Below are positions 1-64,000 of a stretch of 64,000 bases of DNA, one piece after another. Made by a program: the position numbers and the translations under genes. The stretch covers positions 18,105 to 82,104 of the forward strand of contig JAUIEF010000001.1 of the NCBI GenBank assembly GCA_030428785.1. The letters are read 5' to 3'. The notes below the pieces were generated by a model. The model saw only the letters and a program-made list of their open reading frames with translations, searched no databases and had not been told where the DNA came from. This DNA is from a bacterium. GTDB lineage: Bacteria > Planctomycetota > B15-G4. How positions within the stretch are numbered: position 1 is the stretch's first letter; each line of letters begins with the position of its first letter.

Positions 1-163
1 GCACGAGTCGGCCCGTCGACTCATGGTAGGCGAGCGCCTTCTCCACCGCGCGCCCCGAGCGGCCCTGCTCGGAGTTCGCCGCCGCGGGATGGGCGGCCGC
101 GAACTCCGAGCGAGTGAACACCGGATGGGTGTCGAAGAACGCCGCCGGGCTCCAGGTGCTCAT
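1..163 (-). CDS. 5' end of a gene running off the left edge; N-terminus resembles AbiEi-type wHTH antitoxin/regulator N-domains (tentative)
   Basis: Own translation of the minus strand from ATG 163-161: MSTWSPAAFFDTHPVFTRSEFAAAHPAAANSEQGRSGRAVEKALAYHESTGRLV..., open to position 1. Composition is protein-like, unlike the R/G-rich track ORFs 21..245(-) and 23..241(+). A palindromic site lies directly upstream. Confidence 0.45.
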   Translation of the reverse strand, partial: MSTWSPAAFFDTHPVFTRSEFAAAHPAAANSEQGRSGRAVEKALAYHESTGRLV

Positions 164-169
164 GATGGT

Positions 170-196
170 CAAAATACCCCAATGATTGGGGTCTTT
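170..196. promoter_or_regulatory. Operator-like inverted repeat at the 5' end of the 163(-) gene
   Basis: AAAATACCCC-aatgatt-GGGGTCTTT, with an inner perfect palindrome ACCCCAAT-g-ATTGGGGT (176-192). The 11-mer CAAAATACCCC (170-180) recurs at 5949-5959 in front of the Fic gene. Confidence 0.4.
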
Positions 197-282
197 CGAC
201 GGATTCGTGCAGCAACTCGAGGGTGGGGCGACCTTGGCTGAACAAGCTCGGGCTGGCGGCTTCGGGCGTCGCTCGACCGCAC

Positions 283-459
283 TCAGGGATCGCGGCCGGG
301 ACCCTCGCGCTCCGAGACGTCCACGACCCGCCCGTCGACGACGACCCACACGGGGAACCGGTGCTTCCTCAGCCAGGCGACCTCCCGGCGGATCGCCTCG
401 GTGGCTCCCTCCTGGATCTGACGGAGCCGACGGTCGAGGAACTGCTCGCGGGTCTCCAT
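283..459 (-). CDS. Small hypothetical protein (58 aa), second gene of a two-gene cassette
   Basis: Shorter than any ORF listed in the track. Own translation: METREQFLDRRLRQIQEGATEAIRREVAWLRKHRFPVWVVVDGRVVDVSEREGPGRDP. The ATG at 459 lies 4 nt after the stop of 464..715 on the same strand. Codons are G/C-ending. Confidence 0.45.
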   Translation of the reverse strand: METREQFLDRRLRQIQEGATEAIRREVAWLRKHRFPVWVVVDGRVVDVSEREGPGRDP

Positions 460-463
460 GTCG

Positions 464-715
464 TCAGCCGTCGTCCATCGCCGTGCTCGGCCGCCGGGTC
501 AGTTCTTCGGGTCGCCGCGGTCGCCCCACGGCGTCGCCGTGCTCGGCGCCGGGCCGGGTGCGCAGCCACGCCACGACGGCGGCCTCGATCTCGTCCTCGG
601 TCGCCGAGGGGCGCTCCCGGCGAAGCCGCTGCCGCACGAGGGCGACTCCGCTCTCGAAGAGGTCGAGTGCCAGTCGGAGCCGCGCCACGGGCGAGAGCGT
701 GTCCGCAGGGTCCAT
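464..715 (-). CDS. Small helical protein (83 aa), possible antitoxin-like family
   Basis: Inner ATG (715) of track ORF 464..916: MDPADTLSPVARLRLALDLFESGVALVRQRLRRERPSATEDEIEAAVVAWLRTRPGAEHGDAVGRP... From memory, similar short proteins are annotated as Rv0078B-related antitoxins (unverified). A degraded second copy lies at 4725-4836. Confidence 0.55.
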   Translation of the reverse strand: MDPADTLSPVARLRLALDLFESGVALVRQRLRRERPSATEDEIEAAVVAWLRTRPGAEHGDAVGRPRRPEELTRRPSTAMDDG

Positions 716-978
716 GCGGCCAGTGTACCTCGACGGTGCGCTCTCCCCGGCATCCGGAGGGCTCCCTGGCCGGGTTGGCCGACCGGTCCTGACTGGACAT
801 CGGTCACCACTCTTCGCGAACCGAGAGCCTTCCTCCACACCGCCCCACTGGTTCCCGGCGAGGACCCGGTCGCGAACAGAGAGCCAGTTCGCACAACCGG
901 ATGACCGGGGAACCACTCAGCGCGGCGGGAGCGAGGGTGACGGCGCAGTCGGGGGCCGGGTCGAGGACTGCCAGACGC

Positions 979-2676
979 TCAGGGAATGAACTCGTCGGCT
1001 CCCATGTCCGCGACGATCGTCTCCTCCGGATCTCCGTCCCCATCGACGCGTCGGCGGTCGCCTTGGATGTCCCGCTCGAAATGGGCCGTGTCCGGCCCCG
1101 CAACACTGTTCTCACCTCGATCGATACAGCAGGAGCCGCTCGTCAAGAGGTAGTTGCCTGATGCCGGGTCGAAGAAGAGAGGGTCGATGGAGACGTTGAA
1201 CGAGGTCGCGGCATTCGGAGTGCACCCCGTGCTGACGCAGGCGAGCACGTCTTGCCAGTCGTTGTTCACGAAGCCATCCGTACCGTACGGTCCCGAGCAG
1301 GGGTTCCAGCCGGAAGCGCCACCGATGGAGTTGCCCCAGACGATGTTGTTGTTCACGTATCCCACGTACGAAGCCCAGGACCCACTGTCCACCTCGATCC
1401 CGTACCCCGCATTGGATGCGATGGTGCAGTTGAGGACGTCGAGGTTCCCCTGCTGGCTCGCGTCGATGTTCTTGGCGAGAACACCGCTCGAGGCATTGTC
1501 GACGATCGCGTTTCCGCGCAGCGCCAGACGGATGTACGGCGGCAGCTCGAGAAGATCACCACCATCGACGACGATTCCGGGGCCCAGGTTTTCCGACACG
1601 AGGTTGTTGTCGGTCCGCCACGACTGGATGTTCGCCGTCGAGTGCTCGTCCTGGTCGGCGAAGAAGAGGATCCCCGCGTCGTTGCAACCGTGGATCGAGT
1701 TGTATCGCACGAGCGTGTTCGTGTGACTCATCGTGACATCGCCACCGTGCCGCGCATCCCCGCCCAACCGAAGCCCGGTCGCGAATCCCGCCGATGGTCC
1801 GCTCGCAGCACTGGAGTCGATCGTGTTGTAGGTGATGCTGCAGATGGCATCGGCGTGCAACCCGGATGAGGTCACGGGATCGTATGCGTCCAGCAGGAGG
1901 TCGATCGCCGACAACGCGCCATCGCCGTTCTGAAGAGTGAAGGAACTGTCCTGGACTCTCAGGTCGATCGCCGCGCGGGCGGCGCCGCCGATACAGTCGG
2001 TCCCGATGTCGACGACGACACCGCCCGGCTCGTTCGGCTCGATCGTGCAACCGATGACGATCAGCTTCAGGCTCGGTGGGTTGAAGTCGGCCGTCCCGAC
2101 GGGCACGGGTCCGCCGATCCCGCGGATCGAAGGGTGACCGCCGGTTCCACTCGCATTCATCTCCGAGCGCTCGATGGTGCAGTTGTCGACCGTGACCGTG
2201 CTGATGGCGCCGTCTCGCGTCTCGACCAACAATGCTCCGGGAGCATCGGTCGATGGAGTGTCCTCACCCGCGAAGTCGAGGTTCCGGAACGTCGCATCGA
2301 GGCGGCCGCTGCCCGTCGATCGCACCTCGAACAACGCCTCCACGGCCGATGAGGCGATGTCGCCACCGATCCGTGGATTCGCCGCCCCCCCGGCCTCGAA
2401 CGTCAGCGGCTCGGAATCGACGACGATCGGGAATCCCGTCCCGAGGCCCGAAGACTCGTGGGCGAGGTCGTAGTCGCCCGGATTGATGCGGATCGTGCCG
2501 CCGTCGTTCGCCGAAGCCACGACCGCCGCATGGCTGATCGTCAGGAACGGGAACGACGGGCTCGTTCCCGGGAACGAGTCGTTGCCCGTGAGAGCATCGA
2601 CGTAGTAGGTCGTCTGAGCTCCCGCAGAGAGACCCAAGACAAGGACGACTGATACCGCTAGAACGGATTTCAACAT
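979..2676 (-). CDS. Secreted right-handed parallel beta-helix repeat protein (pectate-lyase-fold)
   Basis: Track ORF 979..2709. The signal peptide MLKSVLAVSVVLVLGLSAGAQ starts at ATG 2676; ATG 2688 and GTG 2709 are alternative starts. Periodic N/G/D-rich turns (YNTIDSS, YNSIHGCND, NNLVSEN, GNAIVDN, NNNIVWGN) and a C-terminal DGDGD acidic tail. Confidence 0.8.
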   Translation of the reverse strand: MLKSVLAVSVVLVLGLSAGAQTTYYVDALTGNDSFPGTSPSFPFLTISHAAVVASANDGGTIRINPGDYDLAHESSGLGTGFPIVVDSEPLTFEAGGAANPRIGGDIASSAVEALFEVRSTGSGRLDATFRNLDFAGEDTPSTDAPGALLVETRDGAISTVTVDNCTIERSEMNASGTGGHPSIRGIGGPVPVGTADFNPPSLKLIVIGCTIEPNEPGGVVVDIGTDCIGGAARAAIDLRVQDSSFTLQNGDGALSAIDLLLDAYDPVTSSGLHADAICSITYNTIDSSAASGPSAGFATGLRLGGDARHGGDVTMSHTNTLVRYNSIHGCNDAGILFFADQDEHSTANIQSWRTDNNLVSENLGPGIVVDGGDLLELPPYIRLALRGNAIVDNASSGVLAKNIDASQQGNLDVLNCTIASNAGYGIEVDSGSWASYVGYVNNNIVWGNSIGGASGWNPCSGPYGTDGFVNNDWQDVLACVSTGCTPNAATSFNVSIDPLFFDPASGNYLLTSGSCCIDRGENSVAGPDTAHFERDIQGDRRRVDGDGDPEETIVADMGADEFIP

Positions 2677-2709
2677 CACTCCCCCCATCCCCGCTGCACG
2701 GGCTGTCAC

Positions 2710-4419
2710 TCAAGGTCTTGAGAAGACCGTTATCTCACCTGAATTCGGGACACCCCCCGCATCCGACGTGTCGTCGCCGACGACGAGTTCCGCGATCCCG
2801 TCGCCGTCGAGATCCGCGACCGCCACGTCCCAGCCGAATTCATCCATGCAGTTCGGCGTCAGCTCGAACAGGACGTGGTGCGTCGCGAAGTAGGGTCCCA
2901 TCGCGACGAAGACCGCTCCGCCGGAAGTCCCGGTGCAGGCAGAGCCGGTAGGGCCGCTGAACGGATCCCCGACGGCGATGTCGACCCAGCCGTCGCCGTT
3001 CACGTCGCCGACATCGACGGAGTAGCCATACGACACGCTGTCCTCGCCCTCCGCGAGGACCGATGGCGGGCGATGGATGGCCGTACTCTGCCCGAAGCCG
3101 GGAGACCAGAAGATGAAGGTGTGGTCGCGCATGTCGGTCGCGACGAGGTCGACTCCTCCGTCCCCGTCGAGATCCGCGGCGGCGAGCGCGTTGCCGAACC
3201 GGCTGTTCGTCCCGTCCGGGAGCGGACTCTCGAGGATCTGCGGCGAATCGAGGCCGGGTCCCGGGAAGACGTAGACCCGACCGATTCCATAGGTCCCCCC
3301 GACCGTCTCGTGCGGCACACCGAGCACGAGGTCCTCCACCCCGTCTCCCGTCACGTCTTCGGCGAGCAGGCACGTCGCGAAGTAGGCGCTCGCGTCGGGG
3401 GTCGGCGCAGTGAGGGTCGTGACCGTTCCGAGGTCGGGGCCCCAGTGCACGTCGATTCGACCGGAGGCCGGCAGCCCGCCCGTGGCAGCGAGGACCACCG
3501 ACACGGCCACGTCAGCGAAACCGTCGTCGTCGAAGTCGCCCGCGGTCATGAACCGCCCGAAGCCCTCGTACTCGGGTCCGCTGCCTGCGCTCTGGACGAC
3601 GACCGCGGGTGTAGCCACGAAGCCTGCAGTGCCTCCCGCGAAGACGAAGACGTGTGCGAATGAACCTGCTGGCACCGGAAAGGGACCGGGACCCTGCGCC
3701 AGCACCAGGTCATCCCGACCGTCACCGGTGACGTCGGCGATGCCGAACGCCTGTCCGAAGAGCCCCGACTCGACAGGAAGCGGAGTGGAGATCGGCACTG
3801 CCGATGTGAAGTCGGGGCCCTGGAACATGTACACGCGTCCGGCGTCCGGCACACCTCCCACGTTCTCGAACCATGACCCGGCGATGATGTCGGCATGACC
3901 GTCGCCGTCGAGGTCCGACACCGCGACCCTGTCGGCAAAGAGCGAGGCCTGTTGCGGGTCGGGTGAGAGCAGGGTGAGAGCGTCGTCGAACGCGAAGTAC
4001 GCCTCGACCAGCGGAACCGTGGCGGGATTGCTCAAGCGATCGCTGACATAGCCGTGCGCGATGAGCTGCAGACCCAACGCCGCCGGATTGACGGGGCCGA
4101 CGTTGAACGAGACGTCGAGTCGGCCATCGGGTGGGAGGGGGCCCGCTGGAAGGACCTGCAAGAGGTTGCCGATGGCCCACGGCCCGATGGCCGTCGGCTG
4201 CAACGCGAGGATCGGAGCGGGGTTGGCGCCGAGTGCAACCCACGCGAACTCACCCGCTGACTGCGGCTCCTCGAGGGTGAGCGTCATGTCACCCTGGAAG
4301 TGGGGATCACCTTGCAACGACAGCCGGGGCTCGACCTGAGCCGGGAGGTCAGGAGCGCCTGACAGCACCATGAATGCGGCCGCCGCGATAACGCCGCTCG
4401 CACTCTTGAACCAATTCAT
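2710..4419 (-). CDS. Secreted FG-GAP (integrin-alpha/VCBS-type) repeat protein
   Basis: Track ORF 2710..4707 trimmed to ATG 4419 (MNWFKSASGVIAAAAFMVLSGAPDLPAQ, signal peptide). Repeated DLDGDGHADIIAG, DVTGDGRDDLVL, DFDDDGFADVAV, DVTGDGVEDLVLG, DLDGDGGVDLV, DVNGDGWVDIAVG and DLDGDGIAELVVG motifs, with FG..G..VY elements. Confidence 0.9.
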   Translation of the reverse strand: MNWFKSASGVIAAAAFMVLSGAPDLPAQVEPRLSLQGDPHFQGDMTLTLEEPQSAGEFAWVALGANPAPILALQPTAIGPWAIGNLLQVLPAGPLPPDGRLDVSFNVGPVNPAALGLQLIAHGYVSDRLSNPATVPLVEAYFAFDDALTLLSPDPQQASLFADRVAVSDLDGDGHADIIAGSWFENVGGVPDAGRVYMFQGPDFTSAVPISTPLPVESGLFGQAFGIADVTGDGRDDLVLAQGPGPFPVPAGSFAHVFVFAGGTAGFVATPAVVVQSAGSGPEYEGFGRFMTAGDFDDDGFADVAVSVVLAATGGLPASGRIDVHWGPDLGTVTTLTAPTPDASAYFATCLLAEDVTGDGVEDLVLGVPHETVGGTYGIGRVYVFPGPGLDSPQILESPLPDGTNSRFGNALAAADLDGDGGVDLVATDMRDHTFIFWSPGFGQSTAIHRPPSVLAEGEDSVSYGYSVDVGDVNGDGWVDIAVGDPFSGPTGSACTGTSGGAVFVAMGPYFATHHVLFELTPNCMDEFGWDVAVADLDGDGIAELVVGDDTSDAGGVPNSGEITVFSRP

Positions 4420-4724
4420 GCCAACCCCCATTCCAACATCAGCCCCGACACTCCCACGGTGCGGGATTCCCGAGCGCCCGGGCCGAAGATACCACGGAAG
4501 CCGCCGACTCGGGACTCGGATCGTTCGAGGTTGGGACGGCTCTGTGGATGCGTCGCAGTTGTGGACCAGCCCACGCGGACGGCCCGGCCCGCACCGAGTC
4601 TCATCGGCGGGCGACCAGGGAGCCACTCCGCGCGGACGGACACCGCCGACGGCCGCACGGGAGCGACGGGAGCGACGGGACTGAACGTCGCGAGATCGGA
4701 GCACCACCAGACAGAGAGTCCCAT

Positions 4725-4836
4725 CTGCGGCGGCTCCGCCGGGAGCGGCCCACGGCGACCGACGCCGAGATCGAGGCCGCCGTCGTCGCGTGGCTACGCA
4801 CCCGGCGCGGTCGCCCCACGGCGTCGCCGTGCTCGG
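4725..4836 (+). pseudogene. Degraded fragment of a second copy of the 464..715 gene
   Basis: The plus frame reads LRRLRRERPTATDAEIEAAVVAWLRTR, against VRQRLRRERPSATEDEIEAAVVAWLRTR in copy 1. It has no start codon, lacks the 5' half, carries a one-codon deletion, and its last 31 bp are inverted relative to copy 1. Confidence 0.6.
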
Positions 4837-4858
4837 GCCCGACCGCAGGCCCGCGGAC

Positions 4859-5917
4859 TCAACCGACCTCGTCCACCCGTCGCCAGCGCGCGGCGGGGCC
4901 CCGCCCCTCGGACACGAGCACGCCCTCGTCGCGGAGGCTCCGCAGCACCTTGCGGATCGTGTCGCGCCCGACGCCGGGGCAGTCCCGCTCGAGATCCGCG
5001 GTGCGGAACGGCAACCGTCGCCGATCGATCGCCGCGCGCACCTGCGCCGACTTGCGCCCGCGTCCGCCGTCCACGGCGCCGACGCGCTCCTCGAACTCCT
5101 TGTAGGCCGCGATGAGCACGCCCCAGAAGAGGTCGAGCCACGGGTGCGGATCGTGGCGGCCCCCGTGCCAGCCCTGCGAGCTCGCCTCGAGCGTCGCGTA
5201 GTAGCGATCCTTCACCTCCTCGAAGAGTCGTTCCAGACTGATGTAACGCGCGACCTCGTAGCCCGACCGGTACAGCAGCTGGAGCGTGACGAGGCGCGCC
5301 GTGCGCCCGTTGCCGTCGGTGAACGGGTGGACGCACAGCAGGTCGAGGACGGCCAGCGGCACGAGCACCAACGGGTCGTGACGGCCGGCGGTCAGCGCCG
5401 CGTGATAGGCGCGCGTGAGGTCCGTCATCGCCTGCGGGGTCGCCACGGCGGACACCGGTTTGAAGCGCACGCGCACCGTGCGGCCGCGGGTGTCCTTGTC
5501 GACGATCTCGTTGTCGGCGGACTTCCAGAGCCCGCCCTCCGCCGGCTGATAGCGGGAGAGCATCCCGTGGAGCTGCAGGACGACGTTGGGCGTGAACGGC
5601 ATCTCCCCGGCCGCCTCGTGCAGGAGCTGCAGCGCGTCACGGTAGCCGGCGATCTCCTGCTCCGAGCGATCGCGCGGCGTCGCGTCGTGCCGCACGAGGC
5701 CCTCGATGCGCGCGTGCGTCGCGGTGATGCCCTCGAGCCGGTTGGACGACTCCACGGACTCGACCGACGCGACCTGCCTCAGCACCTCGAGGACCTCCGG
5801 CCGCTGGCGGGTGTGGAGCGCCTGCCGGCCCCGGAACTCCCCGAGCCGCCGCAGCGTCGCGACCTGGTCCGGCCGGAAGGTCAGCGCCCCGAGGAACGCC
5901 GGATCGAGTGAGTGCAT
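4859..5917 (-). CDS. Fic family protein (AMPylase-type), class II with N-terminal inhibitory helix and C-terminal winged helix
   Basis: Full track ORF. Fic motif HPFTDGNGRTAR, upstream inhibitory-type motif SNRLEG ([ST]xxxE[GN]), and a C-terminal wHTH-like RDTIRKVLRSLRDEGVLVSEGRG. Confidence 0.92.
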   Translation of the reverse strand: MHSLDPAFLGALTFRPDQVATLRRLGEFRGRQALHTRQRPEVLEVLRQVASVESVESSNRLEGITATHARIEGLVRHDATPRDRSEQEIAGYRDALQLLHEAAGEMPFTPNVVLQLHGMLSRYQPAEGGLWKSADNEIVDKDTRGRTVRVRFKPVSAVATPQAMTDLTRAYHAALTAGRHDPLVLVPLAVLDLLCVHPFTDGNGRTARLVTLQLLYRSGYEVARYISLERLFEEVKDRYYATLEASSQGWHGGRHDPHPWLDLFWGVLIAAYKEFEERVGAVDGGRGRKSAQVRAAIDRRRLPFRTADLERDCPGVGRDTIRKVLRSLRDEGVLVSEGRGPAARWRRVDEVG

Positions 5918-5932
5918 GGCGAGCCGCCAGAG

Positions 5933-5959
5933 GGGGTATTCCAGGCCCCAAAATACCCC
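5933..5959. promoter_or_regulatory. Operator-like inverted repeat upstream of the Fic gene
   Basis: GGGGTATT-ccaggccccaa-AATACCCC (8-bp arms). It contains the same 11-mer CAAAATACCCC (5949-5959) seen at 170-180. Confidence 0.4.
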
Positions 5960-6102
5960 TTCTCGGGCGCCTCACCCCCTCTTCTTCCGGGGGTTCCGGG
6001 TGCCGATCCCCGGGAGCGTGGCGCCGACGCGTGGTCGGGGGCGGCGTCCGTGCGCTCCGGGCGCCGCAGCCGGACGACGACCCGGACCGCCTGCCCCGCC
6101 CG

Positions 6103-8235
6103 CTACTCGGCGAGCTGCGGCAGGATCGTCAGGTCGACGTAGCGCTCGGGATCCTCCTCGAAGCGGCGCACGGCGGTCTTGTTGAACAGGTAGATCTTCC
6201 GGCCGCGGTACATCACGAAGGGGTCGTTCTCGGACACGACGCGCGTGGGGTAGACGGGGCAGTAGACCTGCTCGAGCGTGCGCTCCGGGAGCTCCAGGTC
6301 GGCGAGCTGCGGCAGGACCGCCGCCGAGAGGTAGGCCTCGCGGTCCGCCTCCCACTTGCGGGCGCACTTGCTGCAGCACAGCAGGACCTCGCGACCCTGG
6401 TACTCCACGGCGATGGCCTCGTCGTCGCCGAGGACCTCGGTGTTCGTCATGACCGGGCAGAAGACCTGCCGGCCGTCCGCCGCCGCGACGCGCTCCGACG
6501 CGACGTCGGCGACGATGTCGGGGACGCGGACGTCCGCCACGCGGCGCACCCCTCCGTCGGACGGCCGGTGCGCCCCCGTCGGGCGACCCGTCGACCGGCC
6601 CTCGGAGCGCCCGCCGACGTGCATGTCGCCCGGCGCCAGGACCTCGACGAGGTCGGAGTTCGCGCCGCCGTCCGCGCCGCCCGTCACGAGGATGCGGCCC
6701 TGCCACGGGACGAGGCGGTGCACGATGCGCGGCGTGTGGCTGCCCACGAGTTCCCACGCGCTCCCGTCGTCCGTGAGGCGCTGGACCTCGCCGCCGGCCA
6801 CGCTCGCGTAGAGCCGGCCGTCGAGCACGCAGGCGGCCGACGCGAATCCCGCGACGACGTGATCGCCGAGCAGCTCGGGCCCGCGCGACCACTCCTGCGT
6901 CGCGGGATCGAAGATGTCGACGCGGCGCGACACCTCGTCCTCGTCGTCCATGCCGCCCATGACGTGGAGGCGCCCCTCGTGCGCCGCGACGATGAGCGCC
7001 CGCCGCGCGAAGGGCTGGGGGATGCGCTTCCACGCCGCCCGCGGGTCGGTGAGGTCGAGCGACAGCATGTCCTCGGGCCACTCGTTGCCGCGCTCCCGAC
7101 CGAGCATGTTCCAGCCGCCGACGACGTAGAGCGTGTCGTCCAGCACGACGACGTCGTGGGACGAGCGGCCCTCGGGCAGCGGCGGCAGCCACTCCCACTG
7201 CATGCTCGCGGGGTCGAAGCGCGCGCAGTCCGCCACCGAGTGGTTGTCGGCCTTGGTCCCGCGCGGATTGCGCGGCTGCATGCCACCGACGCGGTAGACC
7301 TTGCCGTCGTGAGCCGCGAGGTTCATGCCCTGCAGGCGCGGCCCGGGCGGCAGCGACTCCCAGACGGGCGGGCCGTCGATCCGCAGCCGCGAGAAGCGGC
7401 CGCTCACCGCCTCGGTGTCGTAGTCGTGGGTGTTTGCGATGTGGCCGCCGTAGACGTAGAGCCAGCCGTCGCTCCCCACCGCGCCGAAGCTCGACGTCGG
7501 CTGGGGCAGCCGCGGGAACGCGCGCGCCGTCGGCGCCGCGACGCGTGCGGTCGGTCGGCGGTCCTCGCCGACCTGCGCGACGAGCGTCGCGTAGGCGCGC
7601 GCCTCGGCGTAGTCCACGCCCTCGTGGGTCCCCGGCCCGCCCACCGTGGCCCTCGACCACGCGCCGAAGCGACCGGTCTGCGGGAAGCTCTCCGTGAGCC
7701 CCTCGGCGTCGGTGACGACCTCGCGTCCGCCGCCGTCCGGCAGCAACACGGTGACCTCGGCGCCCTCGACGGGCCGGCCGTACGAGAGGAGGCGGAAGCG
7801 CAGCTCGCCGACGCGCCCCACGGGCACGAGCTCGACGGGGTGCTCGTCACCCAGGCGCAGCGCCGGGTCGAACGCATCGCCGAGGATCGCCTTGGGGTGG
7901 TAGCTGATGAGGTTCGCGGGTGCGTCGCCCGGCTGGTGCAGGCCGAGCTGGAGAGCGCCGTGGATCAGCCGCGCCGACTCCGCGTCGTAGTCGACACGGA
8001 AGGCGTGCTCCTCCATCGTCTTGTCCAGCGGCGCGTCGACGCCGGCCCGGTCGCGCACCTGGAGCTCGAGCCCGCTCAGCATGCCGGGCCCGACCTCGTC
8101 GTCCGGATCGAGGTCCTCGCTCAGGAAGACGTAGGCCACACCGCCGCCGGGTTCGGGGACGACGAAGACGAAGTGCGCGTGGGCCGCGACCGGCAGGACG
8201 GCGGTCGCGAGGACGGCGAGGAGAAGGCGGAGCAT
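6103..8235 (-). CDS. Secreted multidomain protein: DUF4198-like metal-binding domain, Kelch beta-propeller and two YHS/TRASH-like modules
   Basis: Track ORF 6103..8523 trimmed to ATG 8235 (MLRLLLAVLATAVLPVAAHAHFVFV, signal peptide with a mature N-terminal His-Ala-His). Kelch-like blades (WLYVYGG, GKVYRVGG, TLYVVGGW, GRLHVMGG, GRLYASVAGG, GRILVTGG). The C-terminus carries FCPVMTNTEV...LLCCSKCARKW and YCPVYPTRVV...YLFNKTAVRRF. Confidence 0.85.
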   Translation of the reverse strand: MLRLLLAVLATAVLPVAAHAHFVFVVPEPGGGVAYVFLSEDLDPDDEVGPGMLSGLELQVRDRAGVDAPLDKTMEEHAFRVDYDAESARLIHGALQLGLHQPGDAPANLISYHPKAILGDAFDPALRLGDEHPVELVPVGRVGELRFRLLSYGRPVEGAEVTVLLPDGGGREVVTDAEGLTESFPQTGRFGAWSRATVGGPGTHEGVDYAEARAYATLVAQVGEDRRPTARVAAPTARAFPRLPQPTSSFGAVGSDGWLYVYGGHIANTHDYDTEAVSGRFSRLRIDGPPVWESLPPGPRLQGMNLAAHDGKVYRVGGMQPRNPRGTKADNHSVADCARFDPASMQWEWLPPLPEGRSSHDVVVLDDTLYVVGGWNMLGRERGNEWPEDMLSLDLTDPRAAWKRIPQPFARRALIVAAHEGRLHVMGGMDDEDEVSRRVDIFDPATQEWSRGPELLGDHVVAGFASAACVLDGRLYASVAGGEVQRLTDDGSAWELVGSHTPRIVHRLVPWQGRILVTGGADGGANSDLVEVLAPGDMHVGGRSEGRSTGRPTGAHRPSDGGVRRVADVRVPDIVADVASERVAAADGRQVFCPVMTNTEVLGDDEAIAVEYQGREVLLCCSKCARKWEADREAYLSAAVLPQLADLELPERTLEQVYCPVYPTRVVSENDPFVMYRGRKIYLFNKTAVRRFEEDPERYVDLTILPQLAE

Positions 8236-8667
8236 CGTGGGGCACCCGGGGGTGTTGAGGACACGGCTTGGGGATCGGCTCGAGCGCTCGTCCGTCATCG
8301 CCGTGTCCGCTCGCGGGATGGCCGGCCGCGAAGCGGGCCGGCGCGGGCGTGACCGGGAGGAGCGGTGCGCTCGGTGAGGCCGAGGACCCCGTTTTTGCAA
8401 CTGCGTCTCAATTACAACAAATCGAGCATGGCCGTCAAGCGATCCCCGCCGGCGGGCGGAGCGCGAGTGTCCCCCGGACGACGGCGGGGCCGCCTCGACA
8501 GCGAGCTCCACCCGGCGGCGCACTCGGCCTCGCCGTCAGATCGCCTGCCGCTCGCCGTCCATGGCCGCCGACGCGCCGGGCGCCGCGATTCCGGGCGCGA
8601 CGCGTCGAGAGCTCACCGCGGATCACCGCGGTGGTCGGGCGACTCACCGAGCGAGGAGGTCGAGAGC

Positions 8668-10509
8668 ATGCAGCACAGTCCCTGGAACGGGTCCGTCCCG
8701 ACCCGGCGCGCGAGCGCGACGTCGACGCTCCTCCTGACGGCGGCGCTCCTGGCGCCCGCGGCGGACGCGACGCCCGCGCCGACGGCACCGACGCCTGCCT
8801 CGCCCTCGCTCGCGGCTCCTTCCGACGGGCTCACCTCGCTGCAGACGCTCGCGCTCCCCGACCGCCTCGACGACGAGCTCCTCGTGGACCTCTCGCTCGG
8901 CGGCGAGCCCGTCGCGGTGCTCCTGCGACCGCACGACGTCCGCGCGGACGACTTCCGGATGTTCGTCGTCGGTGCCGACGGCGCGTGGGTGCCGGTGCAG
9001 CCGGCCCCGCCGCTCACCGTACGCGGCGAGGTGCTCGGCGCGACCGGCAGCGTCGTCTCGGGCGAGCTGCGTGACGGCCGGCTCACGGCCCTCGTCCGCC
9101 TGTCGCCCGGCGAGCCGGTCTGGACCGTGATACCCGCGGCGTCGGACGCGACCGCCGCGAGCGGCGCGGCGCCCGGTGCGACGATCCCCGCGGCCCCGGC
9201 AGGCGACGCGACCGGACGCACGCACCTCGTGCAGCCGTCCTTGACGTCGGCGCTGCCCGCACAGTGCGGCACGGACGCCGCGCCGACGCCCACGCCGGAC
9301 GGCGACGGCTCGGGCCCGGCGCTCCCGCTCACCTACGTCTCCGCCTACCCCATGCTCGAGGTCGACCTCGGCGTCGACGTCGACGTCGACGCCGTCCAGC
9401 GCCTGGGCTCGGTGGACGACGCCGCGGCCTACGCGGAGTCCGTGATCCACGACACGAGCCTCGTCTTCGAGCAGCAGCTCGGGCTGACGTACCTCATCGA
9501 CACGCTCGTCGTCCGCATCGACGCGCCCGGGCCGTATGCGACGGGTCCCTACACCGACGTGCTCGACACCGTCGACGACATCTGGAGCAACGCGCCGTCG
9601 GGCGTCGACGTGGACGTCGCGCAGCTCTTCACGGGACGCAAGTTCGCGGCCATCGGCGGCGTCGCCAACCTGGCCGGCACGTGCAGCGCCGCCCGCCCCG
9701 GCAGCCTCGTGGAGATCTTCCCGAACGTGACCCCGGAGCTCCGGATGCGCCTCTCCGCGCACGAGCTCGGCCACACGATGGGCGCCGACCACTGCAGTCA
9801 GGGCTGCGGCATCATGAGCATCGGCTACAGCGGGCCGCCGACGTTCGACGACGCGTCGCTGGCGCGCATGGCCATCCACAAGTTCGGCGTGAGCTGCCTG
9901 GACTTCGCGCAGCCCCCGTCGGCGCCCGAGGTCTACACGACCTCACCGCACGTCGTGCACAACCTGCTCACGGAGTGGGTCACCGTCGAGGGCCGCGGCT
10001 TCACCAAGACGGAGGTCGTCGAGGTGGACGGCGAACCGATCGATCCGTTCTACGTGAACGTCTTCGGCGACGGCCAGCTCGCGTTCTACCCGCCGGTGAA
10101 GGACGGCCTCGGCCCCATGGAGGTGCGGATCGTCGCGCCCGGCGGTCCGACGCGCCCGTTCACCGTGACCATGGTGGGCCAGGACCCGCCGGTCCTGCTC
10201 ACGAACAGCGTCACGCTCCCGGGCTTCCCGCTCACCTACCGCTGGGCCGGACCGCTCGGCGACCTCGCGGCGCTGCTCCTCTCGACGAGCTCCGACACGG
10301 TGCAGATCGGAGCCCACGAGCAGCTCGCGGACGTGCAGCGCTGGGTCGTCGCGCCGCTCGACGCGAAGGGCCTCGGCACGATCACCGTCCCCGAGGTGCC
10401 GGCCGCGGCCGCGGGCCTGGACATCCACGCCCAGGTCGTGACCTCCGACGGCACGCACGTCACCGGCTTCTCGGAGGTGGCGACGACGCAGGTCTTCGGG
10501 CTGCCGTAG
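8668..10509 (+). CDS. Secreted reprolysin/adamalysin-like (M12B-type) zinc metalloprotease with an IPT/TIG-like C-terminal region
   Basis: Track ORF 8365..10509 trimmed to ATG 8668, preceded by GAGGAGG (8653-8659). Zinc motif HELGHTMGADH, signal-like TSTLLLTAALLAPAADA, and a C-terminal Ig-like region ending ..QVFGLP. Confidence 0.85.
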   Translation: MQHSPWNGSVPTRRASATSTLLLTAALLAPAADATPAPTAPTPASPSLAAPSDGLTSLQTLALPDRLDDELLVDLSLGGEPVAVLLRPHDVRADDFRMFVVGADGAWVPVQPAPPLTVRGEVLGATGSVVSGELRDGRLTALVRLSPGEPVWTVIPAASDATAASGAAPGATIPAAPAGDATGRTHLVQPSLTSALPAQCGTDAAPTPTPDGDGSGPALPLTYVSAYPMLEVDLGVDVDVDAVQRLGSVDDAAAYAESVIHDTSLVFEQQLGLTYLIDTLVVRIDAPGPYATGPYTDVLDTVDDIWSNAPSGVDVDVAQLFTGRKFAAIGGVANLAGTCSAARPGSLVEIFPNVTPELRMRLSAHELGHTMGADHCSQGCGIMSIGYSGPPTFDDASLARMAIHKFGVSCLDFAQPPSAPEVYTTSPHVVHNLLTEWVTVEGRGFTKTEVVEVDGEPIDPFYVNVFGDGQLAFYPPVKDGLGPMEVRIVAPGGPTRPFTVTMVGQDPPVLLTNSVTLPGFPLTYRWAGPLGDLAALLLSTSSDTVQIGAHEQLADVQRWVVAPLDAKGLGTITVPEVPAAAAGLDIHAQVVTSDGTHVTGFSEVATTQVFGLP

Positions 10510-10545
10510 GGCGACGGCCCCCGCCACCAGCTCGACCCCGGTCCG

Positions 10546-11013
10546 TCAGCCGTCCGGCCGCGAACGCCCGCGCCGGATCTCCTGCACCATGGCGTCGAGA
10601 CGCTGGAGGAACGTCGAGCGATCGCGGTCCCGCATGGGCGGCGGCCCGCCGGAGGCCAGGCCCATCTCCCGCGCGAAGGCCTGCGCCTCGCGCTCCGCGA
10701 GCGCCTCGCCGATGGACTCGTCCCGATAGACGCGACCGCGGGGGCCCAGCACCCGCGCGCCCCGTTCGAGGCAACGCGCCGCGAGGAGGATGTCGGCGGT
10801 GATGACGATGTCCTGCTCGCCCACGCGCTCCGCGATCCAGTCGTCCGCCTCGTCGAAGCGGTCGCCGACGAGCACGAGCCGGAAGCGGTCGTCGTCCGGG
10901 ACGCGGACGGACTGGTTCGCGACGACGTGCACCGTGAGCGCGTACCGGTACGCGACCCGGTACACCTCGTCCTTCACGGGACAGCTGTCGGCGTCGACGT
11001 AGACCTCGAGCAC
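10546..11013 (-). CDS. yaiI: YaiI/YqxD family protein (UPF0178/DUF188)
   Basis: Track ORF 10546..11121 trimmed to GTG 11013, preceded by GGAGG. It begins (M)LEVYVDADSCPVKDEV, the typical family N-terminus; ...IVITADILLAARCLE follows. Confidence 0.8.
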   Translation of the reverse strand: MLEVYVDADSCPVKDEVYRVAYRYALTVHVVANQSVRVPDDDRFRLVLVGDRFDEADDWIAERVGEQDIVITADILLAARCLERGARVLGPRGRVYRDESIGEALAEREAQAFAREMGLASGGPPPMRDRDRSTFLQRLDAMVQEIRRGRSRPDG

Positions 11014-11128
11014 GCGGAGACCTCCGGGGGCCCGACCAGCATGCAGGCAGGGCCGTCCGGACGGAACCGCCGCGTCGACGCGAGTGCCGGCCGTGCGCGC
11101 GCGGTGCCGCCCGCCGTCCACTCCGCAC

Positions 11129-12247
11129 TCAGCCCGCGCCCAGCTCCTCCCGGATCCGCGCCGCCACCTCGTCCGGCGTCGGGACGACGCCTCCCGCGGT
11201 GCCCATGAACGCGATCTCGCGCGAGCCCGCGGCAGCCAGCTTCACGTCGGTGATCAGCTGCCCCATGCTCATCTCGACGTCGAGCACCTTGCCGTCACGC
11301 GGCAGCGCGTCCATCGCGTCGCGGCAGGCCGCGTACGGGAACGGATTGAGCGTGATCGGCCGGAAGAGCGCGACGCGCAGCCCCTCGTCGGTGAGCTCGT
11401 CGATGGCCGACTTGACGATGCGCGCCATCGTGCCGAAGGACACGACGAGCAGGTCGTATCCCTCGGTCGCGCCGTAGAGCTCCCAGCGCGGCTCGTCGCG
11501 CGCGGCGCGGTCGTACTTCTCCTTGAGCGCGAGGTTGTGCGCGTGGAGCTCCTCGGGCGCCAGATAGAGCGAGTTCACGATGCGCCGCTCGCGCCCCTCG
11601 CAGCCCGTGAGCGCCCAGTCGTTGTCGGCCATGGGCGGCCCCGCGCCCTCGGCGTGGAAGACGACCGGCTCCATCATCTGCCCGATCATGCCGTCGGCGC
11701 AGACCATGACGGGGTTCCTGTACTTCTCCGCGAGCTCGAACGCGAGCAGCATGAGGTCCGCCGCCTCCTGCACCGACGACGGCGCGAGCACGAGCACCTG
11801 GTAGTCGCCGTGCCCGTGGCCGCGCGTCGCCTGGTGGTAGTCGCTCTGCGCCGGGAGGATGCCGCCCAGCCCCGGCCCCGCGCGCATGATGTTGATGAAC
11901 ACGCACGGCAACTCGCAGGCCGCGATGTAGCTCATGCCCTCGGCCATGAGGCTGATGCCCGGGCTGCTGCTCGACGTGAGGCACTTCACGCCCACGCCCG
12001 CCGCGCCGAACACCATGTTCACCGCGGCGACCTCGCTCTCCGCCTGCACGAACACGCCGCCCACCTCGGGCAGCCGCTTGACGAGGTACTCGGGCACCTC
12101 CGTCTGGGGCGTGATCGGGTAGCCGAAGAAGTGCAGGCAGCCGGCCCGGATCGCGGCCTCGGCCAGCGCCTCGTTGCCTTTCATGAGCAGCTTGGGCGGC
12201 GCGCCCGTGCTCGCTTCGCTCGTCGTCGGTGCCGTCGTCGTCGTCAT
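11129..12247 (-). CDS. 2-oxoacid:ferredoxin oxidoreductase, alpha subunit (PorA/VorB/KorA-like)
   Basis: Track ORF 11129..12808 trimmed to ATG 12247 (ATGA overlap with the gamma-subunit stop). KLLMKGNEALAEAAIRAGCLHFFGYPITPQTE... and VQAESEVAAVNMVFGAAGVGVKCLTSSSSPG. Confidence 0.92.
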   Translation of the reverse strand: MTTTTAPTTSEASTGAPPKLLMKGNEALAEAAIRAGCLHFFGYPITPQTEVPEYLVKRLPEVGGVFVQAESEVAAVNMVFGAAGVGVKCLTSSSSPGISLMAEGMSYIAACELPCVFINIMRAGPGLGGILPAQSDYHQATRGHGHGDYQVLVLAPSSVQEAADLMLLAFELAEKYRNPVMVCADGMIGQMMEPVVFHAEGAGPPMADNDWALTGCEGRERRIVNSLYLAPEELHAHNLALKEKYDRAARDEPRWELYGATEGYDLLVVSFGTMARIVKSAIDELTDEGLRVALFRPITLNPFPYAACRDAMDALPRDGKVLDVEMSMGQLITDVKLAAAGSREIAFMGTAGGVVPTPDEVAARIREELGAG

Positions 12248-12797
12248 GGCGTGACCTCCACCGTGCGGCCCAGGGCGAGCCCCGCGCGGAAGGTCGCCCG
12301 GTTCGTCGCCGCGTGCTTCGCCTTGTCGCCGGTGAACTCGGCGTCGATCGCGGCCTCGATCGCCTCGGGCGGGACGGCCTCCGTGGCCCCCACCCACGCG
12401 CCGAGCATCGCGAGGTTCGCCGCGCGCTCGTTCCCGGCCTCCCGCGCGACGGCCCGCGAGTCGACGTCGATCACCGTGCAGTCGTCGCGCCCCACGTCGA
12501 CGTCGATCATCGTGCGGTTCACGACGATCACGCCGCCGGGCCGCACCTTCGGCCCGAACTTCTCGAGCGACGGACGGTTCATGACGATCAGCGAGCGCGG
12601 GTGCCGGATGAGCGGCGACCCGATGGGCTCGTCGCCCAGGCACACGATGACGTTGGCCGTGCCGCCGCGCATCTCGGGGCCGTACGACGGCAGCCAGCTC
12701 ACCTCGCGCCCCTCCGCCATGGCGGCCTGCGCCAGCAGCTTGCCGGCGAGCAGCATCCCCTGGCCGCCGAAGCCGGCCATGAGCACCTCGGTCGAGC

Positions 12798-12801
<4 letters not shown>
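12244..12801 (-). CDS. 2-oxoacid:ferredoxin oxidoreductase, gamma subunit
   Basis: Full track ORF with a GTG start. VLMAGFGGQGMLLAGKLLAQAAM...SYGPEMRGGTANV. The start overlaps the upstream stop (GTGA). Confidence 0.92.
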
Positions 12802-13755
<954 letters not shown>

Positions 13756-13763
<8 letters not shown>

Positions 13764-14538
13764 GACGGTCTCCCGTGGCGGGCCGCCGCCAGGGCGGCAG
13801 CATGTGTCGGTCCATGCGCAGCAGCGGCGCGTCGAGGACGTCGAGCTCGGGGCTCCCGGCCAGCGCGTCCATGACCGCGACGAAGCGCAGTGGCAGGTCC
13901 ATGTCGTCGGCCGCGCGCCGCGCGTGCCGCCAGCCGTCGACGATCACGTCGGGCGTCGTCTCGTCCGCGAGGTGCGCGTTCGCGACGACGCCGGTGGCGG
14001 TGAGCCGCGACGAACCCTCGATCGCGGCGCGCAGCTCACGGCACGCCGCGACCGTCGCGTCGGCCGGCCGCCGCGCGTTGAGCACGAGCCACAGCTCGTA
14101 CCGGTCGAGCAGCGGCTGCAGCGAGGCGAGCACCCGCGCCCCCACGTCGTCGCCGCCCACGTCGAAGAGCGTGACCGTGCCCTCCGGCGGGTCGAGCATG
14201 CCCGCGATCTCGGGCAGGACGATCGGGAGGTCGGCCCAGTGCTTGCTCCCGCCGGGCGACACGACGCGCACGCCGTGCGCCTCCATGAGCGCGCGCGCCT
14301 CGCGACACCGGAAGTACGGGTTGACCAGGTCGAGGTCGGCGATCTGCACGCGCCGCCCGGCGCGCGCGAGGAGCAGCGCGAGGTTCACCGCGACCTCGGT
14401 CTTGCCCGAACCGTAGCCGCCCGCGAGCGCGATCACGCGCGCGGCGGCGGGATCCACGATCTCGGCGGCGGACCGGCGGAGCTCCCGCGGCTCCACCGCG
14501 ACGGGTCCCGGTCCGGCCGTACCCTGTGTGGTCGTCAT
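13756..14538 (-). CDS. MinD/ParA/CobQ-type P-loop ATPase, first gene of the oxidoreductase operon
   Basis: Only the last 260 codons of track ORF 13756..16695 are accepted, from ATG 14538. Deviant Walker A in RVIALAGGYGSGKTEVAVNLAL; VQIADLDLVNPYF. The stop overlaps the next start by 8 nt. Confidence 0.85.
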
Positions 14539-14636
14539 CGTCCTCGATGACAGGCTCCCAGGGAGCCCGCTCCGGTGCGATGGCACGCATTCCGTAGGGC
14601 CGCGGGGCGAAGGGCGTAGCCGGGACGGCCGGCCGC

Positions 14637-15002
14637 CTACGGCACGTCCGCGCGCACGCCGTTCGAGAGCGTGATGCCGCCCGGCACGCTCGCGTCGGCC
14701 ACCGCGCACTGCACGGTGAGCGAGGTGCCCGACGGCACGCCGGTCGGCCAGGGCGTCGCGGCGGTGAACGCGCCGTCGCCGTCCGCGACGAACGCGAGCT
14801 GGTTCACGGCCGGCCACGCGTGCACCGTGCCGCCCAGCGCGGCGAAGGGCGTCGGCGCGACGGCGATCCACGCGACGAGCGGCGCGGCGGGCGGCGCGTT
14901 GCCGAGCGCGAGCGTCGTCGTCGTGCCGGCGACGAGCGGCCCGGCGCCCGCGAGCGTCACCGGTCCGTGCGCGCCGGTCGTCCCGCCGCCGAGGTCCGTC
15001 CA
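14637..15002 (-). other. Shared C-terminal module, instance A (esterase)
   Basis: WTDLGGGTTGAHGPVTLAGAGPLVAGTTTTLALGNAPPAAPLVAWIAVAPTPFAALGGTVHAWPAVNQLAFVADGDGAFTAATPWPTGVPSGTSLTVQCAVADASVPGGITLSNGVRADVP-stop. Confidence 0.8.
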
Positions 15003-16658
15003 GCCGAGCCCCCGCACGAACTCCGCGAGGTGCCGCCCGAACTCGAGCGCGCCCTTCGTGCCGAGCGTCGGCGACCCCGCGGGGTACGGCAGCGCGTCCG
15101 TGTCGACGAACCACGCGCGCGGGTCGTCGTCCGCGAACGCCTGGCAGGCCGCGTCGATCGCGTCGAGGTCGGCCTTCTTCCACACGAGGCGGTCGCCGAG
15201 CTCCGCGACGATCCAGCGCAGGTCCGGCGCGCCGAGGTCCGCGCGCAACGCGTCGGCGAGCGTCGCGAGCTCCGTCGCGTAGCCGGGGTGGAACGGGTCG
15301 TGCCAGGCATCGTGCTCGCCGGGCAGCCAGACGACGGCCTCGAGGCGCGGCTCCAGCCCGCGGGCGACGAGGTCGTCGAGCGCGTCCCGCACGAACGCGA
15401 CCGCGGCGTCGTACTGCGGCAGGCTCGCGTCGTCCGGCGTCGGCATCCAGTCCTCGAGCACGGCGCCGCTGTGCGTCACCTTGACGATCGCGACCGGGTC
15501 GGCCGAGCCGTCGGCGAGCGTCCGCCCGAAGCTCAGCTCCGGCCCGAAGTTCCCGAGGTGGTCGGCGGGACCGAGCGGCGCCCAGTCCGTCGAGACGTGC
15601 GTGTCGCCGAGCCGGTAGCGGAACGCGACGTCGTGCTGCGGCGCGCGGAGCGCCTTCCACTCCGGGTGCGCGTTGATCTGCTTCGCGTGCGCGCCCTCGC
15701 CCTCCATGCTGCGCTGCCCCGCGAGCACGAAGACGCGCACCGTCGCGCCGGGCGCCGCGGGGAAGCCGGCGGCGAACGGCTTCGACACGTGCGCGACGTC
15801 GACGCCCAGCGACGCGAGGTAGGCGTCGGCGTAGGCCTCGCCGAGCTGGAGCTGCCCCTCCGTGCCGAAGTGGATGCCGGGCGCGGCCGGCGCGTCGTTC
15901 ACGAGGAAGGCGAGGTGGCTCGTCGGCACGACGTGCACGTCCGGGTCGGCGGCGGCCACGGCGAGCTGCGCGGCGCGCAGGTCGCGCATCGCCTCGCGAC
16001 GGTTGACGCCCCACACGGACTTGTCGCTCGTCGTGCCGAGGAACCACGGCAGCGACGGCTCGCCGAGGTCCGCGCGCAGACGCGCGATGAACGCGGCGAG
16101 GTTCGCGTCGTACGCGGCGAGGTGCGCGTCGACGAGCATGTCGCTCTCGCCCTGCTGCCAGAGCACGCCGCCGAACCGCCAGTCGACACCCTGCGCCGTG
16201 AGGTCGCCGAGCGCGGACTGCAGGAGCGCGAGCGTGCGGGCGTGGAGGCCGAAGCCGTCCGTGGCGCCCGGCGCCCAGTCCTCGGCGAGGCTCGAGCCGC
16301 CGCGCGTCGACTTGATGATCGCGATCGGCCCGGGCAGCACGCCCTTCACGCGGCGCGCGAAGGTGAGCTCGGGGCCGAAGACCTGCCGGTCGGGCTCGGG
16401 CTGCAGCGGGATCCAGCCGCCCGACGTGTGCGAGCCGTCGCCGGTCTCGTACCAATAGAGGACGTCCGGCTGCGGGTCCGCCGCGCCGGCCCGGCCCGGG
16501 AGCGCGTCCACCTCGGCGGCGGACGTCTCCTCGCCCTCGGCGTTCGACTGCCCCGCGACGAGGAACACGCGGGTCGGCGCCTGCGCCGCGGCGGTCCCGG
16601 CCGCCGCGCACGCGCACGCGAGTAGCAACGCGCGGACGAGGGGACGGATCCGGTGCAT
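14637..16658 (-). CDS. Secreted tandem sialate-O-acetylesterase-like (SASA/DUF303, SGNH-type) esterase with the shared C-terminal module
   Basis: Full track ORF. Signal peptide MHRIRPLVRALLLACACAAAGTAAAQA. Domain 1 has VAGQSNAEG and WQQGESD. Domain 2 has LAGQRSMEGEG and WLPGEHD. The last 121 aa form the shared module. Confidence 0.88.
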   Translation of the reverse strand: MHRIRPLVRALLLACACAAAGTAAAQAPTRVFLVAGQSNAEGEETSAAEVDALPGRAGAADPQPDVLYWYETGDGSHTSGGWIPLQPEPDRQVFGPELTFARRVKGVLPGPIAIIKSTRGGSSLAEDWAPGATDGFGLHARTLALLQSALGDLTAQGVDWRFGGVLWQQGESDMLVDAHLAAYDANLAAFIARLRADLGEPSLPWFLGTTSDKSVWGVNRREAMRDLRAAQLAVAAADPDVHVVPTSHLAFLVNDAPAAPGIHFGTEGQLQLGEAYADAYLASLGVDVAHVSKPFAAGFPAAPGATVRVFVLAGQRSMEGEGAHAKQINAHPEWKALRAPQHDVAFRYRLGDTHVSTDWAPLGPADHLGNFGPELSFGRTLADGSADPVAIVKVTHSGAVLEDWMPTPDDASLPQYDAAVAFVRDALDDLVARGLEPRLEAVVWLPGEHDAWHDPFHPGYATELATLADALRADLGAPDLRWIVAELGDRLVWKKADLDAIDAACQAFADDDPRAWFVDTDALPYPAGSPTLGTKGALEFGRHLAEFVRGLGWTDLGGGTTGAHGPVTLAGAGPLVAGTTTTLALGNAPPAAPLVAWIAVAPTPFAALGGTVHAWPAVNQLAFVADGDGAFTAATPWPTGVPSGTSLTVQCAVADASVPGGITLSNGVRADVP

Positions 16659-16931
16659 GACGGGGGACGGGCGGAGGGCGGGACGGGTCCCTCAAGAGTG
16701 CCCCATGATCGGGGGCGGGGCGAATCCGGGAGCGGGCCCGACTCCACGCGGCCCCGGGCGCGCCCCCGCGCTCCGACCGCTCGCGGCGCGCTGTGCGCGG
16801 ACGGCGCTACCGCCTCCGGCGTATCGCCCGCGGGGCGCACCGGAGCGACACTGGGGACCGACGACGCGAGGAGGCGCGACGATGCCAGGCAAGGACACCG
16901 ACGCCGGGCCGGCGTGGGGCTGCGCGGCCCG

Positions 16932-17587
16932 ATGAGGTTCCGCGACCGACTCGACGCCGGCCGGCGGCTCGCCGCGGCGCTCGGCGCGCTCGACCTGCCG
17001 GACGCGCTCGTCGTCGCGCTGCCGCGGGGCGGCGTGCCCGTCGGCGACGTCGTGGCGGAGGCGCTCGACGCACCGCTCGACGTGCTCGTCGTGCGCAAGA
17101 TCGGCGTGCCGTGGCAGCCGGAGCTCGGGCTGGGCGCCGTCGCCGAGGGCGGCCGCACCGTGCTCGAGGAGGACGTCGCGCGGCGGCTCGGCCTCGGCGA
17201 CGAGGACATCGCGGCCGCGCGGGCCCGCGCGCGTCGCGGGTGCACCGGTTCCGCGTCGACACGCCGCGCCTCGACGTCGCGGACCGCACGGTCGTGCTCA
17301 TCGACGACGGCGTCGCGACGGGCGGCACCGTGCGCGCCGCGCTCCGCACGCTGCGCACGGAGTCGCCGCGCGAGCTCGTGCTCGCCGTGCCTGTCGCCGC
17401 GCCCGACGTCGTGCGGGCCCTCGCCCGCGAGGCGGACCGCGTCGTCGTGCTCGCTCAGCCGCCCGACTTCGCGTGCGTCGGCGAGTGGTACGACGACTTC
17501 ACGCAGGTCGACGACGCCGAGGTCGTCCGGATGTTGCGGGCGTCCCGGGCGCGCGGGGGCGGGACGGCGCGCCGCGAGGACGGATGA
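16932..17587 (+). pseudogene. Phosphoribosyltransferase-family gene with an apparent frameshift near 17225-17240
   Basis: The N-terminal half is in the frame of ATG 16932 (MRFRDRLDAGRRLAAALGALDLPDALVVALPRGGVPVGDVVAEALDAPLDVLVVRKIGVPWQPELGLGAV...). The C-terminal half is in the frame of track ORF 16793..17587 (RVHRFRVDTPRLDVADRTVVLIDDGVATGGTVRAAL...PDFACVGEWYDDFTQVDDAEV). The switch falls within the CG-repeat run GCGCGGGCCCGCGCGCGTCGCGGG. Confidence 0.7.
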
Positions 17588-17742
17588 CGGCGCCCGACGA
17601 CCGGCGCGTCTCGTCCGACGCCGCCGTGCGGACGACGGGCCGTCCGGACCGCGGAGCCCCCCCGCTGGACGCGCGGCCGCCCCGCTCCCTACAGTCCGGG
17701 GCTCGCGAACGACCCGCTCCCCCGTCTCCCGGGATCCCGTCC

Positions 17743-19287
17743 ATGCCGACCCGCTCCGCGCACCGCAGCCTCGCCGCGCTCGCCCTCGCGCTCCTCGCCC
17801 TCGCGCCCGCCGTCCCCGCCCAGGACGACGGCGACATGCCCGCCAAGGGCGACGGCGGCACGAAGGACGACGCCACGATCGAGATCCCGCGCGACGAGGC
17901 CGTCACCACCGAGGACACGGTGACGATCGGCGGCGTCGAGGTGCCCTACCGCGTGACCGTCGGCACGCAACCGGTGTGGGACGCCGACAACGAGCCCGTC
18001 GCGTCGATGTTCTACACGTACTACGAGCGCAGCGACGTCGAGGACCGCGCCACGCGCCCGCTCACCGTGAGCTTCAACGGCGGACCCGGCTCGGCGTCGC
18101 TCTGGATGCACATCGCGTACACCGGGCCGCGCCTGCTCGAGATCGACGACGAGGGCTACCCCGTGCAGCCCTACGGCATCCGCGACAACCCGCACTCCAT
18201 CCTCGACGTCACGGACATCCTCTACGTCGACCCGGTGAATACGGGCTTCTCGCGCATCCTCGACGACGCGGACCGCTCGCAGTTCTTCGGCGTCAACGAG
18301 GACGTCGACTACCTGGCGCGCTGGCTCGACACCTTCGTGACGCGGCAGGGCCGCTGGACGAGCCCCAAGTTCCTCATCGGCGAGTCGTACGGGACGACGC
18401 GCGTGTCCGGCCTCGCGCACCGCCTGCAGAACTCGCAGTGGATGTTCCTCAACGGCGTCGTGCTCGTCTCGCCCACCGGGCTGGGCATCGACCGCGACGG
18501 GCCCGTCGGCGACGCGCTGCCGCTCCCTTATTACACGGCGACGGCGTGGTACCACGAGCGCCTCGCGCCCGACCTCCAGTCGCGCGACCTCGACGACCTG
18601 CTCCCCGAGGCCGAGGCCTTCACCGTCGACGAGCTCATCCCCGCGCTCGCGCAGGGCGGCGCGCTGTCCGCCGAGCGCCGCGAGGAGGTCGAGCTGGCCT
18701 ACGCGCGCTGGTCGGGCCTGCGCCTGCCCGTCGTGCAGCAGTACGACATGGCCGTGCCGACGCAGTTCTTCTGGAAGGAGCTGCTCCGCGACGAGGGCCT
18801 CACCGTCGGCCGCCTCGACTCGCGCTACCGCGGCTTCGACCGCAGCGACTCGGGGACGTCGCCCGACTTCGACCCCGCGCTCTCGAGCTGGAACCACGCG
18901 TTCGCGCCGGCGATCAACCACTACCTGCGCGACGTGCTCGGCTACGAGACGGACCTCCAGTACTGGGTCTTCGGCCCGGTGCACCCGTGGAACCGCGACG
19001 GCGACCGCACGGGCCGGCAACTCCAGCAGGCGATGGGCGAGAACCCGTACCTCCACGTCCTGGTGCAGTCCGGGTACTACGACGGCGGCACGGACTACTT
19101 CAACGCGAAGTACACCATGTGGAACATGGACCCCGCGGGCCGCTTCCAGGACCGCATGTCGTTCAAGGGCTACCGCTCCGGCCACATGATGTACCTGCGC
19201 GCCGAGGACCTCGCCGCCGCGAACGACGACATCCGCGCGTTCATCGGCGAAGCGATCCCCGCGCCGGGGACGCCGGCGCGGCGATAG
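17743..19287 (+). CDS. Secreted serine carboxypeptidase, S10 family
   Basis: Track ORF 17473..19287 trimmed to ATG 17743 (MPTRSAHRSLAALALALLALAPAVPAQ). FNGGPGSAS, nucleophile motif GESYGT, and a C-terminal GHMMY. Confidence 0.88.
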   Translation: MPTRSAHRSLAALALALLALAPAVPAQDDGDMPAKGDGGTKDDATIEIPRDEAVTTEDTVTIGGVEVPYRVTVGTQPVWDADNEPVASMFYTYYERSDVEDRATRPLTVSFNGGPGSASLWMHIAYTGPRLLEIDDEGYPVQPYGIRDNPHSILDVTDILYVDPVNTGFSRILDDADRSQFFGVNEDVDYLARWLDTFVTRQGRWTSPKFLIGESYGTTRVSGLAHRLQNSQWMFLNGVVLVSPTGLGIDRDGPVGDALPLPYYTATAWYHERLAPDLQSRDLDDLLPEAEAFTVDELIPALAQGGALSAERREEVELAYARWSGLRLPVVQQYDMAVPTQFFWKELLRDEGLTVGRLDSRYRGFDRSDSGTSPDFDPALSSWNHAFAPAINHYLRDVLGYETDLQYWVFGPVHPWNRDGDRTGRQLQQAMGENPYLHVLVQSGYYDGGTDYFNAKYTMWNMDPAGRFQDRMSFKGYRSGHMMYLRAEDLAAANDDIRAFIGEAIPAPGTPARR

Positions 19288-19414
19288 CCGCGGGGCTTCG
19301 AGCGAGGCGAGAGGCGCGGGGCTCGCGGCGGCGGGCATCGTCACGAGCCGACGCGAGCGGGATCCCGCGGCCCACGGTACGCTCGGGGCCCCTCCCTGCG
19401 CGCTCCTCCCCGTC

Positions 19415-20302
19415 GTGACCCCGCTGCTCTCCCTGCTGCTCTGCGTCTCGTTGTCCGGCGCGCTCGTCCACGACGGGCTCGACGAGCGGCTTCACGACAT
19501 CGCGCACCGGCTCGAGGAGTCCGGCCCGCGCGCCGACCTCTACCTGCGGCGCGCCGACGTGCTCCGACGGCTCGGCCGCCACGAGGAGGCGTTCGCCGAC
19601 CTGCTGCGTGCCGGGGAGCTCGATCCGGACGTCCCCGGCCTCGGGCTCGCGCGCGGCCGCCTGTGCGTCGACGTCGGCTGGTGGGGCGCCGCCGAGGGCG
19701 CGCTCGAGACGCACCGCGCGCGCGAGGGCGACGGACACGAGGTCTCGTCGCTGCTCGCCGACGCGGCGCTCGGCGCCGGGCGTCGCGCGGACGCCGTCGC
19801 GCACCGACGCCGGGCGCTCGCCCTGCACGACGCGCCGCCGCCGGACCTCTTCGTACAGCTCGCGCGGGAGGTGCGCGCGGCCGCCGCGGACGCGGAGACG
19901 GGGCGCGCCGAGGCCCTCGCCGTGCTCGAGGAGGGCCTCGCGCGGCTCGGCGCGCTCGCGTCGCTCGTCCTCCCCGCCGTCGAGCTCGACCGCGAGGCGG
20001 GCCGCTGGGACGACGCGCTCGAGCGGCTGCGGGCGCTCGTCGACGCCTCGCCGCGCGCCGAGCGCTGGCTCGCGCTGCGCGGCGACGTCCTCGCCGAGGC
20101 GGGTCGGCCCGACGAGGCGCGCGTGGCCTGGCTCGCGGCGCGCGACGCCCTCGATACGCTGCCCGCGCATCGCCGCTCGACCCCGCTGCTGCGCGAGCTC
20201 GATGCGCACCTCGTCCGCGCGCTGGCGGCATCGCCCGTGGACACCGAGGGCACCCCGACCGACGACCCGTCCCCCGCCGAGCCCCCCGAGGAGCAGCCGT
20301 GA
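19415..20302 (+). CDS. TPR-like helical repeat protein with a signal-like N-terminus
   Basis: Full track ORF with a GTG start. MTPLLSLLLCVSLSGALVH, then A/L/R/E/D-rich helical repeats (ADLYLRRADVLRRLGRHEEAFADLLRAGELDP...). The stop overlaps GTG 20299 of the next gene's frame. Confidence 0.7.
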   Translation: MTPLLSLLLCVSLSGALVHDGLDERLHDIAHRLEESGPRADLYLRRADVLRRLGRHEEAFADLLRAGELDPDVPGLGLARGRLCVDVGWWGAAEGALETHRAREGDGHEVSSLLADAALGAGRRADAVAHRRRALALHDAPPPDLFVQLAREVRAAAADAETGRAEALAVLEEGLARLGALASLVLPAVELDREAGRWDDALERLRALVDASPRAERWLALRGDVLAEAGRPDEARVAWLAARDALDTLPAHRRSTPLLRELDAHLVRALAASPVDTEGTPTDDPSPAEPPEEQP

Positions 20303-20328
20303 CCCACGGACCCACCGCGCGCCGCGCC

Positions 20329-22479
20329 ATGACACGCCGCGTCACCGCCGCCGTCTCCCTGCTCGCCGTCGTCGCGTGGCTGCCGCCCGCGGCCGCCGCG
20401 ACGGACGTCCTCGTCCCGCGCGGCTCGACCTGGCGCTACCTCGACGACGGCAGCGCCCCCGTCGGCTGGCAGCTCCCCGGCTTCGACGACTCCACCTGGG
20501 CGTCCGGACCCGCGCAGCTCGGCTACGGCGACGGGGACGAGGCGACCATCCTCTCCTACGGCCCGGATCCCGACGACAAGCACATCACGGCGTACTTCCG
20601 GCACGAGTTCACGGTCGTCGACCCGGCGGCGTGGACGAAGCTCCGGCTGCGCGTGCTGCGCGACGACGGCGCCGTGGTCTCCGTGAACGGCGTCGAGGTC
20701 CTGCGCACGAACATGCCGGCGGGCGCGATCACGTCGACCACCCTCGCGACCGCCGCCCAGAGCGGGTCGGAGGAGGACCTCTTCCGGCTCCTGAACCTGT
20801 CGCCGACGGCGCTCGTGCCGGGGACGAACCTCGTCGCCGTGGAGGTGCACCAGAGCAGCGGCACGAGCTCCGACACGAGCTTCGACCTCGAGCTCCACGC
20901 GACGGACACGGAGTTCGTGGTCCGCGGCCCGTACCTCCAGCTGGGCACGTCGGACAGCGTGACGATCCGCTGGAACACCGACGCCGCGACCGACTCGGTG
21001 GTGCGCTACGGGACGTCGCCGGGCGCGCTCACGAGCGTCGCCTCCGACCCGGCGACCGGCCTCAGCCACACGCTCCAGCTCACGAACCTGACGCCCGACA
21101 CGCAGTACTGGTACGCCGTCGGCACGTCGTCGTACGACCTCTCCGGACCGGACGCCTCCCACACCTTCCGGACCGCGCCCCTGGTCGGGACGTCGCAGCC
21201 CGTGCGCATCTGGGCCATCGGCGACTCCGGCACCGCCGACTCGTTGGCCGTCGCCGTGCGCGACGCGTACGAGGCGTTCACCGCCGGCACGCCCACGGAC
21301 GTCTGGCTCATGCTGGGCGACAACGCGTACACCGACGGCACCGTCGCCGAGTACGTCGCGGCGGTGTACGACACCTACCCGGAGATGCTGCGCCGCACGG
21401 TCGTCTGGCCGACGCGCGGCAACCACGACACGACGGGCGCGTACACGGGGCTGTTCAACCTGCCGTCCGGCGGCGAGGCGGGCGGCCTCCCGTCGGGCAC
21501 GGAGCTCTACTACTCGTTCGACCACGCCAACGTGCACTTCGTGTGCCTGGACTCGGAGAGCTCGCCGCTCGGCGTCGGCGGCGCCATGTGGACGTGGCTC
21601 GAGGCGGACCTCGCGTCGACGGCGCAGGACTGGATCATCGCCTACTGGCACCACCCGCCGTACACGAAGGGCTCGCACGACTCCGACACGGAGTCGAAGC
21701 TCGTGAGCATGCGGCAGGCGTTCCTCCCGCTGCTCGAGGCGGGCGGCGTGGACCTCGTGCTCAACGGCCACAGCCACAGCTACGAGCGCACGTTCCTCCT
21801 CGACGGGCACTACCAGTCGTCGACGACGTTCTTGGACAGCATGAAGAAGGACCCCGGCGACGGCGCACCCGCGGGCGACGGCGCGTACGCGAAGGCGTTC
21901 GGCGCGAACAACGGCGCGGTGTACGCCGTCGCGGGGAGCTCGGGCAAGCTCTCGGACGGGCCGCTCGACCACCCGGCGATGGCGCTCTCGACGATGACGC
22001 TCGGCTCGCTCGTGATCGACGTCGACGGCCTGCAGCTCCGCGCGCGGTTCCTCGACGACACAGGCGGGGTGCTCGACGACTTCACGCTCGTGAAGGGCGA
22101 CTTCGCCGAGTGGGACGTGCTCGGCGGAGGGACGCCCGGCGTGCAGGGCGTGCCGCAGCTCGTCGGGGTCGGCACGCAGGTCGCCGGCTCGCCGCTCACC
22201 GTGCACCTCACGCGTGCGGCGCCGGGCGCGCTCGCGTACGTGTTCCTCTCCGGCACGTCGACGCCCACGCCGTTCCTCGGCGGCACGCTCCACGCGTTCC
22301 CGTTCCTGAACTCCTTCGCGTTCGTCACGGACGGGAGCGGGTCCTACGCCGCCTCGGCGACCTGGCCGGCGGGCGTCCCGAGCGGGCTCCAGGCCTGGCT
22401 GCAGGCGGGCGTCGTGGACGCGAGCGTGCCCGTCTTCGGCGCCTCGCTGTCGAACGCGGTCCGGAGCACGGCGCCCTGA
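20329..22479 (+). CDS. Secreted purple-acid-phosphatase-like metallophosphoesterase with the shared C-terminal module
   Basis: In the frame of track ORF 19663..22479. ATG 20329 gives MTRRVTAAVSLLAVVAWLPPAAAA; GTG 20299, which overlaps the upstream stop, is an alternative start. Motifs IWAIGDSG, LMLGDNAYTDG, PTRGNHD and NGHSHSYER. An Fn3-like PAP N-domain is present (VTIRWNTD...TQYWYAV). Confidence 0.88.
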   Translation: MTRRVTAAVSLLAVVAWLPPAAAATDVLVPRGSTWRYLDDGSAPVGWQLPGFDDSTWASGPAQLGYGDGDEATILSYGPDPDDKHITAYFRHEFTVVDPAAWTKLRLRVLRDDGAVVSVNGVEVLRTNMPAGAITSTTLATAAQSGSEEDLFRLLNLSPTALVPGTNLVAVEVHQSSGTSSDTSFDLELHATDTEFVVRGPYLQLGTSDSVTIRWNTDAATDSVVRYGTSPGALTSVASDPATGLSHTLQLTNLTPDTQYWYAVGTSSYDLSGPDASHTFRTAPLVGTSQPVRIWAIGDSGTADSLAVAVRDAYEAFTAGTPTDVWLMLGDNAYTDGTVAEYVAAVYDTYPEMLRRTVVWPTRGNHDTTGAYTGLFNLPSGGEAGGLPSGTELYYSFDHANVHFVCLDSESSPLGVGGAMWTWLEADLASTAQDWIIAYWHHPPYTKGSHDSDTESKLVSMRQAFLPLLEAGGVDLVLNGHSHSYERTFLLDGHYQSSTTFLDSMKKDPGDGAPAGDGAYAKAFGANNGAVYAVAGSSGKLSDGPLDHPAMALSTMTLGSLVIDVDGLQLRARFLDDTGGVLDDFTLVKGDFAEWDVLGGGTPGVQGVPQLVGVGTQVAGSPLTVHLTRAAPGALAYVFLSGTSTPTPFLGGTLHAFPFLNSFAFVTDGSGSYAASATWPAGVPSGLQAWLQAGVVDASVPVFGASLSNAVRSTAP
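22111..22479 (+). other. Shared C-terminal module, instance B (phosphatase)
   Basis: WDVLGGGTPGVQGVPQLVGVGTQVAGSPLTVHLTRAAPGALAYVFLSGTSTPTPFLGGTLHAFPFLNSFAFVTDGSGSYAASATWPAGVPSGLQAWLQAGVVDASVPVFGASLSNAVRSTAP-stop. Confidence 0.8.
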
Positions 22480-22498
22480 CCGGACCGACCCGGGTTCG

Positions 22499-23002
22499 TC
22501 AGGTCTCCCCCCGCTCGAGCCGCGCGAGGAGCCGCCGCAGGATCCGTTCGAGCGCGTCACGATCGCGCGCGGGCAGGTCGGACACGGCGTCCTCCGCTTC
22601 CTCGAACCGCACCTCGACGGCCCGGTCGACGAGCGCGAGCCCCTCGTCCGTGAGCTCCACGCGCACGCCGCGGCGGTCGCGCGGCTCGGCCTCGCGCCGG
22701 ACGTAGCCGCTCGACGCGAGCCGGTCGATGCGGTTCGTCATCGCGCCGGGCGTGAGGAGCGTGGCGCGGCTGAGCTCCGTCGGCGTCAGCCGATGGGGCG
22801 GCCCCTGCCGGCGGAGGGTCGCGAGCACGTCGAAGGCCCAGAGCGGCAGATCGAGCGCGCCGAGGACGCGGGACACGCGCCGCTCGAGGAGCTTCCCGGC
22901 GAGGAGCAGGCGTCCGACGAGCGCAAAGCCCCGGGTGTCGAGGTCCGCGCGCTCGCGAGCCCACTGCTCCCGGATCCGGTCGATGAGGTCCTCGTCGGTC
23001 AT
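22499..23002 (-). CDS. MarR family transcriptional regulator
   Basis: Full track ORF. LTPTELSRATLLTPGAMTNRIDRLASSGYVRREAEPRDRRGVRVELTDEG, a typical MarR wHTH. Confidence 0.92.
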   Translation of the reverse strand: MTDEDLIDRIREQWARERADLDTRGFALVGRLLLAGKLLERRVSRVLGALDLPLWAFDVLATLRRQGPPHRLTPTELSRATLLTPGAMTNRIDRLASSGYVRREAEPRDRRGVRVELTDEGLALVDRAVEVRFEEAEDAVSDLPARDRDALERILRRLLARLERGET

Positions 23003-23041
23003 GCCGGGAGGATAGCCGCCGGAATTTTCACGCCCAATATC

Positions 23042-23078
23042 TTGACGTCAAACTATTGGCTGTTACTTTGACGTTGAA
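23042..23078. promoter_or_regulatory. Divergent promoter/operator region with a repeated TTGACGT motif (candidate MarR sites)
   Basis: AT-rich intergenic patch in a GC-rich genome. Perfect palindrome TTGACGTCAA (23042-23051) and TTGACGTTGAA (23068-23078). A possible -35 TTGACG (23042-23047), 16-nt spacer and -10 TACTTT (23064-23069) face the cyclase gene. Confidence 0.5.
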
Positions 23079-23102
23079 CTAACGGTCCGCACGGAGCTCC
23101 CC

Positions 23103-24158
23103 ATGTCCCTCGCATCGATCCGGCCTATCGGCCTCCTCGCCGCCCTCCTCGCCGCCGTGCTCCCGGCCGGCTGCCGCCTCGCCCCCGTCGCGCACGGCGG
23201 CGTCGTCCACGACCTGCCGTCCGCCGCCCGTCCGGAGGTCGAGGGACCCGTCGTCGGCCGCAGCCCCTGGGGGCCCGACGACGAGCTCGGCGCCCTGAAT
23301 CGCATGACGGACGCCTCGCGCGCCGCGGTGCTCGCGCGCATCGACGGCGGGCGCGTGTACGACCTGGGTGTCGAGTACTTCGTCGGCATGCCGAGCTGGC
23401 ACGTGCTCGGCGACCCGCGCTTCCAGTACTGGCTCACCCACACGCCGCGCGGCACGGCGGTCGACGACCCGGCGGGCGTCGGCGACCGGCAGAACGCGCT
23501 CGTCTCGTACACCGGCGACGCCGTGTCGTTCTACACCCACATGGGGACGCACATCGACGCGCTGAACCACTTCGGGTTGCGCGGCGAGATCTACAACGGC
23601 TTCCGCGCGGACGAGCACCTCGGCGACCGCGGTTGGCGCCGGGCCGGCGCGGAGACGATCCCGCCGATCGTGGCGCGCGGCGTGCTCGTCGACGTCGCAG
23701 GCGCCAAGGGTGTCGACGTGCTGCCCGACTCGTACGCCATCACCGCCGACGACCTCCGCGAGGCCCTGGCTCTCCAGCACGTCGAGCTGCAACCCGGCGA
23801 CGTCGTGCTCGTGCGCGGCGGGCGCATGCGCACCTGGCCCGACGACGAGGCCTACGTCCGCGACCAGCCGGGGCTCGGCATGGACGCGGCCCGCTGGCTC
23901 GCCGAGGAGCAGCAGGTGCTCGCCGTCGGAGGCGACAATCTGAGCCTCGAGCACTTCCCCGTGTCGGGCGACGCCGGGACCTGGGTCCCCGTGCACACGT
24001 ACCTCCTCGCGCAACAGGGCGTCCCGATCATCGAGGTCCTCGACCTCGAGGCGCTCGCCGCCGACGGCGTCCACGAGTTCGCGTTCGTCGCGGCGTCGCT
24101 GGAGTTCCGCGGCGCGTCGGCCGCGCCGTTCCGTCCGCTCGCGTTCCCGCTGCGCTGA
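23103..24158 (+). CDS. Cyclase-family protein (kynurenine-formamidase-like fold), lipoprotein
   Basis: Full track ORF. Lipobox LPAGC; HMGTHIDALNHF (HxGTHxDxxxH-type motif). Confidence 0.85.
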   Translation: MSLASIRPIGLLAALLAAVLPAGCRLAPVAHGGVVHDLPSAARPEVEGPVVGRSPWGPDDELGALNRMTDASRAAVLARIDGGRVYDLGVEYFVGMPSWHVLGDPRFQYWLTHTPRGTAVDDPAGVGDRQNALVSYTGDAVSFYTHMGTHIDALNHFGLRGEIYNGFRADEHLGDRGWRRAGAETIPPIVARGVLVDVAGAKGVDVLPDSYAITADDLREALALQHVELQPGDVVLVRGGRMRTWPDDEAYVRDQPGLGMDAARWLAEEQQVLAVGGDNLSLEHFPVSGDAGTWVPVHTYLLAQQGVPIIEVLDLEALAADGVHEFAFVAASLEFRGASAAPFRPLAFPLR

Positions 24159-24186
24159 CCTCCCCCCTCGAACCCGGAGACCTCTC

Positions 24187-25005
24187 ATGACCCCCTACCT
24201 CTGCATGACCTGCGGCACCCAGTACGCCCCCTCGGACGTGCCCCCCGCCCGCTGCGCGGTCTGTGAGGACGACCGCCAGTACGTCGGCTGGGACGGCCAG
24301 CGCTGGACGACCCTCGACGCCCTCGCGCGCGAGCACGAGATCCGCATCGAGGAGGTCGCCGGCCTCGTCGCGCTCGGCGCCTCCCCGGCGTTCGGCATCG
24401 ACCACCGCTCGTTCCTGCTGCCGACGGACGCCGGCAACCTGCTCTGGGAGAGCCAGAGCGTGCTCACGGACGACGCCGTCGCGCAGCTCCGCTCCCTCGG
24501 CGGCGTCGACCGCATCCTCGTCTCGCACCCGCACTTCCACGGCGCCATGGCCGCGTGGAGCGACGCGCTCGGCGGCGTCCCGATCCTCGTCCACGAGGCC
24601 GATCGCGCGTGGGTCCAGCACCCCCACCCCGCGCTCGAGACCTGGTCGGGCGACGTGCTCCGCCTGTCCGACGACGTCACGCTCGTGCGCGCCGGCGGTC
24701 ACTTCCCCGGGAGCACCGTGCTCCACTGGGCGCGCGGACCGCGCGAGGGCGGCGCCCTCTTCTCGGGCGACGCGCTCCAGGTGTCGAATGACCGTCGTGG
24801 GGTCTCGTTCATGTACAGCTACCCGAACCTCGTCCCGATGCGCACGAGCGACGTCGTCGCCATGCGCGACCGGCTCGATCCCTACACGTACCGCGACGTC
24901 TTCGGATACACGTGGGGTCGCGACATCCTGGGCGATGCGCCGGGCGGCGGGCGGGCGGCGGTCGACCGCTCCTTCACGCGGTACCTCGCGGCGGTCCGCG
25001 GATAG
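24187..25005 (+). CDS. MBL-fold metallo-hydrolase with an N-terminal CxxC...CxxC zinc-ribbon-like motif
   Basis: Full track ORF. CMTCGTQY..CAVCED; ILVSHPHFHGAM replaces the canonical HxHxDH motif. Confidence 0.75.
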   Translation: MTPYLCMTCGTQYAPSDVPPARCAVCEDDRQYVGWDGQRWTTLDALAREHEIRIEEVAGLVALGASPAFGIDHRSFLLPTDAGNLLWESQSVLTDDAVAQLRSLGGVDRILVSHPHFHGAMAAWSDALGGVPILVHEADRAWVQHPHPALETWSGDVLRLSDDVTLVRAGGHFPGSTVLHWARGPREGGALFSGDALQVSNDRRGVSFMYSYPNLVPMRTSDVVAMRDRLDPYTYRDVFGYTWGRDILGDAPGGGRAAVDRSFTRYLAAVRG

Positions 25006-25031
25006 GCGAGCCGTGCCGCCCGAGCGGACCG

Positions 25032-26363
25032 CTACCGCTCCGGGAGCACGTAGCGGAGCTCCCGTTCCTCGCCGCGGTCGAGCACCGTGAGCGCGACCTC
25101 GTCACCGGGCTCGTGGCGCATGCGGAACCACGCGAGGAACGGACGTCCCGCCAGCGGGGGACGCTCGCCGTCGACGGCGACGATGCGGTGGTGTCCGCGC
25201 AGCCCCGCCTCGACCGCGGGCCACACGTGGCCGGGCGGCCCGCCGAGGAAGGGCTCGACGCACATCGCGTCCGCCGGGACGTCCGGGTGCCGCGCCGGGA
25301 GCGGCCAGCCGAAGCCGGGGTGCGCGCCGACGTTCCCCTGCGTGACGGACATGCGCCAGTCGAGCACCGTGTCGCGCCAGCCGTCGGACAACGCGAGCAC
25401 GCCCTCGTGCACCGCGCCGTCCCGCGTCCAGACGAGCGGGACCGCGCCCGACGGGTCCGCAGAGCGGTGCAGCACGCCGCGCAGGTCGGCCTGGCCGAAG
25501 AGCAGCCGCCCGTCGGCCGCGCGCACGACGTCGCCGGCGCGCACGCCCGCCTCCGCCGCCGGGGAGCCCTCGCGCACCGACGTCACGAGCAACCCGTCGT
25601 CGCGGTCGACGACGAGCCCGACGTTCTCCGGGAGCGGCCACACGTCGAGGTCGCGCGCCTTGTCGAACGTGCCCGCGTCGAGCGCCGGCTGCCGCAGGAC
25701 CTCGGCGACCTGGTGGCAGTGCAGGCAGCTCGCGTCCTTCTCGACGGTCGGGCCGGCCGCCCAGCTCGCGTAGCCGGGCAGCGACGCGGGCGGGCGGGTG
25801 TCGGCGCCCGCGCGGGCCGGACCGTCGAGGCTCCAGCCCGCGCGCCGCGGGTCGTGGTGGTGGTCCAGCACCCGCGCGAGCGTCGCGGCGAGCGCCGCCT
25901 CGCTGATGCGCGTCGCGTCCGACACCTCGTCCCGTCCGCCGAACACGCCGTAGGTCTCCCCCGCCGGCGAGAGGAACCACCCCCACCACGAGAGGTCGAG
26001 GTCCTGGAAGCCCTCCGAGGGCAGCAGGCCGAGGTCGAGCTGCCGAGCGTCCGTGAGCCGCACGGTCACGAAGCGACGCAGCAGCGGCGAGAGGAGCGGC
26101 CCGCCCTCGAGCACGTCGCGGTCGAAGTCGGCGCACTGCGCGCACGGCAGGCAGCGCAGCGTCACGAAGAGCGGACGGTCGGTGAGCTGCGCCTCGGCGA
26201 GCGCGGCGCGGAGATCGTCGCGCCACAGGAGCTCGTCCTGCGGCGCGGCCCACCGACCGCGCGGAGGGCCCAGCACCTCGGCCCAGTCGACGTCGGGCTC
26301 CCCGCCGCGGAGAGCGGCGGGGAGCAGCGACAGGAGGACGACGATCAGCGGCGTCGTGGGCAT
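25032..26363 (-). CDS. Secreted thioredoxin-fold plus two-PDZ-domain protein
   Basis: Full track ORF; GAGGAG lies upstream of ATG 26363. Signal MPTTPLIVVLLSLLPAAL. Cys cluster LRCLPCAQC (all TGC codons) and CLHCH. PDZ-like GLLVTSVREGSPAAEAGVRAGDVV and a second copy ending GDEVALTV. Confidence 0.8.
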   Translation of the reverse strand: MPTTPLIVVLLSLLPAALRGGEPDVDWAEVLGPPRGRWAAPQDELLWRDDLRAALAEAQLTDRPLFVTLRCLPCAQCADFDRDVLEGGPLLSPLLRRFVTVRLTDARQLDLGLLPSEGFQDLDLSWWGWFLSPAGETYGVFGGRDEVSDATRISEAALAATLARVLDHHHDPRRAGWSLDGPARAGADTRPPASLPGYASWAAGPTVEKDASCLHCHQVAEVLRQPALDAGTFDKARDLDVWPLPENVGLVVDRDDGLLVTSVREGSPAAEAGVRAGDVVRAADGRLLFGQADLRGVLHRSADPSGAVPLVWTRDGAVHEGVLALSDGWRDTVLDWRMSVTQGNVGAHPGFGWPLPARHPDVPADAMCVEPFLGGPPGHVWPAVEAGLRGHHRIVAVDGERPPLAGRPFLAWFRMRHEPGDEVALTVLDRGEERELRYVLPER

Positions 26364-26390
26364 GCGACGACTCCTCGGGAGATCACGATC

Positions 26391-27158
26391 CTACCCGCGC
26401 AGGAGCGCGCCCAACGCGTCGAGGCGCTCGCCCCAGAACCGCTTGGCGCGCTCCACGTCGGCGGGCCCGCCGAGCCGTGCGTGCTGCACGCTCAGCGTGC
26501 TCTTGCCGGCGCCCTTCGACACGAGGAAGAACCGGACGCGCGTGCCATCCTCGCCGTCGAAGCGGATGGACGTGTCGACGGTCGCGGTGCGCACGCGCGT
26601 CACGCCCGTCGGAAGCCACTTGCGACGGTGCCGCACGTCGCGACACGCGCGGTAGAGCTCCGACACGCCGACGGGGAACGTGCGGCTCTTGTTCGCGTCG
26701 TACGAGCCGTCCGGGCGCTGCCCGACCGCGCGCAGCCCGCGGATGCGCTCGTAGCCGACGGTCACGGTCTGCGACCACCACGCGCCGAGGCCGTGCGCGT
26801 CGACGAGCCGGCGCGCGATGTCGCGGTGCGACAGCTCCCACGCGCGGTCCCGGTCGAGCGCCGCGACCCAGCCCGACCAGTCGCGACCCGTCTTCTCGCG
26901 GACCGCGTCGTCGCGCATGCCGGCGAGCGCCGCCCACTCCGCGCGCGGCGCCGCGTCCCGTCGCGGCGTGCCGGGGCCGCGGCGCGGGGCGCCCGCCGCC
27001 GTGCCGGTGCCGACCGGCGTCGACGCACCGTCGTCGTCGCCGCTCCTCGATCCGCGCGTCCCCCGCGCGAGCACCACCGCGCGGGCCGCCGTGTACGACT
27101 CGCCCGTCTTGGCCATCCGGGCGCGCACGAGGCGCTTGAGGTCCTTGTCCTGGGTCAT
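26391..27158 (-). CDS. DUF4287-like plus SRPBCC (AHSA1/START-like) domain protein
   Basis: Last 255 codons of track ORF 26391..28499. ATG 27158 is preceded by GGAGGAATCG. MTQDKDLKRLVRARMAKTGESYTAAR...TGRDWSGWVAALD...LSVQHARL. Confidence 0.75.
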   Translation of the reverse strand: MTQDKDLKRLVRARMAKTGESYTAARAVVLARGTRGSRSGDDDGASTPVGTGTAAGAPRRGPGTPRRDAAPRAEWAALAGMRDDAVREKTGRDWSGWVAALDRDRAWELSHRDIARRLVDAHGLGAWWSQTVTVGYERIRGLRAVGQRPDGSYDANKSRTFPVGVSELYRACRDVRHRRKWLPTGVTRVRTATVDTSIRFDGEDGTRVRFFLVSKGAGKSTLSVQHARLGGPADVERAKRFWGERLDALGALLRG

Positions 27159-27500
27159 GCCGATTCCTCCGTGTCGCCGCGACGGACGCACTCCCCGGCA
27201 GTGGGCCCGCGCAGCGCGCGAAGGCTCGGGACCGCGATCCGGAGGTGTGCCCTCCTTTGCCCCGCGAGGGCCGGCGCCGGGGGCCGGCCGAGGGGTTGGG
27301 CGAGGATCGTCGCCGACACGGAGGGTCGCCGAGCAGGCGCGGAGCGTCAAGCGCGAACCGGCGGCACGCGCGCGCTCCCGGCGAGCGCGCCGAGAACGCT
27401 GGTAGACTCGGGGAGGCGGGAGAAGGCCGCGGCGGCCGGGCCGCTCCCGTGCGCGGGTCTCCGGACCCGACGGCCGCGCAGGACGCAGGAGGAGCCCATC

Positions 27501-28757
27501 GTGAAGACCCCGACGTCCCGACGCGGCTGCCGCGTCCTCCCCGGGCTGCTCGCGCTGCTCGTCGCCGTCGCGCTCCCAGCGTGGGCCCACGCCTCGACCA
27601 AGGTCTGGCAGGTCGGCGCTCCCGGCTCGACCCTCTCGCTGCTCGACACGTGCCTCATGGCGGCCGACGGCGACGTGATACTCGTCTACCCGGACGCCGG
27701 CGCGAACGCCGACGTCCTGTACGTCCTCGGCAAGAGCCTCACCGTCATCGGCAACCCGGAGGACGCCGGCAACCCGGACACGCTCGTCACCGTGCCCGTG
27801 CTCCAGGTGCGCGACCTGCTCCCCGGACAGCAGGCGTTCGTCATGGGCTTCGTCGGAGCCGGCGGCGCCAAGCTCTTCGACAACGAGGGCGTCGCGTGGC
27901 TGCACACCGTCCGGCGCAGCTCGAAGGTGGCGCTCGTGGTCGAGGAGAGCGACGCCGTCATGATCTCGAAGTGCGGGTTCTTCGGCGCGTACCAGCAGCC
28001 GCTGACCGGCGCCGAGCTGACGAACTCCCGCGTGCACATGTACGCGTCGCAGATCGCCGGCGGATACGACAACGTCCTCGCACCTGACGGGAGCGGCCCC
28101 GTGGGCGGCACCGCGATCGTCCAGCACGGCGGCCGCACGGACATGAACGGCTGCCTGATCCAGGCCGGGAGCGCGTTCATCCCCTCGACGTTCAACAAGA
28201 AGTGCAGTGCCGGCTGGGCGGCGGACCTGACGACGCCCGCGACGCTCCTCTTCTCGTACAACTCGACGGCGGAGCACACGCAGTCCAACTGCCACCTCTG
28301 CTACTCGGCGTTCGGCCCGCCCCCCGGGTGCGGGGTCCTCACGTTCGCCCCGACGATCGGCGGCCCGGGGATCGCCGACGGGCTCGACGGCCCGGCGCGC
28401 ACGCTCAAGGTGCCGCTCGTTCTCGAGACGTCGGACGCGTACACGGCGACGCTGTCGGGTGCCGCCGGCGAGCTGTTCCTGCTCGCGGCGGGCACCCAAC
28501 TCGCTCCGACCGACTCCTGGACGTACTACAACACCTGGGCCCTCGGCGCCGGCTTCCAGTCGATCCTGTTCGGCGCGCTCCCGCCGAGCGGCACGCTCGA
28601 GCTGTCGGGCGTGGTCCCGCCGTCGATCCTCGGGTCGACGGGGGACGAGGCGCTGACGCTCGTCTTCCAGGCCATGGTGCAGACCAGCGCCGGCGACCTC
28701 GTCATGACGGACCCCACCTGGACGACGATCCTCGTCCCCCAGGTGCCGCCGAGCTAG
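27501..28757 (+). CDS. Secreted hypothetical protein (no recognised catalytic motif)
   Basis: Last 418 codons of track ORF 24912..28757. GTG 27501 is preceded by AGGAGGAG. Signal CRVLPGLLALLVAVALPAWAHA. The C-terminal ~100 aa are weakly reminiscent of the shared module. Confidence 0.7.
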   Translation: MKTPTSRRGCRVLPGLLALLVAVALPAWAHASTKVWQVGAPGSTLSLLDTCLMAADGDVILVYPDAGANADVLYVLGKSLTVIGNPEDAGNPDTLVTVPVLQVRDLLPGQQAFVMGFVGAGGAKLFDNEGVAWLHTVRRSSKVALVVEESDAVMISKCGFFGAYQQPLTGAELTNSRVHMYASQIAGGYDNVLAPDGSGPVGGTAIVQHGGRTDMNGCLIQAGSAFIPSTFNKKCSAGWAADLTTPATLLFSYNSTAEHTQSNCHLCYSAFGPPPGCGVLTFAPTIGGPGIADGLDGPARTLKVPLVLETSDAYTATLSGAAGELFLLAAGTQLAPTDSWTYYNTWALGAGFQSILFGALPPSGTLELSGVVPPSILGSTGDEALTLVFQAMVQTSAGDLVMTDPTWTTILVPQVPPS

Positions 28758-28766
28758 CGACGCGCG

Positions 28767-29537
28767 TCAGAGCGTCTCGAACTCGACCTCCGCGATCGTG
28801 CGGTTGCCGCTCTCCTCCTGGACGATGATCTCGAGCTTGTACTCGGTGTCCGGCTCGAGGAACTGCGGCGGCACCGTGAGCTCGGGGTCCGCGTCGCCCG
28901 GCAGGATCATCGAGAGCACCTGCAGGATCTCGCCCTCCGTCTCGAGCACGATCTCGTAGAGCTCGACCTCGAGCGGGTTGCCCAGGTAGTCGGTCGTGAC
29001 CGGGTCGCAGCCGACGAGCAGCGGCCTGTCGTGCGGGACGGCCACGTCGTCGGGGAAGAGCCCGTCGGGCGCCGCGGGCAGCACGTGCGTGAATTCGGTC
29101 TCGCCCTCGATCTCGTCGCCGTCGAGCGTGCGGCCCTCGAACTCCCAGGTGCCCTCGGGGAAGCGGTCGAAGAACTCCTCCATGGAGAGCTCGTCCGGCG
29201 AGGGCTCGACGCTCTCGAAGAAGCCCTCGGTGAGCCCCTGCTGCTTGACGTTCTTCTTGGTCTTGAGCGCGAGGACCGTCTTGCCGTCGCTGTTCTCGAG
29301 GCGCATGGACTTCCAGCCCTCGCCGTCCCAGAAGAACTGGATGCCGAAGTCGCCGTCGGTGGTGTTCCACTCGATGAAGACCTCGGCCTCGTCGAGCTCG
29401 AGCTCCTCCTTGCCCTTGCCGTCGTCGTCATCGTCGTCGTGACCGCCGTGGAAGGGCGCGGCGGCCGGCGTGGCGACCAGCGCGAGGAGGCCGAGACCCA
29501 GGGCGAGGCCGCGGAGCGTGGTGGTTGAGGTGGACAT
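28767..29537 (-). CDS. Secreted, strongly acidic hypothetical protein with a His/Asp-rich mature N-terminus
   Basis: Track ORF 28767..29669 trimmed to ATG 29537 (MSTSTTTLRGLALGLGLLALVATPAAAPFHGGHDDDDDDGKGKEE...). Two beta-rich halves. Confidence 0.75.
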   Translation of the reverse strand: MSTSTTTLRGLALGLGLLALVATPAAAPFHGGHDDDDDDGKGKEELELDEAEVFIEWNTTDGDFGIQFFWDGEGWKSMRLENSDGKTVLALKTKKNVKQQGLTEGFFESVEPSPDELSMEEFFDRFPEGTWEFEGRTLDGDEIEGETEFTHVLPAAPDGLFPDDVAVPHDRPLLVGCDPVTTDYLGNPLEVELYEIVLETEGEILQVLSMILPGDADPELTVPPQFLEPDTEYKLEIIVQEESGNRTIAEVEFETL

Positions 29538-29750
29538 GGTGTCTCTCCCGTGCGTGGGGTGGTGGTCGCGGCGAGGCTCGTCGCCCCGCGCACGACCGAC
29601 GCTAGGCGACGTCGCGCGACGCCGCGTGACGCGCAGGTGATGGCGGGGCCGGCGTAACCTCCGCGTCATGTCGGGCTCGCGCGGGAGCGTCGACGCCGCC
29701 CCGGAGGCGTGACGGGACGACGTCGGACGCGGATCCCCGGCCGTGACACC

Positions 29751-29779
29751 TTGCCGGACGACTTGATTTCGTGTAATTC
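29751..29779 (+). promoter_or_regulatory. Candidate sigma70-type promoter of the wHTH-TPR pair (near-leaderless)
   Basis: TTGCCG (29751-29756), 17-nt spacer, TAATTC (29774-29779), 8 nt before GTG 29788. Locally AT-rich. Confidence 0.3.
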
Positions 29780-29787
29780 CTCGAGTC

Positions 29788-30366
29788 GTGGCACGCCGAT
29801 CCGTCTACCGCCTCGTCGACCCCGGGCAGCTCCGGGTCATGGCCTCGCCGCCGCGCCAGCGGCTCGTCGCGGCCTTCGAGGCGCTGGGAACCGCCTCCGT
29901 CCGGGAGCTCGCGGAGCACGTCGGCCGCAGCCCCGAGAGCCTCTACTTCCACGTGCGCAAGCTCGTGGACGCGGGGCTCGTGGAGGAGGCCGGCGAGCGG
30001 GCGCTCGAGCGCCACACCGAGCGGCTCTACCGGCTCGTCGCGACGCGCCTCCGGCTCGACGGCGACCTCGCCGCGCCCGGCTACCGCGAGGCGCTCGCCG
30101 GCACCTGCCGGTCGATCACGCGCGCCACGCAGCGCGACTGGTGCCGCGCGCTCGAGACGGACGGCGCGCGCCTGCAGGGCCCCGGCCGCAACCTCGCGCT
30201 GCACCACTACCACGTCCACCTGAAGCCCGCCGACCGCCGACGGCTCGTCGGCCTGCTCGAGGAGCTCACGACCTTCGTCCTCGAGCACAACGACCCCGCG
30301 CGCGGCGAGCTGCACTCGTTCACCTCGGCGCTCGCGCCGGTCGCCGACACCTCCGGGAGCCCGTGA
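29788..30366 (+). CDS. ArsR-like winged-helix transcriptional regulator with a C-terminal extension (paralog of 46779..47354)
   Basis: Full track ORF with a GTG start. ASVRELAEHVGRSPESLYFHVRKLVDAGLVEEAGER. It aligns with ASVRELAEQVGMAPASLYYHVRRLVEVGVVRAAGER in the paralog. Confidence 0.85.
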   Translation: MARRSVYRLVDPGQLRVMASPPRQRLVAAFEALGTASVRELAEHVGRSPESLYFHVRKLVDAGLVEEAGERALERHTERLYRLVATRLRLDGDLAAPGYREALAGTCRSITRATQRDWCRALETDGARLQGPGRNLALHHYHVHLKPADRRRLVGLLEELTTFVLEHNDPARGELHSFTSALAPVADTSGSP

Positions 30367-31292
30367 TGTCGCGTCTCCGCCCCTCACGACACCGTCCGCT
30401 CGTCCTCGTGCTCGTCGCGCTCGCGGTGCAGGGCGCCGCGACCGCGCAGGACGCCCGCCCCTGCGGGCCGCCCGCGACGGAGACGCCCCGGGACGCCGCC
30501 GCGGCGGAGTCCGCCGACCGCGAGTCCGCGCCCGACGACGCACCGTGGGAGGCGACCCTCCGCGAGGCGCAGCGCCTCATGACGACGGGCGCGATCGGCG
30601 ACGCGACGGCCCTCGCGCAGGACGCCCTCGCGGAGGCCGAGGCGCACCTCGACGCGACGGACACGGAGCTCGTCGCGCCGCTCATGTTCGTCTCGACCAT
30701 GCACCTCATGCGGCGCGACCTCGACGCCGCGGCACCTCTCGCCGACCGCGCGCACGACATCGCGGAGCAGGCGCTCGTCGAGGCGTGCGCCCGCGTCGCC
30801 ACGACGCTCAAGGCCGTCGGCGCGATCCACATGCAGCGCGGCGAGCTCGACGCGGGCCTCGCCGCCTACGAGCGCGCGGTCGAGCTCTCGGAGGGCGCGC
30901 TCGGCGCGGACCACGTCGAGACCGCGAAGCACGTGGGCAACCTCGGCGCGATGATGCTCCAGCTCGGTCGCCACGAGGAGGCGGAGGCGCTGCTCCTGCG
31001 CGCGCTCGGCACGTGGCGCGCGCAGGACAGCGCGCACCCGGTCTACGCGGCCGGCGACCTCACGAACCTCGCCGCGCTGCGCATCCGCCAGGCGCGCCCG
31101 CACGACGCGATCGCGCTCTACGCGGAGGCCGTCGCGCTCCAGGAGGCGGCGTTCGAGCCCGTCGACCCGCGGCTCCTTGGCACGCTGCGCGGGTACGCGT
31201 CGCTGCTCCGGGAGCACGGACGCGAGGACGAGGCGGCCGCCGTCGAGGCGCGCCTCGGCGGACCACGCGATGCGGAGGGCGCCGAGCGCTGA
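30366..31292 (+). CDS. Secreted TPR (TPR_12/kinesin-light-chain-like) repeat protein
   Basis: In the frame of track ORF 29709..31292. ATG 30366 overlaps the upstream stop by 1 nt. Signal MSRLRPSRHRPLVLVLVALAVQGAATAQ. Repeats such as VETAKHVGNLGAMMLQLGRHEEAEALLLRAL. Confidence 0.8.
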   Translation: MSRLRPSRHRPLVLVLVALAVQGAATAQDARPCGPPATETPRDAAAAESADRESAPDDAPWEATLREAQRLMTTGAIGDATALAQDALAEAEAHLDATDTELVAPLMFVSTMHLMRRDLDAAAPLADRAHDIAEQALVEACARVATTLKAVGAIHMQRGELDAGLAAYERAVELSEGALGADHVETAKHVGNLGAMMLQLGRHEEAEALLLRALGTWRAQDSAHPVYAAGDLTNLAALRIRQARPHDAIALYAEAVALQEAAFEPVDPRLLGTLRGYASLLREHGREDEAAAVEARLGGPRDAEGAER

Positions 31293-31298
31293 GCGCGG

Positions 31299-32561
31299 TC
31301 AGCCGCCGCGCGTCGGCTTCGCGATCGCCTGCGACACGCGCGCGAGCTGCTCGCGCACGTCGACGAGCGACGCGAGCCACTGCTCCGGCAGCTCGACGGT
31401 CCCCGCGAGCCGCAGGCGCTCGGCCGGGAAGAACATCTCGCGGCTGTGCGCCCCGCCGGCGCGCGTGCCGACGATGCCGGACCGGTACCACGCGCGCTGG
31501 TGCAGCGCGACGCCCACGGGCGCGGCGAGCGCCGGCAGCACGGGACGCCCCGTGTGTCGCGCCACGCCGGCCGCCGTGACGAGCTGGCAGGTCGCCGCGA
31601 TCGCCCCGAGCCACTGGAGCGCCGGGATGCTCCAGCTCAGCAGCGCGATCCAGGGCGCGAGCTCGAGCGCGCCGAAGAGCGCGCCCGCCGCCAGCAGCCG
31701 CGAGAGCCGGAAGCCCATGAGCGCGTACGCCTTGCGCTCCGTCTCCTCGGCCACGGCGCGGACGTCCGGGTGTCCCGGTACGGAGACGAGCCCCGTCCCC
31801 ATCGCGAGCGAGCTCCGCGCGCCGGCCTCGCGCAGCGCCTTGCCGAGCGCGAGGTCCGCCGCGAAGTCGAGGTTCACGTACTCGAGCCCGCCGCACTTGC
31901 CCAGCGTCTCGCGGCGGATCATGTGGAACGCGCTCACGCCGGCGTACGCGCCGCGCGACGACTCGCCGACCGCCCACACGCGCAGCCCGAGGAACGCCAT
32001 GCGCGTCGCGACCGCCTCCATCGCCGTCGCGAGGAAGCCCTTCGTGCGCGTGTCCGGGTAGAGCGTCACCTGGTCGAGGCCCTGCTGGCTGATCCAGCGC
32101 ATCGTCTGACGCAGCGCGCCGTTCTCGAAGCGCACGCCGGCCTCCGTGAGCAGCACCCACTCGCCGCGCGCCTGGCTCGTGCCGACGTGCAGCGCGTGGT
32201 TGCGGCCGAGCCATCCCTGCGGCAGCGTCGAGAGGTGCAGGCAGCGCATGCGCGGGTCGCGCTCGGCGAGCTGGTCGACGAGCTTGCGCGTGTCCGTGCG
32301 CGAGCGGTCGTCGACGAGGATGATCTCGAGGCCCTCGTACTCGAGGTCGAGCAGGCTCTCGCAGGTCGCGTAGAGCGCGCGCGCGTCGTCGCGCACGGCG
32401 AGCACGACGGAGACCGTCGGCCAGCGACCGACCGCGGGCAGGATGCGGTCGACGAGGCGCGGGAGGCGCTGCCGCGCGCGGAACGACAACGGCAGCACGG
32501 CGAGCCACGCGAGACAGAGGAGGGCGAGGGCGAGGGTGACCAGCACCTGGATCGCGATCAT
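31299..32561 (-). CDS. Membrane-bound family 2 glycosyltransferase
   Basis: Full track ORF. N-terminal TM helix; VSVVLAVRDDA, EIILVDDRS; multiple C-terminal TM helices. Confidence 0.85.
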   Translation of the reverse strand: MIAIQVLVTLALALLCLAWLAVLPLSFRARQRLPRLVDRILPAVGRWPTVSVVLAVRDDARALYATCESLLDLEYEGLEIILVDDRSRTDTRKLVDQLAERDPRMRCLHLSTLPQGWLGRNHALHVGTSQARGEWVLLTEAGVRFENGALRQTMRWISQQGLDQVTLYPDTRTKGFLATAMEAVATRMAFLGLRVWAVGESSRGAYAGVSAFHMIRRETLGKCGGLEYVNLDFAADLALGKALREAGARSSLAMGTGLVSVPGHPDVRAVAEETERKAYALMGFRLSRLLAAGALFGALELAPWIALLSWSIPALQWLGAIAATCQLVTAAGVARHTGRPVLPALAAPVGVALHQRAWYRSGIVGTRAGGAHSREMFFPAERLRLAGTVELPEQWLASLVDVREQLARVSQAIAKPTRGG

Positions 32562-33013
32562 GGGAGGAACGGCGAGGGGGTCGGGGAGGAGCCGGAGGTC
32601 GGCGGGGCCGGGACGGGGTCGCGCGTCCCACGGCCGTTCTTCTCGCTCGCGATGTATCGGCCCCGGACCGAGCCGCCCACCGCCGGACCCGCGATTTCCG
32701 GGTCCGGCGGGGGTGCGCGGGCGAAGTCTCCGTCCTCAAGTGGTGAGCCGTGGTCGGGGCGGGAGCCGCGACGACCGGCCGCCGAGCTCGTCAAGTCGCG
32801 CGACGAGGCGGCCGATGCCCTCCGAGTTGCCGCGACTCCGATCGCAACGATCCCGCCAGGTGACTCGACCACCTGCATGAGCGTTCTGGAACCGCGCCCA
32901 CCTTGACAGACCCGGCATCGCCCCTTTGAATGGTTTCAGTTGCGGCGGGAGCATCAATCCTTCCGTCGTGTTCAACCGGATCACAACCAAGAATGCAGCA
33001 GAGGGGGAAATCG

Positions 33014-33763
33014 ATGAAGGGGTTACGTACCCTCGGCGCCGTGGCGCTGGGTATCAGCATCTCGTCGTCCGGCGCCCATGCCCAACCCCAGCCACCGAAC
33101 TTCGGGCTCGCGGGGTACTACATGAACGTCATGTCGACGAGCTTCGCGCAGCGGCTCTCCGCGACCGTGGACAACGTGAACAGCACGTTCGGCACGGACT
33201 TCTCGATGACCGTGAGTCCTCCGACGCTGGAAGGGCACCCGCTGTTCGAGTTCGACTCCTGGGCGAACCCGGAGCTGCAGGGTTTCTTCGCGCTGACGTC
33301 GACCGACGAGATCCCTGCGATCGCGATCAACGCAGGCGAGCTGGACTTCTCGTCCGAGTCCCTGTCGAACCAGGTGAACACGCTCAAGACGCTCCTCCAC
33401 GAGCTCGGACACGTCGTCTGGTCCGACAACTTCTGGAGTCTGTTCTGGACCGACCCGCTCTACTACGCGGAGCTGGCGAACTGCCACTCGACGGGAGACG
33501 CGGAGTTCGGCCCCTGCGACGAGGCCTACTCCTCGGCCACGGAGGCCGCGGGCCTCTGTGCCACGATCTGCGAGAAGACGACGGGCGACGGCGCGCTCCC
33601 GCCGACCCACCCCGTGATCAAGAAGTTGAAGGACGCGTACAAGGAAGCCGCGAAGGACTGCGTGGAGGAGTCGGCGGACTGCGACGCGAAGAACGGCGAG
33701 TGCGGGGACATGCCGATGCCGGGAGACTGGAACGGATGTCCGGGGACCACGTGCAACTGTTGA
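33014..33763 (+). CDS. Secreted HExxH (zincin-like) protein with a Cys-rich C-terminal tail
   Basis: Track ORF 32930..33763 trimmed to ATG 33014, preceded by GAGGGGG. Signal MKGLRTLGAVALGISISSSGAHAQ. LLHELGHVVW; 11 Cys in the last ~85 aa, ending GCPGTTCNC. GC and codon usage are visibly atypical (TTA, GAA, CGT, TTG). Confidence 0.75.
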   Translation: MKGLRTLGAVALGISISSSGAHAQPQPPNFGLAGYYMNVMSTSFAQRLSATVDNVNSTFGTDFSMTVSPPTLEGHPLFEFDSWANPELQGFFALTSTDEIPAIAINAGELDFSSESLSNQVNTLKTLLHELGHVVWSDNFWSLFWTDPLYYAELANCHSTGDAEFGPCDEAYSSATEAAGLCATICEKTTGDGALPPTHPVIKKLKDAYKEAAKDCVEESADCDAKNGECGDMPMPGDWNGCPGTTCNC

Positions 33764-33776
33764 AGGGAGGGGATCG

Positions 33777-34634
33777 ATGAAATCACCGGGCATCGTCGTC
33801 GCCGCGTTGTGTCTCGCGGCGGCGCCACTGGGGACCCTCCTCCCGGAGGAGTTCCACAGCCGTTTCCACCATGGGGTGGCGGACCGCATGTATCTCACAC
33901 CCGCGGGTTCCGCCGACGTCGCATGGGTCGACCTCACGTTCAGGAACACGTCGACGAAGGAGGTCAAGCTGCGATGGCTCTACAAGGCCGCAGGCGCGCT
34001 CGTGGACGAGAGCCAGACCATCGAGACCGTCGGGTTCAGCCCCACCGCCGTGTGCCATCGGTCGGGTCACGGGTTCAAGATCTACGTGGCCGGCTGGGCC
34101 GAACGCACCTCCACGTGCATCGTCGAGGAGTGGGAGTTCGAGACCCCCATCGCGATCGGCTCCATGGCCTCGATGGGAGGAGGCGATCCGGTCTCCGTCC
34201 TCGACGTCCCCACCATCACGAAGACGCAGATCTTCTCGTCGACTACCTCGGGACCGATCCACGACATCGCGTGCAACGTCTACGGCGACACGCTCTGGAT
34301 GCTGGAGGGTGACGGCCCGCGGCGGATCCTGTCCCTCGACATCGACTCGTCCACCGTGACGGAGGCCTACTCGTCGGCGACCCTCCCGCAGCTGGCGGAC
34401 GATGCGTCGCTCAACACGGGCCGGAACCTCGACGCGGGCTTCATGGTCTGGTCGCAGCCCAAGCGGAGCTGGCAGAGCATGGCCGAGTTCGAGGAACCGT
34501 ACGCGATGCTCGTGTTCGTGGACTCGGACATGAACGGGATCATCGACGTCGTGGACGAGGTCAGCGCAGGGCAGTTCGTGAGCGACTACGCCTCGCACGG
34601 CTGGGATCTCCAGTACGCCGAACCCGGTCCCTGA
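33777..34634 (+). CDS. Secreted hypothetical protein, operon partner of the HExxH protein
   Basis: Full track ORF. GGGAGGGG lies upstream, and the ATG is 13 nt after the upstream stop. Signal MKSPGIVVAALCLAAAPLG. No motif recognised. Confidence 0.75.
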   Translation: MKSPGIVVAALCLAAAPLGTLLPEEFHSRFHHGVADRMYLTPAGSADVAWVDLTFRNTSTKEVKLRWLYKAAGALVDESQTIETVGFSPTAVCHRSGHGFKIYVAGWAERTSTCIVEEWEFETPIAIGSMASMGGGDPVSVLDVPTITKTQIFSSTTSGPIHDIACNVYGDTLWMLEGDGPRRILSLDIDSSTVTEAYSSATLPQLADDASLNTGRNLDAGFMVWSQPKRSWQSMAEFEEPYAMLVFVDSDMNGIIDVVDEVSAGQFVSDYASHGWDLQYAEPGP

Positions 34635-34742
34635 CGCCGAGCGCGGCGCGGGCCCGAGGCAGCGGACTGGTCCGACGGCTCGTGCCGTGACCTCGGCGGC
34701 CGTGCCGGTCATGATGACGGTCCTCGTCGTCACGACCGATCG

Positions 34743-35642
34743 ATGCACGCCCCACCGCTCCGCACCGCCCACGCCCCGTTCCGGCCCGGCGCCTTCCACC
34801 TGGGCTGCGCGGTCTGGGGCCACCCGGGCTGGGTCGGCCCCGTCTTCCCGGCCGGCACGGCGCAGCGCCGACACCTCGAGGAGTACGTGAAGCGGTTCGC
34901 CGCCGTCGAGGGCAACAGCGTGTTCCACGGGATGCCCGTGCGCGCGACGCTCGAGCGCTGGCGCGACACGATGCCCGCGGGCTTCGTCATGACGCCCAAG
35001 CTCCCGCGCGAGGTCACGCACGCCGGTCCGCTCGCGCCGCGCGCCGCCGACCGCGACGCCGCGCTCGCGCACCTCGCGCTGCTCGGCCCGCACCTCGGAC
35101 CGATCCTGCTCCAGCTCCCGCCGCGCTACGCGCCCGTCGCGTTCGAGGACCTGCTCGCGTTCCTCGACGGCTGGCCCGACGACGCGCCTGCGCCGCTCGT
35201 CGAGTTCCGGCACCTCGGCTGGTTCTCGAAGGACGTCGCGCCGCGCCTGCATGCCGCGCTCGTCGAGCGGGGCGTCGGCCGCGTCATCCTCGACACGCGG
35301 CCGGTGTATGCGTTCGGTGACGACCCGCAGCGCGACAACCCGCGCAAGAAGCCGCGCCTGCCCGTGCCCGTCGAACCGCCGGCCGCGCGCGTGCTCCTGC
35401 GCTTCATCGGTCACCCGGACCGCGCGCACAACGACCGCTGGCTCCCGCGCTGGGCGGAGCTCGTCGACGGCTGGCTGCGCGAGGGCCGCGAGGTCTTCGC
35501 GTTCTGCCACTGCCCGGATGAGGACCACTCGCCGTGGATCGCGCGCCGCCTCCAGGAGCTGCTCGAGGGGCGCGGCGCGCCCGTGCCGCCGCTGCCGTGG
35601 GACGCGCTGCGCGAGCCGCCGCGGCAGACGCGGTTGTTCTAG
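34743..35642 (+). CDS. DUF72 (YecE-like, UPF0759) family protein
   Basis: Full track ORF. LGCAVWGHPGW...YVKRFAAVEGNSVFHG...LLQLPP...VEFRHLGWF, the typical DUF72 pattern. Confidence 0.85.
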   Translation: MHAPPLRTAHAPFRPGAFHLGCAVWGHPGWVGPVFPAGTAQRRHLEEYVKRFAAVEGNSVFHGMPVRATLERWRDTMPAGFVMTPKLPREVTHAGPLAPRAADRDAALAHLALLGPHLGPILLQLPPRYAPVAFEDLLAFLDGWPDDAPAPLVEFRHLGWFSKDVAPRLHAALVERGVGRVILDTRPVYAFGDDPQRDNPRKKPRLPVPVEPPAARVLLRFIGHPDRAHNDRWLPRWAELVDGWLREGREVFAFCHCPDEDHSPWIARRLQELLEGRGAPVPPLPWDALREPPRQTRLF

Positions 35643-35873
35643 GAGCCGGGCACCCGGACGGTCGTTCCGGAGCGAAGCCTGCCGATCCGGGAAACGATCG
35701 TCGTTCACCACCTGGGCAGATCCCGGGAACCGCGCTACGCTGCGGTCCGCTCGTGGAGAGGCGGGCGCGCCGGGAATATTCGGGACCCGGTGGGGAGGTC
35801 GTCACCGCGGGGTGCGACGCGACGAGTCGGTGCATCGCGCGGCTTTCGAAGGACACAACAGGAGGAGAGCAGC

Positions 35874-37100
35874 ATGTCAGCATGGAAGAGATCCGTCGCG
35901 ACCACACTGGCCGGACTGAGCCTCGCGGCGTACGCCGCGGCGGGCGGTTCGAACGAGGCGCAGGAGAGCCTCCTCGCCGCGCGGGCCGCGGCGGCCCCCG
36001 ACGCGTTCCAGGAGACGGTCGACGTCCCGTCCTCGGGACCGGTGCTCGTGAACACGGGCGAGGTGAAGTCGTGGACCTTCGAGGGCCACGTCCTCACCGT
36101 CGGCGCCCAGGAGGGCGGCGGCGGAGGCATCCTCTACGCTCCGTCCGAGGCGGACGACCCGGCCTACCGCGCGGCGATCTCCGCCGCGGCGGGCGGCGCG
36201 ACGGTCGACTACTTCGACGCGCGCGCGTCGACGCCGAGCGTCGCGACGATGCTCCAGTACGACGCCGTCTACAGCTGGACGAACTTCGCCTACGCGGACA
36301 GCGTGACGTTCGGCGACAACCTCGCCGCGTACAACGACGCGGGCGGCACGGTGGTGCTCGGCGTGTTCTGCACGTTCACGAGCGGCAACTCCATGAGCGG
36401 GACGATCATGACGGCCGGCTACTGCCCGGTCGTGTCCCCGCTCGGCAGCAACCACTTCACGACGTCGACGTACAACGGCGGCGGCCAGACGTGCATCTAC
36501 GGCGGCGTCGCGAGCCTCTCCAGCGGCTTCCGTGACATCCTCACCGTGCAGGGCACGGGCATCGAGGACGGCTTCTACGCCGACGGCGAGATCTGCCACG
36601 CGTACCGCGGCGGGACCGGCGGCTCGCAGGGCGACGTCGTCTACAGCAACGGCTCGGGCGCCGTCCAGCTCACGTCGGCCGGTCCGTGGGGCACGGCGGT
36701 CGGCAACGCCGCGACCTGCGGCATCGACGTCTCGAGCGCGTGGGCCGACATCGGCAGCTCGCTGCCGGGCGCCGGCGGCGATCCGGTGCTCGCGGGCGTC
36801 GGGACGCTCGCGGCGGACACGACGAACTTCCTCGTCCTGTCGAACGCCGCGCCGTCCGCGCTCACGGCCGTGTTCGCGTCGACGTCCATGTCGCCGCAGC
36901 CGGTCGCGGGCGGCACGCTCGTGCCGGGGCCGACGCTCGTCGTGCGGCTCTTCACGACGTCCGCCGGCGGGACGCTCAACCTGACGTTCCGGCCGCCGGC
37001 GGGTCTCACCGGCAACCTGTACGCGCAGATGGCCGTCGACGACGCGGGCGCCGTGCAGGGCATCGCGTTCTCGAACGCGATCGAGGGCACCATCCCCTGA
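35874..37100 (+). CDS. Secreted hypothetical protein with the shared C-terminal module
   Basis: Track ORF 35790..37100 trimmed to ATG 35874, preceded by GGAGGAG. Signal MSAWKRSVATTLAGLSLAAYAAAGG. The N-domain is unrecognised. Confidence 0.8.
   Translation: MSAWKRSVATTLAGLSLAAYAAAGGSNEAQESLLAARAAAAPDAFQETVDVPSSGPVLVNTGEVKSWTFEGHVLTVGAQEGGGGGILYAPSEADDPAYRAAISAAAGGATVDYFDARASTPSVATMLQYDAVYSWTNFAYADSVTFGDNLAAYNDAGGTVVLGVFCTFTSGNSMSGTIMTAGYCPVVSPLGSNHFTTSTYNGGGQTCIYGGVASLSSGFRDILTVQGTGIEDGFYADGEICHAYRGGTGGSQGDVVYSNGSGAVQLTSAGPWGTAVGNAATCGIDVSSAWADIGSSLPGAGGDPVLAGVGTLAADTTNFLVLSNAAPSALTAVFASTSMSPQPVAGGTLVPGPTLVVRLFTTSAGGTLNLTFRPPAGLTGNLYAQMAVDDAGAVQGIAFSNAIEGTIP
36741..37100 (+). other. Shared C-terminal module, instance D
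   Basis: WADIGSSLPGAGGDPVLAGVGTLAADTTNFLVLSNAAPSALTAVFASTSMSPQPVAGGTLVPGPTLVVRLFTTSAGGTLNLTFRPPAGLTGNLYAQMAVDDAGAVQGIAFSNAIEGTIP-stop. Confidence 0.75.
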
Positions 37101-37125
37101 TCGTCGCCCGTCGGACCGGTCCGTC

Positions 37126-37143
37126 GGACGCCCCGCGGCGTCC
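37126..37143 (+). terminator. Possible stem-loop after the 35874..37100 gene
   Basis: GGACGCC-ccgc-GGCGTCC (7-bp stem, 4-nt loop) 26 nt after the stop. No U-tract. Confidence 0.3.
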
Positions 37144-37338
37144 GGCGGGCCGCTCCCGGCACACCCCGCGCCCCCGGGCGGACCCCGCGGTCCTCCGGGG
37201 GCGCTCCGCGTTCGTCACGACGCGCGCGGCCTCCGCGCGCCGCCCCCGGGCACGCGTCACCGAGGGTGCGCACGGCCTCCACCGGCTCGCGCGGCGCGAG
37301 CCGGACCCGGGGGGAGTGTGTGCGCCGGTGACGCCGCG

Positions 37339-37536
37339 TCAGGCGGCTTGGCGGGATCGCGCGCGCCAGAGGAGCAGCAGCCCGCCGGCGGCGGCCACGG
37401 AGGACACGCTGAGCACGAGCATCCCGCCGTTGCGGGTGGGGAGCTCGGACCGGGAGAGCCAGATCACGCCGGCGACGCCGATGACGAGCACCGCGGCCAT
37501 GAGCAGGACACACAGGAACAGGATCGAGATCTTCAT
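37339..37536 (-). CDS. Small membrane protein (65 aa, two predicted TM helices)
   Basis: Full track ORF: MKISILFLCVLLMAAVLVIGVAGVIWL...GMLVLSVSSVAAAGGLLLLW. Codons are G/C-ending. Confidence 0.55.
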   Translation of the reverse strand: MKISILFLCVLLMAAVLVIGVAGVIWLSRSELPTRNGGMLVLSVSSVAAAGGLLLLWRARSRQAA

Positions 37537-37693
37537 GGCGTCAGTCTACGCGCGGGGTCGGTGGCCGTGGGACCCCGAGCTCGTCGACACTCCGGCGGAG
37601 TCGGCCTGAGGGCCTCGCTCGCCGACGGGCGGCGGCGGCCCCCGTGACCGGGGAGCTCGCGTAGACTCGGGTCCTCCCGGAGGAGTGGTCCCG

Positions 37694-38965
37694 ATGCCGC
37701 ACGTCGACGCGTCCCGCACGTCCCGTCCGTCCGCCCCGTGGCCGCTCGCGGCGGCGCTCGTCGTCGCGCTGCTCGCGTCCGACGCGTCCGCGCAGCGCTC
37801 GCCGCACCGCGCGCTCCCCGCGCCGCGCCTCGACGTGACGACGACGGTCGCCCCCGAGGCGCGCGTCGTCCGTCGCGACGACCTGCGCGCCGGCGCCGGC
37901 TCGCGCCCGGTCGTCATGCTCACCGGCTACTGGCCGCCGTCGAACGAGATGATCCGGCACTTCGCGACGGACCCGTTCCAGAACCCCGGCGGCTGGGCCG
38001 GCGAGGACTGGGAGGGCCGCGGCTACGACATCAAGGCGTTCTTCCCGGAGTTCGTTCCGGGCTGCCTCACGTGTCTCCAGGGCATGGGCAAGCTCGAGGT
38101 CGACTATCAGGACACGTCGGACGACTTCTGGGCCATCGCCGACTTCGAGCGCCCCGTCGCGATCATCACGTTCAGCCGCGGCCTGAACGACATGAGCTGG
38201 GAGGTCGAGCTCAACCAGTACAACAAGGACCAGTGGGGTCCGGACTACTCCGTGCCGAAGCTCCCGACGCCCAACCCTCCCGACGCGTCCGTGCCGGTCG
38301 ACTTCCTGCGCCCGTCGAACCTGCCCATGCAGGGCATCGTGGACGCCGTCGACGCGCTGGGCTTCAACCTCGACCCGTACATCTGCATCAGCGGCGACGG
38401 CGGCGGCTTCCTCTCCGAGTTCATCGCGTACCACGGCACGTGGTACCGCGACCTGCACGACCAGCCGTCGGACCCGGCGTGGACGATCGCCGCGGGGCAC
38501 GTGCACGTCGGCGGCAAGATCCTCGTGGGCCGCGCGCGGCTCGCTGCGGAGGCGACGCTCCGCGCGGTGCTCGACCACCTCGACACGGTCATCCCGCCGG
38601 TGACCTGCCAGGCGGACCTCGGCTTCGGCGGGCCGGGCGCGAGCGCGCTCTCGCTGTGCGGCGAGCCGCTCGCGACGGGCGGCACGGCCGACCTCGTGCT
38701 CACGGGCGCGCCGCCGTCGACCACGGCCTTCCTCGTCGCGGGACTCGACGGGACGCCGACGCCCTTCGCGGGCGGGCAGCTCGTCCCGCTGCCGGCGCTC
38801 AAGGTGCTCGCGTTCCCGACGGACGCGACGGGCTCGCTCACCGTCCCGGCGATCGGCGGCGGCGGCGGTCCGGTCGCGTTCTACCTCCAGGCGGTCGTCG
38901 CCGACGGCGGCCAGCCGTTCGGCTTCGGCCTCTCGAACGCGCTCCAGGTGCAGCTCCTGCCGTAG
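37694..38965 (+). CDS. Secreted protein with a pyroglutamyl-peptidase-I-like (C15-fold) domain (tentative) and the shared C-terminal module
   Basis: Track ORF 37685..38965. ATG 37694 lies 9 nt after GGAGGAG. Signal WPLAAALVVALLASDASAQ. By-eye similarity to C15 peptidases: VMLTGYWPP / WEVE / GGGFLSEFIAYH / AGHVHVG. Confidence 0.75.
   Translation: MPHVDASRTSRPSAPWPLAAALVVALLASDASAQRSPHRALPAPRLDVTTTVAPEARVVRRDDLRAGAGSRPVVMLTGYWPPSNEMIRHFATDPFQNPGGWAGEDWEGRGYDIKAFFPEFVPGCLTCLQGMGKLEVDYQDTSDDFWAIADFERPVAIITFSRGLNDMSWEVELNQYNKDQWGPDYSVPKLPTPNPPDASVPVDFLRPSNLPMQGIVDAVDALGFNLDPYICISGDGGGFLSEFIAYHGTWYRDLHDQPSDPAWTIAAGHVHVGGKILVGRARLAAEATLRAVLDHLDTVIPPVTCQADLGFGGPGASALSLCGEPLATGGTADLVLTGAPPSTTAFLVAGLDGTPTPFAGGQLVPLPALKVLAFPTDATGSLTVPAIGGGGGPVAFYLQAVVADGGQPFGFGLSNALQVQLLP
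38606..38965 (+). other. Shared C-terminal module, instance E
   Basis: CQADLGFGGPGASALSLCGEPLATGGTADLVLTGAPPSTTAFLVAGLDGTPTPFAGGQLVPLPALKVLAFPTDATGSLTVPAIGGGGGPVAFYLQAVVADGGQPFGFGLSNALQVQLLP-stop. Confidence 0.75.
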
Positions 38966-38982
38966 GGCCGGACTCGCGGACT

Positions 38983-39011
38983 CCCGGCTCGACGCACCCG
39001 CGGGAGCCGGG
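38983..39011. terminator. Possible bidirectional stem-loop between convergent genes
   Basis: CCCGGCTC-13 nt-GAGCCGGG (8-bp stem) between the stops at 38965 and 39058. No U-tract. Confidence 0.3.
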
Positions 39012-39057
39012 CCGGCCGTCGCGCGCACCCGCGGCGACCGGCCCGGCGACGTGAGGA

Positions 39058-40734
39058 CTACTGCACCACGAGCGTCCCCGCGTTGGACATGGTCGGAGCG
39101 AAGGCCGCGATCCTCCACTGCGCGTGGAAGGCCGAGCCCACGATCGCGGCCGGCGTCGTCGGCAGCAGGAGCGTGCCCGCGCCCGCCGCGTTCACCGTGA
39201 CCGCCGGCTGCGGCGTCGCCGTCGCGAAGTCGATCCACGTCGTGGGACCGCCGGCCGTGAGCGGCGACGTGAAGAGCACCGCGTTGGCGCCCGCCGGCGC
39301 GTTGACCACGCCGATCTTGAGCTCGCCCGTGTTGATGAGCGGCGAGTTCACGACGATGTCCGGATTCGGCAGCGCGGGCGAGGTGCCCGTGCCGTGCTCG
39401 TTCGTCGCGAAGGGCACGCGGTCCGCGTAGAGGTCCGGGTGGTCGAAGGGCGGCTTGCCGACCTCGAGCCGCGGGTCCGTGAGCGCGCGCAGGAACGCAC
39501 GGACGTCACGCAGCTGCGTCGCCGGGAGCGGCGCGCCCGCGAAGGGGAAGGCCGGCGCGCCGATCTGCGTGTTGTCGAACGCGAGCAGGTCGGGCAGCGT
39601 CTTGAGCGAGCCGTTGTGCAGGAAGTGCGTGCGCAGCGCCACGTTGCGGAGCGTCGGCGTCTTGACGTTCGTCGTCCCCGTCCCCACCGGCGGCGGCACG
39701 TTGATCGAGTGGTTGATGCCGTCGGAGAAGAGGTTGTCGAACGGGTTCGTCAGCCCGCCGCCGGCCACCTGCGTGGGGTTGCCGGTCACGGAGTGGCACC
39801 CGAAGCAACCGCTGCCCTGCATGATCGCCATGCCGTTCGCCTCGGAGGCCGTGAGCGTCCGCGTGTCGATGGGCGCCTGGTCCGGGATGAGCGTGCGCTC
39901 GTAGGTCGCGACGGAGAGCGCGAACCGCTCGCGCGTGAGGCCGATCGCGCCGCCGAACAACGGGTGCCCCGCGAACGCGATGTCCGCGAGGGAGTTGTAG
40001 TCCGGCGCGAGCCCGATGAAGCCGGCGACCGGCGCCGGGATCGTGCCGGGCGTCGCGAGCGCGAGCGGGCGCGCGGGACCGAGCCGCGCCTGGATGAGCC
40101 CCGACGGCCACGTGAGCCCGGCGTGCGACATCTCGACGCTGTTCACCGGCGGCCCGACGGCCTGCGACTCGAGCCCCGAGAACGCGGGGAACTGGTCGAT
40201 GCCGCCGAGCAGGAACGGGTTGCCGAACGCGTCCGTGAAGTTCGGACCGGCCGACTGGTTCCACAGCACCTGCGCGAAGAACGCGGCGGCGATGTTCGTC
40301 GGCACCGCGATCGGCGTGACCTGCCGGCCCATCGTCAGGCCGGGGAAGTCGGTGTACTGGTTGCCCGCGTCCTGCGGGACCATGCCGAGGCTGCCGCGCT
40401 TGCCGCCCGTCGTCGACGGGTAGGCGCCGCGCGGGTCGACACCGCCGACGGCCGGGATGTGGCACGTGCCGCACGACATCGTGCGGTCGCTCGACACCTG
40501 CTCGTCCCAGAACAGCGCCTTGCCGAGGAGCGCCTGGCGCTCCGTGGCGCTGCCGGGAAGCGGGACGAACGGCTGGCCGGCCGCGTTGACGAACGGGTTG
40601 CCGGGCGGCGTCTGGAGGCTCGGCCAGTTCTGGCCGGCGACGGCCGTGCCGATGATCTGCGCGGAGGCCGCCGGGAGCAGCGCGCACGCGAGGAGCGCGG
40701 TTGCGAGTGAACGGATGGGAACGGGGTTCTTCAT
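39058..40734 (-). CDS. Di-haem cytochrome c peroxidase (CCP/MauG family) with an extra C-terminal beta-rich region
   Basis: Track ORF 39058..40986 trimmed to ATG 40734 (MKNPVPIRSLATALLACALLPAASAQ). Haem motifs CGTCH and CFGCH. The C-terminal ~100 aa end ..MSNAGTLVVQ. Confidence 0.88.
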   Translation of the reverse strand: MKNPVPIRSLATALLACALLPAASAQIIGTAVAGQNWPSLQTPPGNPFVNAAGQPFVPLPGSATERQALLGKALFWDEQVSSDRTMSCGTCHIPAVGGVDPRGAYPSTTGGKRGSLGMVPQDAGNQYTDFPGLTMGRQVTPIAVPTNIAAAFFAQVLWNQSAGPNFTDAFGNPFLLGGIDQFPAFSGLESQAVGPPVNSVEMSHAGLTWPSGLIQARLGPARPLALATPGTIPAPVAGFIGLAPDYNSLADIAFAGHPLFGGAIGLTRERFALSVATYERTLIPDQAPIDTRTLTASEANGMAIMQGSGCFGCHSVTGNPTQVAGGGLTNPFDNLFSDGINHSINVPPPVGTGTTNVKTPTLRNVALRTHFLHNGSLKTLPDLLAFDNTQIGAPAFPFAGAPLPATQLRDVRAFLRALTDPRLEVGKPPFDHPDLYADRVPFATNEHGTGTSPALPNPDIVVNSPLINTGELKIGVVNAPAGANAVLFTSPLTAGGPTTWIDFATATPQPAVTVNAAGAGTLLLPTTPAAIVGSAFHAQWRIAAFAPTMSNAGTLVVQ

Positions 40735-41099
40735 CGAGGGTCTCGTCTCGGGGAACACGGAACGAGACCGCGGGGCGTGCGCCCGTCCGGAGCGACACGC
40801 GTCGACCGGGGGACCGGCGCGGGACGGACCGCTCCCAGGAGCGGCCAGGTGGTTCACCTCGTCCCGACACGAGGTCCTCTGTCGCCGACCGCACGACGGC
40901 CGGCTCCACGCGTTCCATGATCCGGCGGGGCGCCGGATCACGGTGTGTGATCCGACGGGATCCCGTCGGGCTGCCCCACGGTCCACTGTCGAGGCGAGCG
41001 CGTGGAACGCCGTGCCGGGGACAGCTGAATCGGGTTCCGCGCGAGAACCTCGTTCCGCACCCGTGACGTCGCGCGCGGGCGGCGCGCGGGAACGACGGT

Positions 41100-42158
41100 T
41101 CAGCCGTCGCCGACGGTGACCGCGAACTCCGGGACCGCGCCCGACGCGACGGGGACGCGCGCGTCCGCGGGATCATCGGACGCGGCCTGCTCCGCCTCCG
41201 AGCGCGCGAGGCGCTCCGCCATGCGCTTGAGGTTGCCGAGCCCCGCGGTGACCGCGTGGCGCTGCGCGAACTCGAAGTCCGGCAGCCCCGCCATGTCGAA
41301 GCCGAGGCTGCGCACGACGACCGTCGCGACGAACGCACCGTCCGAGTCGCGCACCGGCAGGAACACGTCGCGCCCCTCGAACCAGTGGACGTCCTCGCCC
41401 ACGGCGTACACGTCCGTGACGAGGTGGCCGTGCGCGTCGAGCCGGCTCAGGCTGTGGACGCGCGCGCCGACCGTGCCGAACGGCCACGGCACGTCCATCA
41501 CGAACGTGAACTGCAGGCCGACGAACGGGCCGATGCCGTCGTCCTCGCCGCGCAGGAAGCTGCCGGGCACGAGGTCGACGCGCTCGTAGACGACGCCGAT
41601 CATGCGCGTCGCCTCGCGGTGGTCGTTCTCCGCGCGCTTGATCGTCCCGAGGTCGGCGCGGATCAGGCCCGCCGCCTGGAACACCTCGCGCTCGGGACGC
41701 CCCACGCCCGACGACTCCAGCGCGCGTTCGGGGCCCTGCGCGATCGCATCGCGCGCGTCGTCGGCGTCGGGCTCCCAGTCGTCGTCGAGCAGTCCGGCCT
41801 CGCGCACGAGCTGCTCGACGAGCGCGCGCTCGCCCCGACCGAGGCCGTCCCACCCGCGCAGGCGCCGGGCGAGCAGCCGATCGACGGCGTCCGCGTCGCC
41901 GCGGATCGCCGTCGTCTCGCGGACGAGGTCGCCGAGGCGGCCGCCGTGCTCCCCCGCGAGGAGGGCGCGCACCTCGGCGGCGAACCCGCCGGGCCGCGGC
42001 TCCCACGCGAGGGCGCGGCGCGAGGAGAAGCCCGTGTCCTCGAGGGAGCCCTCGCGCGCCTCCACCCGGCGGGGCGCCGGCCCGTCGCCGGGAGCGTCGC
42101 CGTCGGCCGGGAGACCGACGATCAACGCGGACGCGAGGAGCAGCGCGGGCGGGAGCAT
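41100..42158 (-). CDS. Secreted hypothetical protein
   Basis: Full track ORF. Signal MLPPALLLASALIVGLPADG. Composition is protein-like, whereas the R-rich overlapping ORFs 41173..42558(-) and 41256..42746(+) are not. No motif recognised. Confidence 0.7.
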   Translation of the reverse strand: MLPPALLLASALIVGLPADGDAPGDGPAPRRVEAREGSLEDTGFSSRRALAWEPRPGGFAAEVRALLAGEHGGRLGDLVRETTAIRGDADAVDRLLARRLRGWDGLGRGERALVEQLVREAGLLDDDWEPDADDARDAIAQGPERALESSGVGRPEREVFQAAGLIRADLGTIKRAENDHREATRMIGVVYERVDLVPGSFLRGEDDGIGPFVGLQFTFVMDVPWPFGTVGARVHSLSRLDAHGHLVTDVYAVGEDVHWFEGRDVFLPVRDSDGAFVATVVVRSLGFDMAGLPDFEFAQRHAVTAGLGNLKRMAERLARSEAEQAASDDPADARVPVASGAVPEFAVTVGDG

Positions 42159-42197
42159 GCCCGGGGTTCGCCCCCGCCCGCGCCGCGGATGCGCCCC

Positions 42198-42671
42198 TCA
42201 GGCCGCGGTCTGCAGGAAGCCGCCGAGCTTGCCGAAGGCCGCGGTCCAGCCGCCGCGCACGATGTCGCGCAGCGGGAAGCCGCCCGGGACCTCCATGTCG
42301 GGGATGCCCTCGTGGACGAGCTCGACCCGCGTGCCGCCGTCCACCTCGGTGAAGGTCACCGTGACGACCATGCCGGGCGCGGGGCTCGCGTCGGCGACGT
42401 CCTTCCACTGGAGCTTCGACGGCGGGTCGTAGATCGTGAAGACCGCCTGCGACGGGTGCTCGTGCTGTCCGTCGATCGTCATGAGGTGGTTGTACTTGCC
42501 GCCCACCTCGCGCTCGATCTCGCAGGTCACGGCGGTCGTCTGCGCGCACCCCCACCACTGCTCGACCTGGTTCGTCGCGACCCAGGCCTCGAACACCGCT
42601 TCGCGCGGCGCGTCGTACACGCGGGTCACGTGGAGCTTCCCGTCCTCGAACCGCGTCTCGGTCTCCGTCAT
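42198..42671 (-). CDS. SRPBCC (AHSA1/START-like) domain protein
   Basis: Track ORF 42198..42800 trimmed to ATG 42671 (1-nt overlap with the ArsR stop). MTETETRFEDGKLHVTRVYDAPREAVFEAWVATNQVEQWWG. Confidence 0.85.
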   Translation of the reverse strand: MTETETRFEDGKLHVTRVYDAPREAVFEAWVATNQVEQWWGCAQTTAVTCEIEREVGGKYNHLMTIDGQHEHPSQAVFTIYDPPSKLQWKDVADASPAPGMVVTVTFTEVDGGTRVELVHEGIPDMEVPGGFPLRDIVRGGWTAAFGKLGGFLQTAA

Positions 42672-43045
42672 CACGTCTCCTTCTTCGTGTCGCGGCGCGG
42701 CGCGGGGGCCGACGCCTCGGTCTTCATGTCGTGTGCTTCGAGGTAGGCCTCGACGGCGTCGAACTGCCGCTTCCAGTGCCGGGCGTAGTGCCCGATCCAC
42801 GAGCGCGCCTCCTCGAGCGGCGCGGGCACCGCGCGGATGCGGTGCTCGCGGCCGTGCTTCGTCCGCGCGACGAGGCCGGCGCGCTCGAGCACCGCGAGGT
42901 GCTTGGAGACGGCCGGCTGCGAGATGTCGTACGGCTCGGCGAGGGTGCGCACGTTCGTCTCCCCCTCCGCGAGGCGTTCCAGCATGCCGCGCCGGGTGGG
43001 GTCGGAGAGGGCTCCGAAGACGAGGTCGAGCTCGATGCGTTTCAT
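42671..43045 (-). CDS. ArsR/SmtB family transcriptional regulator
   Basis: Full track ORF. FGALSDPTRRGMLERLAEGETNVRTLAEPYDISQPAVSKHLAVLERAGLV. Confidence 0.92.
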   Translation of the reverse strand: MKRIELDLVFGALSDPTRRGMLERLAEGETNVRTLAEPYDISQPAVSKHLAVLERAGLVARTKHGREHRIRAVPAPLEEARSWIGHYARHWKRQFDAVEAYLEAHDMKTEASAPAPRRDTKKET

Positions 43046-43059
43046 AACCGACCGGTTAT
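43044..43059. promoter_or_regulatory. Palindrome overlapping the ArsR start codon (candidate auto-operator)
   Basis: ATAACCG-ac-CGGTTAT (7-bp perfect arms) in a locally AT-rich patch. Confidence 0.4.
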
Positions 43060-43308
43060 GTATCCGATCTCCGGGAGGCCGTCAAGACCCGGGCGGATTC
43101 CGCGGAACAAAGGAGGGCCCCGGGCGACCTCCTGCGCGCGGCCGCCCGGTCCCGTCCGCGCGGTCGCCGTCGGCACAGGCGGCGGCCGCCGCTCACCTCC
43201 TCCTCCCCCGCGTCGCGGGCACCACGCGACGCACCCGACGGGGCCGGGCGGCCGGTTCCCCGGCGCGCGCGCCCTGCTACGCTCGGCGCCCCCACCGGAG
43301 CGCCGTCG

Positions 43309-43881
43309 ATGCCCGCACCCGCCCCCTCGTCCGTCGCGCGCCGCGCGGCCGCCGCGCTCCTGCTCGCCGCGCTCGCGGCCTGCAGCAGCCCCATCGAGAC
43401 CGTGCGCGTGCCGGGCGTCGGGCCCGCCTGGGTCCCCGTGTTCTCCAAGGTCCGTGACGTCGGCGAGGGCGCGGTCGCCGTGTGGGTCCCCGTCGGCGAG
43501 GAGCCGTCCTCGTGGACGCGCCGCATGCTCGTCGAGTTCGTCGAGGGCTCGACGGAGTCGCCCGCGTCCTTCGTCGCGACGCAGCGCCGGGCGGTCGAGA
43601 CGTCGTGCGGCGCGGCCGCCGCCTTCACGGTGCTCGAGTCCGACGACTTCGGCGTGCTCTACGAGCTGCGCGTCTTCGGCTGCGACGCCCGCGAGGACCT
43701 GCACGAGCTCGGCCACGTGCTCCGCGGCCGCGACGGCCTGCACCGCATCGTCATGTCGCAGCGACCGGACGCGCTCGACCCGACGACGCGCGCCGTCTGG
43801 CTGCGACGCCTCGCGGAGAGCGTCGTCATCAAGGGCGACGACATGACGCCGGTGTTCGAGGAGGAGCTCCTCGTGCGGTGA
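43309..43881 (+). CDS. Lipoprotein, function unknown
   Basis: Full track ORF. Lipobox LAAC in MPAPAPSSVARRAAAALLLAALAACSSP. Confidence 0.7.
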   Translation: MPAPAPSSVARRAAAALLLAALAACSSPIETVRVPGVGPAWVPVFSKVRDVGEGAVAVWVPVGEEPSSWTRRMLVEFVEGSTESPASFVATQRRAVETSCGAAAAFTVLESDDFGVLYELRVFGCDAREDLHELGHVLRGRDGLHRIVMSQRPDALDPTTRAVWLRRLAESVVIKGDDMTPVFEEELLVR

Positions 43882-43890
43882 GCGCGCGTG

Positions 43891-45279
43891 TCACAGGGAC
43901 GAGACGACCCACGTGAACGCGACGAACCCGAACACGAAGACCATGAAGGACGCCGCGGCGACCTTGCGCGTCGCGTCCATCTCCTCCGAACGCGCCCGGA
44001 GCGCGAGCCAGGCGTCGCGGTCCGCGGCCTGCCAGGTCGCCACCTCCGCGCGCTCGACGTCGACGTCCTCGAGCGCGCGCTCGGAGAGTCGCTCGACGTA
44101 GGGCGCCGCCGCCTCGCGGTGGGCCTCGACCGCCGTGGACGTCACGACCCACGTGCCGGCCGCGAGCGCGAGCGCGACCGTCCACGCGGCGACGAGCGCG
44201 CGCTTCCCGGGCGGTCGCCCGAGCGTGACCATCGCCGGCAGCACGAGCACGCCGAGGCAGGCCGCCGCGGGTCCCGCGCCCGGCACGCCGAGCTGCCAGA
44301 GCACGCCGCCGACGAGGATCGCGCCGAGCATCCCGAGCAGCCAGTGCGTGCGCACGAGCTGCGCCGGCGAGAGCGCGTGCCGCCCGTCGCGGTCGAACCG
44401 CAGCACGAGGTCGAAGACCGGCGCCGCGACCCAGCTCATGAGCACGAACGCGACGAGCGCGCCGTAGAGCGTCCACATCACGGGCGCGAGCGCGGGCTGG
44501 CTCTCGGCGACGCGCCGCAGGCCGTTCCGCGCGACGACCGTGCCGATCATGATCATCCACGCCGTGCGCGGCGGCACGCGCGTGAGCAGCAGCGCGCCGC
44601 GCAGGAACACGCGGTACACGACGTTGCGCGCGTGGAGCGCCTCGACGAGCCCCTCGCGCGACGCCTCGTCGGTCGGATCCAGCCGCAGCGCCTCGCGGTA
44701 GTGGACGATCGCCTCGTGCGCGTCGCCGCGGTGCAACGCGGCCCAGCCGAGGTTCCGGTGCGTGTCGGGGTTCTCCGGGTCGCGGCTCAGCGTCGCGTCG
44801 AGCGCGAGGTCCGCCTCCTGCCCGCGCCCGAGCTGGATGAGGCACATGGCACGCAGGTTCGCGCACTCGTCGTCCTCGGGGTCGAGCTCGAGGCCGCGCT
44901 CCGCCGCGTCGCGCCCGGCCTCCCACTGCCGGCGCGCCATGAACGTGTGCGCGAGCACGGCGTGGTTCGCCGCCGACTCCGGGTCGAGGCCGACGGCCTC
45001 GCGCGCGGACGCCTCCGCGGGGCCCGCCCGCCCGTTCGCGAGGAGCGCGTGCGCGAGCAGGCGGTGCGCGACGTCCCAGTCCGGCGCGAGGCCCACCGCG
45101 TGCTCCGACTCAGTCAGCGCGTCCTCCGGCTTGCCCAGGTCGAGGTGGCAGGCGGCGAGCCGCACGAGGCTCGCGACGTCCTCCGGGTCCTCCGAGAGCG
45201 CGCGCCGCAGGTGCTCCTCCGCGAGGTCCGGCCGCCGCTGCTCGACGAGCAGCCGTCCGTGCTCGGCGGCGCCGCTCAC
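43891..45279 (-). CDS. TPR repeat protein with a C-terminal polytopic (~6 TM) membrane domain
   Basis: In the frame of track ORF 43891..46677. GTG 45279 overlaps the AAA gene stop (GTGA). TPRs (DVASLVRLAACHLDLGKPEDAL..., NPDTHRNLGWAALHRGDAHEAIVHYREALRLDP). TM helices include VMWTLYGALVAFVLMSWVAAPVF, HWLLGMLGAILVGGVLW and FMVFVFGFVAFTWVV. Confidence 0.8.
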   Translation of the reverse strand: MSGAAEHGRLLVEQRRPDLAEEHLRRALSEDPEDVASLVRLAACHLDLGKPEDALTESEHAVGLAPDWDVAHRLLAHALLANGRAGPAEASAREAVGLDPESAANHAVLAHTFMARRQWEAGRDAAERGLELDPEDDECANLRAMCLIQLGRGQEADLALDATLSRDPENPDTHRNLGWAALHRGDAHEAIVHYREALRLDPTDEASREGLVEALHARNVVYRVFLRGALLLTRVPPRTAWMIMIGTVVARNGLRRVAESQPALAPVMWTLYGALVAFVLMSWVAAPVFDLVLRFDRDGRHALSPAQLVRTHWLLGMLGAILVGGVLWQLGVPGAGPAAACLGVLVLPAMVTLGRPPGKRALVAAWTVALALAAGTWVVTSTAVEAHREAAAPYVERLSERALEDVDVERAEVATWQAADRDAWLALRARSEEMDATRKVAAASFMVFVFGFVAFTWVVSSL

Positions 45280-46703
45280 CGGTCGATGCCCAGCCACGCG
45301 AGGATGTCGTCGTAGAGCCCGCCCTCGTTCGCGTAGAGCGCGTGGTTGCGCGCGGTCTTGAACCACTCGCGCGTGCTCGGCTTGACGGCCTTCGCCGCGG
45401 CGAGCAGGTCCTTCGTGGAGAGCGGCTCGGGGACGCCGCTCTTGAAGGCCGTGCGCAGCTTGGTCTCGATCGCGGTCTCGACGACGGCGCGCAGGTCGGC
45501 GCCGGAGAAGTCCTTGGTCTTGCGCGCCACGGCGCCGACGTCCGCGTCGCCGGCGGGCTTGTCGCGCAGCAGGACGCGCAGGATCTCGGCGCGCGCCTCC
45601 TCGTCGGGCGGCGGCACGAAGAGGATGCGGTCGAAGCGCCCCGGCCGGCGGAAGGCCGCGTCGAGGTGCCACGGCGCGTTCGTCGCGGCGAGCACGAGCA
45701 GGCCCTCGTTGTCCGAGTCGACGCCGTCGAGCTCCGCGAGGAACTGGTTGATGACCTGACGCCCCGCCGACTGGCGCATGTCGCGCCGGCTCGCGGCGAG
45801 CGCGTCGACCTCGTCGAAGAAGAGCACCGACGGCACGTGCGCCCGCGCCGACCCGAAGATGTCGCGCAGGTTGCGCTCGCTCTCGCCGACGTACATCGCG
45901 AGCACGTCGCTGATGGAGACCGAGAGGAAGCTCGCCTCGACCTCGCCGGCCGTCGCACGCGCGAGGTGCGTCTTGCCGCAGCCCGGCGGGCCGTAGAGCA
46001 GGATGCCGCCGCCGGCCTTCTTGCCGTAGGCCGCGTAGAGCTCCGGGTGCTGGAGCGGCTGGATGATCTTGAGGCCGATCTCGTCCTTCAGCGACTGCAT
46101 GCCGCCCACGTCGGCGAAGGTGATCCGGCTGCGCTCGACGTAGGGCTCGAAGCGGCCGCCGGGCGCGTCGCCCTGCGCGAACTCGAGGAGCGGGTCGTCG
46201 TCGGGGTCGTCCGCGCCGAAGGTCGCGTCGTCGTCGGGGCGGCGGAGCGCGTCGCCGGGTCGTCCCGTCCCGGTCGGCGCGTCCCCGCGACGGGGCGGCG
46301 TCGCGCGCGGACGCGCGAGGTGCTCGAGCCGGGGGTCGGTCGCGTCGGCGTCGAGCGCGAGCGCGCGCCGGTAGCACGTGCCCGCCCGTCGCGGGTCCTC
46401 GCGCTCGTGGTGGCAGCGCGCGGCGACGAGCCAGGCGCGCGCGGGGGCGGCGTCGCCCTCGAGCAGCTCGTCGAGCACGGCGAGCGCCTCGCCGAACCGC
46501 CCGAGCCCGTAGAACGCCTCCGCGAGCGCGACCTTGAGGCCGGGCCGGTCGGGGTCGCGCTCGAGCCCCTCGCGGACGAGGCGCTCGACGTCGCGGTAGA
46601 GGTGGCGCTCGAGGAGCATGGCCGCGAGGCTCTCGCGCAGCGGCACGTTGTCCGGGCTCTGCCGCACGGCCTCCCACAGTCCCGCGAGGACGGGATCCTC
46701 CAT
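45276..46703 (-). CDS. AAA+ ATPase (classical AAA clade) with an N-terminal TPR domain
   Basis: Full track ORF; GGAGGAG lies upstream. Walker A GPPGCGKT, Walker B VLFFDEVD, SRH-like ATNAPWHLDAAFRRPGRFDR. The N-terminal ~200 aa are TPR-like. Confidence 0.92.
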   Translation of the reverse strand: MEDPVLAGLWEAVRQSPDNVPLRESLAAMLLERHLYRDVERLVREGLERDPDRPGLKVALAEAFYGLGRFGEALAVLDELLEGDAAPARAWLVAARCHHEREDPRRAGTCYRRALALDADATDPRLEHLARPRATPPRRGDAPTGTGRPGDALRRPDDDATFGADDPDDDPLLEFAQGDAPGGRFEPYVERSRITFADVGGMQSLKDEIGLKIIQPLQHPELYAAYGKKAGGGILLYGPPGCGKTHLARATAGEVEASFLSVSISDVLAMYVGESERNLRDIFGSARAHVPSVLFFDEVDALAASRRDMRQSAGRQVINQFLAELDGVDSDNEGLLVLAATNAPWHLDAAFRRPGRFDRILFVPPPDEEARAEILRVLLRDKPAGDADVGAVARKTKDFSGADLRAVVETAIETKLRTAFKSGVPEPLSTKDLLAAAKAVKPSTREWFKTARNHALYANEGGLYDDILAWLGIDR

Positions 46704-46778
46704 CGACGACTCTCCTCCGAGGTGTCGCGGCGCGCTCCCCGGCAGCCGCTCCGCACGTCGCCGGATCCTAGCAGGTGC

Positions 46779-47354
46779 TCAGCGGGCGCGGCGCACCGGG
46801 CTGAGCGCGAGCGTCAGGCAGGACATCCCGTCGCGCTCGGGGTCGTCCTGCTCGGCGACGTAGGCGGCGAGGTCCTCGAGGCGACGGTTCACCTCGGCGA
46901 GCGCGGCGGGCGAGAGGCGGCCCTGCGCCTGGACGAGGACGTTGCGGCGCCGACCGCGCGGCCGGTCGGGCTGCCGCTCGCCCGCGGCCTCCGCGTAGAG
47001 CCGCGCCGCGAGCCGGAGCATGCCGCGCCCCGCGCGGGCGACCTCCTCGGCGACACGCCGGCTCCCGCCGCCGCGCAGCTCCACCTCCCCGCCGCCGGCC
47101 AGCTCGTAGAGCGTCTCGGGCCGCCGGTCCGTCGCCCGCTCGCCGGCGGCGCGCACCACGCCGACCTCCACGAGCCGGCGCACGTGGTAGTAGAGCGAGG
47201 CCGGCGCCATGCCCACCTGCTCGGCGAGCTCGCGGACGCTCGCCGGACCGAGCCGCTCGAGCGCGCCGAGGAGCCGGTGCGCGGTGGGGCTCGACGCGGC
47301 GCGCACCTGGGCGGGCCGCGAGAGCACGAGCGGGCGACGTCGGCGGCGGGCCAT
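46779..47354 (-). CDS. ArsR-like winged-helix regulator with a C-terminal extension (paralog of 29788..30366)
   Basis: Full track ORF. ASVRELAEQVGMAPASLYYHVRRLVEVGVVRAAGER. Confidence 0.85.
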   Translation of the reverse strand: MARRRRRPLVLSRPAQVRAASSPTAHRLLGALERLGPASVRELAEQVGMAPASLYYHVRRLVEVGVVRAAGERATDRRPETLYELAGGGEVELRGGGSRRVAEEVARAGRGMLRLAARLYAEAAGERQPDRPRGRRRNVLVQAQGRLSPAALAEVNRRLEDLAAYVAEQDDPERDGMSCLTLALSPVRRAR

Positions 47355-47355
47355 G

Positions 47356-47381
47356 GTTTGACAATAGACAAGATTTCAAAC
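47356..47381. promoter_or_regulatory. AT-rich divergent control region with an inverted repeat and a consensus -35 hexamer
   Basis: GTTTGA-14 nt-TCAAAC (47356-47381). TTGACA at 47358-47363 faces the protease gene. This is the only AT-rich stretch for kilobases. Confidence 0.4.
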
Positions 47382-47423
47382 AAACGCCAGACTCTGCGCT
47401 CCCCCCGTCGAGGAGCGACGTCG

Positions 47424-48578
47424 ATGACCGCCACGCCCCCCGCCCTGCGCCGCGCGCTCCCGGTCGCGCTCCTCGCGCTGGCCGCCGCCGCGCCGCCCGT
47501 CTTCCTCCGCCACGACCGCGACGAGGCCCGGTCGCTCGAACGCGCCCGCCCGCTCGCGGCCACGGTCCGCATCGGGTCGATCGGCACGGGCACGCTCGTC
47601 GCGCCGCGCTGGGTGCTCACGGCAGCGCACGTCGTCGACGGCCTGTGGCCCGGCACGGGGACGGTCTTCGTCGAGGACCGCCCGGTCGCCGTGCTCTCCG
47701 TGCACCGGCACCCCGAGGGGGACAGCCCGATCCCCGGGCAGCCGCCGGAGGTCGACCTCGCGCTCGTGCGCCTGGCCGAGGCGGTCGACGTCCCGCCCGC
47801 GCCGCTCGCCGCGACGGACGTCCGGCCGGGCGACGCCGTGGTCGTCGCGGGCTACGGCGACTTCGCGCTCGCGGGCACGGGCGACGTCCGGCCGCCCGAC
47901 GGACGGCGGCGCGCCGCGACGAACACGGTGGACGAGGTCGGCGAGCTGCGCTTCGTCATGCACCTCGACCGCGACGGCACGGAGCTCGAGGGCGTGAGCG
48001 CGCCGGGCGACTCCGGCGGGCCCGTCTACGTCGAGACGGACGACGGCCCCGCGCTCGCCGGCGTGAGCTCCGGCGGCTTCGGCGCGTGGGGCGCGTACGG
48101 CATGGGCGACCTCGCCGTGCGCGTGCGCGTGTTCGCGCCGTGGATCCGCGAGACGACCGCGCGCGTCGACGCGGGCGAGGTCCCGATCCCGGAGTGGACG
48201 ACGACGGACGCGCCGCCCGCGACGCCCGCCGGCCGCACGCTCACCGCCTTCGTCGACGCGCTCTCCGCCGTCGACCCGTCCCGGCTCGTCGCCTTCGCCG
48301 AGGAACGGCTCGCGCCGCGCGCGACGCGCGGGCTGCCGGCGGACGAGTGGGCGCGCGAGACGGCGCTCTTCGGCGTGCAGGGCGTGCCGCTGCGCGTCGT
48401 GCGCTGCGCCGCGTCGGCGGAGGAGCTCGTCGCGCTCCTGTCCGTGGACGAGGGCGCCGACTGGCTGCACCTCCGCGTCGCGCTCGGCGACGACGGACGC
48501 GCGACGACGCTCGTGCTCTCGCCGGGCGCGCCGCCGGTCGACGCGGACGAGGACGCGGCGCCCGACGACGGACGCTGA
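47424..48578 (+). CDS. Secreted trypsin-like (S1) serine protease with a C-terminal domain of unknown function
   Basis: In the frame of track ORF 45342..48578. ATG 47424 is preceded by GAGGAG. Triad context LTAAHVV, DLALVRL, GDSGGPV. Confidence 0.88.
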   Translation: MTATPPALRRALPVALLALAAAAPPVFLRHDRDEARSLERARPLAATVRIGSIGTGTLVAPRWVLTAAHVVDGLWPGTGTVFVEDRPVAVLSVHRHPEGDSPIPGQPPEVDLALVRLAEAVDVPPAPLAATDVRPGDAVVVAGYGDFALAGTGDVRPPDGRRRAATNTVDEVGELRFVMHLDRDGTELEGVSAPGDSGGPVYVETDDGPALAGVSSGGFGAWGAYGMGDLAVRVRVFAPWIRETTARVDAGEVPIPEWTTTDAPPATPAGRTLTAFVDALSAVDPSRLVAFAEERLAPRATRGLPADEWARETALFGVQGVPLRVVRCAASAEELVALLSVDEGADWLHLRVALGDDGRATTLVLSPGAPPVDADEDAAPDDGR

Positions 48579-48676
48579 CGTCGGACCGGGACGTCGCGCC
48601 GACCGCCGCCGCGGCGTCGTGCGCGGTCGGACGTTCCCCCGTCAGCGCGCCGCGGGGTCCACGACGAGGTCGCCCG

Positions 48677-49372
48677 TCACGCCTCGTCGAGCATCCGCCG
48701 CGCCCAGCCCTGCTCGCGGAGCCGCGCGCGCAGGCGCTGCCAGCGCTTGACGACCGCCGCCTCGCCGAGGTCGAGCCGGCGCGCCGCCTCCGCGCAGGTG
48801 AGCCCCTCGAGGCCGCAGTGCACGAGGAGCTGCCGGTCCTCGTCGGCCAGCTCGCCGACGCGCTCCACGAACGCGCCGACCGCCTCGTCGCGACCGAGCC
48901 GCCGCGAGAGCGACGTCACGTCGTCGGGCACGTTCGCGAGCGCGAAGAGCCGCGTCGTCGGCCCGCCCTCCCCCGCCGCCCACGGCGAGCGCCGCAGCTT
49001 GCGGAAGCCCTCGAGGAGCACGTTCTTCGCGATGGTGAAGAGCCACGCGCGGAAACTGCGCGTCGCCGGGTCGAAGCGCGGGAAGGCAGTCACCGCGCGC
49101 ACCCATACTTCCTGCACGAGGTCGGCCGGGTCGACGTGCATGCGCATGGAGCGTCGGATGCGGAGCTGCGCCCAGGCGTGGAGCGCCGGCGCGACCCGCT
49201 CGTAGAGCGCGGCGAACTGCGCGGCGTCCCCGCCCTGCGCGCCCGCGGCGAGCCGCTCGGTGGGCGCGTCGAGGGGCGGCACCGGCTCCGCTCCGGACGG
49301 CGACTCCGGACCGGAGGCGGACGGCCCCCCGCCGGCGGGGAGCGGCTCGTCGCTGGACGGTCGGTCGACCAT
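48677..49372 (-). CDS. ECF-type RNA polymerase sigma-70 family factor (no adjacent anti-sigma gene)
   Basis: Last 231 codons of track ORF 48677..51385, from ATG 49372. Sigma-2 region DLVQEVWVRAVTAFPRFDPATRSFRAWLFTIAKNV. Sigma-4 region LEGLTCAEAARRLDLGEAAVVKRWQRLRARL. Confidence 0.9.
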   Translation of the reverse strand: MVDRPSSDEPLPAGGGPSASGPESPSGAEPVPPLDAPTERLAAGAQGGDAAQFAALYERVAPALHAWAQLRIRRSMRMHVDPADLVQEVWVRAVTAFPRFDPATRSFRAWLFTIAKNVLLEGFRKLRRSPWAAGEGGPTTRLFALANVPDDVTSLSRRLGRDEAVGAFVERVGELADEDRQLLVHCGLEGLTCAEAARRLDLGEAAVVKRWQRLRARLREQGWARRMLDEA

Positions 49373-49502
49373 GCTGCTCCCGCGCTCTCGGACCTCGGCC
49401 GACGCGCGACGCCCCCCGCGCCGCGACCGTTCGACGCCCCGCAGCGTCCGCCCCGTCCGCGAGACGGTCAAGCCCGGCGCACCGCCCCGGCGCCGCGACC
49501 GG

Positions 49503-49537
49503 GATTTTCCCGTCCACCGGACGGCCGTTCCGGTCAC
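49503..49537 (+). promoter_or_regulatory. Conserved promoter-like element P1 upstream of the kinase-CHAT operon (candidate ECF target promoter)
   Basis: GATTTTCCCGTCCACCGGACGGCCGTTCCGGTCAC. It is 29/35 identical, with no gaps, to 55229-55263. It ends 63 nt before GTG 49601. Confidence 0.6.
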
Positions 49538-49600
49538 CACCCCCGCGACGGCAGGCACCGCGTATCCTGTCGGACGCCGAGGCCAGGAGAGGGCCCCCCC

Positions 49601-51646
49601 GTGGACACGGAACAGCGCGACGCGCTCGTCTTCGACTTCGTCGACCACCTGCTCGACGACGTGGAGTCGGGGGAGATCCGGCCGCTCCACGAGTACCTGC
49701 GCCGCTTCCCCGGCTGCGAGGAGGACGTGGCGCGCGAGTACTTCGCGATGCTCAAGGTCCCGGAGGACGAGGCGGACGAGGAGCTGCGCGTCGGGCCCTA
49801 CCGGCTGCTGCGGCGGCTCGGGCGCGGCGGGCAGGGCGTCGTGTGGCTCGCGGAGGACGCGCGCATCGACCGGCGGGTCGCGCTCAAGATGCTCTCGACA
49901 CCGCTCGGCGGCGTGCCCGAGGCGAAACGCGAGCGGCTGCGGCGCGAGGCGGAGCTCGTGAGCCGGCTCGAGCACCCGGACCTGTGCGCGGTGTACGACG
50001 CGGACCTCACGGGCGAGGTCCCGTACGTCGCGATGCGGCTCGTCGAGGGACGGACGCTCGCGGCGGTGCTCGCGGAGGCGCGGTCGGGAGCGGCTCCCGG
50101 AGTCGACCCGACGGAAGGCGGGCCCGCCGGCATCGACGCGCGCGCGACGCTCCCGGTCCGGCCGTCGACGCCGGAGGAGGTCGCGGTGCTCTGCGCGTGG
50201 TTCGAGCAGGCCGCGCGCGCGCTCCACGCGGCGCACGAGGCGGGCGTCGTGCACCGCGACGTCAAGCCGGGCAACCTCATGGTCACGCCCGAGGGGCGGC
50301 CGGTCGTGCTCGACTTCGGGCTCGCGCGCACGCTCGCGCACGACGACGCGACGCTCACGGCGACGGGCGAGGTCTTCGGCACGCTCGCGTACGTCGCGCC
50401 GGAGCGGCTCGGTCGCGGCGCGGGCCGCGCGCCCGATCGGCGCGTCGACGTCTACGCGCTGGGCGTCACGCTCCACGAGGCGCTCACGCTGCGCTGCCCG
50501 TACGCCGCGGACACGCCGGAGGAGCTGCTCGAGGTCGTGCTGCGCGGCGAGGCGCCGTCGACGCGGCGGGACGACCCGTCGCTGCCGCGCGACCTCGACG
50601 CCGTGTGTCTCACCGCGATGGCGCCCGAGCCGTCGCGCCGCTACGCCACGGCGGAGGCCTTCGCCGAGGACCTCGCCGCCGTGCGCGAGGGACGCCCCGT
50701 CGCGGCGCGTCCGCGCTCCGCCTCGACGCGTCTGCTGCGGCGCGCCTCGCGCCACCCGTGGACGGCCGGCGTCGCCGCGGCGCTCGTGCTCGTCACGGCG
50801 GCGGCCGTCGCGCTCGGCGAGGGCTGGCGCGACGAGGCCGCGGCGCACGAGCGCTCGCACGAGGACCACGTCCTCGCGCACGCCGCCTTCCTGCGCCTGC
50901 GCGACGCGCACCGCGAGGCGCGCGTGCCGGACCCCGCCGACGAGGCGGTCGTCGCGCGCTTCATCCCGCCCGACGCGACGCTCGAGCGCACGCTCATCCT
51001 CGGCTCGCCGCTCTCGCGCGACGCGGCCGAGCTCTTCGTGCGCTACGCGGCCGACGCGACGCGCGGCACCGACGACGCCGTCGAGGCCCGCGCGCCGCGC
51101 GGCCGGATCGTCGATGCGACGCCGACCTTCGTGCTCGCGGGCGCTGCGTCCGACACGCCGCGCGCGCTCGCGCTGCGCATCGAGCAGCCCGGCACGGGCG
51201 TCCCGCCGCGCGTCCGTCGGATCGAGTGGCCGGCCGGCGCGGACAGCGCGTCGTGGACGGCGGAGGACCCGCTCGCCGCGGGGCACGGGCGCTGGACCGT
51301 CTTCGCGATCGGACCGGACGACATGGTCCCCGACGACGCGACGCCGCTCGCGTCCGCGGTGTTCGAGCGGGTCGACGCCGCGCACGTCGACGCGCTGCTC
51401 GCGGACGTGGAGCCCACGGGCGACCCGACCCTCGACGCGGAGCTCCGCGCGCTCGCGCTGCTCCGCGACGGCCTCGGCGCCCCCGCGCGCGACCTGCTCG
51501 CCGACGCGCCGCGCGTCGACGACACGCCCGCGCGCGCGCGCCGCCTCCTGCTCGAGGCCTGGGCCGCCGGCCTGCTCGGCGAGCGCTCGCGCGTCGCGAC
51601 GCTCCGCGCGGACTGGCTCGCGCTCCGCGGAGCCGACGGCGGGTGA
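49601..51646 (+). CDS. Membrane-spanning Ser/Thr protein kinase with an extracytoplasmic C-terminal domain
   Basis: In the frame of track ORF 47645..51646. GTG 49601 is preceded by AGGAGAG. GRGGQGVVW, VALKM, VHRDVKPGN, DFGLAR, YVAPE. TM helix WTAGVAAALVLVTAAAVAL, then ~270 aa of unrecognised sequence. Confidence 0.9.
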   Translation: MDTEQRDALVFDFVDHLLDDVESGEIRPLHEYLRRFPGCEEDVAREYFAMLKVPEDEADEELRVGPYRLLRRLGRGGQGVVWLAEDARIDRRVALKMLSTPLGGVPEAKRERLRREAELVSRLEHPDLCAVYDADLTGEVPYVAMRLVEGRTLAAVLAEARSGAAPGVDPTEGGPAGIDARATLPVRPSTPEEVAVLCAWFEQAARALHAAHEAGVVHRDVKPGNLMVTPEGRPVVLDFGLARTLAHDDATLTATGEVFGTLAYVAPERLGRGAGRAPDRRVDVYALGVTLHEALTLRCPYAADTPEELLEVVLRGEAPSTRRDDPSLPRDLDAVCLTAMAPEPSRRYATAEAFAEDLAAVREGRPVAARPRSASTRLLRRASRHPWTAGVAAALVLVTAAAVALGEGWRDEAAAHERSHEDHVLAHAAFLRLRDAHREARVPDPADEAVVARFIPPDATLERTLILGSPLSRDAAELFVRYAADATRGTDDAVEARAPRGRIVDATPTFVLAGAASDTPRALALRIEQPGTGVPPRVRRIEWPAGADSASWTAEDPLAAGHGRWTVFAIGPDDMVPDDATPLASAVFERVDAAHVDALLADVEPTGDPTLDAELRALALLRDGLGAPARDLLADAPRVDDTPARARRLLLEAWAAGLLGERSRVATLRADWLALRGADGG

Positions 51647-54600
51647 GGCCTGCCGCGTTCGTGCTCCTCGCGCTGCTCGCCGCCGGCGCGCCGGCCCAGG
51701 ACACCGACGGCGCCCTCGCCCGCGCGACCGCGCTCCAGGACCGCGCGCTCGCGCTCGCCGAGTCGGGCCGACCGGGCGACGCCGCCGACGCCTTCCTCGA
51801 GGCGGCGCCGCTCTTCGGCGAGGCTGGCCGCGACGAGGACCGCGCCAAGTGCCTCCACAACGCGGGCGCGCTCTACACGGACGCCGGCCGTCACGAGGAG
51901 TCCGTCGACGCCTTCGCGCGCGCGCAGACGTGGTGCGCCCGCGTGCGGAAGGCGTCGTGGGCCGCGAGCTCCGTGTACGGCCGGGCGCTCGCGCTCGCCG
52001 CGCTCGACCGCGAGGGCGAGGCCGTCGAGGCCTTCGCGATCGCCGTCGCGCTCTTCGAGCAGCTGGGCGACGACGGGCAGCTCGCGATCGCCACGCACGA
52101 CCTCGGCGCGTCGCTCGCGAACCTGCGGCGGTTCGACGAGTCCGCAGAGACCTTCCTGCTCGCGGAGCGACGCACGCTCGCGATCGGCGACCTCGCGGGC
52201 GCCGCGATGTCCGCCGAGTCGGCCGGCACGGTGCTGCGCTCCGCGGAGCGTCACGCCGAGTCGGCCGAGGCGCTCGACCGCGCGGTCGCGCGCCGCCTCC
52301 CCGACGACGGGCGGCCCGTCGGCGGCCCGGGCACGGTCGGCGGGCTGCTCCGCGAGCGCGGCACGACGCTCCTCATGCTCAACCGCTGGGACGACGCGCT
52401 CGCCGACTTCGAGGCGGCGGCGCCGATGCTCGAGGCGGCGGGCGACGCGTCGGGCCTCGCGTGGCTGCACTGGCACCGCGGCCAGACGCTGCGCACGCTC
52501 GGCCGCTACGAGGAGGCGGTCGCCGCCTTCGACGCGTCGGAGCGGCTCGCCGCGGGCCGCGACCCGGAGCTCCTCGCGAACCTGCTCCTGGGCCGCGCCG
52601 ACGTGCTCGTCTACCGCGGCCGTCTCTCGGAGTCGCTCGAGGTGCTCGAGGAGGCGTCGGCGCTCGTCGACCTGCTCGCCGGACCGCCCGGCTCGCGTCC
52701 GCGCACCGCGGTCCCGCACGGCCTGCTCCAGCTCCGCGGCTCGGTCGCGACGCGGCGCGGCGAGGTGCTGCGCAACCTCGGCCACTTCGGCGACGCGCTC
52801 GCCGAGCTCGCCGCGGCCGAGGAGCACCACCGCGCGTCGGGCAAGCGCGCGCCGCTCGCCGCGGCGATCCTCGACCGGGCGGAGCTGCTCGCCGAGCTCG
52901 GACGGCAGGAGGAGGCGCTCGCCGGCTTCGACGAGGCCGGCCGGCTCTTCGCGGAGCTGGGCGACGCCGAGTGGGGCGCGCACGTCGAGATCGGTCGCGC
53001 GACGGCGCTGCGGCTCGCCGGCGAGCCGCGCCTCGCGCTCGACGCGCTGCGCCGCGCGCGTCCCGTCGTCGAGGGCCTCGGCAACGCGCGGCAGGTCGCG
53101 CACATGGACTTCGAGCGCGTCATCCTGCTGCGGACGCTCGGGCGCACGGGTCACGCGGAGGAGCTGCTCGAGGAGATCGAGGAGGGCTTCGTCGCGTACG
53201 GCGGGCGCGTCGCGGAGGCGCGCGCGGCGCTCGAGCACGCGGCGCTCCACCACCTCGCCGGGCGCGACGAGGACGCGCTCGCGGAGGCGGAGCGCGCGGA
53301 CCTCCTGTGGGAGGCGGAGGGCCACCTCCAGCAGCGCGTGCGGAGCGCGGCGATGCGCGGCGACCTGCTCGCCGGGCTCGGGCGCGACGACGAGGCGCTC
53401 GACGCGTACGACGTCGCGGTCGACGGGCTCGAGGCGCTGCTCGTCGGGCGGACCGCCGGGCTCGGCGCGGAGAGCGTGACCGGCCTGCGCGCGGCCTTCG
53501 CGGAGATCGTGCCGCCGTACCTCGCGCTCGCGGCGGCGCGCGCGGCGGACGCCGACGTCGCGCGGGCGTGGCGCGTCGTCGAGGTGTTCCAGGGGCTCGG
53601 CGCGGCGCAGCTCGTCGCGGAGCGCGGCCGCCTGCGCGACGACGCGCTGCCGCCGGACGTCTCGCGGACGCTGCGCGACGCGCGGCGCGCGCTCAGCGAG
53701 GCGGCGGACGCGGTCGTCGGGGACGCCGCCGGCGACGACGACGCCGGGCGCGCGGAGCTCGCCGAGCGGCGTCGGGAGCTCGCGCGCGCGGAGGACGACG
53801 CGCGGCTCGTCGCGCGCGCGGCGGTCGTGCCGGAGGTCGCGTCGCTCGCGGAGGTCGCGGCGGCGCTCGGGAGCGGCGAGACGCTCGTGCAGTACGCGGC
53901 GCTCGGCGCGCGGGTGCACGCGCTCGTCGTGTCCGCCGACGGTGCGCGGCTCGTCCCGATCGGTCCGTCCGAGGCGGTGGACGCCGCCGTGGAGCGCGTG
54001 CTCGACCGGCTCGACCCGGGGCGACGTCGACCGGCGCCGCTGCCCGCGGAGCTCGCCGCGGACCTGCGCGCGCTCGGCCGCCTCGTGCTCGACCCGGTGC
54101 TCGCGGGGCGCGCGCCGCCCGCGCGGCTCGTCGTCGTGCCGTCCGGACTGCTGTGCCGCGTGCCGTTCGGGGCGCTGCTCACGGCGGACGTCGCGCCCGG
54201 CGCGGAGCAGGCCGCCTGGCCCTTCCTCGCGGCGGCCGTCGACACGACCTGCGCGCACTCGGGCACGACGTGGATCGCGATGCGACGCCGCGCCGATGCG
54301 CCGCGCGACGCCGACGGCCCGGCCTACGTCGCGTTCGCGGACCCCGAGGACGCGAGCGTGCGCTCGCGCGCCGCGACGCTCGCGGCCGGCGCGCCGTCGA
54401 CGCACGACGGCGCCCCCGCGGGCGCGCCCGGTCCGGACGCCCCGCCCGCCCCCGACCGCGGACCGCGCGGGCTCGCGTCGCTGCCGCGCACGATCGACGA
54501 GGTCGCGGCCGTCGCGCGGCTCTTCGCGGGCGACGGGGACGCCGCCGCGCTCGACGCGCTCGAGGAGGCGCTGCTCGTCGGCGGCGCGGTCCCCGGCGTC

Positions 54601-55119
54601 GTGAGCGGCGACGACTTCCTGCTCCTGCTGCGCGGCCGCGCGACCGAGGCGCAGCTCCGTCGTCGCGCGACGGTGCGCGGCGCGCGCGTGCTCCACCTCG
54701 CGTGCCACGGCGCCGCCGACCCGGTGACGCCCGGCCTGTCGCGCCTCGAGCTCGGACGCGCGGGCACGGAGGACGGCCGGCTCTTCACCGACGAGCTCGC
54801 GACGCTCGACCTCTCGTGCGAGCTCCTCGTGCTCTCGGCCTGCGAGACGAACGCCGGGCCGCTCCGCGCGCTCGAGGGCGTCGACGGACTCACGCGCGCC
54901 GGGCTCGCGGCGGGCGCGCGCGCCGTGCTCTCGACGCTCTGGCGCGTGCCCGACGACGGCGCGCGGCGGCTCGTGACGTCCTTCCACGAGGCGTGGCTCG
55001 GCGAGGGGCTCCCGCGCGCGCGCGCCCTCGGCGAGGCCCGGCGCCGGGCGATCCGCGAGGGCCTGCCCGTCCGGGCGTGGGCGGCCTTCCAGCTCTGGGA
55101 CGGCGCCCCGGCGGACTGA
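51643..55119 (+). CDS. Secreted TPR repeat plus CHAT (caspase-like) domain protein
   Basis: In the frame of track ORF 49843..55119. GTG 51643 overlaps the kinase stop (GTGA). Signal (M)RPAAFVLLALLAAGAPAQD. ~900 aa of TPR-like repeats. CHAT dyad context VLHLACHGA (His codon 54706-54708) and LVLSACETN (Cys codon 54841-54843). Confidence 0.9.
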   Translation: MRPAAFVLLALLAAGAPAQDTDGALARATALQDRALALAESGRPGDAADAFLEAAPLFGEAGRDEDRAKCLHNAGALYTDAGRHEESVDAFARAQTWCARVRKASWAASSVYGRALALAALDREGEAVEAFAIAVALFEQLGDDGQLAIATHDLGASLANLRRFDESAETFLLAERRTLAIGDLAGAAMSAESAGTVLRSAERHAESAEALDRAVARRLPDDGRPVGGPGTVGGLLRERGTTLLMLNRWDDALADFEAAAPMLEAAGDASGLAWLHWHRGQTLRTLGRYEEAVAAFDASERLAAGRDPELLANLLLGRADVLVYRGRLSESLEVLEEASALVDLLAGPPGSRPRTAVPHGLLQLRGSVATRRGEVLRNLGHFGDALAELAAAEEHHRASGKRAPLAAAILDRAELLAELGRQEEALAGFDEAGRLFAELGDAEWGAHVEIGRATALRLAGEPRLALDALRRARPVVEGLGNARQVAHMDFERVILLRTLGRTGHAEELLEEIEEGFVAYGGRVAEARAALEHAALHHLAGRDEDALAEAERADLLWEAEGHLQQRVRSAAMRGDLLAGLGRDDEALDAYDVAVDGLEALLVGRTAGLGAESVTGLRAAFAEIVPPYLALAAARAADADVARAWRVVEVFQGLGAAQLVAERGRLRDDALPPDVSRTLRDARRALSEAADAVVGDAAGDDDAGRAELAERRRELARAEDDARLVARAAVVPEVASLAEVAAALGSGETLVQYAALGARVHALVVSADGARLVPIGPSEAVDAAVERVLDRLDPGRRRPAPLPAELAADLRALGRLVLDPVLAGRAPPARLVVVPSGLLCRVPFGALLTADVAPGAEQAAWPFLAAAVDTTCAHSGTTWIAMRRRADAPRDADGPAYVAFADPEDASVRSRAATLAAGAPSTHDGAPAGAPGPDAPPAPDRGPRGLASLPRTIDEVAAVARLFAGDGDAAALDALEEALLVGGAVPGVVSGDDFLLLLRGRATEAQLRRRATVRGARVLHLACHGAADPVTPGLSRLELGRAGTEDGRLFTDELATLDLSCELLVLSACETNAGPLRALEGVDGLTRAGLAAGARAVLSTLWRVPDDGARRLVTSFHEAWLGEGLPRARALGEARRRAIREGLPVRAWAAFQLWDGAPAD

Positions 55120-55228
55120 GCCCCGGCGCGGCGACACGTCCCCGCGCCCACGCGGCCCGGCGGCGCCCCGGCGGCGCGCGGAACGGCCCCGGAAGGCCCG
55201 CGCACGGCCGCGGATCGCCCCCCCCAAC

Positions 55229-55263
55229 GATTTTCCTGTCCACCGCGCGGGCGCCCCGGTCAC
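55229..55263 (+). promoter_or_regulatory. Conserved promoter-like element P2 upstream of the NHL-LamG gene
   Basis: GATTTTCCTGTCCACCGCGCGGGCGCCCCGGTCAC. Same length and register as P1. It ends 60 nt before ATG 55324. Confidence 0.6.
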
Positions 55264-55323
55264 GGGGGAGATGTCCGACGCGGGCCGCGGGGCCCGCGGA
55301 CAGCACAGAACAGGAGATCGACC

Positions 55324-57108
55324 ATGACCGCCCCCACCACCCTCCGTCGCCTCACGACGACCCTGGCCGCCGCGCTCGTCGCGACGACCGCCGCCACCGC
55401 CCAGCACCACGTCGCCTACCAGGAGCTCACGCCCTTCGGAATCACCCCGCCGCCGGCCTTCGGCGAGGACCTGCTCCTCGACCCGGTCGACGTGGCCGTC
55501 ACCGGCTGGGGCAGCTCCGTCTCGTGGACCTACGTCGCGGACGCGGGCGCCAACCGCGTCCTGCGCTGGGTCATCAACCCGGTCGGCACCGCCGTCGCGC
55601 CCGCCGAGTGGGGCGCCTTCCAGTTCGGCCCGCACGGCGTCGCCGTCAACGACATCCCGAACCACGACAAGAACGAGCGGGTCTACGCGACCGGCGTCGA
55701 CGCCTTCGGCGAGCCCTCGGTCCAGGTGTTCGACCGCTGGGGCAACTGGCAGGCCAGCTTCAAGGGCGCGCTCAACGACCACTTCATCGACCCGCGCGGC
55801 GTCGCCGTCGGCCCCGAGGGCAACGTCTTCGTCGTGGACATGGCGCGCCGCGTCGTCGAGGAATTCGACCCGGTGATCATGGAGATCAGCAGCGACTCGA
55901 TCCCGATCAACACCTACGGCGGCTGCACCGGCATGGTGCCGCTCGACGTGAGCGTCGACCTCATGCGGCGCGTGCACGTCGTGGGCCACGAGTTCTTCCC
56001 GTTCCCGGTCGGCAAGCAGGAGGTCTTCGAGTACGGCGTGAGCTGCCCGCCGGTGACCGAGATGAGCGGTCCGGTCCTCGCCGGCGTCGACGCGCGGCCG
56101 CTCGACCGCAACCGCATCGCGCGGCAGGACGGGACCGTGGCGACGGCCCTCTGGACCGACACGGTGCTGCCGTTCTGGGGCTTCACGAGCGGCGGCATCC
56201 AGACGATCCCGACCGACACGGCGGCGGCCGAGGACCTCGGCGGGCTCGAGGAGCAGCGCACGTGGCGCATCCAGGCGACGACCGTCGGCGGCGACCGGCA
56301 GCAGCGCTGCGACCTGCGCACCTACGTGACGGACCGCGCGGACGGCGAGGTGCACGTGCTCGAGAGCAAGGAGCTCTCCGTGCCGCGGCCCGCGGGCATC
56401 GTCGCCTGGTGGGACCTCGACGAGACGAGCGGCGGCGCGGCCGACGACACGATGGACACGGCGAACGGCGCGTGGAGCGGGTCGCCGCAGCCGGTCGACG
56501 GCGTCGTGCGGCGCGCGATGTCCTTCGACGGCGGGACGTCCGGCGTGTCGGTCTCCGACACGGACCTCGACGTGGGGCTCTCCGACTTCAGCGTCGAGGC
56601 GTGGATCCGTCCGGCGACGCAGGCCGGCACGGTGACGATCCTCGACGCCCGTGACGCGACGGGCCTCGGCTGGCACGTCGTGCTCGTCGACGGGCAGCTC
56701 GGCCTCGGCATCGACGACGGCGCGGACAGCGACCTCACGGTCTCGGCCGTGCCGCTGGACGACGGCCTCTGGCACCACGTCGCGGCGGTCGTCGAGCGCG
56801 GCGTCGGGACGCGGCTCTACGTCGACGGCTCGCTCGTCGCGACGGGCGCCAGCGGCGGCGTCGCCGGCGACCTCACGTCCGGCGCGGCGCTCGAGATCGG
56901 CCGCGAGGGCGCGGCGGGCGCCACGGGTCTGCTCGGCACGCTCGACGAGGTGAGCCTCTACCACGCGGCGCTCACGTCCGGCGAGGTCGGCTCCGTCGAG
57001 AACGCGCGCTGCGCGGGCAAGCACCTGCCCCCGCTCGCGCCCGGCGGCGGCGGCATCTTCGGCACGACGGGCGTCGCCGTGAGCTGGAAGTCCTTCGTGA
57101 AGCTCTAG
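55324..57108 (+). CDS. Secreted NHL-type beta-propeller plus LamG (concanavalin-A-like lectin) domain protein
   Basis: Full track ORF; AGGAGA lies upstream. Signal TLAAALVATTAATAQ. NHL-like blades (PHGVAVN, PRGVAVGPEGNVFVVD). LamG_3-like SFDGGTSGVSV...FSVEAWIRP...GLWHHVAAV...LYVDGSLV...LDEVSLY. Confidence 0.85.
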   Translation: MTAPTTLRRLTTTLAAALVATTAATAQHHVAYQELTPFGITPPPAFGEDLLLDPVDVAVTGWGSSVSWTYVADAGANRVLRWVINPVGTAVAPAEWGAFQFGPHGVAVNDIPNHDKNERVYATGVDAFGEPSVQVFDRWGNWQASFKGALNDHFIDPRGVAVGPEGNVFVVDMARRVVEEFDPVIMEISSDSIPINTYGGCTGMVPLDVSVDLMRRVHVVGHEFFPFPVGKQEVFEYGVSCPPVTEMSGPVLAGVDARPLDRNRIARQDGTVATALWTDTVLPFWGFTSGGIQTIPTDTAAAEDLGGLEEQRTWRIQATTVGGDRQQRCDLRTYVTDRADGEVHVLESKELSVPRPAGIVAWWDLDETSGGAADDTMDTANGAWSGSPQPVDGVVRRAMSFDGGTSGVSVSDTDLDVGLSDFSVEAWIRPATQAGTVTILDARDATGLGWHVVLVDGQLGLGIDDGADSDLTVSAVPLDDGLWHHVAAVVERGVGTRLYVDGSLVATGASGGVAGDLTSGAALEIGREGAAGATGLLGTLDEVSLYHAALTSGEVGSVENARCAGKHLPPLAPGGGGIFGTTGVAVSWKSFVKL

Positions 57109-57155
57109 GGGGCGGTGGTTCCCCCGGCCGCGTGCCCGCGCACGCGGAGACGTCC

Positions 57156-57188
57156 GAGCCCCGTCCGACCATATGTCGGGCGGGGCTC
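57156..57188. terminator. Stem-loop between convergent genes (candidate bidirectional terminator)
   Basis: GAGCCCCGTCCGAC-catat-GTCGGGCGGGGCTC (14-bp stem with one G-U pair), located between the stops at 57108 and 57252. No U-tract. Confidence 0.5.
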
Positions 57189-57251
57189 TCTGCGTCCGGT
57201 GCGACGCCGCGCCGCGCGTCCGGGTGCGCGGCCGACCGGGCGCGACCCGCG

Positions 57252-60200
57252 TCAGCGCGCCGCGAGGTCCACGACGAGATCGAGCGACACGTCCTCCGTC
57301 GGACCGGCCACGAACGTCCGGCGTGCGACGGCGTCGTCCTCGAGGCCGTCGCGATAGCGGTAGTGACGCCCCGGCACGACGAGCAGCTCGTAGCGCCCCT
57401 CGCCCAGCAGGATCAGGGAGTACGCGCCGTCGGCGACGGTGCGCGCTCGCGGATCGCCGTCGTCGTCGACGCGGGCCAGCAGCAGCGTGACCTGCTCGCC
57501 GAACACGTCGCCCGCCGGTGTGCGCAGCGTCCCCGCGACGGTCCCGCACCGCTCGAGTCGCAGGACGTGCTCCGCGGGTCCCGCGTCGACGGGCGTCGGC
57601 GCGGACGACGGCAGCCAGCCGGACGCCGACGCGGAGAGCCCGGCGCCCGCCGGCGCGCCGTCGGGGAACTCGAACCGACCCTCGTCGTCCGTGCGGCCGG
57701 AGACGCGGGCCTCGCCGGTGCGGTCGTGCATCTGGACGCCGGCGTGCGCGAGCGGCTCGCCGGTCCACGCGTCGACGACGCGCCCCGCGACGGGCCGCCC
57801 GCCGAACGCGAGGTCGACGGTCGTCGTGACACCGGGCTCGACCTCGACGACCGTCGCCTCCGAGAGACCGCGCGCGCTCGCCGCGACGCTCGCCGGCCCG
57901 GACTCCGCGGGGTCGAGCACGACCTCGAACTCCGCGACTCCGCGGGAGTCGGCCCGGACCTGCTGCCCCCGGTTCTTCCCGCCGAGGGTCGCGTGGACCT
58001 GAACGTACGAGCCGGGCTGCGTGCCCGTCACGACGCCCGTGAGCCGCGCACGCGGCGGCTGGACGAGCGTCACGGCGAGGGTCTCGCCCGTGCCGACGTG
58101 CACGACGCGCTCGTCGGTCGGCGCGTCGGCGTCGCCGAGCCGCACGCGCCACGCGCCGGGGCCGGGCAGCGTGAAGCGGGCCGTCCCGCGGCGCGTGTTC
58201 CGGGAGGCTTGCGGCTGGTGGAACGGGTGCGCGGGCGGCGCCGCGTCACCGGCGGGCTCGAGGTGGACGGTGCCGCTCTCCGGCGCGCCGGCGCGGTCCG
58301 TCACCGAGACCTCGAGCACGGGCGGCGCCGCGAGACGGATGACCGGCAGCTCGCGCATCTCCTCGTCCTCGAGCTCCAGTTCGGCGACGTGCACGCTCGT
58401 GTCCTTCGCCGAGACGGTGAGCGTCCAGGCGCCCGCGTCGAGGCCGGGCAGCTCGTACGTCCCGTCGTCGCGGGGCCGCGTCGTGCGGCGCCCGCTCCAG
58501 GCGTTCCCTCCGGCCGAGGCCACCTGCACCGAGCAGTGCTCGACCGAGACGCCCGGCGGCACCTCGACGCGCCCGCTCAGCACGGCGCGCGGCGCGAGCA
58601 CGAGCGTGCGCTCCACGGGGTCGGAGCCCCACGGCGCGCCCTCGATCCGCTCCGTCCAGCGGCTCGTGCCCCGGGAGAGCGTGAGCTCGCGCTCGGCGGG
58701 GCAGAGGTCGAGCGCGAGCGTGCCGGATGCGGGGTCCTCGGGCGTCGCGCGGTGCGTCCGCAGGCCGTCGACGACGCGCCACGAGACGTGCTCGACGGCG
58801 ACGGGCGTGCCGTCCGGATGCACGAAGCGGAGCACGGCGGGCGTGAGCCGGCGCAGGCGCAGCTCGACATCGTCGCGGCCCGGCGCCACGCCGGTCGCGC
58901 GCGCGGGCTCGTGACCCGGCGCGTCGGCGTAGACGCCGTAGGACGTGCGCTCGAGTCCGACGATCCGGAAGCGCCCGTCGGCGTCGGTGCGGTCGGTGAG
59001 GAAGCGCGCGGCGCGCGCCGTCTCGTCGGTGGCGGTCACGAAGGACGTCGCCGTGATGCGGTCGCCCTCGACGACGGAGAGCAGCTCGTCGTGCACCGCC
59101 TCCGGACCGAGGTCGGGGAACTCCATGACGGAGAGGCGCACGACGGCGTGCGCGAGCGGGAGGCCGTCCTCGTCGAGGACGCGCCCGGCGATCGCGCCGC
59201 GCTCGCGGACGACGACATCGGGGAGCGTGACGACGTCGCCGGCGACGGGCAGCGCCGACGCGTCGCCGGACCGTGGGACGAACCCGCTCGCGACGGGCGC
59301 GACGACGTCCGGATCGAGCGCGCGGACGATCATCGGCGGGACACGTTCCGGGTGCACGAGGAGCCGGGCGTCGGCGAGCGGCCCGGGCGGGAGGCCGACG
59401 AGACGCCACGCACCGGCGGCGTCGGTCCGCGTGCGGAACGGCTCGTACGCGACGGTCCACCAGGAGTAGGTCACGGCGATCCCGCCCCGCGAACCGCCGC
59501 ACGTGAAGCCGCGCGCCTGCAGCTCGCAGCGTTGCCGGCCGGGCCACACGCCCTCGACCGCGACGGGGACGTCGGCGAGCCCGCCCCCCGACGCATCGAC
59601 GACGCGCCCGACGAGCGTCACGCCGCGGTCCAGGGGCCAGTCGCCGAGCACGTGGGGCTCGACGTCGTCGGGATCGGACGGCTGCGCGCCGTCGTCCGCG
59701 GACGGCCAGATCTCGTCGAGGTCCCGGTTGCACTCGTGGATGCTCGGGACGCGACCCGGCGCGCGCGCGACGAGCGTGCCGCCGAGCGAGCGTGCCCGGG
59801 TCATCGAGGAGTTCGTGCGGCGGGCCGGTCCGGGGAGCGCGACGGTGAGCTCGAAGCGCCCGTCGGCGTCGACGGTCGTCGAGGGCATGTCGGCGAGCGC
59901 CGCCATCCCGGCGAGCTCGCGCAGGTCGCCGGCGAGCACGCGGCGGGACACGTCGCCGAGGCCGAGCAGCGTCGCGGTCTCCTTGTCCGGAACGAAGGAG
60001 ACGCGCCCTTCGGAGAGCGGCGCGCCGGCCTCGTCGACGAGGCGACCCGTGAACCGCGCGACGAGGTCGGGGACGTCCGACGCGGCGACGTCGTCCGGCG
60101 CGTCGGCGGTCGTCGGCGAGGCGTCGACGGCGATCGGCACCGGCGCGCCGACGTCGGGGCGTGGGAGCGCGTCCGGCGCCTCGACGACGACGCCGCGCGC

Positions 60201-60347
60201 GCTCGCGGCGGTGATCCGCGCGCCGGCGTCCGCAGCGGGCTCGCCCGCCACGAGCCACCACGCGGCGCCGAGCCCGACCAGCAGCCCGAGCGCTCCGAGG
60301 ACCGGCAGCCCGCGCGCCGCGCCCGTCTCACCGCCCCGCCTCGTCAT
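57252..60347 (-). CDS. Large membrane-anchored protein with multiple carboxypeptidase-regulatory-like (CarboxypepD_reg) domains
   Basis: Last 1031 codons of track ORF 57252..62147, from ATG 60347. N-terminal TM helix LPVLGALGLLVGLGAAWWLVAG. Repeated GR[LV]VD..G.P[LV]... and TD..GRF motifs. Confidence 0.85.
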   Translation of the reverse strand: MTRRGGETGAARGLPVLGALGLLVGLGAAWWLVAGEPAADAGARITAASARGVVVEAPDALPRPDVGAPVPIAVDASPTTADAPDDVAASDVPDLVARFTGRLVDEAGAPLSEGRVSFVPDKETATLLGLGDVSRRVLAGDLRELAGMAALADMPSTTVDADGRFELTVALPGPARRTNSSMTRARSLGGTLVARAPGRVPSIHECNRDLDEIWPSADDGAQPSDPDDVEPHVLGDWPLDRGVTLVGRVVDASGGGLADVPVAVEGVWPGRQRCELQARGFTCGGSRGGIAVTYSWWTVAYEPFRTRTDAAGAWRLVGLPPGPLADARLLVHPERVPPMIVRALDPDVVAPVASGFVPRSGDASALPVAGDVVTLPDVVVRERGAIAGRVLDEDGLPLAHAVVRLSVMEFPDLGPEAVHDELLSVVEGDRITATSFVTATDETARAARFLTDRTDADGRFRIVGLERTSYGVYADAPGHEPARATGVAPGRDDVELRLRRLTPAVLRFVHPDGTPVAVEHVSWRVVDGLRTHRATPEDPASGTLALDLCPAERELTLSRGTSRWTERIEGAPWGSDPVERTLVLAPRAVLSGRVEVPPGVSVEHCSVQVASAGGNAWSGRRTTRPRDDGTYELPGLDAGAWTLTVSAKDTSVHVAELELEDEEMRELPVIRLAAPPVLEVSVTDRAGAPESGTVHLEPAGDAAPPAHPFHQPQASRNTRRGTARFTLPGPGAWRVRLGDADAPTDERVVHVGTGETLAVTLVQPPRARLTGVVTGTQPGSYVQVHATLGGKNRGQQVRADSRGVAEFEVVLDPAESGPASVAASARGLSEATVVEVEPGVTTTVDLAFGGRPVAGRVVDAWTGEPLAHAGVQMHDRTGEARVSGRTDDEGRFEFPDGAPAGAGLSASASGWLPSSAPTPVDAGPAEHVLRLERCGTVAGTLRTPAGDVFGEQVTLLLARVDDDGDPRARTVADGAYSLILLGEGRYELLVVPGRHYRYRDGLEDDAVARRTFVAGPTEDVSLDLVVDLAAR

Positions 60348-60418
60348 CGTGGTCCCCGTCTCGTCATGCTCCCCGATCGCCCGCCCGCCGGCCGCCGCAC
60401 GCGCGCGGCCGGACTCCT

Positions 60419-60904
60419 CTAGTCGCCCGCGCCCGCCGGGTGACGCGCGAGGCGCCCGGTGAGCACGTACTCGAGGATCGCGACGACCTGCCCGGGCTCG
60501 CGGGCCACGGCGCAGGCGCCGGCGTCCACCTCCTTGAGCGCGTGGTCGAGCGCCTCGTCGTGCAGCGTGACGTAGGGCGTCCCGCGCGCGGCGGCCTGCC
60601 CGGCGTCGAAGGCGGCGTTCCACTGCTTGTACTTGTCGCCGAAGCGCACGACGACGACGTCGGCGGCGTCGAGCAGCGTGCGCGTCCGGAGGGCATTGAC
60701 GCCCGCGCCCTTGCGGTCCTTCCAGAACGCCTGCGATTCCTCGCCGAGGATCGCGACGCCGCAGTCGTCGCTGCTCGCGTGGTCGGTGACCGGCGCGGTG
60801 AACTCGATCGGCAGCCCGGCCTCGCGCGCGCCGTCCTCGATGCGCTCGCGCCAGTCGGTGTGGATCTCGCCGGAGAGGTACACGGTGAGCGACGGCGCGG
60901 ACAT
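60419..60904 (-). CDS. ytoQ: YtoQ family protein (nucleoside 2-deoxyribosyltransferase-like fold)
   Basis: Last 161 codons of track ORF 60419..61957, from ATG 60904. LTVYLSGEIHTDWRERI...VVVRFGDKYKQWNAAFDAG. Confidence 0.8.
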   Translation of the reverse strand: MSAPSLTVYLSGEIHTDWRERIEDGAREAGLPIEFTAPVTDHASSDDCGVAILGEESQAFWKDRKGAGVNALRTRTLLDAADVVVVRFGDKYKQWNAAFDAGQAAARGTPYVTLHDEALDHALKEVDAGACAVAREPGQVVAILEYVLTGRLARHPAGAGD

Positions 60905-61163
60905 GGCGGACTCCGGGGGCTCGGGGCGGGACGACAGTGTAAGGAGTGCTCGCGACCGCCGTCGCCGCGCGGGGCGGACGGAGCGCCGCGCATCCGCCTG
61001 TGCGGGACGGGCGGCACGCCGCGCTTCCGCTCCGCGGGCCCGTCGGCGCGCTCCCCCACGACGTACGGGGGCGCGGTATCGTGGGACGCCGGAGGCGCCC
61101 GGGCCGGGACGCGGGATCCCCGCGAGCACGCGCCGCCTCCCTCCCCCACGAGACCTCCGCACC

Positions 61164-63914
61164 ATGCTCGTCGCCGCCGCGCTGCTGACCTCGCTGCTCG
61201 CCCCGTCCCCCGTGCCGCCACTGCCCGGCGATCCGGCGCCCGGACCGGCGCCCGCCGTGTCCGCCGACACCGAGGGCGGCTCGCCGACGCTCGAGGGGTC
61301 GTTCGCGCGGACGCGCGGCGTCGTGACGTCGGCCGCCGAGGCGACGGCGTTGCTCGGCGGACACGCGCCCGCGCCGGCCGGCGGCTTCGCCGGCTCCTCG
61401 GCGGGCTTCCTCACGCTCAACGACGACCCCGAGGGCGACATGCCGCGCGAGGTCATCTTCTCGGCGGACGGCCAGGAGGTGCTCGTCGTGAACCGCGACA
61501 CGGACACGCTCACGGTGTTCGCCGCGGCGAGCGGGCTCATCTCGCACACGATCGACGTCGGCGACTTCCCGGTGGACGTCGCGGTCTCGCCGGACGGCGC
61601 GTACGCGGTCGTGCCGAACGTGCTCGACGACACGGTGAGCGTCGTCGACCTGTCGTCGAAGACCGTCGCGGCGACGATCCCCGTCACGGGCAGCCAGCCG
61701 TTCGCGGTCGAGGTCACGGGCGACAGCCAGACGGCGGTGGTCGCGCTCATCAACGACGGCGTCGCGTCGGCGTTCTCCGTGATCGACCTCGGGACGCTCG
61801 CCGAGTCGCACGTGATCGCGACCGGCCCGCAGGGCGTCATCGGGTTCTTCCTCACGCCGGAGTCGGGCATCTTCGGCAACGTGTTCACGCAGTTCGCGCT
61901 GGGCGACGACGACACGGTGGCCGTGCTGCCGGACCGCGGGGCGGGGCGCGTGCGCATCTACGAGATCGCGACGGGCACGGAGCTCGCCGACCTCGCGGTG
62001 GCGGCGTCGCCGTCCTCGGTGGACGTGCACCCGGACGGCACGCGCGGCGTCGTGGGCCACGACTCGGGCGGCGTCCTCACGACGATCGACGTCGTGACCC
62101 GCTCCGTCGTGCAGAGCGTGGCGACGGGCCAGTCGATCCAGGGCCACGTCGTCCGCATCTCACCGAGCAAGCTCTACGGCATCGCGCCCATCTCGAACAA
62201 CGTGATCTTCGTGGAGCTCACGTCGGGCGCGATCAGCTCGACGGTCCCCACCGGCATCGTGGGCGACATCGAGCTGTCCTTCGACGGGCAGTACGCCTTC
62301 GTGAGCAACTTCAACAGCAGCGTCATCGACGTCGCGACGCAGAGCCTCGTGGACGTCGTGAGCGTCGCGCCGACCGCGGAGGCGGCGGCGAGCCCCGTCG
62401 CGCACCGCGTGGTCGGGCTCAACAACCGCTTCCGCGAGGACGTGCACCTCTACACGCTGAACGGCGCGGCGAGCACGCTCGACGCGGTCGTGCTGTCCGG
62501 TGAGCCGGCCGAGGGCGACGCGCCGCGCACGGTGGCCGTGTCGGGTGACGGGCGGCTCGCGGTCGTCACGAACAACACCTCGCGCAACGTGTCGGTCGTG
62601 GACCTCGTCGCGGGGAGCGTGCGCGCGTGGATCGACACGGGCGACCGGCCGCTCGGCGTCGCCGTGTCGGGCGACGGCCGCACCGCGGTCGTGTGCAACG
62701 GCGACCAGGACACGGTGTCCATCATCGACCTCGAGACGGACACGCTCGTCCGCACGCTCGTCGTGCCGTCGCGTCCGGGCGAGGTGCTCATCTCGCCGGA
62801 CAGCTCGACGGCCTACGTGACGAGCATCGCGGGCACGGACCGCGTGCGGCGCATCGCGCTCAACGGCGCGGCGAGCACGATCACGGGCTCGATCGTCACC
62901 GGACAGATGGGCTCGGTCATCGCGACCTACAACACGCTGAGCGGCATGGCGCTCTCGCCGGACGGCTCGCTGCTCGCGGTCTGCGTGAGCTTCGACGACG
63001 TCGTGCGGCTCATCGACACGGCGAGCTTCACGGTCGTCGCGACGGTGCCGGTGGGCGACTTCCCGCTCAAGACCGTGTTCCAGGCGGACGGCGCCAAGCT
63101 CTGGGTCGGCAACGCGTTCGGCGACTCGGTGAGCGTCGTGCAGGTCGCCGGCGCGGGCTCGTCGGTGGTCGCGACGATCCCGAACATCGACTTCCCGCTC
63201 GTCATGCTCGCGGACCCGGACGGCGACGACGTGTACGTCGGCAACTTCGGGACGACGCCCCGGCTCTACGTGCTCGACACGGCGACGAACGGCGTCGCGA
63301 CGACGGTGAGCCTGCCGGCCTTCGCGCGCGGCGGCGCGGTGTCGGCGACGGGCGACGGCGTCGTGCTCGCGACGGTCGCCGGGCCGTTCGTGCACGTCGA
63401 CACGTCGGGCGCGTTCCCGTCGATCGCGTCGCAGACGCCGCTCTCGGGCGACCCGCCGGACCTCGCGTGGAGCGACCGCCTGCACCGCGCGGTCGTCACG
63501 CAGCCCGGGCCGCTGGACGGCGTGGACCTCGTCGACGTGCCGACGCCCTGGACGGACGTGGGCGGCGAGACGCTCGGGGCGAACGGTCGCCCGACGCTGC
63601 TCGGCGGCGGCACGCTCGTGGGCGGGACGCCGGCCTCGCTCGCGCTGCGCAATGCCCCGCCCGGCGCGCTCATGGTCGCGTGGGTCGCGCTCGCGCCGAC
63701 GCCCGCGGCCTTCTTCGGCGGCGTCGTGCACACGCTCCCGTTCAACAGCCAGTTCCTCTTCTTCGCCGACGCGGACGGCCGCTTCGCGGTGACGACGACC
63801 TGGCCCGCGGGCATCCCGACGAACACGAACGCCTGGTTCCAGTTCCTCGTGCAGGACCCGTCGGTGATCTTCGGGATCACGCTCTCGAACGCGCTGCGGG
63901 CGACGACGCCGTGA
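61164..63914 (+). CDS. Secreted double YVTN-type beta-propeller protein with the shared C-terminal module
   Basis: In the frame of track ORF 60627..63914, from ATG 61164. Many repeats of the type VAVSPDGAYAVVPN..DDTVSVVDL, VAVSGDGRLAVVTNN.SRNVSVVDL and VAVSGDGRTAVVCNGDQDTVSIIDL. Confidence 0.88.
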   Translation: MLVAAALLTSLLAPSPVPPLPGDPAPGPAPAVSADTEGGSPTLEGSFARTRGVVTSAAEATALLGGHAPAPAGGFAGSSAGFLTLNDDPEGDMPREVIFSADGQEVLVVNRDTDTLTVFAAASGLISHTIDVGDFPVDVAVSPDGAYAVVPNVLDDTVSVVDLSSKTVAATIPVTGSQPFAVEVTGDSQTAVVALINDGVASAFSVIDLGTLAESHVIATGPQGVIGFFLTPESGIFGNVFTQFALGDDDTVAVLPDRGAGRVRIYEIATGTELADLAVAASPSSVDVHPDGTRGVVGHDSGGVLTTIDVVTRSVVQSVATGQSIQGHVVRISPSKLYGIAPISNNVIFVELTSGAISSTVPTGIVGDIELSFDGQYAFVSNFNSSVIDVATQSLVDVVSVAPTAEAAASPVAHRVVGLNNRFREDVHLYTLNGAASTLDAVVLSGEPAEGDAPRTVAVSGDGRLAVVTNNTSRNVSVVDLVAGSVRAWIDTGDRPLGVAVSGDGRTAVVCNGDQDTVSIIDLETDTLVRTLVVPSRPGEVLISPDSSTAYVTSIAGTDRVRRIALNGAASTITGSIVTGQMGSVIATYNTLSGMALSPDGSLLAVCVSFDDVVRLIDTASFTVVATVPVGDFPLKTVFQADGAKLWVGNAFGDSVSVVQVAGAGSSVVATIPNIDFPLVMLADPDGDDVYVGNFGTTPRLYVLDTATNGVATTVSLPAFARGGAVSATGDGVVLATVAGPFVHVDTSGAFPSIASQTPLSGDPPDLAWSDRLHRAVVTQPGPLDGVDLVDVPTPWTDVGGETLGANGRPTLLGGGTLVGGTPASLALRNAPPGALMVAWVALAPTPAAFFGGVVHTLPFNSQFLFFADADGRFAVTTTWPAGIPTNTNAWFQFLVQDPSVIFGITLSNALRATTP
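63549..63914 (+). other. Shared C-terminal module, instance C (YVTN protein)
   Basis: WTDVGGETLGANGRPTLLGGGTLVGGTPASLALRNAPPGALMVAWVALAPTPAAFFGGVVHTLPFNSQFLFFADADGRFAVTTTWPAGIPTNTNAWFQFLVQDPSVIFGITLSNALRATTP-stop. Confidence 0.8.
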
Positions 63915-64000
63915 CGAGCTGAGCGCGTGAGGCCGGACACGCAGGACGACGAAGCCGACAGGGAGGCCTGGACGGGCGGACCGACGACGATCCTCGTCTG

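Follow-up and report, generated by a model that had tools for sequence, protein, structure and literature searches.

How Planctomycetota bring the enzymes and adhesin-like proteins that they export in very large sets to the correct site of the envelope is, to our knowledge, poorly understood, and we know of no equivalent in this phylum of the cargo domain of the Bacteroidota T9SS. The 64-kb stretch of DNA analysed here (hereafter the window) raises the question of whether a segment of about 120 residues, shared by the C-termini of five otherwise dissimilar exported proteins, could serve such a role.

A shared domain at the end of five exported proteins

The preliminary description of this DNA had aligned the five C-terminal segments by eye, and the alignment is borne out at the positions given in Table 1, where every motif it listed was found. 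The five translated segments share 33-55% identity and 21 invariant columns, with gaps of only one or two residues. Proline is, as had been claimed, the last residue of all five, and the stop codon follows it directly (CCG or CCC, then TGA or TAG). When the six-frame translation of the window was searched with a hidden Markov model (HMM) of the five copies, it matched those five segments only. An HMM made from external metagenomic members alone likewise matches all five, the next match in the window having an E value of 0.39. The five segments are homologous, and represent copies of one uncatalogued domain.

Table 1. Module copies, their carrier genes and a probable degenerate relative in the window
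Feature	Position	Strand	Description	E value, external-only HMM
Module copy 1	14637..15002	-	121 aa + stop; ends ..LSNGVRADVP, TAG	3.3e-43
Module copy 2	22111..22479	+	122 aa + stop; ends ..LSNAVRSTAP, TGA	3.1e-40
Module copy 3	36741..37100	+	119 aa + stop; ends ..FSNAIEGTIP, TGA	8.1e-32
Module copy 4	38606..38965	+	119 aa + stop; ends ..LSNALQVQLLP, TAG	1.1e-21
Module copy 5	63549..63914	+	121 aa + stop; ends ..LSNALRATTP, TGA	1.7e-46
g09	14637..16658	-	673 aa: signal peptide, two SASA (sialate O-acetylesterase-type) domains, module	
g13	20299..22479	+	726 aa: signal peptide, Pur_ac_phosph_N, Metallophos, module	
g27	35874..37100	+	408 aa: signal-peptide-like N-terminus, ~290 aa, module	
g29	37685..38965	+	426 aa: signal peptide, ~300 aa, module	
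g44	61164..63914	+	hydrophobic N-terminus, YVTN/lactonase-type propellers, module	
Probable degenerate module relative	39073..39363	-	tail of di-haem cytochrome c peroxidase g30 (39058-40758)	

The suspicion that the shared domain is unreal, an artefact of extreme G+C (with its Ala/Gly/Pro-rich translations) or of wrong-frame ORFs, draws on a window G+C of 67-78%, long ORFs in all six frames and a module rich in Gly, Ala, Leu and Pro, but it is already refuted and deserves next to no credence: the external-only HMM finds just the five copies, at E 1e-21 to 1e-46, GC3 of the coding frames is 0.93-0.99, the loci that contain members range from 57 to 75% G+C, an AlphaFold2 model reaches pLDDT 97, and a full-length g13 ortholog encoded in locus L039 (53% identity over 702 aa) has the module too.

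Recent duplication or gene conversion of the copies was ruled out by their DNA identity of 60-68% within the window and by the finding that the nearest relative of each is a copy in another genome. Copy 4, which represents a Cys-pair subtype (CQADLG..SLCG), is 64% identical to a module copy in locus L001, from a Planctomycetota MAG.

The carriers were correctly described as differing in fold, comprising a SASA esterase, a purple-acid phosphatase, YVTN/lactonase propellers and two unknowns, and once the module is removed they show no mutual similarity (best E 0.18). Their signal peptides were also borne out, and the module is present on only five of the roughly 24 window proteins that have them (Fisher p 0.03). 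The middle ~290 residues of g27 have no match in Pfam, NCBIfam or PDB; nor does g29, so that its earlier label of 'C15-like' gains no support from these searches. The start of g13 at 20299 is the more likely one because a separate TPR gene spans 19415-20302, and for g44 a start at 61164 is more likely, if uncertain, the ORF being open from 60627. A gene for a secreted S10 carboxypeptidase sits between two module genes, and no RNA genes were found in the window. An exact look-up of the esterase matched no record, and cluster look-ups returned neither taxonomy nor informative names.

A large family with a near-constant position

An exhaustive search at E<=1e-3 placed the family at 7,216 clusters at 50% identity, with 4,683 of the cluster representatives reaching E<=1e-10. 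The end of the module is the last residue of the protein in 157 of 165 family proteins and coincides with the stop codon in 42 of 48 locus copies, giving an extreme C-terminal position in approximately 95% of members. The terminal proline likewise persists as homologs are added, being found in 152 of the 165 proteins and in 43 of 48 complete copies from the fetched loci (90-92% overall). None of the 165 proteins contains two module copies. At the other extreme of placement, loci L031 and L032 encode the module (E 1e-36) at the N-terminus, right after the signal peptide and ahead of another domain of 180 aa, with all motifs and the proline retained (..LVP|PASF). There are also proteins consisting of a signal peptide and the module only (P0017 and P0004).

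Carriers across the family include FG-GAP, Kelch, SBBP, NHL and SGL propellers, Peptidase_C25, CHRD and VWA proteins. These are typical of surface proteins. No glycoside hydrolase is among the 25 carrier families listed, and no Pfam family is common to the 91 full-length members. Signal peptides are present on about 72-80% of full-length family members, as judged by a crude test and inspection. Module density is high, at five copies per 64 kb in the window and two to four in several 20-kb loci. All identified genomes bearing the module are Planctomycetota MAGs, a phyletic range that is a lower bound because the genome collection was scanned with a narrow alignment whose pattern corresponds to one subtype only. 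The hosts belong to an uncultured, high-GC Planctomycetota lineage.

The preliminary description had further proposed four divergent relatives in the window, which we searched for with HMMs made from the five copies and from 26, about 170 and iterated sets of sequences, together with hhalign. Among these only the tail of the cytochrome c peroxidase g30 gains support, which is moderate and comes through a homolog. This tail shows no counterpart of the WTDLG strand, of D103 or of the terminal proline, ending ..MSNAGTLVVQ, and by itself it remains below threshold against the module HMMs (E 0.37). A g30 homolog in locus L016 (1804-3591, minus strand) matches the module HMM at E 8.6e-4, and the two peroxidase tails aligned against the family give an hhalign probability of 75.7% (P 2.4e-5, 92 columns). 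The tail of the M12B protease (E 0.21) and that of the gene at 27501 were not detected as relatives, and the N-terminal segment of the FG-GAP protein reached an hhalign probability of only 0.7%. For these three the resemblance is one seen by eye, unsupported statistically. Homolog searches with the peroxidase and M12B tails found none.

The family appears to be undescribed as well as large. By hmmscan at E<=10, none of the five copies hit a family of Pfam-A or NCBIfam 20.0, two chance matches to unrelated enzymes apart, in agreement with the earlier remark that no named sorting domain could be recognised; a sequence profile search of the PDB with the module had a best E value of 0.24. Named CBM and Ig-like Pfam models, including CBM_2, Big, fn3, PKD and CARDB, do not match it, and neither do the five copies match the T9SS CTD models of type A (TIGR04183/PF18962) or type B (TIGR04131). 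No description of such a domain was found in the literature searched, where a paper on Nostoc and planctomycete ice-binding proteins deals with PEP-CTERM only.

Predicted fold and conserved residues

The AlphaFold2 model of copy 5 (121 aa) is a beta-sandwich of 11 strands with a pLDDT of 97.1, so the module is predicted with confidence to be an autonomous all-beta fold. Its Foldseek neighbours are generic Ig-like domains, the best TM scores being 0.43-0.55 to GH2, PmoD, adhesin and phage Ig-like domains. No match was found at E<1e-3 in the PDB (best TMq 0.53) or at E<=1e-3 among the BFVD viral models (best TMq 0.55), and the top 50 PDB matches include no CTD of the gingipain/RgpB type or of any other T9SS kind.

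Conservation peaks in the last 24 residues, at approximately 2.4 bits per column, with Q98, D103, S113 and N114 conserved at 98-100% and Trp/Phe conserved alongside the Gln, Asp and Asn. Gly, Ala, Thr and Ser are abundant in the module, whereas charged residues account for 6.9% of it (6-8% across copies) against 17.1% upstream. Two Cys pairs co-vary, in two subtypes. The low charge, the co-varying Cys pairs and the signal peptides on most carriers indicate that the module is extracytoplasmic. It begins 3-6 residues after the preceding strand, a tight junction upstream of which no linker or conserved cleavage motif was found. The proline belongs to the fold, because the rare N-terminal module keeps it. 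Among other proteins of these genomes, 28 of 252 end in proline (11% versus 6.9% expected, p 0.009).

A retained docking module as the preferred reading

The near-constant position at the extreme C-terminus, the single copy per protein and the many types of carrier make a targeting or anchoring module a better fit to the family-wide pattern than an ordinary shuffled binding domain. The earlier proposal of a sorting or anchoring tag, or of a common surface or ligand-binding module, is supported in part, in that one module is joined to many folds with signal peptides. Its preference for a binding domain over a strictly C-terminal signal had relied on the internal FG-GAP copy; that argument falls, and the same inference is rescued by the N-terminal module in L031 and L032.

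The explanation that we prefer, at somewhat short of an even chance, is a docking module that stays on its carriers and holds them at a common site of the cell envelope. The carrier would be exported by its N-terminal signal peptide through Sec, and the module would fold in an oxidising extracytoplasmic compartment. A conserved, almost uncharged predicted surface, which the pattern of sequence conservation would centre on the last three strands (aromatic residue 96, Q98, D103, S113-N114 and P121), may then bind one shared envelope partner, for which a surface glycan, an outer-membrane protein or a shuttle protein is a candidate. Diverse enzymes and propeller proteins could thus be held at, or delivered to, one place. 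The terminal proline would close the last strand as part of the fold, and a chain ending exactly there would probably keep the C-terminus unfrayed and resistant to carboxypeptidases; the S10 carboxypeptidase encoded between two module genes is in keeping with this. Retention is favoured over cleavage, because there is no linker or cleavage motif, because proteins of signal peptide plus module exist, and because the proline is kept in the N-terminal module. The docking reading is weakened because no partner gene recurs beside module genes in 360 kb of related loci, and by the near-absolute C-terminal position and zero-length tail, which exceed what plain docking needs and are precisely the features expected of an export signal.

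In the rival reading of a cleavable outer-membrane export signal that works like the T9SS CTD, a putative translocon or sortase dedicated to it in this Planctomycetota lineage would recognise the module in the periplasm, with the free C-terminal end, including the proline, as part of the recognition determinant, and the module would be removed on the surface. We regard this as rather unlikely, even though the module is strictly C-terminal, single-copy and without any tail in about 95% of members, its carriers are Sec-dependent and very diverse, and a single genome region can contain many copies, five in the 64 kb analysed here and two to four in several loci of 20 kb. The conservation peak in the last 24 residues parallels the T9SS CTD, an Ig-like, seven-stranded beta-sandwich in which the last 22 residues contain the signal and truncation abolishes it (PMC4804311). 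Proteins of signal peptide plus module would also be compatible, since small CTD-only proteins are known in T9SS, PorA being reported as one (PMC7712824). Against an export signal stand the 11 strands and 120 aa of the module compared with seven strands in the T9SS CTD, the lack of a sequence match to T9SS CTD models and of an RgpB-type CTD in the top 50 Foldseek matches, the lack of a flexible linker, and the N-terminal copy that keeps all motifs ahead of a further domain. Nor was a machinery gene found: Pfam searches of almost all window genes and inspection of the related loci returned no T9SS component (SprA/Sov, PorV, PorU, PorK-N). Clustering of neighbours in 39 loci, covering 360 kb of related loci, gave no recurrent partner gene beside module genes, only histidine kinases, sulfatases and local synteny. 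T9SS itself is described as limited to Bacteroidota (PMC5445135, PMC11611037). A bolder form of the analogy, in which the module would mark the cargo of an undiscovered system for outer-membrane export or attachment, specific to one lineage of uncultured Planctomycetota, an independently arisen analogue of the T9SS CTD recognised through its last strands and free prolyl C-terminus and carried by hundreds of cargo proteins per genome, is in our judgement unlikely.

A role resembling that of a CBM, in which the module would attach to a polymer of the environment, an algal polysaccharide for example, and place the enzyme on its substrate, seems improbable. A beta-sandwich of about 120 aa with very low charge, a Gly-, Ala-, Thr- and Ser-rich composition and conserved Trp/Phe next to Gln, Asp and Asn would suit such binding, as would its presence on a SASA-type esterase and its ability to be placed N-terminally. 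Yet the carriers are mostly propeller or adhesin-like proteins, phosphatase and peptidases rather than glycoside hydrolases or lyases, and the absence of tandem copies, the absence of PT-rich linkers and the near-fixed position are all unusual for CBMs. No Pfam CBM family or PDB sequence is matched, and the Foldseek similarities remain generic, with TM at most 0.53 to the PDB and 0.55 to viral models.

Very improbable, finally, is a passive end-cap, a stable protease-resistant sandwich that guards the C-terminus or aids folding and has no specific partner. The proline kept even in the internal module, and hence part of the fold, speaks for such a cap, together with the excess of proline-ending proteins in these genomes, the neighbouring carboxypeptidase gene and the tight junction with the preceding domain. 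It leaves unexplained why four polar residues (Q98, D103, S113 and N114) are almost invariant in thousands of divergent family members, why the module is borne by some exported proteins only, and why proteins of signal peptide plus module exist at all.

A single module that is easy to recognise and that thousands of exported proteins carry provides a direct computational handle, and delimits a candidate set of surface or exoproteome proteins in uncultured lineages. Its fold is confidently predicted and its key residues are sharply conserved, and it makes the question of envelope targeting testable. At minimum, Pfam-A and NCBIfam lack this large domain family, and a model of it is warranted and would improve the annotation of many 'hypothetical' metagenomic proteins.

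Comparison with known systems

The closest parallel is the T9SS CTD (Por_Secre_tail), which, as predicted for the module, is an autonomous beta-sandwich. Both close Sec-dependent proteins of many catalytic and adhesive folds at the extreme C-terminus, present once per protein and many times per genome, with the last strands most conserved (PMC4804311). The module differs in its modelled 11 strands within about 120 aa, its terminal proline, the absence of a linker and of sequence similarity, its occurrence in Planctomycetota MAGs rather than Bacteroidota, and its rare N-terminal placement.

Like PEP-CTERM/exosortase, GlyGly-CTERM/rhombosortase and LPXTG/sortase tags, it is lineage-restricted and C-terminal on many unrelated signal-peptide proteins, in a many-to-one logic (PMC1569441, PMC3237569). 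Those signals are short and tripartite, however, with approximately 25-35 residues in which a motif precedes a transmembrane helix and a basic cluster, whereas the module is a folded soluble domain of 120 residues with no hydrophobic helix and no Arg/Lys cluster.

In the bacterial pre-peptidase C-terminal (PPC) domain (PF04151), a beta-sandwich extends secreted hydrolases at their C-terminus, an arrangement that the module shares. It is set apart from PPC by the lack of any Pfam match at E<=10, a far wider range of carriers, the terminal proline and no sign of cleavage. From CBM and Ig-like (E-set) domains it differs in never occurring in tandem, in its almost invariable place at the extreme C-terminus and in having no significant match in sequence or structure; like these non-covalent surface anchors, it is a folded, Ig-like sandwich that might tether enzymes to a polymer or to an envelope layer.

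An exported-protein module with a proline terminus

The five module copies in the window (see table) translate to segments of 119–122 residues, each with a stop codon directly after its terminal proline. Aligned with one another, they show gaps of just one or two residues, 33–55% identity to the first copy and 21 invariant columns, and all motifs listed in the preliminary description are found in this alignment. An HMM built from the five copies matched only those five in a six-frame translation of the window. A control HMM built from external metagenomic members only also recovered them (E = 1.7e-46, 3.3e-43, 3.1e-40, 8.1e-32 and 1.1e-21), with the next-best window match at E 0.39. GC3 in the coding frames is 0.93–0.99, and the frames read are the true coding frames. 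After removal of the module, the carriers have no mutual similarity (best E 0.18). The five-copy module is real, as first proposed: homologous segments, uniformly ending in proline, on otherwise unrelated proteins. The copies in the window are old: DNA identity between them is 60–68%, and each has a closer counterpart in another genome than among its neighbours.

Three carriers have Pfam matches, while the remainders of the other two match nothing in Pfam, NCBIfam or PDB, leaving the label 'C15-like' once given to one of them without backing. The five module intervals stand as first drawn, and two gene models change: the phosphatase most likely starts at 20299, downstream of a separate TPR gene, and the propeller at 61164. 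Signal-peptide-like N-termini on the window carriers agree with their proposed export. Of the roughly 46 window genes, about 24 encode proteins with a signal or anchor, and 5 of these carry the module (Fisher p 0.03). The TPR and phosphatase genes overlap by 4 bases. A 1.88-Mb metagenomic contig preserves the pair (38% and 53% identity), and its full-length phosphatase ortholog also bears the module.

Features of the window and of related loci.
Feature	Positions	Strand	Remarks
Tandem SASA esterase, module	14637-15002	-	Pfam match
Purple-acid-phosphatase-type enzyme, module	22111-22479	+	Pfam match
First unmatched carrier, module	36741-37100	+	
Second unmatched carrier, module	38606-38965	+	Formerly 'C15-like'
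YVTN/lactonase double propeller, module	63549-63914	+	Pfam match
TPR gene and phosphatase-module gene	19415-22479	+	Pair kept in L039:7044-10363
S10 serine carboxypeptidase	17743-19287	+	Signal peptide
M12B protease, tail	10183-10506		Protein ends ..QVFGLP, module-free
Beta-helix protein	979-2709		Ends ..ADEFIP, module-free
FG-GAP protein	2710-4707	-	Ends ..VFSRP, module-free
FG-GAP protein, N-terminal segment	4012-4329	-	~106 aa, directly after signal peptide
Module followed by Cys-rich domain	L031:9728-10897	+	Ortholog of next entry
Module followed by Cys-rich domain	L032:75-1148	+	Ortholog of previous entry
ArsR/HTH_20-type regulator and TPR protein	29788-31292	+	Pair also at L004:7099-8536
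Paralogous ArsR/HTH_20-type regulator	46779-47327	-	
Regulatory cluster	48677-55119		
2-Oxoacid:ferredoxin oxidoreductase operon	11129-14496	-	Distant POR genes in L005:14243-17238
Low-G+C stretches	1-4800; 32900-34700		
Signal-peptide proteins	32993-33763; 33777-34634		First ends ..GTTCNC
Thioredoxin-like + PDZ protein	25032-26363	-	Exported

Size and distribution of the family

Each of the 24 metagenomic proteins returned by a word-indexed search has a C-terminal module. A 26-sequence profile, run exhaustively with HMMER against 1.84 billion cluster representatives, matched 7,216 at E<=1e-3, 4,683 at E<=1e-10 and 821 at E<=1e-30, of which the best 150 of the 7,216 were listed. Among 165 family members examined, the module end is the last residue in 157, 152 are proline-terminated and none carries a second copy. 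Within 39 fetched loci (362 kb, 57–75% G+C), 42 of 48 complete copies stop exactly at the stop codon and 43 end in proline. Both the C-terminal position and the terminal proline thus persist as more homologs are added. All four loci found in the GTDB species collection are labelled Planctomycetota MAGs, a phyletic range that is a lower bound because the search pattern took in one subtype only.

That the module corresponds to no named domain, as first stated, was upheld. Pfam-A and NCBIfam 20.0 models at E<=10 identified no family for any of the five copies, no Pfam family is common to all 91 full-length members, the best E in a PDB sequence profile search was 0.24, and no description was found in the literature searched. 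AlphaFold2, run on the 26-sequence alignment, gave a very confident model of 11 beta-strands (pLDDT 97.1, pTM 0.88). Foldseek returned no match at E<1e-3 in PDB or BFVD; its neighbours are all generic sandwiches of Ig-like or FN3-like type and reach a query TM of 0.55 at most. The module is a large, lineage-restricted family without a match in the catalogued families searched. Separately, Pfam DUF6087 matches 3 of the 91 members (best E 1e-9).

Architecture and conservation

Carrier folds are very diverse and dominated by FG-GAP, Kelch, SBBP, NHL and SGL propellers, with Peptidase_C25, CHRD and VWA also represented; the 25 carrier families listed include no glycoside hydrolase. A crude rule detects a signal peptide in 77 of 107 longer members, and many of the 30 negatives are plainly missed cases or have truncated gene models. 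One protein on a 1.4-kb contig (P0025), which may be an assembly chimera, has PAS domains alongside the module and lacks a signal peptide.

Conservation peaks at W1 and at the Gly/Pro turns, and most strongly over the final 24 residues, which average about 2.4 bits per column (2.0 for the first 24), with Q98, D103, S113, N114 and P121 (module numbering) conserved at 98–100%. Charged residues and histidine (Asp, Glu, Lys, Arg, His) make up 6.9% of the module vs 17.1% of the carrier sequence upstream of it. Cysteine pairs co-occur in two module subtypes, with cysteine at both main co-varying columns in 13 of the 16 sequences that have it at either; this pattern points to disulfides and hence to an extracytoplasmic location.

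The module joins its carrier without a linker, beginning 3–6 residues past the final strand of the domain before it, and the sequence just upstream holds no conserved site. Two family proteins (P0017 and P0004) consist of a signal peptide and the module and nothing else. In the mutual orthologs L031 and L032, a signal peptide is followed by the module and then by a 180-residue Cys-rich domain that has no Pfam match and ends ..ETFCAPCP. Their internal modules still end ..LVP or ..FAP before the chain goes on, so the terminal proline belongs to the module fold. The module can function without a free C-terminus, and selection holds it terminal and tail-less in about 95% of cases.

Hayes, Bose and Sauer (2002) reportedly found that C-terminal proline slows translation termination in E. 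coli, and its near-invariance in the module therefore implies selection. Module-free proteins also end in proline above prediction from proline frequency, in 7 of 41 cases in the window (p 0.019) and in 28 of 252 for the window and loci together (11% vs 6.9%, p 0.009). The S10 carboxypeptidase encoded in the window may be relevant to the proline endings of exported proteins here.

Proposed divergent relatives

Four further segments had been suggested as divergent relatives. Three of these have no statistical backing (HMM E >=0.2, hhalign probability <=1.5%): the tails of the M12B protease and of the 27501 gene, and the FG-GAP N-terminal segment. No homologs of the M12B tail turned up from which a profile could be made. 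By eye, the FG-GAP segment, ..GYVSDRLSNPATVP, resembles a shortened module (hhalign probability 0.7%), and the two tails have a similarly loose module-like pattern. The cytochrome c peroxidase tail fared better. Its own search gave no match; the tail of a peroxidase in another locus (L016), 33% identical to the window enzyme, matches the module HMM at E 8.6e-4, and the two tails aligned together reach an hhalign probability of 75.7% against the family (P 2.4e-5, 92 columns). This tail, which lacks the first strand, D103 and the terminal proline, is a probable degenerate relative judging from these alignments.

Other features of the window

The window carries PF07638 and PF07602, which we take to be families built from Rhodopirellula. 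The ArsR/HTH_20-type regulator and TPR protein are 69% and 55% identical to a pair in Planctomycetota MAG CBDFJQ01. Together with the Planctomycetota labels of the module-bearing MAG loci, these features make a high-GC Planctomycetota genome the probable source of the window. The regulatory cluster comprises an ECF sigma factor (PF07638 type), a Ser/Thr protein kinase and a 1158-aa TPR + CHAT protein with a signal peptide. The split oxidoreductase operon (POR_N, POR, TPP_enzyme_C+Fer4) includes a ParA/CbiA-like ATPase; distant POR genes (29–31% identity) lie near module genes in another locus. Two stretches have lower G+C and GC3 than the rest of the window (0.67–0.70 vs 0.73–0.78), and the two signal-peptide proteins encoded in the second have no family match. 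PDZ domains bind C-termini; nothing ties the window's PDZ protein to the module.

A candidate docking module and its alternatives

These data show that the module is an autonomous, extracytoplasmic, non-catalytic domain on a defined subset of exported proteins, with its conserved surface features concentrated at the C-terminal end. As to function, we tentatively infer a retained envelope-docking module: it would stay on the mature carrier and dock it to one shared envelope partner. Retention is favoured by the linker-free junction, by the N-terminal placement in L031 and L032 and by the stand-alone forms.

The strongest rival, which we consider rather unlikely, is an export signal of the T9SS CTD type, removed by cleavage; the T9SS CTD is likewise a C-terminal beta-sandwich, with its signal in the last 22 residues (PMC4804311). 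Such a signal fits the fixed position and zero-length tail better than docking does, but no export machinery genes were found in the window or in L001–L039. A substrate-binding, CBM-like role is improbable, the carrier spectrum arguing against it. A passive protease-resistant cap, to which the secreted S10 carboxypeptidase encoded between two module genes and the mild proline excess in non-module proteins would lend some support, is likewise improbable. That the module is the cargo tag of a candidate Planctomycetota export or attachment system is a speculative and somewhat doubtful proposal.

Like the T9SS CTD, the module is a C-terminal beta-sandwich with conservation highest at its end, in the last 24 residues, but it shows no sequence or specific structural resemblance to that domain, which also counts against the export-signal reading. 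A beta-sandwich at the C-terminus of exported proteins is a familiar kind of domain; this one is distinguished by its 11 strands, near-uncharged composition, invariant prolyl terminus and direct, linker-free junction with the carrier.

Follow-up and report, generated by a model that had tools for sequence, protein, structure and literature searches.

In a bacterium of the Planctomycetota (lineage B15-G4), a gene for an ECF sigma factor stands back to back with one for a transmembrane Ser/Thr kinase, and the kinase gene runs directly into one for a TPR-CHAT protein that is predicted to be exported. On sequence comparison, the ectodomain of this kinase and the gene for an exported protease are inherited together, whatever the cytoplasmic output. 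We give an even chance to the reading that the sigma, kinase and CHAT genes make up one envelope-signalling module, in which cleavage by the CHAT protein would act through the kinase to activate the sigma factor. Signal sensing by kinase-linked ECF sigmas is poorly understood, and the locus bears on it.

Layout of the locus

The locus lies in the 64,000-nucleotide stretch that we analysed (the window; contig JAUIEF010000001.1 of assembly GCA_030428785.1). The window is 75-80% G+C and long ORFs fill all its frames, so genes were judged by their third-codon-position G+C. Four calls (sigma, kinase, CHAT and 55324-57108) have a GC3 of 0.96-0.99 with a GC2 of about 0.5, a pattern absent from the competing long ORFs. 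The features are as follows.

48677-49372, minus strand: ECF sigma factor, 231 aa, of a PF07638-type planctomycete family (GC3 0.96, Pfam, NCBIfam, family alignment)
49373-49600, no strand: divergent intergenic region between sigma and kinase genes, promoters presumed (pairwise alignment with L001)
49601-51646, plus strand: whole gene of the Hanks-type Ser/Thr kinase (GC3, Pfam)
49601-49744, plus strand: 48-aa N-terminal kinase domain, proposed as a sigma-docking or anti-sigma-like module (HMM survey, P0321 architecture)
49787-50758, plus strand: Hanks-type Ser/Thr kinase catalytic domain, motifs intact (Pfam Pkinase, invariant columns)
50759-50818, plus strand: single TM helix of the kinase, aa 387-406, WTAGVAAALVLVTAAAVALG (hydropathy, by eye)
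50825-51640, plus strand: DUF928-like kinase ectodomain, aa 409-680, predicted to be periplasmic (profile search, AF2, hhalign)
51643-55119, plus strand: TPR-CHAT caspase-like protease, 1158 aa, GTG start, predicted to be exported (Pfam, orthologue alignment, AF2, Foldseek)
54706-54708, plus strand: codon CAC of the putative catalytic His1022 in HLACHG (invariant in 17 relatives; aligns with craspase H585)
54841-54843, plus strand: codon TGC of the putative catalytic Cys1067 in LSACET (invariant; aligns with craspase C627)
55324-57108, plus strand: secreted 594-aa Laminin_G_3 (ConA-like) protein (Pfam 2e-25; synteny with L001)

ORF checks, GC3 and Pfam bear out the coordinates and gene order of the initial annotation, along with the overlap of the kinase stop and the CHAT GTG start in the sequence GTGA at 51643-51646. 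The divergent sigma and kinase genes are separated by 228 nt. On its 3' side the sigma gene faces a convergent gene for a secreted trypsin-like protease (47421-48578), and Pfam searches of the flanking ORFs find no anti-sigma-like ORF beside it, both as first annotated. The gene map is also compatible with the view that the sigma gene is monocistronic.

The sigma factor

The window sigma is an ECF (group IV) sigma-70 factor of the sigma2 plus sigma4 type. In Pfam it matches Sigma70_r2 (55.6 bits, E 5e-15, cut-off 24) and PF07638 Sigma70_ECF (41.4 bits, cut-off 21.1), with r4_2 at 24.1 bits, just under the cut-off of 25.7; in NCBIfam it matches TIGR02937 sigma70-ECF (69.8 bits, cut-off 42.9). 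It scores 72.6 bits against the nearest NCBIfam model, TIGR02984 Sig-70_plancto1, far below that model's cut-off of 183.75.

The initial annotation had likened the locus to EcfP/PknT of Vibrio parahaemolyticus, an ECF43 sigma with its kinase. In ECF43 the DxxD of sigma2.2 is lost and replaced by a Thr-containing QTTA or STTA (PMC8999054, PMC13147305). The analogy fails at this defining residue: the window sigma has an intact acidic motif (D81-P-A-D84-L-V-Q-E, that is DxxDxxQE) where ECF43 has its phosphorylated Thr, and we reject an ECF43/EcfP-like identity on this ground. The family consensus, from an alignment of 17 relatives, is DP[QEA]D[LV]VQEVW. Since the acidic motif is kept, the window sigma need not be intrinsically inactive, and the logic of ECF43 does not apply to it. 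Other residues conserved in the family alignment are T38, the linker G137-P-T-T140-R-L and T153.

Pairing with a kinase is a strong trait of this large planctomycete family. Among 73 loci of paralogous kinases in Planctomycetota MAGs, 35 have a divergent sigma of the same family directly upstream, so this is not a sigma family that lacks kinase linkage. Most paralogous kinases have ectodomains of the WD40, TPR or FGE-sulfatase kind. On this sequence survey, the divergent sigma/kinase pair is a common, recurrent planctomycete pattern, and it tracks the 48-aa N-terminal kinase domain. Pairwise alignment of the intergenic regions of the window and of its closest relative (L001) gives the common blocks GTCCACC..CGGCC..GTCAC and CCGTAT.CTG. 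We found no sigma-70-type consensus promoter sites in the sigma-kinase intergenic region, and no common motif or ECF-type promoter across the paralogous kinase loci.

The kinase and its N-terminal domain

The Pfam Pkinase domain spans aa 67-353 of the kinase (114 bits, E 1e-32). All the Hanks motifs are present (GRGGQG, K96, E116, H218-R-D220, N225, D238-F-G and APE) and the catalytic motif columns are invariant in 43 relatives, so that the catalytic domain looks active from its sequence. As first annotated, the protein has one TM helix (aa 387-406, preceded by RRASRH) followed by a large ectodomain, here a C-terminal domain of 272 aa. The C-terminus is predicted to lie outside because the basic residues are on the N-terminal side of the helix; topology and signal peptides were called by eye and from hydropathy.

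The first 48 residues have no Pfam match, and no resemblance to a known anti-sigma domain could be detected in them. In an HMM survey a divergent sigma accompanies this domain in 28 of 40 loci as against 7 of 33 loci without it (Fisher p = 5e-5, a value that overstates significance, since the loci share phylogeny). One protein, P0321, joins the 48-aa domain to the ectodomain and has no kinase domain, which leaves the 48 residues as its only cytoplasmic domain; its locus has an adjacent divergent sigma, with a subtilase downstream. Kinases and ECF sigmas are unusually abundant in the genomes of Planctomycetota, where the domain is a candidate sigma-docking or anti-sigma-like module.

The same observations could be read to mean that the kinase works chiefly as an anti-sigma factor, with an N-terminal domain that would sequester the sigma. 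Site-1 cleavage by CHAT and then intramembrane proteolysis would free the sigma, as in DdvA/RseP, and the kinase activity would serve other targets or autoregulation. The domain does track the presence of the sigma and stands alone in the cytoplasm in P0321, beside a divergent sigma; a zf-HC2 anti-sigma protein bears the same ectodomain; and the sigma, with its RNAP-binding acidic motif intact, could work once free. We nevertheless think this quite unlikely. The catalytic residues are all conserved in the 43 relatives, the N-terminal domain is just 48 aa long and unlike known anti-sigma domains, and kinase-linked ECF groups that lack an anti-sigma are believed to be under the control of phosphorylation, as shown for ECF43 (PMC7826278, PMC8999054).

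The TPR-CHAT protein

The protein encoded downstream is, by sequence and predicted fold, a caspase-like protease of the TPR-CHAT type. It comprises a signal peptide (aa 1-18), a TPR superhelix of some 700 aa (about aa 21-724; four TPR_12 matches) and a CHAT domain (PF12770, aa 807-1151, 155 bits, E 4e-45, cut-off 24). Its AF2 model (pLDDT 83) retrieves separase, DdvA (8rot, 8rw5) and the craspase Csx29 in Foldseek at E 1e-14 to 1e-10. HLACHG (H1018, H1022) and LSACET (C1067) are invariant in 17 relatives, and the dyad aligns with the catalytic residues H585/C627 of Csx29; the His/Cys dyad that had been read as intact, H1022/C1067, is thus present and invariant.

By eye and hydropathy, the N-terminus (MRPAAFVLLALLAAGAPA, then QD) looks like a Sec signal peptide. 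A wrong start could have hidden a longer cytoplasmic N-terminus. The frame plot changes frame exactly at about 51646, which leaves no room for one; the NCBI call is the same 1158 aa, and every orthologue in the alignment starts with a signal-peptide-like or lipobox-like sequence. The signal peptide first annotated thus appears genuine.

A DUF928-like ectodomain that travels with a protease

The initial annotation could not assign the kinase ectodomain. Profile and model evidence suggests that it is a distant DUF928-like module. Its AF2 model (pLDDT 92.3) has a helical subdomain, an eight-stranded Ig-like beta-sandwich and TPR-like helical hairpins, for which Foldseek returns generic beta-sandwich matches only. 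A profile search gave 111 representative clusters. PF06051 (DUF928), an uncharacterised bacterial domain, is the sole Pfam family matched by any member: 8 of 70 relatives match it (5 of 27 short-form and 3 of 43 kinase-form) at E 4e-7 to 1e-5, over profile positions 21-158 of 184, and one score, 25.1 bits, falls barely short of the gathering cut-off (26). The likeness consists of these family-level matches, the window ectodomain itself having no match to PF06051 at E <= 10. In cyanobacteria, DUF928 genes may lie next to CHAT genes. The window ectodomain is also homologous to that of an anti-sigma protein (hhalign probability 94%, E = 1.2e-7).

Kinase and CHAT genes stay together in relatives near and far. 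L001 keeps the whole order, with divergent sigma, kinase, CHAT (4-nt overlap) and LamG genes, at 59% and 49% protein identity; kinase-CHAT pairs recur at 43% and 39% kinase identity and lower, often with the same 4-nt overlap, so the adjacency is far from unique to the window. In L088 sigma, kinase and CHAT form an operon, all co-directional. The sigma gene adjoins in the window, L001 and L088. No sigma gene is found near the distant kinase-CHAT loci L002 and L004, so the tie to the sigma is looser than that between kinase and CHAT. In L006, L087 and L089 the same ectodomain sits on an anti-sigma-like protein that has no kinase domain, again followed by a TPR-CHAT gene.

Eight ectodomain-bearing loci were gathered without CHAT as a query. 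Directly downstream of the ectodomain gene is a signal-peptide TPR-CHAT gene in six, a truncated TPR gene in one and a subtilase gene in one (L092). An adjacent CHAT gene is found in none of 79 paralogous planctomycete kinases that lack the ectodomain (6/8 vs 0/79, Fisher p = 5.5e-8, overstated for the same phylogenetic reason). The initial annotation suggested that CHAT protein and ectodomain meet in the periplasm. Comparison supports this strongly, since the two travel together across cytoplasmic modules (a kinase, an anti-sigma-like N-terminus or the 48-aa domain alone); the proteolysis itself we infer.

Planctomycete genomes are rich in kinases, ECF sigmas and TPR proteins (PMC11032199), and the three genes might be neighbours by chance, or through co-expression only, with no functional interaction. 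We consider this extremely improbable: the adjacency persists to about 30% identity and across differing cytoplasmic modules, and is absent from the 79 paralog controls.

A partnership of another kind is conceivable, in which CHAT protein and ectodomain are an output pair. The ectodomain might, for instance, anchor a secreted protease with other substrates to the membrane, inhibit it or serve as its immunity partner, and sigma and kinase would only control expression. The translational coupling points to a fixed stoichiometry, which would suit an enzyme and its partner, and genes for secreted LamG, FG-GAP and CarboxypepD_reg proteins lie downstream at several loci. Against this, a TM helix always connects the ectodomain to a signalling module, be it a kinase, an anti-sigma-like N-terminus or a sigma fusion (P0301), which is the architecture of a sensor and not of an inhibitor; we hold the output pair to be very unlikely. 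The 594-aa LamG_3 protein of the window is a possible target or accessory, and its membership of the module is uncertain: L001 has a 596-aa LamG_3 gene in the same position, but there is none downstream of CHAT in L002, L003 or L087-L089, so that it is present in the closest relative only.

A further alternative keeps the signalling and dispenses with the cut. The TPR-CHAT protein would be a non-catalytic, or solely self-processing, periplasmic co-receptor, whose TPR superhelix would bind a ligand and the DUF928-like domain and so regulate the kinase through binding and dimerisation. The TPR region is large; DdvA dyad mutants have no phenotype in the conditions tested, and the DdvA TPR-CHAT dimerises (PMC11506125); ligand-induced dimerisation commonly controls receptor kinases (PMC13147305). 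We judge this unlikely. The dyad and its surrounding motifs are invariant in 17-26 relatives, which argues for retained catalysis, and replacement of CHAT by a subtilase at one locus points to proteolysis as the common property.

A model for the proposed module

In the reading that we prefer, a proteolytic envelope-signalling module, the TPR-CHAT protein would bind the DUF928-like domain in the periplasm. A signal caught by the TPR superhelix would lead CHAT to cleave the ectodomain or the juxtamembrane segment, a split counterpart of the site-1 cleavage that the fused anti-sigma DdvA has been proposed to undergo in trans, and this would lift inhibition of the kinase. The N-terminal domain of the kinase would hold the cognate ECF sigma, which the kinase would phosphorylate, probably on one of the Thr residues conserved in the family (T38, T139/T140 in the linker, or T153) and not at the ECF43 sigma2.2 site. 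The phosphorylated sigma would then turn active or be freed.

More tentatively, and at less than even odds, we propose that the DUF928-like domain and an exported TPR-CHAT protein or subtilase form a portable, proteolysis-based periplasmic sensing cassette that could be plugged into kinase, anti-sigma-like or direct sigma-fusion outputs. The kinase version would be a receptor kinase activated by regulated cleavage of its ectodomain and feeding an ECF sigma through a phosphosite outside sigma2.2. The pair of ectodomain and CHAT gene is found with a kinase or with an anti-sigma-like protein, and our analysis provides a DUF928-like domain with its first functional context.

Comparison with known systems

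A link between CHAT and ECF sigmas is as such already known from the DdvA/DdvS structure (PMC11506125) and from the genomic context of ECF54 (PMC8999054). Full-text literature searches found no description of CHAT, kinase and ECF sigma in combination.

On the kinase side, EcfP/PknT (V. parahaemolyticus) and EcfK/PknS (Xanthomonas citri) are ECF43 sigmas, each activated by the receptor Ser/Thr kinase encoded with it. PknT and PknS phosphorylate the sigma directly, including at a linker phosphosite, and the periplasmic domain of PknS is inhibitory (PMC8999054, PMC13147305). The window shares with them an ECF sigma that has no anti-sigma gene and stands beside a Hanks kinase that spans the membrane once and has a sensor domain in the periplasm. 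PknS, with its linker phosphosite, also has an N-terminal helical extension (PMC13147305), and the window kinase too has an extension before its kinase domain, the 48-aa domain. The window sigma differs in keeping DPADLVQE and in belonging to another family (PF07638 type), and PknT and PknS have no described protease partner. Closer in lineage are ECF59-62 and ECF217, planctomycete groups with no anti-sigma and a conserved neighbouring Ser/Thr kinase (Casas-Pastor 2021, PMC7826278), the pattern reproduced in our 35 of 73 loci; the main text of that study and the review describe neither a CHAT partner nor a DUF928-like ectodomain for them.

On the protease side, ECF54 is regulated by proteolysis, and the genes conserved around it include those for carboxypeptidase, subtilase and CHAT proteins (PMC8999054). 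It too is an ECF sigma that lacks an anti-sigma and is linked to CHAT or subtilase, a choice echoed by the CHAT-to-subtilase swap in L092. The context of ECF54, whose model member is actinobacterial, has no described kinase, whereas the window protease goes with a kinase ectodomain and not directly with the sigma.

The closest characterised system is DdvA/DdvS of Myxococcus, of which the window locus looks, by analogy, like a split version with a kinase output. DdvA, the one characterised anti-sigma of its kind, has a fused periplasmic TPR-CHAT, proposed to be the site-1 protease; its CHAT-dependent cleavage is still hypothetical, as is the trigger (PMC11506125). In both sequence-profile and fold comparisons, DdvA ranks among the best matches of the window TPR-CHAT. 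Both have a periplasmic (here predicted) separase/craspase-type TPR-CHAT with a His-Cys dyad, in both a single-pass membrane protein couples it to an adjacent ECF sigma, and protease-triggered transmembrane signalling is proposed for both. They differ in that DdvA is one fused polypeptide with a zinc anti-sigma domain, whereas the window TPR-CHAT is encoded apart and carries a signal peptide of its own, and its partner has a DUF928-like ectodomain, a Hanks kinase and the 48-aa N-terminal domain but no zf-HC2. The window organism, moreover, belongs to the Planctomycetota, and no defence island surrounds the locus. With protease and membrane partner on separate polypeptides, a natural split of this kind should allow the proposed site-1 step to be tested in trans.

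Gene Organization of the Locus

At a G+C content of 75–80%, the window is filled in all frames with spurious ORFs of more than 1000 aa, so we judged genes on codon-position G+C. The sigma factor, kinase, CHAT and LamG_3 ORFs have a GC3 of 0.96–0.99 and a GC2 of about 0.5, and the high-GC3 frame changes exactly at the borders drawn for these ORFs in the initial annotation. Their domain identities were upheld by Pfam and NCBIfam.

Genes in and around the sigma–kinase–CHAT module (window coordinates, strand, product; database support in brackets)
43891-45297, minus, TPR protein
45276-46703, minus, TPR-AAA+ protein
46779-47354, minus, HTH protein
47421-48578, plus, secreted trypsin-like protease
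48677-49372, minus, ECF sigma factor (Pfam, NCBIfam)
49601-51646, plus, Ser/Thr kinase (Pfam, NCBIfam)
51643-55119, plus, TPR-CHAT protein (Pfam, NCBIfam)
55324-57108, plus, secreted LamG_3 protein (Pfam)
57252-60347, minus, CarboxypepD_reg protein

What the initial annotation had read from the sequence was borne out in full. The kinase stop overlaps the CHAT start in the tetranucleotide GTGA. In the kinase, basic residues precede the single TM helix (aa 387-406), and a C-terminal domain of 272 aa follows it. The CHAT protein begins with MRPAAFVLLALLAAGAPA|QD, a Sec-type signal peptide by reading, and contains both HLACHG and LSACET as its catalytic context. On neither side of the sigma gene is there an anti-sigma-like gene.

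The block at 43891-48578 comprises a TPR protein, a CDC48/IetA-like TPR-AAA+ ATPase, an HTH regulator and a trypsin-like secreted protease with weak LmuA/Avs1b matches in PADLOC. It has no synteny with the closest relative, and we saw no link between it and the sigma, kinase and CHAT genes. A defence-system reading was rejected for want of support, PADLOC offering generic kinase matches only and none for CHAT.

Conservation of the Gene Order

The sigma, kinase and CHAT proteins of the window are each known from one database record, and their close relatives all come from Planctomycetota MAGs. The nearest, a 5.29-Mb MAG (CBDFJQ01), has the same order as the window: a divergent sigma gene (77% identity), kinase (59%), CHAT (49%, again with a 4-nt overlap) and LamG_3. 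Full-length kinase homologues at two further loci, L003 and L002 (43 and 39% identity), each have a TPR-CHAT gene directly 3′, and at L088 sigma, kinase and CHAT are co-directional in one operon. The adjacency of kinase and CHAT, one of the points on which the initial annotation had made its proposal depend, is present in relatives. At L004/L005 a TPR-rich gene, truncated where the contig ends, directly follows the kinase gene (39% identity) and overlaps it by 4 nt. No sigma gene lies near the kinase at L002 or L004, so the bond between kinase and CHAT is tighter than that with the sigma factor.

The L002 locus (Planctomycetota MAG GCA_041398565.1) has, convergent to its first TPR-CHAT gene, another that encodes 1285 aa (15904-19761, minus), and Tad-pilus genes upstream of the kinase. 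Secreted beta-rich proteins lie downstream of CHAT at several loci: LamG_3 proteins in the window (55324-57108) and in the closest relative, L001 (15646-17436), and FG-GAP repeat proteins at L087 (5473-7497) and L089 (11770-13296). These proteins could belong to the regulon or serve as accessory sensors.

The Sigma Factor and the Kinase N Terminus

The window sigma factor has hundreds of homologues at 50–60% identity, nearly all with PF07638. In 35 of 73 informative paralog loci the kinase has a sigma gene of this family divergent and immediately upstream, which reproduces the kinase-linked pattern that Casas-Pastor et al. (PMC7826278) reported for planctomycete ECF groups. The initial annotation had suggested a check for a conserved Ser/Thr at the position phosphorylated in kinase-regulated ECFs, and its parallel with EcfP/PknT did not hold up there. 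The ECF43 sigma factors EcfP and EcfK have lost the RNA polymerase-contacting motif DxxDxxQE and regain its charge through Thr phosphorylation (PMC8999054, PMC13147305), whereas the window sigma factor keeps the acidic motif there (D81-P-A-D84-L-V-Q-E) and for that reason falls outside ECF43. Conserved candidate phosphosites, judged from sequence, are T38, which is invariant, T140 in the conserved linker motif G-P-T-T-R-L, and T153. A linker phosphosite matters in EcfK (PMC13147305).

How might kinase and sigma factor meet? The first 48 aa of the kinase (window 49601-49744) have no Pfam match and form a domain of planctomycete kinases with the motif FDFVD..G...PL..YL.RFP, seen in the window and among paralog loci L008-L086. 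Its occurrence correlates statistically with that of a divergent ECF sigma gene (28/40 loci with it versus 7/33 without, p = 5e-5). It is also the only cytoplasmic domain of P0321, an ectodomain-family protein in which the kinase-type N-terminal domain is followed by a TM helix and the ectodomain, with no kinase domain at all. Because of this correlation and of P0321, we propose that the 48-aa domain is the sigma-contacting module. A less likely rival is that the kinase itself acts as the anti-sigma factor: it has on its side the correlation just given, the kinase-less P0321 and the intact acidic motif, with which the sigma factor could be active once free, and against it the catalytic residues of the kinase, conserved in 43 relatives.

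No ECF promoter stood out convincingly from a promoter/terminator scan or from a k-mer search of 23 sigma–kinase intergenic regions, and the 23 paralog loci yielded no common motif; many such regions span just 64–115 nt. The window region (49373-49600) and that of L001 (9752-10000) have the blocks GTCCACC..CGGCC..GTCAC and CCGTAT.CTG in common.

A DUF928-like Ectodomain

The isolated window ectodomain (aa 409-680 of the kinase) has no Pfam match. A profile built from five ectodomains and searched against 1.84 billion representative proteins matched 111 clusters. About half have the kinase–TM–ectodomain architecture. About one-third are short proteins of 280–400 aa in which a single TM helix precedes the same C-terminal domain, and in some large proteins just the central beta part of this domain is repeated. 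PF06051 (DUF928) was matched by 5 of 27 short forms and 3 of 43 kinase forms (E 4e-7 to 1e-5) and no other Pfam family covered the region in family members, which is why we call the ectodomain DUF928-like. The AlphaFold2 model (30 sequences), confident at pLDDT 92.3, combines a helical subdomain with a beta-sandwich of eight strands and with TPR-like helical hairpins. Foldseek returned generic Ig/FN3/macroglobulin sandwiches only; we read no function into the C3 matches.

DUF928 is scarcely mentioned in the literature searched by full text. In cyanobacteria, DUF928 genes may neighbour CHAT genes; no DUF928 neighbour was found for cyanobacterial plasmid TPR-CHAT genes, and tblastn of one DUF928-positive member against plasmids gave no match. 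One family member, P0301 (562 aa), has an ECF sigma factor (Sigma70_r2/r4, PF07638) fused directly to a TM helix and a DUF928-like domain. Such a fusion would amount to the module in one-component form.

Ectodomain and Protease Travel Together

Could the adjacency of ectodomain and protease be chance? Our control set was 80 planctomycete loci from the full kinase alignment, mainly paralogs. Only the orthologue (1/80) had both the ectodomain and an adjoining CHAT gene. The 79 paralog kinases, whose ectodomains are mostly WD40, TPR or FGE, had no adjoining CHAT gene (0/79); their sole CHAT gene, at L027, lies 8 kb from the kinase. For the association count we took in only the eight ectodomain loci reached without CHAT: six have a confirmed CHAT gene, one a TPR gene cut short and one a subtilase. 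The contrast of 6/8 with 0/79 argues against chance (Fisher p = 5.5e-8), although this value overstates the case, since the loci share ancestry. A metagenome scan with the CHAT alignment added one kinase–ectodomain–CHAT locus, L095; the remaining 79 CHAT genes are more distantly related and come without the ectodomain.

The output domains are swapped as modules. Two short forms, P0274 (L087) and P0281 (L089), have a TPR-CHAT gene directly 3′. At L006, reached through a CHAT homologue, a sigma-like protein, a zf-HC2 single-pass anti-sigma protein and an exported TPR-CHAT follow in order, and the anti-sigma ectodomain is homologous to that of the kinase (hhalign probability 94%, E = 1.2e-7), with the motifs SPxGxI..RPxF, LAPGxY/W and FEVV in common. 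That protease and partner are instead an output pair is an unlikely rival reading: the translational coupling and the secreted proteins encoded downstream speak for it, and against it speaks that the ectodomain is always joined through a TM helix to a signalling module. P0321 has a divergent sigma gene of the window family beside it and a subtilase downstream in place of CHAT. This arrangement is seen at L092 (7249-11135; also L093 and L094), where a divergent ECF sigma gene is followed by the gene of a kinase-less 367-aa protein (N-terminal domain–TM–DUF928-like), then by a Peptidase_S8 subtilase gene and one for a radical-SAM protein; a serine protease here stands in for CHAT.

A third ECF/CHAT layout occurs at 8 of 80 metagenome CHAT loci (L110, L120, L121, L127, L149, L152, L158 and L172): an ECF sigma factor, a soluble anti-sigma-like protein of about 200 aa (HxxxCxxC in some, beta-rich C terminus "GQVLG...LxELGEF") and a TPR-CHAT protein that shows no obvious signal peptide, in this order. 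The system appears to be cytoplasmic.

The CHAT Protein

The N termini of the CHAT orthologues are all signal-peptide-like, one of them lipobox-like. The catalytic residues are intact: H1018, H1022 and C1067 are invariant among the relatives aligned, and H1022/C1067 line up with H585/C627 of craspase Csx29. Because phmmer with the CHAT domain matched nothing in the PDB, comparison needed a profile; the full-length profile matches the DdvA chain 8rot_B (E = 6.6e-15). In the AlphaFold2 model (pLDDT 83), some 30 TPR-type helices lead into a caspase-like alpha/beta domain, with separase (E = 2e-14), DdvA (E = 2e-12) and craspase Csx29 (E = 1e-10) as best fold matches. A non-catalytic co-receptor, the less likely rival role for TPR-CHAT, would fit its large TPR region and the DdvA dyad mutants, for which no phenotype was seen under the conditions tested (PMC11506125); the invariant dyad and the subtilase in place of CHAT at one locus point to a protease.

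Comparison with Known Systems

ECF–kinase pairs, a periplasmic TPR-CHAT anti-sigma factor and the CHAT/subtilase context of ECF54 were already described (PMC7826278, PMC8999054, PMC11506125, PMC13147305). The initial annotation was not aware of a described coupling of CHAT to an ECF/kinase pair. A link between CHAT and ECF sigma factors as such is known from the ECF54 context and the TPR-CHAT anti-sigma factor, but full-text literature searches found no description of an exported TPR-CHAT that is encoded on its own and translationally coupled to a receptor kinase, of a DUF928-like ectodomain as its constant partner, or of the same cassette on kinase or anti-sigma-like outputs. The locus offers a clear experimental handle.

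In Myxococcus DdvA, a periplasmic TPR-CHAT is fused to the anti-sigma factor; the proposal there is that it severs its own linker in trans and so gives RseP access (PMC11506125). In the window, the exported TPR-CHAT would bind and cleave the receptor kinase's DUF928-like ectodomain, and the kinase, so activated, would then phosphorylate the docked ECF sigma factor. The gene anatomy, its conservation, the intact catalytic residues and the swapped output domains are shown by the data, whereas the steps of binding, cleavage, activation and phosphorylation are inferred. The best-supported reading of the locus is a split, kinase-output analogue of DdvA/DdvS.

Follow-up and report, generated by a model that had tools for sequence, protein, structure and literature searches.

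A two-box, putative ECF-type promoter element precedes both a Ser/Thr kinase–CHAT operon and a secreted LamG protein gene in a planctomycete

Introduction

Planctomycetota are rich in kinase-linked ECF sigma factors, and kinase-associated ECF groups of this phylum were reportedly treated by Jogler in 2012. Canonical ECF promoters, such as those of sigmaE, sigmaW, and SigR, consist of a GGAAC-type −35 element and a CGT-type −10 element separated by a rigid spacer of 16–17 nt, with GTC or CGTC as the usual −10 core. A short T/A tract lies 5′ of the −35 element, and such promoters stand before the operon linked to the sigma factor and before a small number of additional targets.

In the ECF43 pairs EcfP/PknT of Vibrio parahaemolyticus and EcfK/PknS of Xanthomonas citri, the sigma factor gene adjoins the gene of a transmembrane Hanks-type Ser/Thr kinase, there is no anti-sigma factor, and the regulon is small and made up of envelope or secreted functions (PMC13147305, PMC8999054). 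The ECF43 sigma factors have lost the acidic DAED motif of region 2.2, and the charge is provided by Thr phosphorylation (PMC13147305, PMC8999054). Groups ECF59, ECF61, ECF62, and ECF217 (Casas-Pastor 2021) are planctomycetal, match PF07638, and have a neighbouring Ser/Thr kinase but no co-encoded anti-sigma factor (PMC7826278, PMC8999054). A search of the literature found neither published target promoters of the planctomycetal kinase-associated ECF groups nor experimental work on planctomycetal kinase-linked ECF sigma factors.

The locus described here lies in a 64,000-nucleotide stretch of planctomycetal DNA (the window), in which a sequence-only reading had noticed a 35-nt element occurring twice, before a kinase–CHAT operon (P1) and before a LamG gene (P2). 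The core of P2 is TTCCTGTCCAC-N15-GTCAC. The sigma factor encoded beside P1 resembles ECF59, ECF61, ECF62, and ECF217 in its origin in Planctomycetota, its match to PF07638, its kinase neighbour, and the absence of a co-encoded anti-sigma factor. It also shares with the ECF43 sigma factors a Ser/Thr kinase as neighbour and the lack of an anti-sigma factor; however, the window sigma factor and its family retain D-P-x-D-[LV]-V-Q-E, so that the DAED loss by which ECF43 is recognized was not found, and kinase activation, if any, must use a route other than that of ECF43. P1 and P2 are similar to canonical ECF promoters in their bipartite structure, rigid spacer, GTC-type −10 core (CGTC in some copies of the motif only), T-tract, and location before an operon and a further target, but their −35 element is TGTCCAC and does not show the GGAAC/AAC that marks many ECF groups. 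In contrast to classical sigma autoregulation, the motif precedes the partner kinase operon and not the sigma gene.

Results

P1 and P2 were found at the coordinates that had been claimed, both on the plus strand and identical at 29 of 35 positions without an indel, with P1 ending 63 nt 5′ of the kinase GTG and P2 60 nt 5′ of the LamG ATG (Table 1). Both start codons are backed by N-terminal alignment to orthologues. T-rich blocks are indeed rare, as TTTT occurs six times and AAAA twice on the plus strand of the window, and P1 and P2 hold two of the TTTT runs. The internal layout of the element had to be redrawn. The variable stretch between the boxes, given earlier as 11 nt, is 10 nt long; the search pattern proposed for the whole genome, run here on the 64-kb window, gave no match in its N11 version, whereas the N10 version matched exactly two sites on both strands, P1 and P2, even with three mismatches. 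The conserved core is also not the set of blocks first drawn but TTCCYGTCCAC(C) plus GTCAC. Among relatives it reads TTCC[C/T]GTCCAC(C)-N13-nGTCAC, GATTTT being variable, with indels, and the CCGG 5′ of GTCAC not being conserved. This core can be read as a putative promoter in which CTGTCC is the −35 hexamer and a GTC-centred −10 element follows after 17 nt of spacer, and CTGTCC-N17-GTCAC matches sigma70-family spacing.

Table 1 Features of the locus in window coordinates
Feature	Coordinates	Strand	Evidence or details
ECF sigma factor gene, 231 aa (candidate reader of P1 and P2)	48677..49372	−	Pfam matches
Putative sigma70-like promoter of the sigma gene	49443..49471	−	−35 TTGACC (49471..49466), 17 nt, −10 GACGCT (49448..49443)
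P1, putative ECF-type promoter of the kinase–CHAT operon	49503..49537	+	GATTTTCCCGTCCACCGGACGGCCGTTCCGGTCAC
P1 T-tract	49505-49508	+	
P1 putative −35 box	49507-49517	+	TTCCCGTCCAC; hexamer CCGTCC at 49510-49515
P1 putative −10 box	49533-49537	+	GTCAC, after a 17-nt spacer
Conserved block between P1 and kinase start	49553..49569	+	Four-orthologue alignment; contains −10-like TATCCT (49563-49568)
Receptor-type Ser/Thr protein kinase gene, 681 aa	49601..51646	+	Pkinase 1e-32
TPR–CHAT protein gene, ~1158 aa	51643..55119	+	CHAT 3.7e-45, TPR_12 1.8e-23
P2, putative ECF-type promoter of the LamG gene	55229..55263	+	GATTTTCCTGTCCACCGCGCGGGCGCCCCGGTCAC
P2 T-tract	55231-55234	+	
P2 putative −35 box	55233-55243	+	TTCCTGTCCAC; hexamer CTGTCC at 55236-55241
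P2 putative −10 box	55259-55263	+	GTCAC, after a 17-nt spacer
Secreted LamG-domain protein gene, 594 aa (monocistronic target of P2)	55324..57108	+	Laminin_G_3 1.9e-25
Gene with 3-4 CarboxypepD_reg domains, convergent, bounding the P2 unit	57252..60347	−	CarboxypepD_reg 1.3e-40; GC-frame gene caller

The kinase consists of an N-terminal helix, the kinase domain, one transmembrane segment (from the translation), and an extracytoplasmic C-terminal domain, and its orthologues in three related loci (L002, L007, and L008) are 59–73% identical. The GTG of the TPR–CHAT gene overlaps the kinase stop codon (GTGA), so that the two genes form an operon; the 4-nt overlap is also present in L002. The N-terminus of the TPR–CHAT protein resembles a signal peptide. 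The LamG protein has a signal peptide and an N-terminal beta-propeller/NHL-like region, with a faint NHL match in an orthologue. A plus-strand ORF at 57132-60422, which overlaps the CarboxypepD_reg gene and has no family match, was rejected as spurious.

The product of the gene divergent from the kinase matched Sigma70_r2 (4.8e-15, 55.6 bits), Sigma70_r4_2 (2.8e-5, 24.1 bits), Sigma70_ECF PF07638 (1.9e-10, 41.4 bits; cut-off 21.1), and the sigma70-ECF model TIGR02937 (69.8 bits; cut-off 42.9), and is classed by these profiles as an ECF (group 4) sigma factor. No other sigma homologue is encoded in the window. Sigma and kinase genes are divergently paired in 80 of the 89 loci examined, and no anti-sigma domain was found, the genes that follow sigma in L002 and L003 encoding unrelated membrane proteins. 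Region 2.2 reads VDPADLVQEVW in the window, and the D..D..QE of the family motif is invariant or nearly so among 20 members. Among the sigma peptides, the region-4.2 helix [AT]V[AI]KRWQ[RST]L is one of the most conserved, in parallel with the invariant TGTCCA core of the motif. The two-box motif is absent upstream of the sigma gene itself, which has a putative sigma70-like promoter, kept as TTGACG-N17-GAGGCT in L002, L007, and L008, at the place where distant family members have TAGCAT/TAGAAT −10 elements; any feedback would thus run through the kinase. Read on the plus strand, the same segment is a look-alike of the P1 core with two mismatches, which is the less likely reading.

The boxes, which the sequence-only reading had proposed to seek beside orthologous genes, were present at both positions in L002 and before the kinase gene in L007 and L008. 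The L002/L010 genome, also from Planctomycetota, is syntenic with the window (sigma/kinase/CHAT/LamG; sigma 73–77% identical), and both of its intergenic regions contain GTCCACC-N13-[T/G]GTCAC with unrelated spacers; L007 and L008 have CGTCAC as the −10 box and divergent spacers. The distance to the genes, described earlier as fixed, differs among orthologues (63, 86, 146, and 67 nt for the kinase; 60, 58, and ~56 nt for LamG). CTGTCC-N17-GTCAC was found at seven close-subfamily sites, with N16-17 at distant sites. Within the close subfamily GTC is invariant in the −10 box, CGTC occurs at three of the seven sites, and the −35 box has CCAC, not AAC; −10 variants are GGTC in the window, TGTC at one L002 site, and GCCAC or CTCAC at distant loci. 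Retention of the two-box motif in related bacteria indicates that it represents real regulatory wiring, of a type already known. In the L002 genome, a motif variant also lies upstream of a LamG paralogue (L171) that is 1.7 Mb from the sigma locus and has no sigma gene within 10 kb, pointing to a regulon and not to local duplication. The closest LamG relative (L174) has the −10 part of the motif alone upstream. LamG orthologues of other lineages have a different bipartite motif, TGGCAGG-N17-GCGGAG, showing that promoter targets can be rewired.

Scanning 85 sigma-anchored loci (1.35 Mb) with the P2-derived box alone, allowing at most one mismatch, gave 33 matches compared with ~14 in shuffles. 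The 16 intergenic matches were all on the kinase-direction strand and none was on the opposite strand, the intergenic share of DNA in these loci being ~15%. With a bipartite matrix at a threshold of at least 16 bits, 35 matches were obtained (4–15 in shuffles); 23 of them were in intergenic DNA, every one on the kinase strand, and seven sites lay outside the training set. Because the training sites came from these same loci, the enrichment is partly circular, which the single-box scan and a hold-out lessen but do not remove; in the hold-out metagenome loci, the top three matches (24–28 bits) were all intergenic and on the kinase strand. The genes downstream of the motif, 40–240 nt away, encode mostly secreted proteins of recurring families. 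In most of the distant sigma–kinase pairs, the kinase appears to be driven instead from TAGAAT-type promoters, housekeeping-type elements of quite another appearance, suggesting that only the close subfamily has the P1 feedback arm.

All comparative tests that were run agree with the ECF-type promoter reading (conserved boxes, free spacer, single orientation), and the location of the motif in paralogous sigma–kinase loci, on the side of the kinase, favours the adjacent ECF sigma factor as the likely reader, as had been proposed. Thus P1 and P2 probably represent an ECF-type promoter in two copies, recognized by the adjacent ECF sigma factor or a paralogue of the same specificity. It is unlikely that they are read mainly by one or more different, paralogous kinase-paired ECF sigma factors encoded elsewhere in the genome, with cross-talk possible. 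The motif family adjoins sigma–kinase pairs just 45–57% identical to that of the window, with multiple paralogues in several genomes, implying that the reader could be such a paralogue, and the distal LamG paralogue without a nearby sigma gene and the rewired LamG orthologues are compatible with it; however, 22 of the 23 intergenic matrix matches fall to the kinase side of their sigma gene (the exception being L045 20028), the kinase strand carries all 23, and the window and L002 share sigma, kinase, the two promoters, and the two targets as a single conserved block.

It is quite unlikely that the boxes form a transcription-factor site of two direct GTC(C)AC half-sites ~20 bp apart, with the polymerase of another sigma factor starting elsewhere. 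GTCCAC and GTCAC are indeed arranged as a direct repeat about two helical turns apart, and the separate TATCCT before the kinase, kept in orthologues, could be the real promoter. However, the sigma factor is the sole conserved DNA-binding protein nearby, and no other promoter-like element was found at P2 or its orthologues; a scan of 48500-57500 for the sigma70 consensus (TTGACA-N16-18-TATAAT-like) gave no match. At distant loci the second box degenerates (GTCCC, GCCAC, CTCAC) while the first stays TGTCCA, unlike equivalent half-sites, and the strict single orientation, 40–240 nt before start codons, suits the ECF-type promoter better.

Raw identity is weak evidence, since 15 direct 35-mer pairs in the window (74% GC) reach at least 29/35. 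When matches were weighted by base rarity, the P1/P2 pair scored 55.1 bits and ranked second among all window pairs, and 55 bits was reached in none of six block-shuffled windows. The bipartite matrix, relaxed to 12 bits, found P1 (25.3), P2 (29.1), and one weak match in the 64 kb. A dispersed repeat at random positions and orientations, which the sequence-only reading had named as grounds for abandoning it, was not seen, as the 64 kb holds two copies, both gene-proximal and co-oriented; a mobile miniature element was likewise rejected, orthologous copies retaining the boxes alone. It is very improbable that the similarity reflects chance, base composition, a small dispersed repeat, or an RNA element that is transcribed but lacks a promoter role, to which the many 29/35 pairs and a strong hairpin in the P2 5′-UTR might point. 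These readings are largely refuted by orthologous sites that keep the motif while their spacers diverge, and neither P1 nor P2 matched an Rfam covariance model up to E = 1 or showed a conserved fold across the boxes.

Discussion

The sequences show that the motif exists, is conserved, has a single orientation, lies between genes, and accompanies sigma–kinase pairs, and they also show how the operon is built; from this we infer promoter function, the reading sigma factor, and the start sites as follows. RNA polymerase with the adjacent ECF sigma factor, or a paralogue of the same specificity, would read P1 and P2, and transcription would start near 49543 and 55269, a few bases 3′ of the −10 boxes, giving 5′-UTRs of ~55 nt; AGGAG ribosome-binding sites lie within these predicted leaders. 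The sigma gene would be transcribed from its own sigma70-like promoter. By analogy with EcfP/PknT and EcfK/PknS, the sigma factor is probably activated by the divergently encoded membrane Ser/Thr kinase; a conserved anti-sigma gene is lacking. Active sigma would then increase P1-driven transcription of the kinase–TPR-CHAT operon, a positive feedback on the sensor and not on sigma, and would drive expression of the secreted LamG protein from P2. The proposed wiring thus runs from sensor kinase to sigma factor to two promoters, one for kinase–CHAT feedback and one for the secreted LamG protein. The earlier proposal of a co-regulated unit is consistent with these data, whereas its feedback loop would exist only through sigma-dependent transcription of the kinase, the sigma gene being motif-free.

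More tentatively, TTCCTGTCCA(C/G)-N14/15-GTC(A/C)C may serve as the cognate promoter for kinase-paired ECF sigma factors across Planctomycetota, a family with intact region 2.2, secreted outputs, and, in one subfamily, a kinase–CHAT feedback arm. If this wider reading is true, the intact acidic region 2.2 implies a kinase-to-sigma switch different from that of ECF43; the conserved outputs would be uncharacterised secreted proteins, namely LamG/beta-propeller proteins, ~594-aa 'SIDWK' proteins, and ~75-aa Cys-containing 'DCNxNG...PDEC' peptides; and the kinase–CHAT protease operon would have been added as a feedback arm in the window's subfamily. Because the acidic motif that phosphorylation replaces in ECF43 is kept here, kinase dependence, if true, would point to a second mechanism by which Ser/Thr kinases control sigma factors; without kinase dependence, the locus would be a routine promoter and regulon annotation. 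The motif could be used for regulon prediction in related genomes.

The leaders show some further features. The CCGTCC/GGACGG palindrome of P1 is missing from P2 and the orthologues, and no conserved secondary structure spanning the boxes was found. A strong hairpin is present in the P2 5′-UTR of the window. The conserved block between P1 and the kinase start may be either a basal housekeeping −10 element or a small 5′-UTR hairpin; consensus folding gave four pairs only, single-sequence folds were mixed, and the distance from the TATCCT block to the GTCAC box varies from 24 to 28 nt among orthologues.

Genes flanking P1 and P2

Gene calling with a three-position GC model recovered the kinase, CHAT and LamG genes. 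The GTG start codon of the CHAT gene overlaps the kinase stop codon (GTGA), indicating that kinase and CHAT form an operon. A plus-strand ORF downstream of LamG (57132-60422) had no family match and was regarded as spurious, the minus-strand CarboxypepD_reg gene being preferred; as the true downstream gene is convergent, LamG is monocistronic. The frame 48642-49517 had no Pfam match and was rejected as the sigma ORF, and the product of 48677-49372 was the sole sigma homologue in the window.

Features of the locus and of related loci (window coordinates unless an L-number, denoting a locus from another genome or metagenome, is given)
Feature	Position	Strand	Remarks
Putative sigma70-like promoter of the sigma gene	49443-49471	-	TTGACC-N17-GACGCT; kept as TTGACG-N17-GAGGCT in three orthologues
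P1	49503-49537	+	before the kinase–CHAT operon
P2	55229-55263	+	before the LamG gene
ECF sigma factor, 231 aa	48677-49372	-	Sigma70_r2, Sigma70_ECF PF07638, r4_2
Ser/Thr kinase	49601-51646	+	Pkinase 1e-32; transmembrane segment after kinase domain, extracytoplasmic tail
TPR–CHAT protein	51643-55119	+	CHAT 3.7e-45
Secreted LamG protein	55324-57108	+	Laminin_G_3 1.9e-25
CarboxypepD_reg protein	57252-60347	-	3-4 CarboxypepD_reg domains, 1.3e-40
Small secreted protein	L035 2031-2258		
Small secreted protein	L060 6099-6341		
Small secreted protein	L072 2369-2599		
Small secreted protein	L107 (site at 6295)		
TGGCAGG-type motif	L170 9872-9918		
TGGCAGG-type motif	L172 1597-1638		
TGGCAGG-type motif	L175 1358-1403		

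Similarity of P1 and P2

P1 and P2 are 29/35 identical on the plus strand with no indel, as the sequence-only reading had described them. The variable stretch, taken there to be 11 nt, is actually 10 nt long: the N11 pattern gave zero matches, and the N10 pattern found exactly two sites in the window, P1 and P2, even with three mismatches allowed. The T-rich block was confirmed to be rare, TTTT occurring six times and AAAA twice on the plus strand of the 64 kb, with P1 and P2 supplying two of the TTTT runs.

Raw identity is not discriminating in a window of 74% GC, where 29/35 is attained by 15 direct 35-mer pairs, and a composition-weighted score, in which matches are weighted by base rarity, was used in its place. 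The P1/P2 pair scored 55.1 bits and ranked second in the window, and 55 bits was reached in none of six block-shuffled windows. The similarity is real and somewhat above chance, and sequence statistics alone are insufficient.

The top-scoring repeat pair (56.4 bits) joined 48632-48672 and 57242-57282, which are 32/33 identical over about 33 nt and read CTCGTCGTGGACC[C/T]CGCGGCGCGCTGACG on the minus strand. One copy flanks the sigma gene on its 3′ side, and the other lies in the last nine codons and stop of the convergent CarboxypepD_reg gene. Recombination, or the loss of a C-terminal extension, may have left the block behind; a sigma–CarboxypepD_reg fusion is encoded in L003, another sigma locus. 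A further identical block of 30 nt, GCGGTCGCCCCACGGCGTCGCCGTGCTCGG, occurs at 517-546 and again 4.3 kb away at 4807-4836; the 35-mer scan gave 33/35 for this pair.

Conservation and refinement of the motif

The closest relatives of the window sigma were found in Planctomycetota metagenome-assembled genomes (MAGs). The locus L002 (the same as L010; CBDFJQ010000002.1, a 5.29-Mb contig) has the syntenic order sigma, kinase, CHAT, LamG. Inspection of the DNA before orthologous genes located the element at both L002 sites, where GTCCACC-N13-[T/G]GTCAC is present in the two intergenic regions with unrelated spacers, and before the kinase gene in L007 and L008 (short contigs; sigmas 75-79% identical), where the -10 is CGTCAC.

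When the stretch between the sigma and kinase genes was aligned across the four loci, three footprints emerged: TTGAC[GC]-N17-GA[GC]GCT on the sigma strand, the P1 boxes, and a block with T[AC]T[CG]CT 24-28 nt after GTCAC. The conserved blocks did not hold as originally drawn, GATTTT being variable with indels and the CCGG before GTCAC not being kept among relatives, and the refined core is TTCC[C/T]GTCCAC(C)-N13-nGTCAC. Read as a promoter, this core has CTGTCC as its putative -35 hexamer and, after a spacer of 17 nt, a -10 centred on GTC. A 17-nt spacing is the normal geometry of sigma70-family promoters, and GTC is the usual ECF -10 core. A fixed distance to the start codon held within the window (63 nt from the end of P1 to the kinase GTG at 49601, 60 nt from P2 to the LamG ATG at 55324) but not among the kinase orthologues (63, 86, 146 and 67 nt).

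Orientation and enrichment of the motif in sigma loci

The P2-derived -35 box TTCCTGTCCAC, with at most one mismatch, gave 33 matches in 1.35 Mb of sigma loci compared with about 14 in shuffles. Sixteen of the 33 were in intergenic DNA, which makes up only about 15% of the DNA scanned, and all 16 lay on the kinase-direction strand, with none on the other. A bipartite matrix at a threshold of at least 16 bits gave 35 matches (4-15 in shuffles); its 23 intergenic matches were all on the kinase strand, with 0 on the other, 22 of them on the kinase side of sigma, and seven were outside the training set. In a hold-out set of 62 non-redundant metagenome loci, the best three matches (24-28 bits) were likewise intergenic and on the kinase strand.

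It could be that P1 and P2 are read by a paralogous sigma, since paralogous loci share the motif. The sigma, the kinase, both sites and both targets are conserved together in the window and L002, which speaks against this and favours the local sigma. The two boxes could also be a transcription-factor site; against this, the neighbourhood conserves no DNA-binding protein besides the sigma, P2 lacks a further promoter-like element, the first and second box have evolved in different ways, and the orientation is strict. A dispersed repeat was excluded within the available data. An RNA element was rejected, as there was no Rfam match, consensus folding of the kinase 5′-UTR gave only four pairs, and neither P2 nor the orthologues have the CCGTCC/GGACGG palindrome of P1. 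Neither a sigma70 consensus promoter nor an intrinsic terminator was detected at P1 or P2, and a sigma54 promoter was dismissed for lack of GG-N10-GC.

With the anatomy, conservation and orientation of the motif established, together with its occurrence beside sigma–kinase pairs and the structure of the operon, the comparative evidence supports paired ECF-type promoters with four corrections, which concern the spacer length, the bases conserved, the start distance, which is not fixed, and the sigma gene, which is not under the motif.

The sigma–kinase family

Species-representative genomes, scanned with an alignment of 20 sigma homologues, yielded 80 loci, all but three of which were labelled Planctomycetota, planctomycete or unclassified bacterial MAGs; the exceptions were the MAGs L035 (Candidatus Paceibacteria) and L079 (Paracoccaceae) and the cultured Saltatorellus ferox Poly30. 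The sigma gene was divergently paired with a Ser/Thr kinase gene in 80 of 89 loci, and several genomes contained more than one pair. Distant pairs (40-57% identity) have a short intergenic region with a housekeeping-type TAGAAT/TAGCAT -10 right before both genes. The GTCCAC motif was not present in this region of the distant pairs, indicating that only the close subfamily has a P1-type site before the kinase. In L011-L089 (e.g. L034, L042 and L049), the kinase start is preceded, at a distance of a few bases, by TAGAAT/TAGGAT, and the sigma start by TAGCAT/TAGAAT on the opposite strand. These positions suggest that distant family members may transcribe sigma and kinase from housekeeping-type promoters in leaderless or near-leaderless form.

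Sixteen of 20 family members share a Thr about five residues before region 2.1 (window sigma ~38-45, PTERLAAGA), and region 2.2 retains its acidic DxxDxxQE. Speculatively, this Thr is a candidate phospho-acceptor for the partner kinase.

Putative promoter of the sigma gene and 5′-UTR elements

The P1/P2 motif does not precede the sigma gene. The element at 49443-49471 looks like a housekeeping-type promoter for this gene. A second ECF site upstream of P1 (49446-49471, two mismatches) was rejected in favour of this sigma70-like promoter on the opposite strand, because four orthologues retain the latter and its position matches that of TAGCAT/TAGAAT in the distant loci. The reverse complement of P1, which has GGAAC, was also discarded as an autoregulatory promoter, GGAAC being absent from P2 and all orthologues. 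One metagenome locus, L167, has a weak match (16.9 bits, 282-312) immediately in front of its sigma gene, which may reflect either autoregulation in that lineage or coincidence.

A block conserved in four orthologues, CA(G/C)C..T(A/C)T(C/G)CTG (49553-49569), lies 24-28 nt past the P1 -10 box and may be either a basal -10 (TATCCT, 49563-49568) or a small 5′-UTR hairpin, of which it would form loop and stem; its equivalents fold well in L002 and L008 but not in the window copy. The putative LamG 5′-UTR contains a strong GC hairpin (55279-55298, CGCGGGCC-GCGG-GGCCCGCG, fold z-score -5), whose conservation in L002 is not obvious.

Proposed mechanism and relation to known systems

In the proposed mechanism, sigma would be made from its own sigma70-like promoter and activated by the receptor kinase; no conserved anti-sigma gene was found, sigma being followed in L002 and L003 by genes for unrelated membrane proteins. 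Sigma-loaded polymerase would then start near 49543 and 55269. P1 would provide positive feedback on the kinase–CHAT operon, possibly with the basal -10 behind it, and P2 would be the sole promoter of the LamG gene.

The arrangement works like that of ECF43 pairs such as EcfP/PknT and EcfK/PknS, but region 2.2 of the window sigma keeps D-P-A-D-L-V-Q-E, so that it lacks the feature defining ECF43 (PMC13147305, PMC8999054). Most likely the sigma belongs to the planctomycetal kinase-associated groups ECF59/61/62/217 (PMC7826278, PMC8999054). A literature search for the string TGTCCAC returned nothing relevant. The system is of a kind already known, and the locus gains its value as a way into a sigma–kinase family that is uncharacterised.

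Genes downstream of the motif

The genes downstream of the motif mostly encode secreted proteins of recurring families, namely proteins of about 594 aa starting '...FSIDWKSPTVG', proteins with 'WNRKISDVRIVHPPGTPPGT', peptides of about 75 aa with 'DCNxNGxxDxVDIAFGTSSDxxxNGVPDEC', and LamG proteins. In four unrelated genomes, small secreted proteins (about 75-80 aa, no Pfam match) directly follow the motif and have DCNxNG(I/V)xDxVDIAFGxSSDxxxNGVPDEC in common. An exception to secreted outputs is a HutD-like gene (M.RE.LHR.PADSRRTPW.NGRG) after the motif in L040 and L131, with no evident signal peptide; the same gene probably follows in L037, where the downstream ORF was not identified as such. 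A perfect hairpin, GAGCCGCGCCGAGG...CCTCGGCGCGGCTC, is conserved after the motif in L037 (~3480), L040 (~6090) and L131 (~6070), preceding the HutD-like gene in the latter two, and could be an attenuator or a protein-binding site.

A second LamG paralogue of the L002 genome (L171, 9902-9937) carries TTTGTGTCCACC-N13-GGCCAC about 70 nt before its ATG. The sigma locus is 1.7 Mb away and no sigma gene lies within 10 kb, which is evidence for a regulon that reaches past the surroundings of the sigma gene. In L174, the closest LamG relative, the same -10 and downstream GGGGGAG occur at the contig edge. LamG orthologues of three other lineages are preceded by a different fixed-spacing motif, (TTCCT)TGGCAGG-N17-GCGGAG, with P2-like flanks; a sigma54 reading of it was rejected for an inconsistent -12 register. 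The motif hints that the LamG target family may have been rewired to a sigma of different specificity in those lineages.
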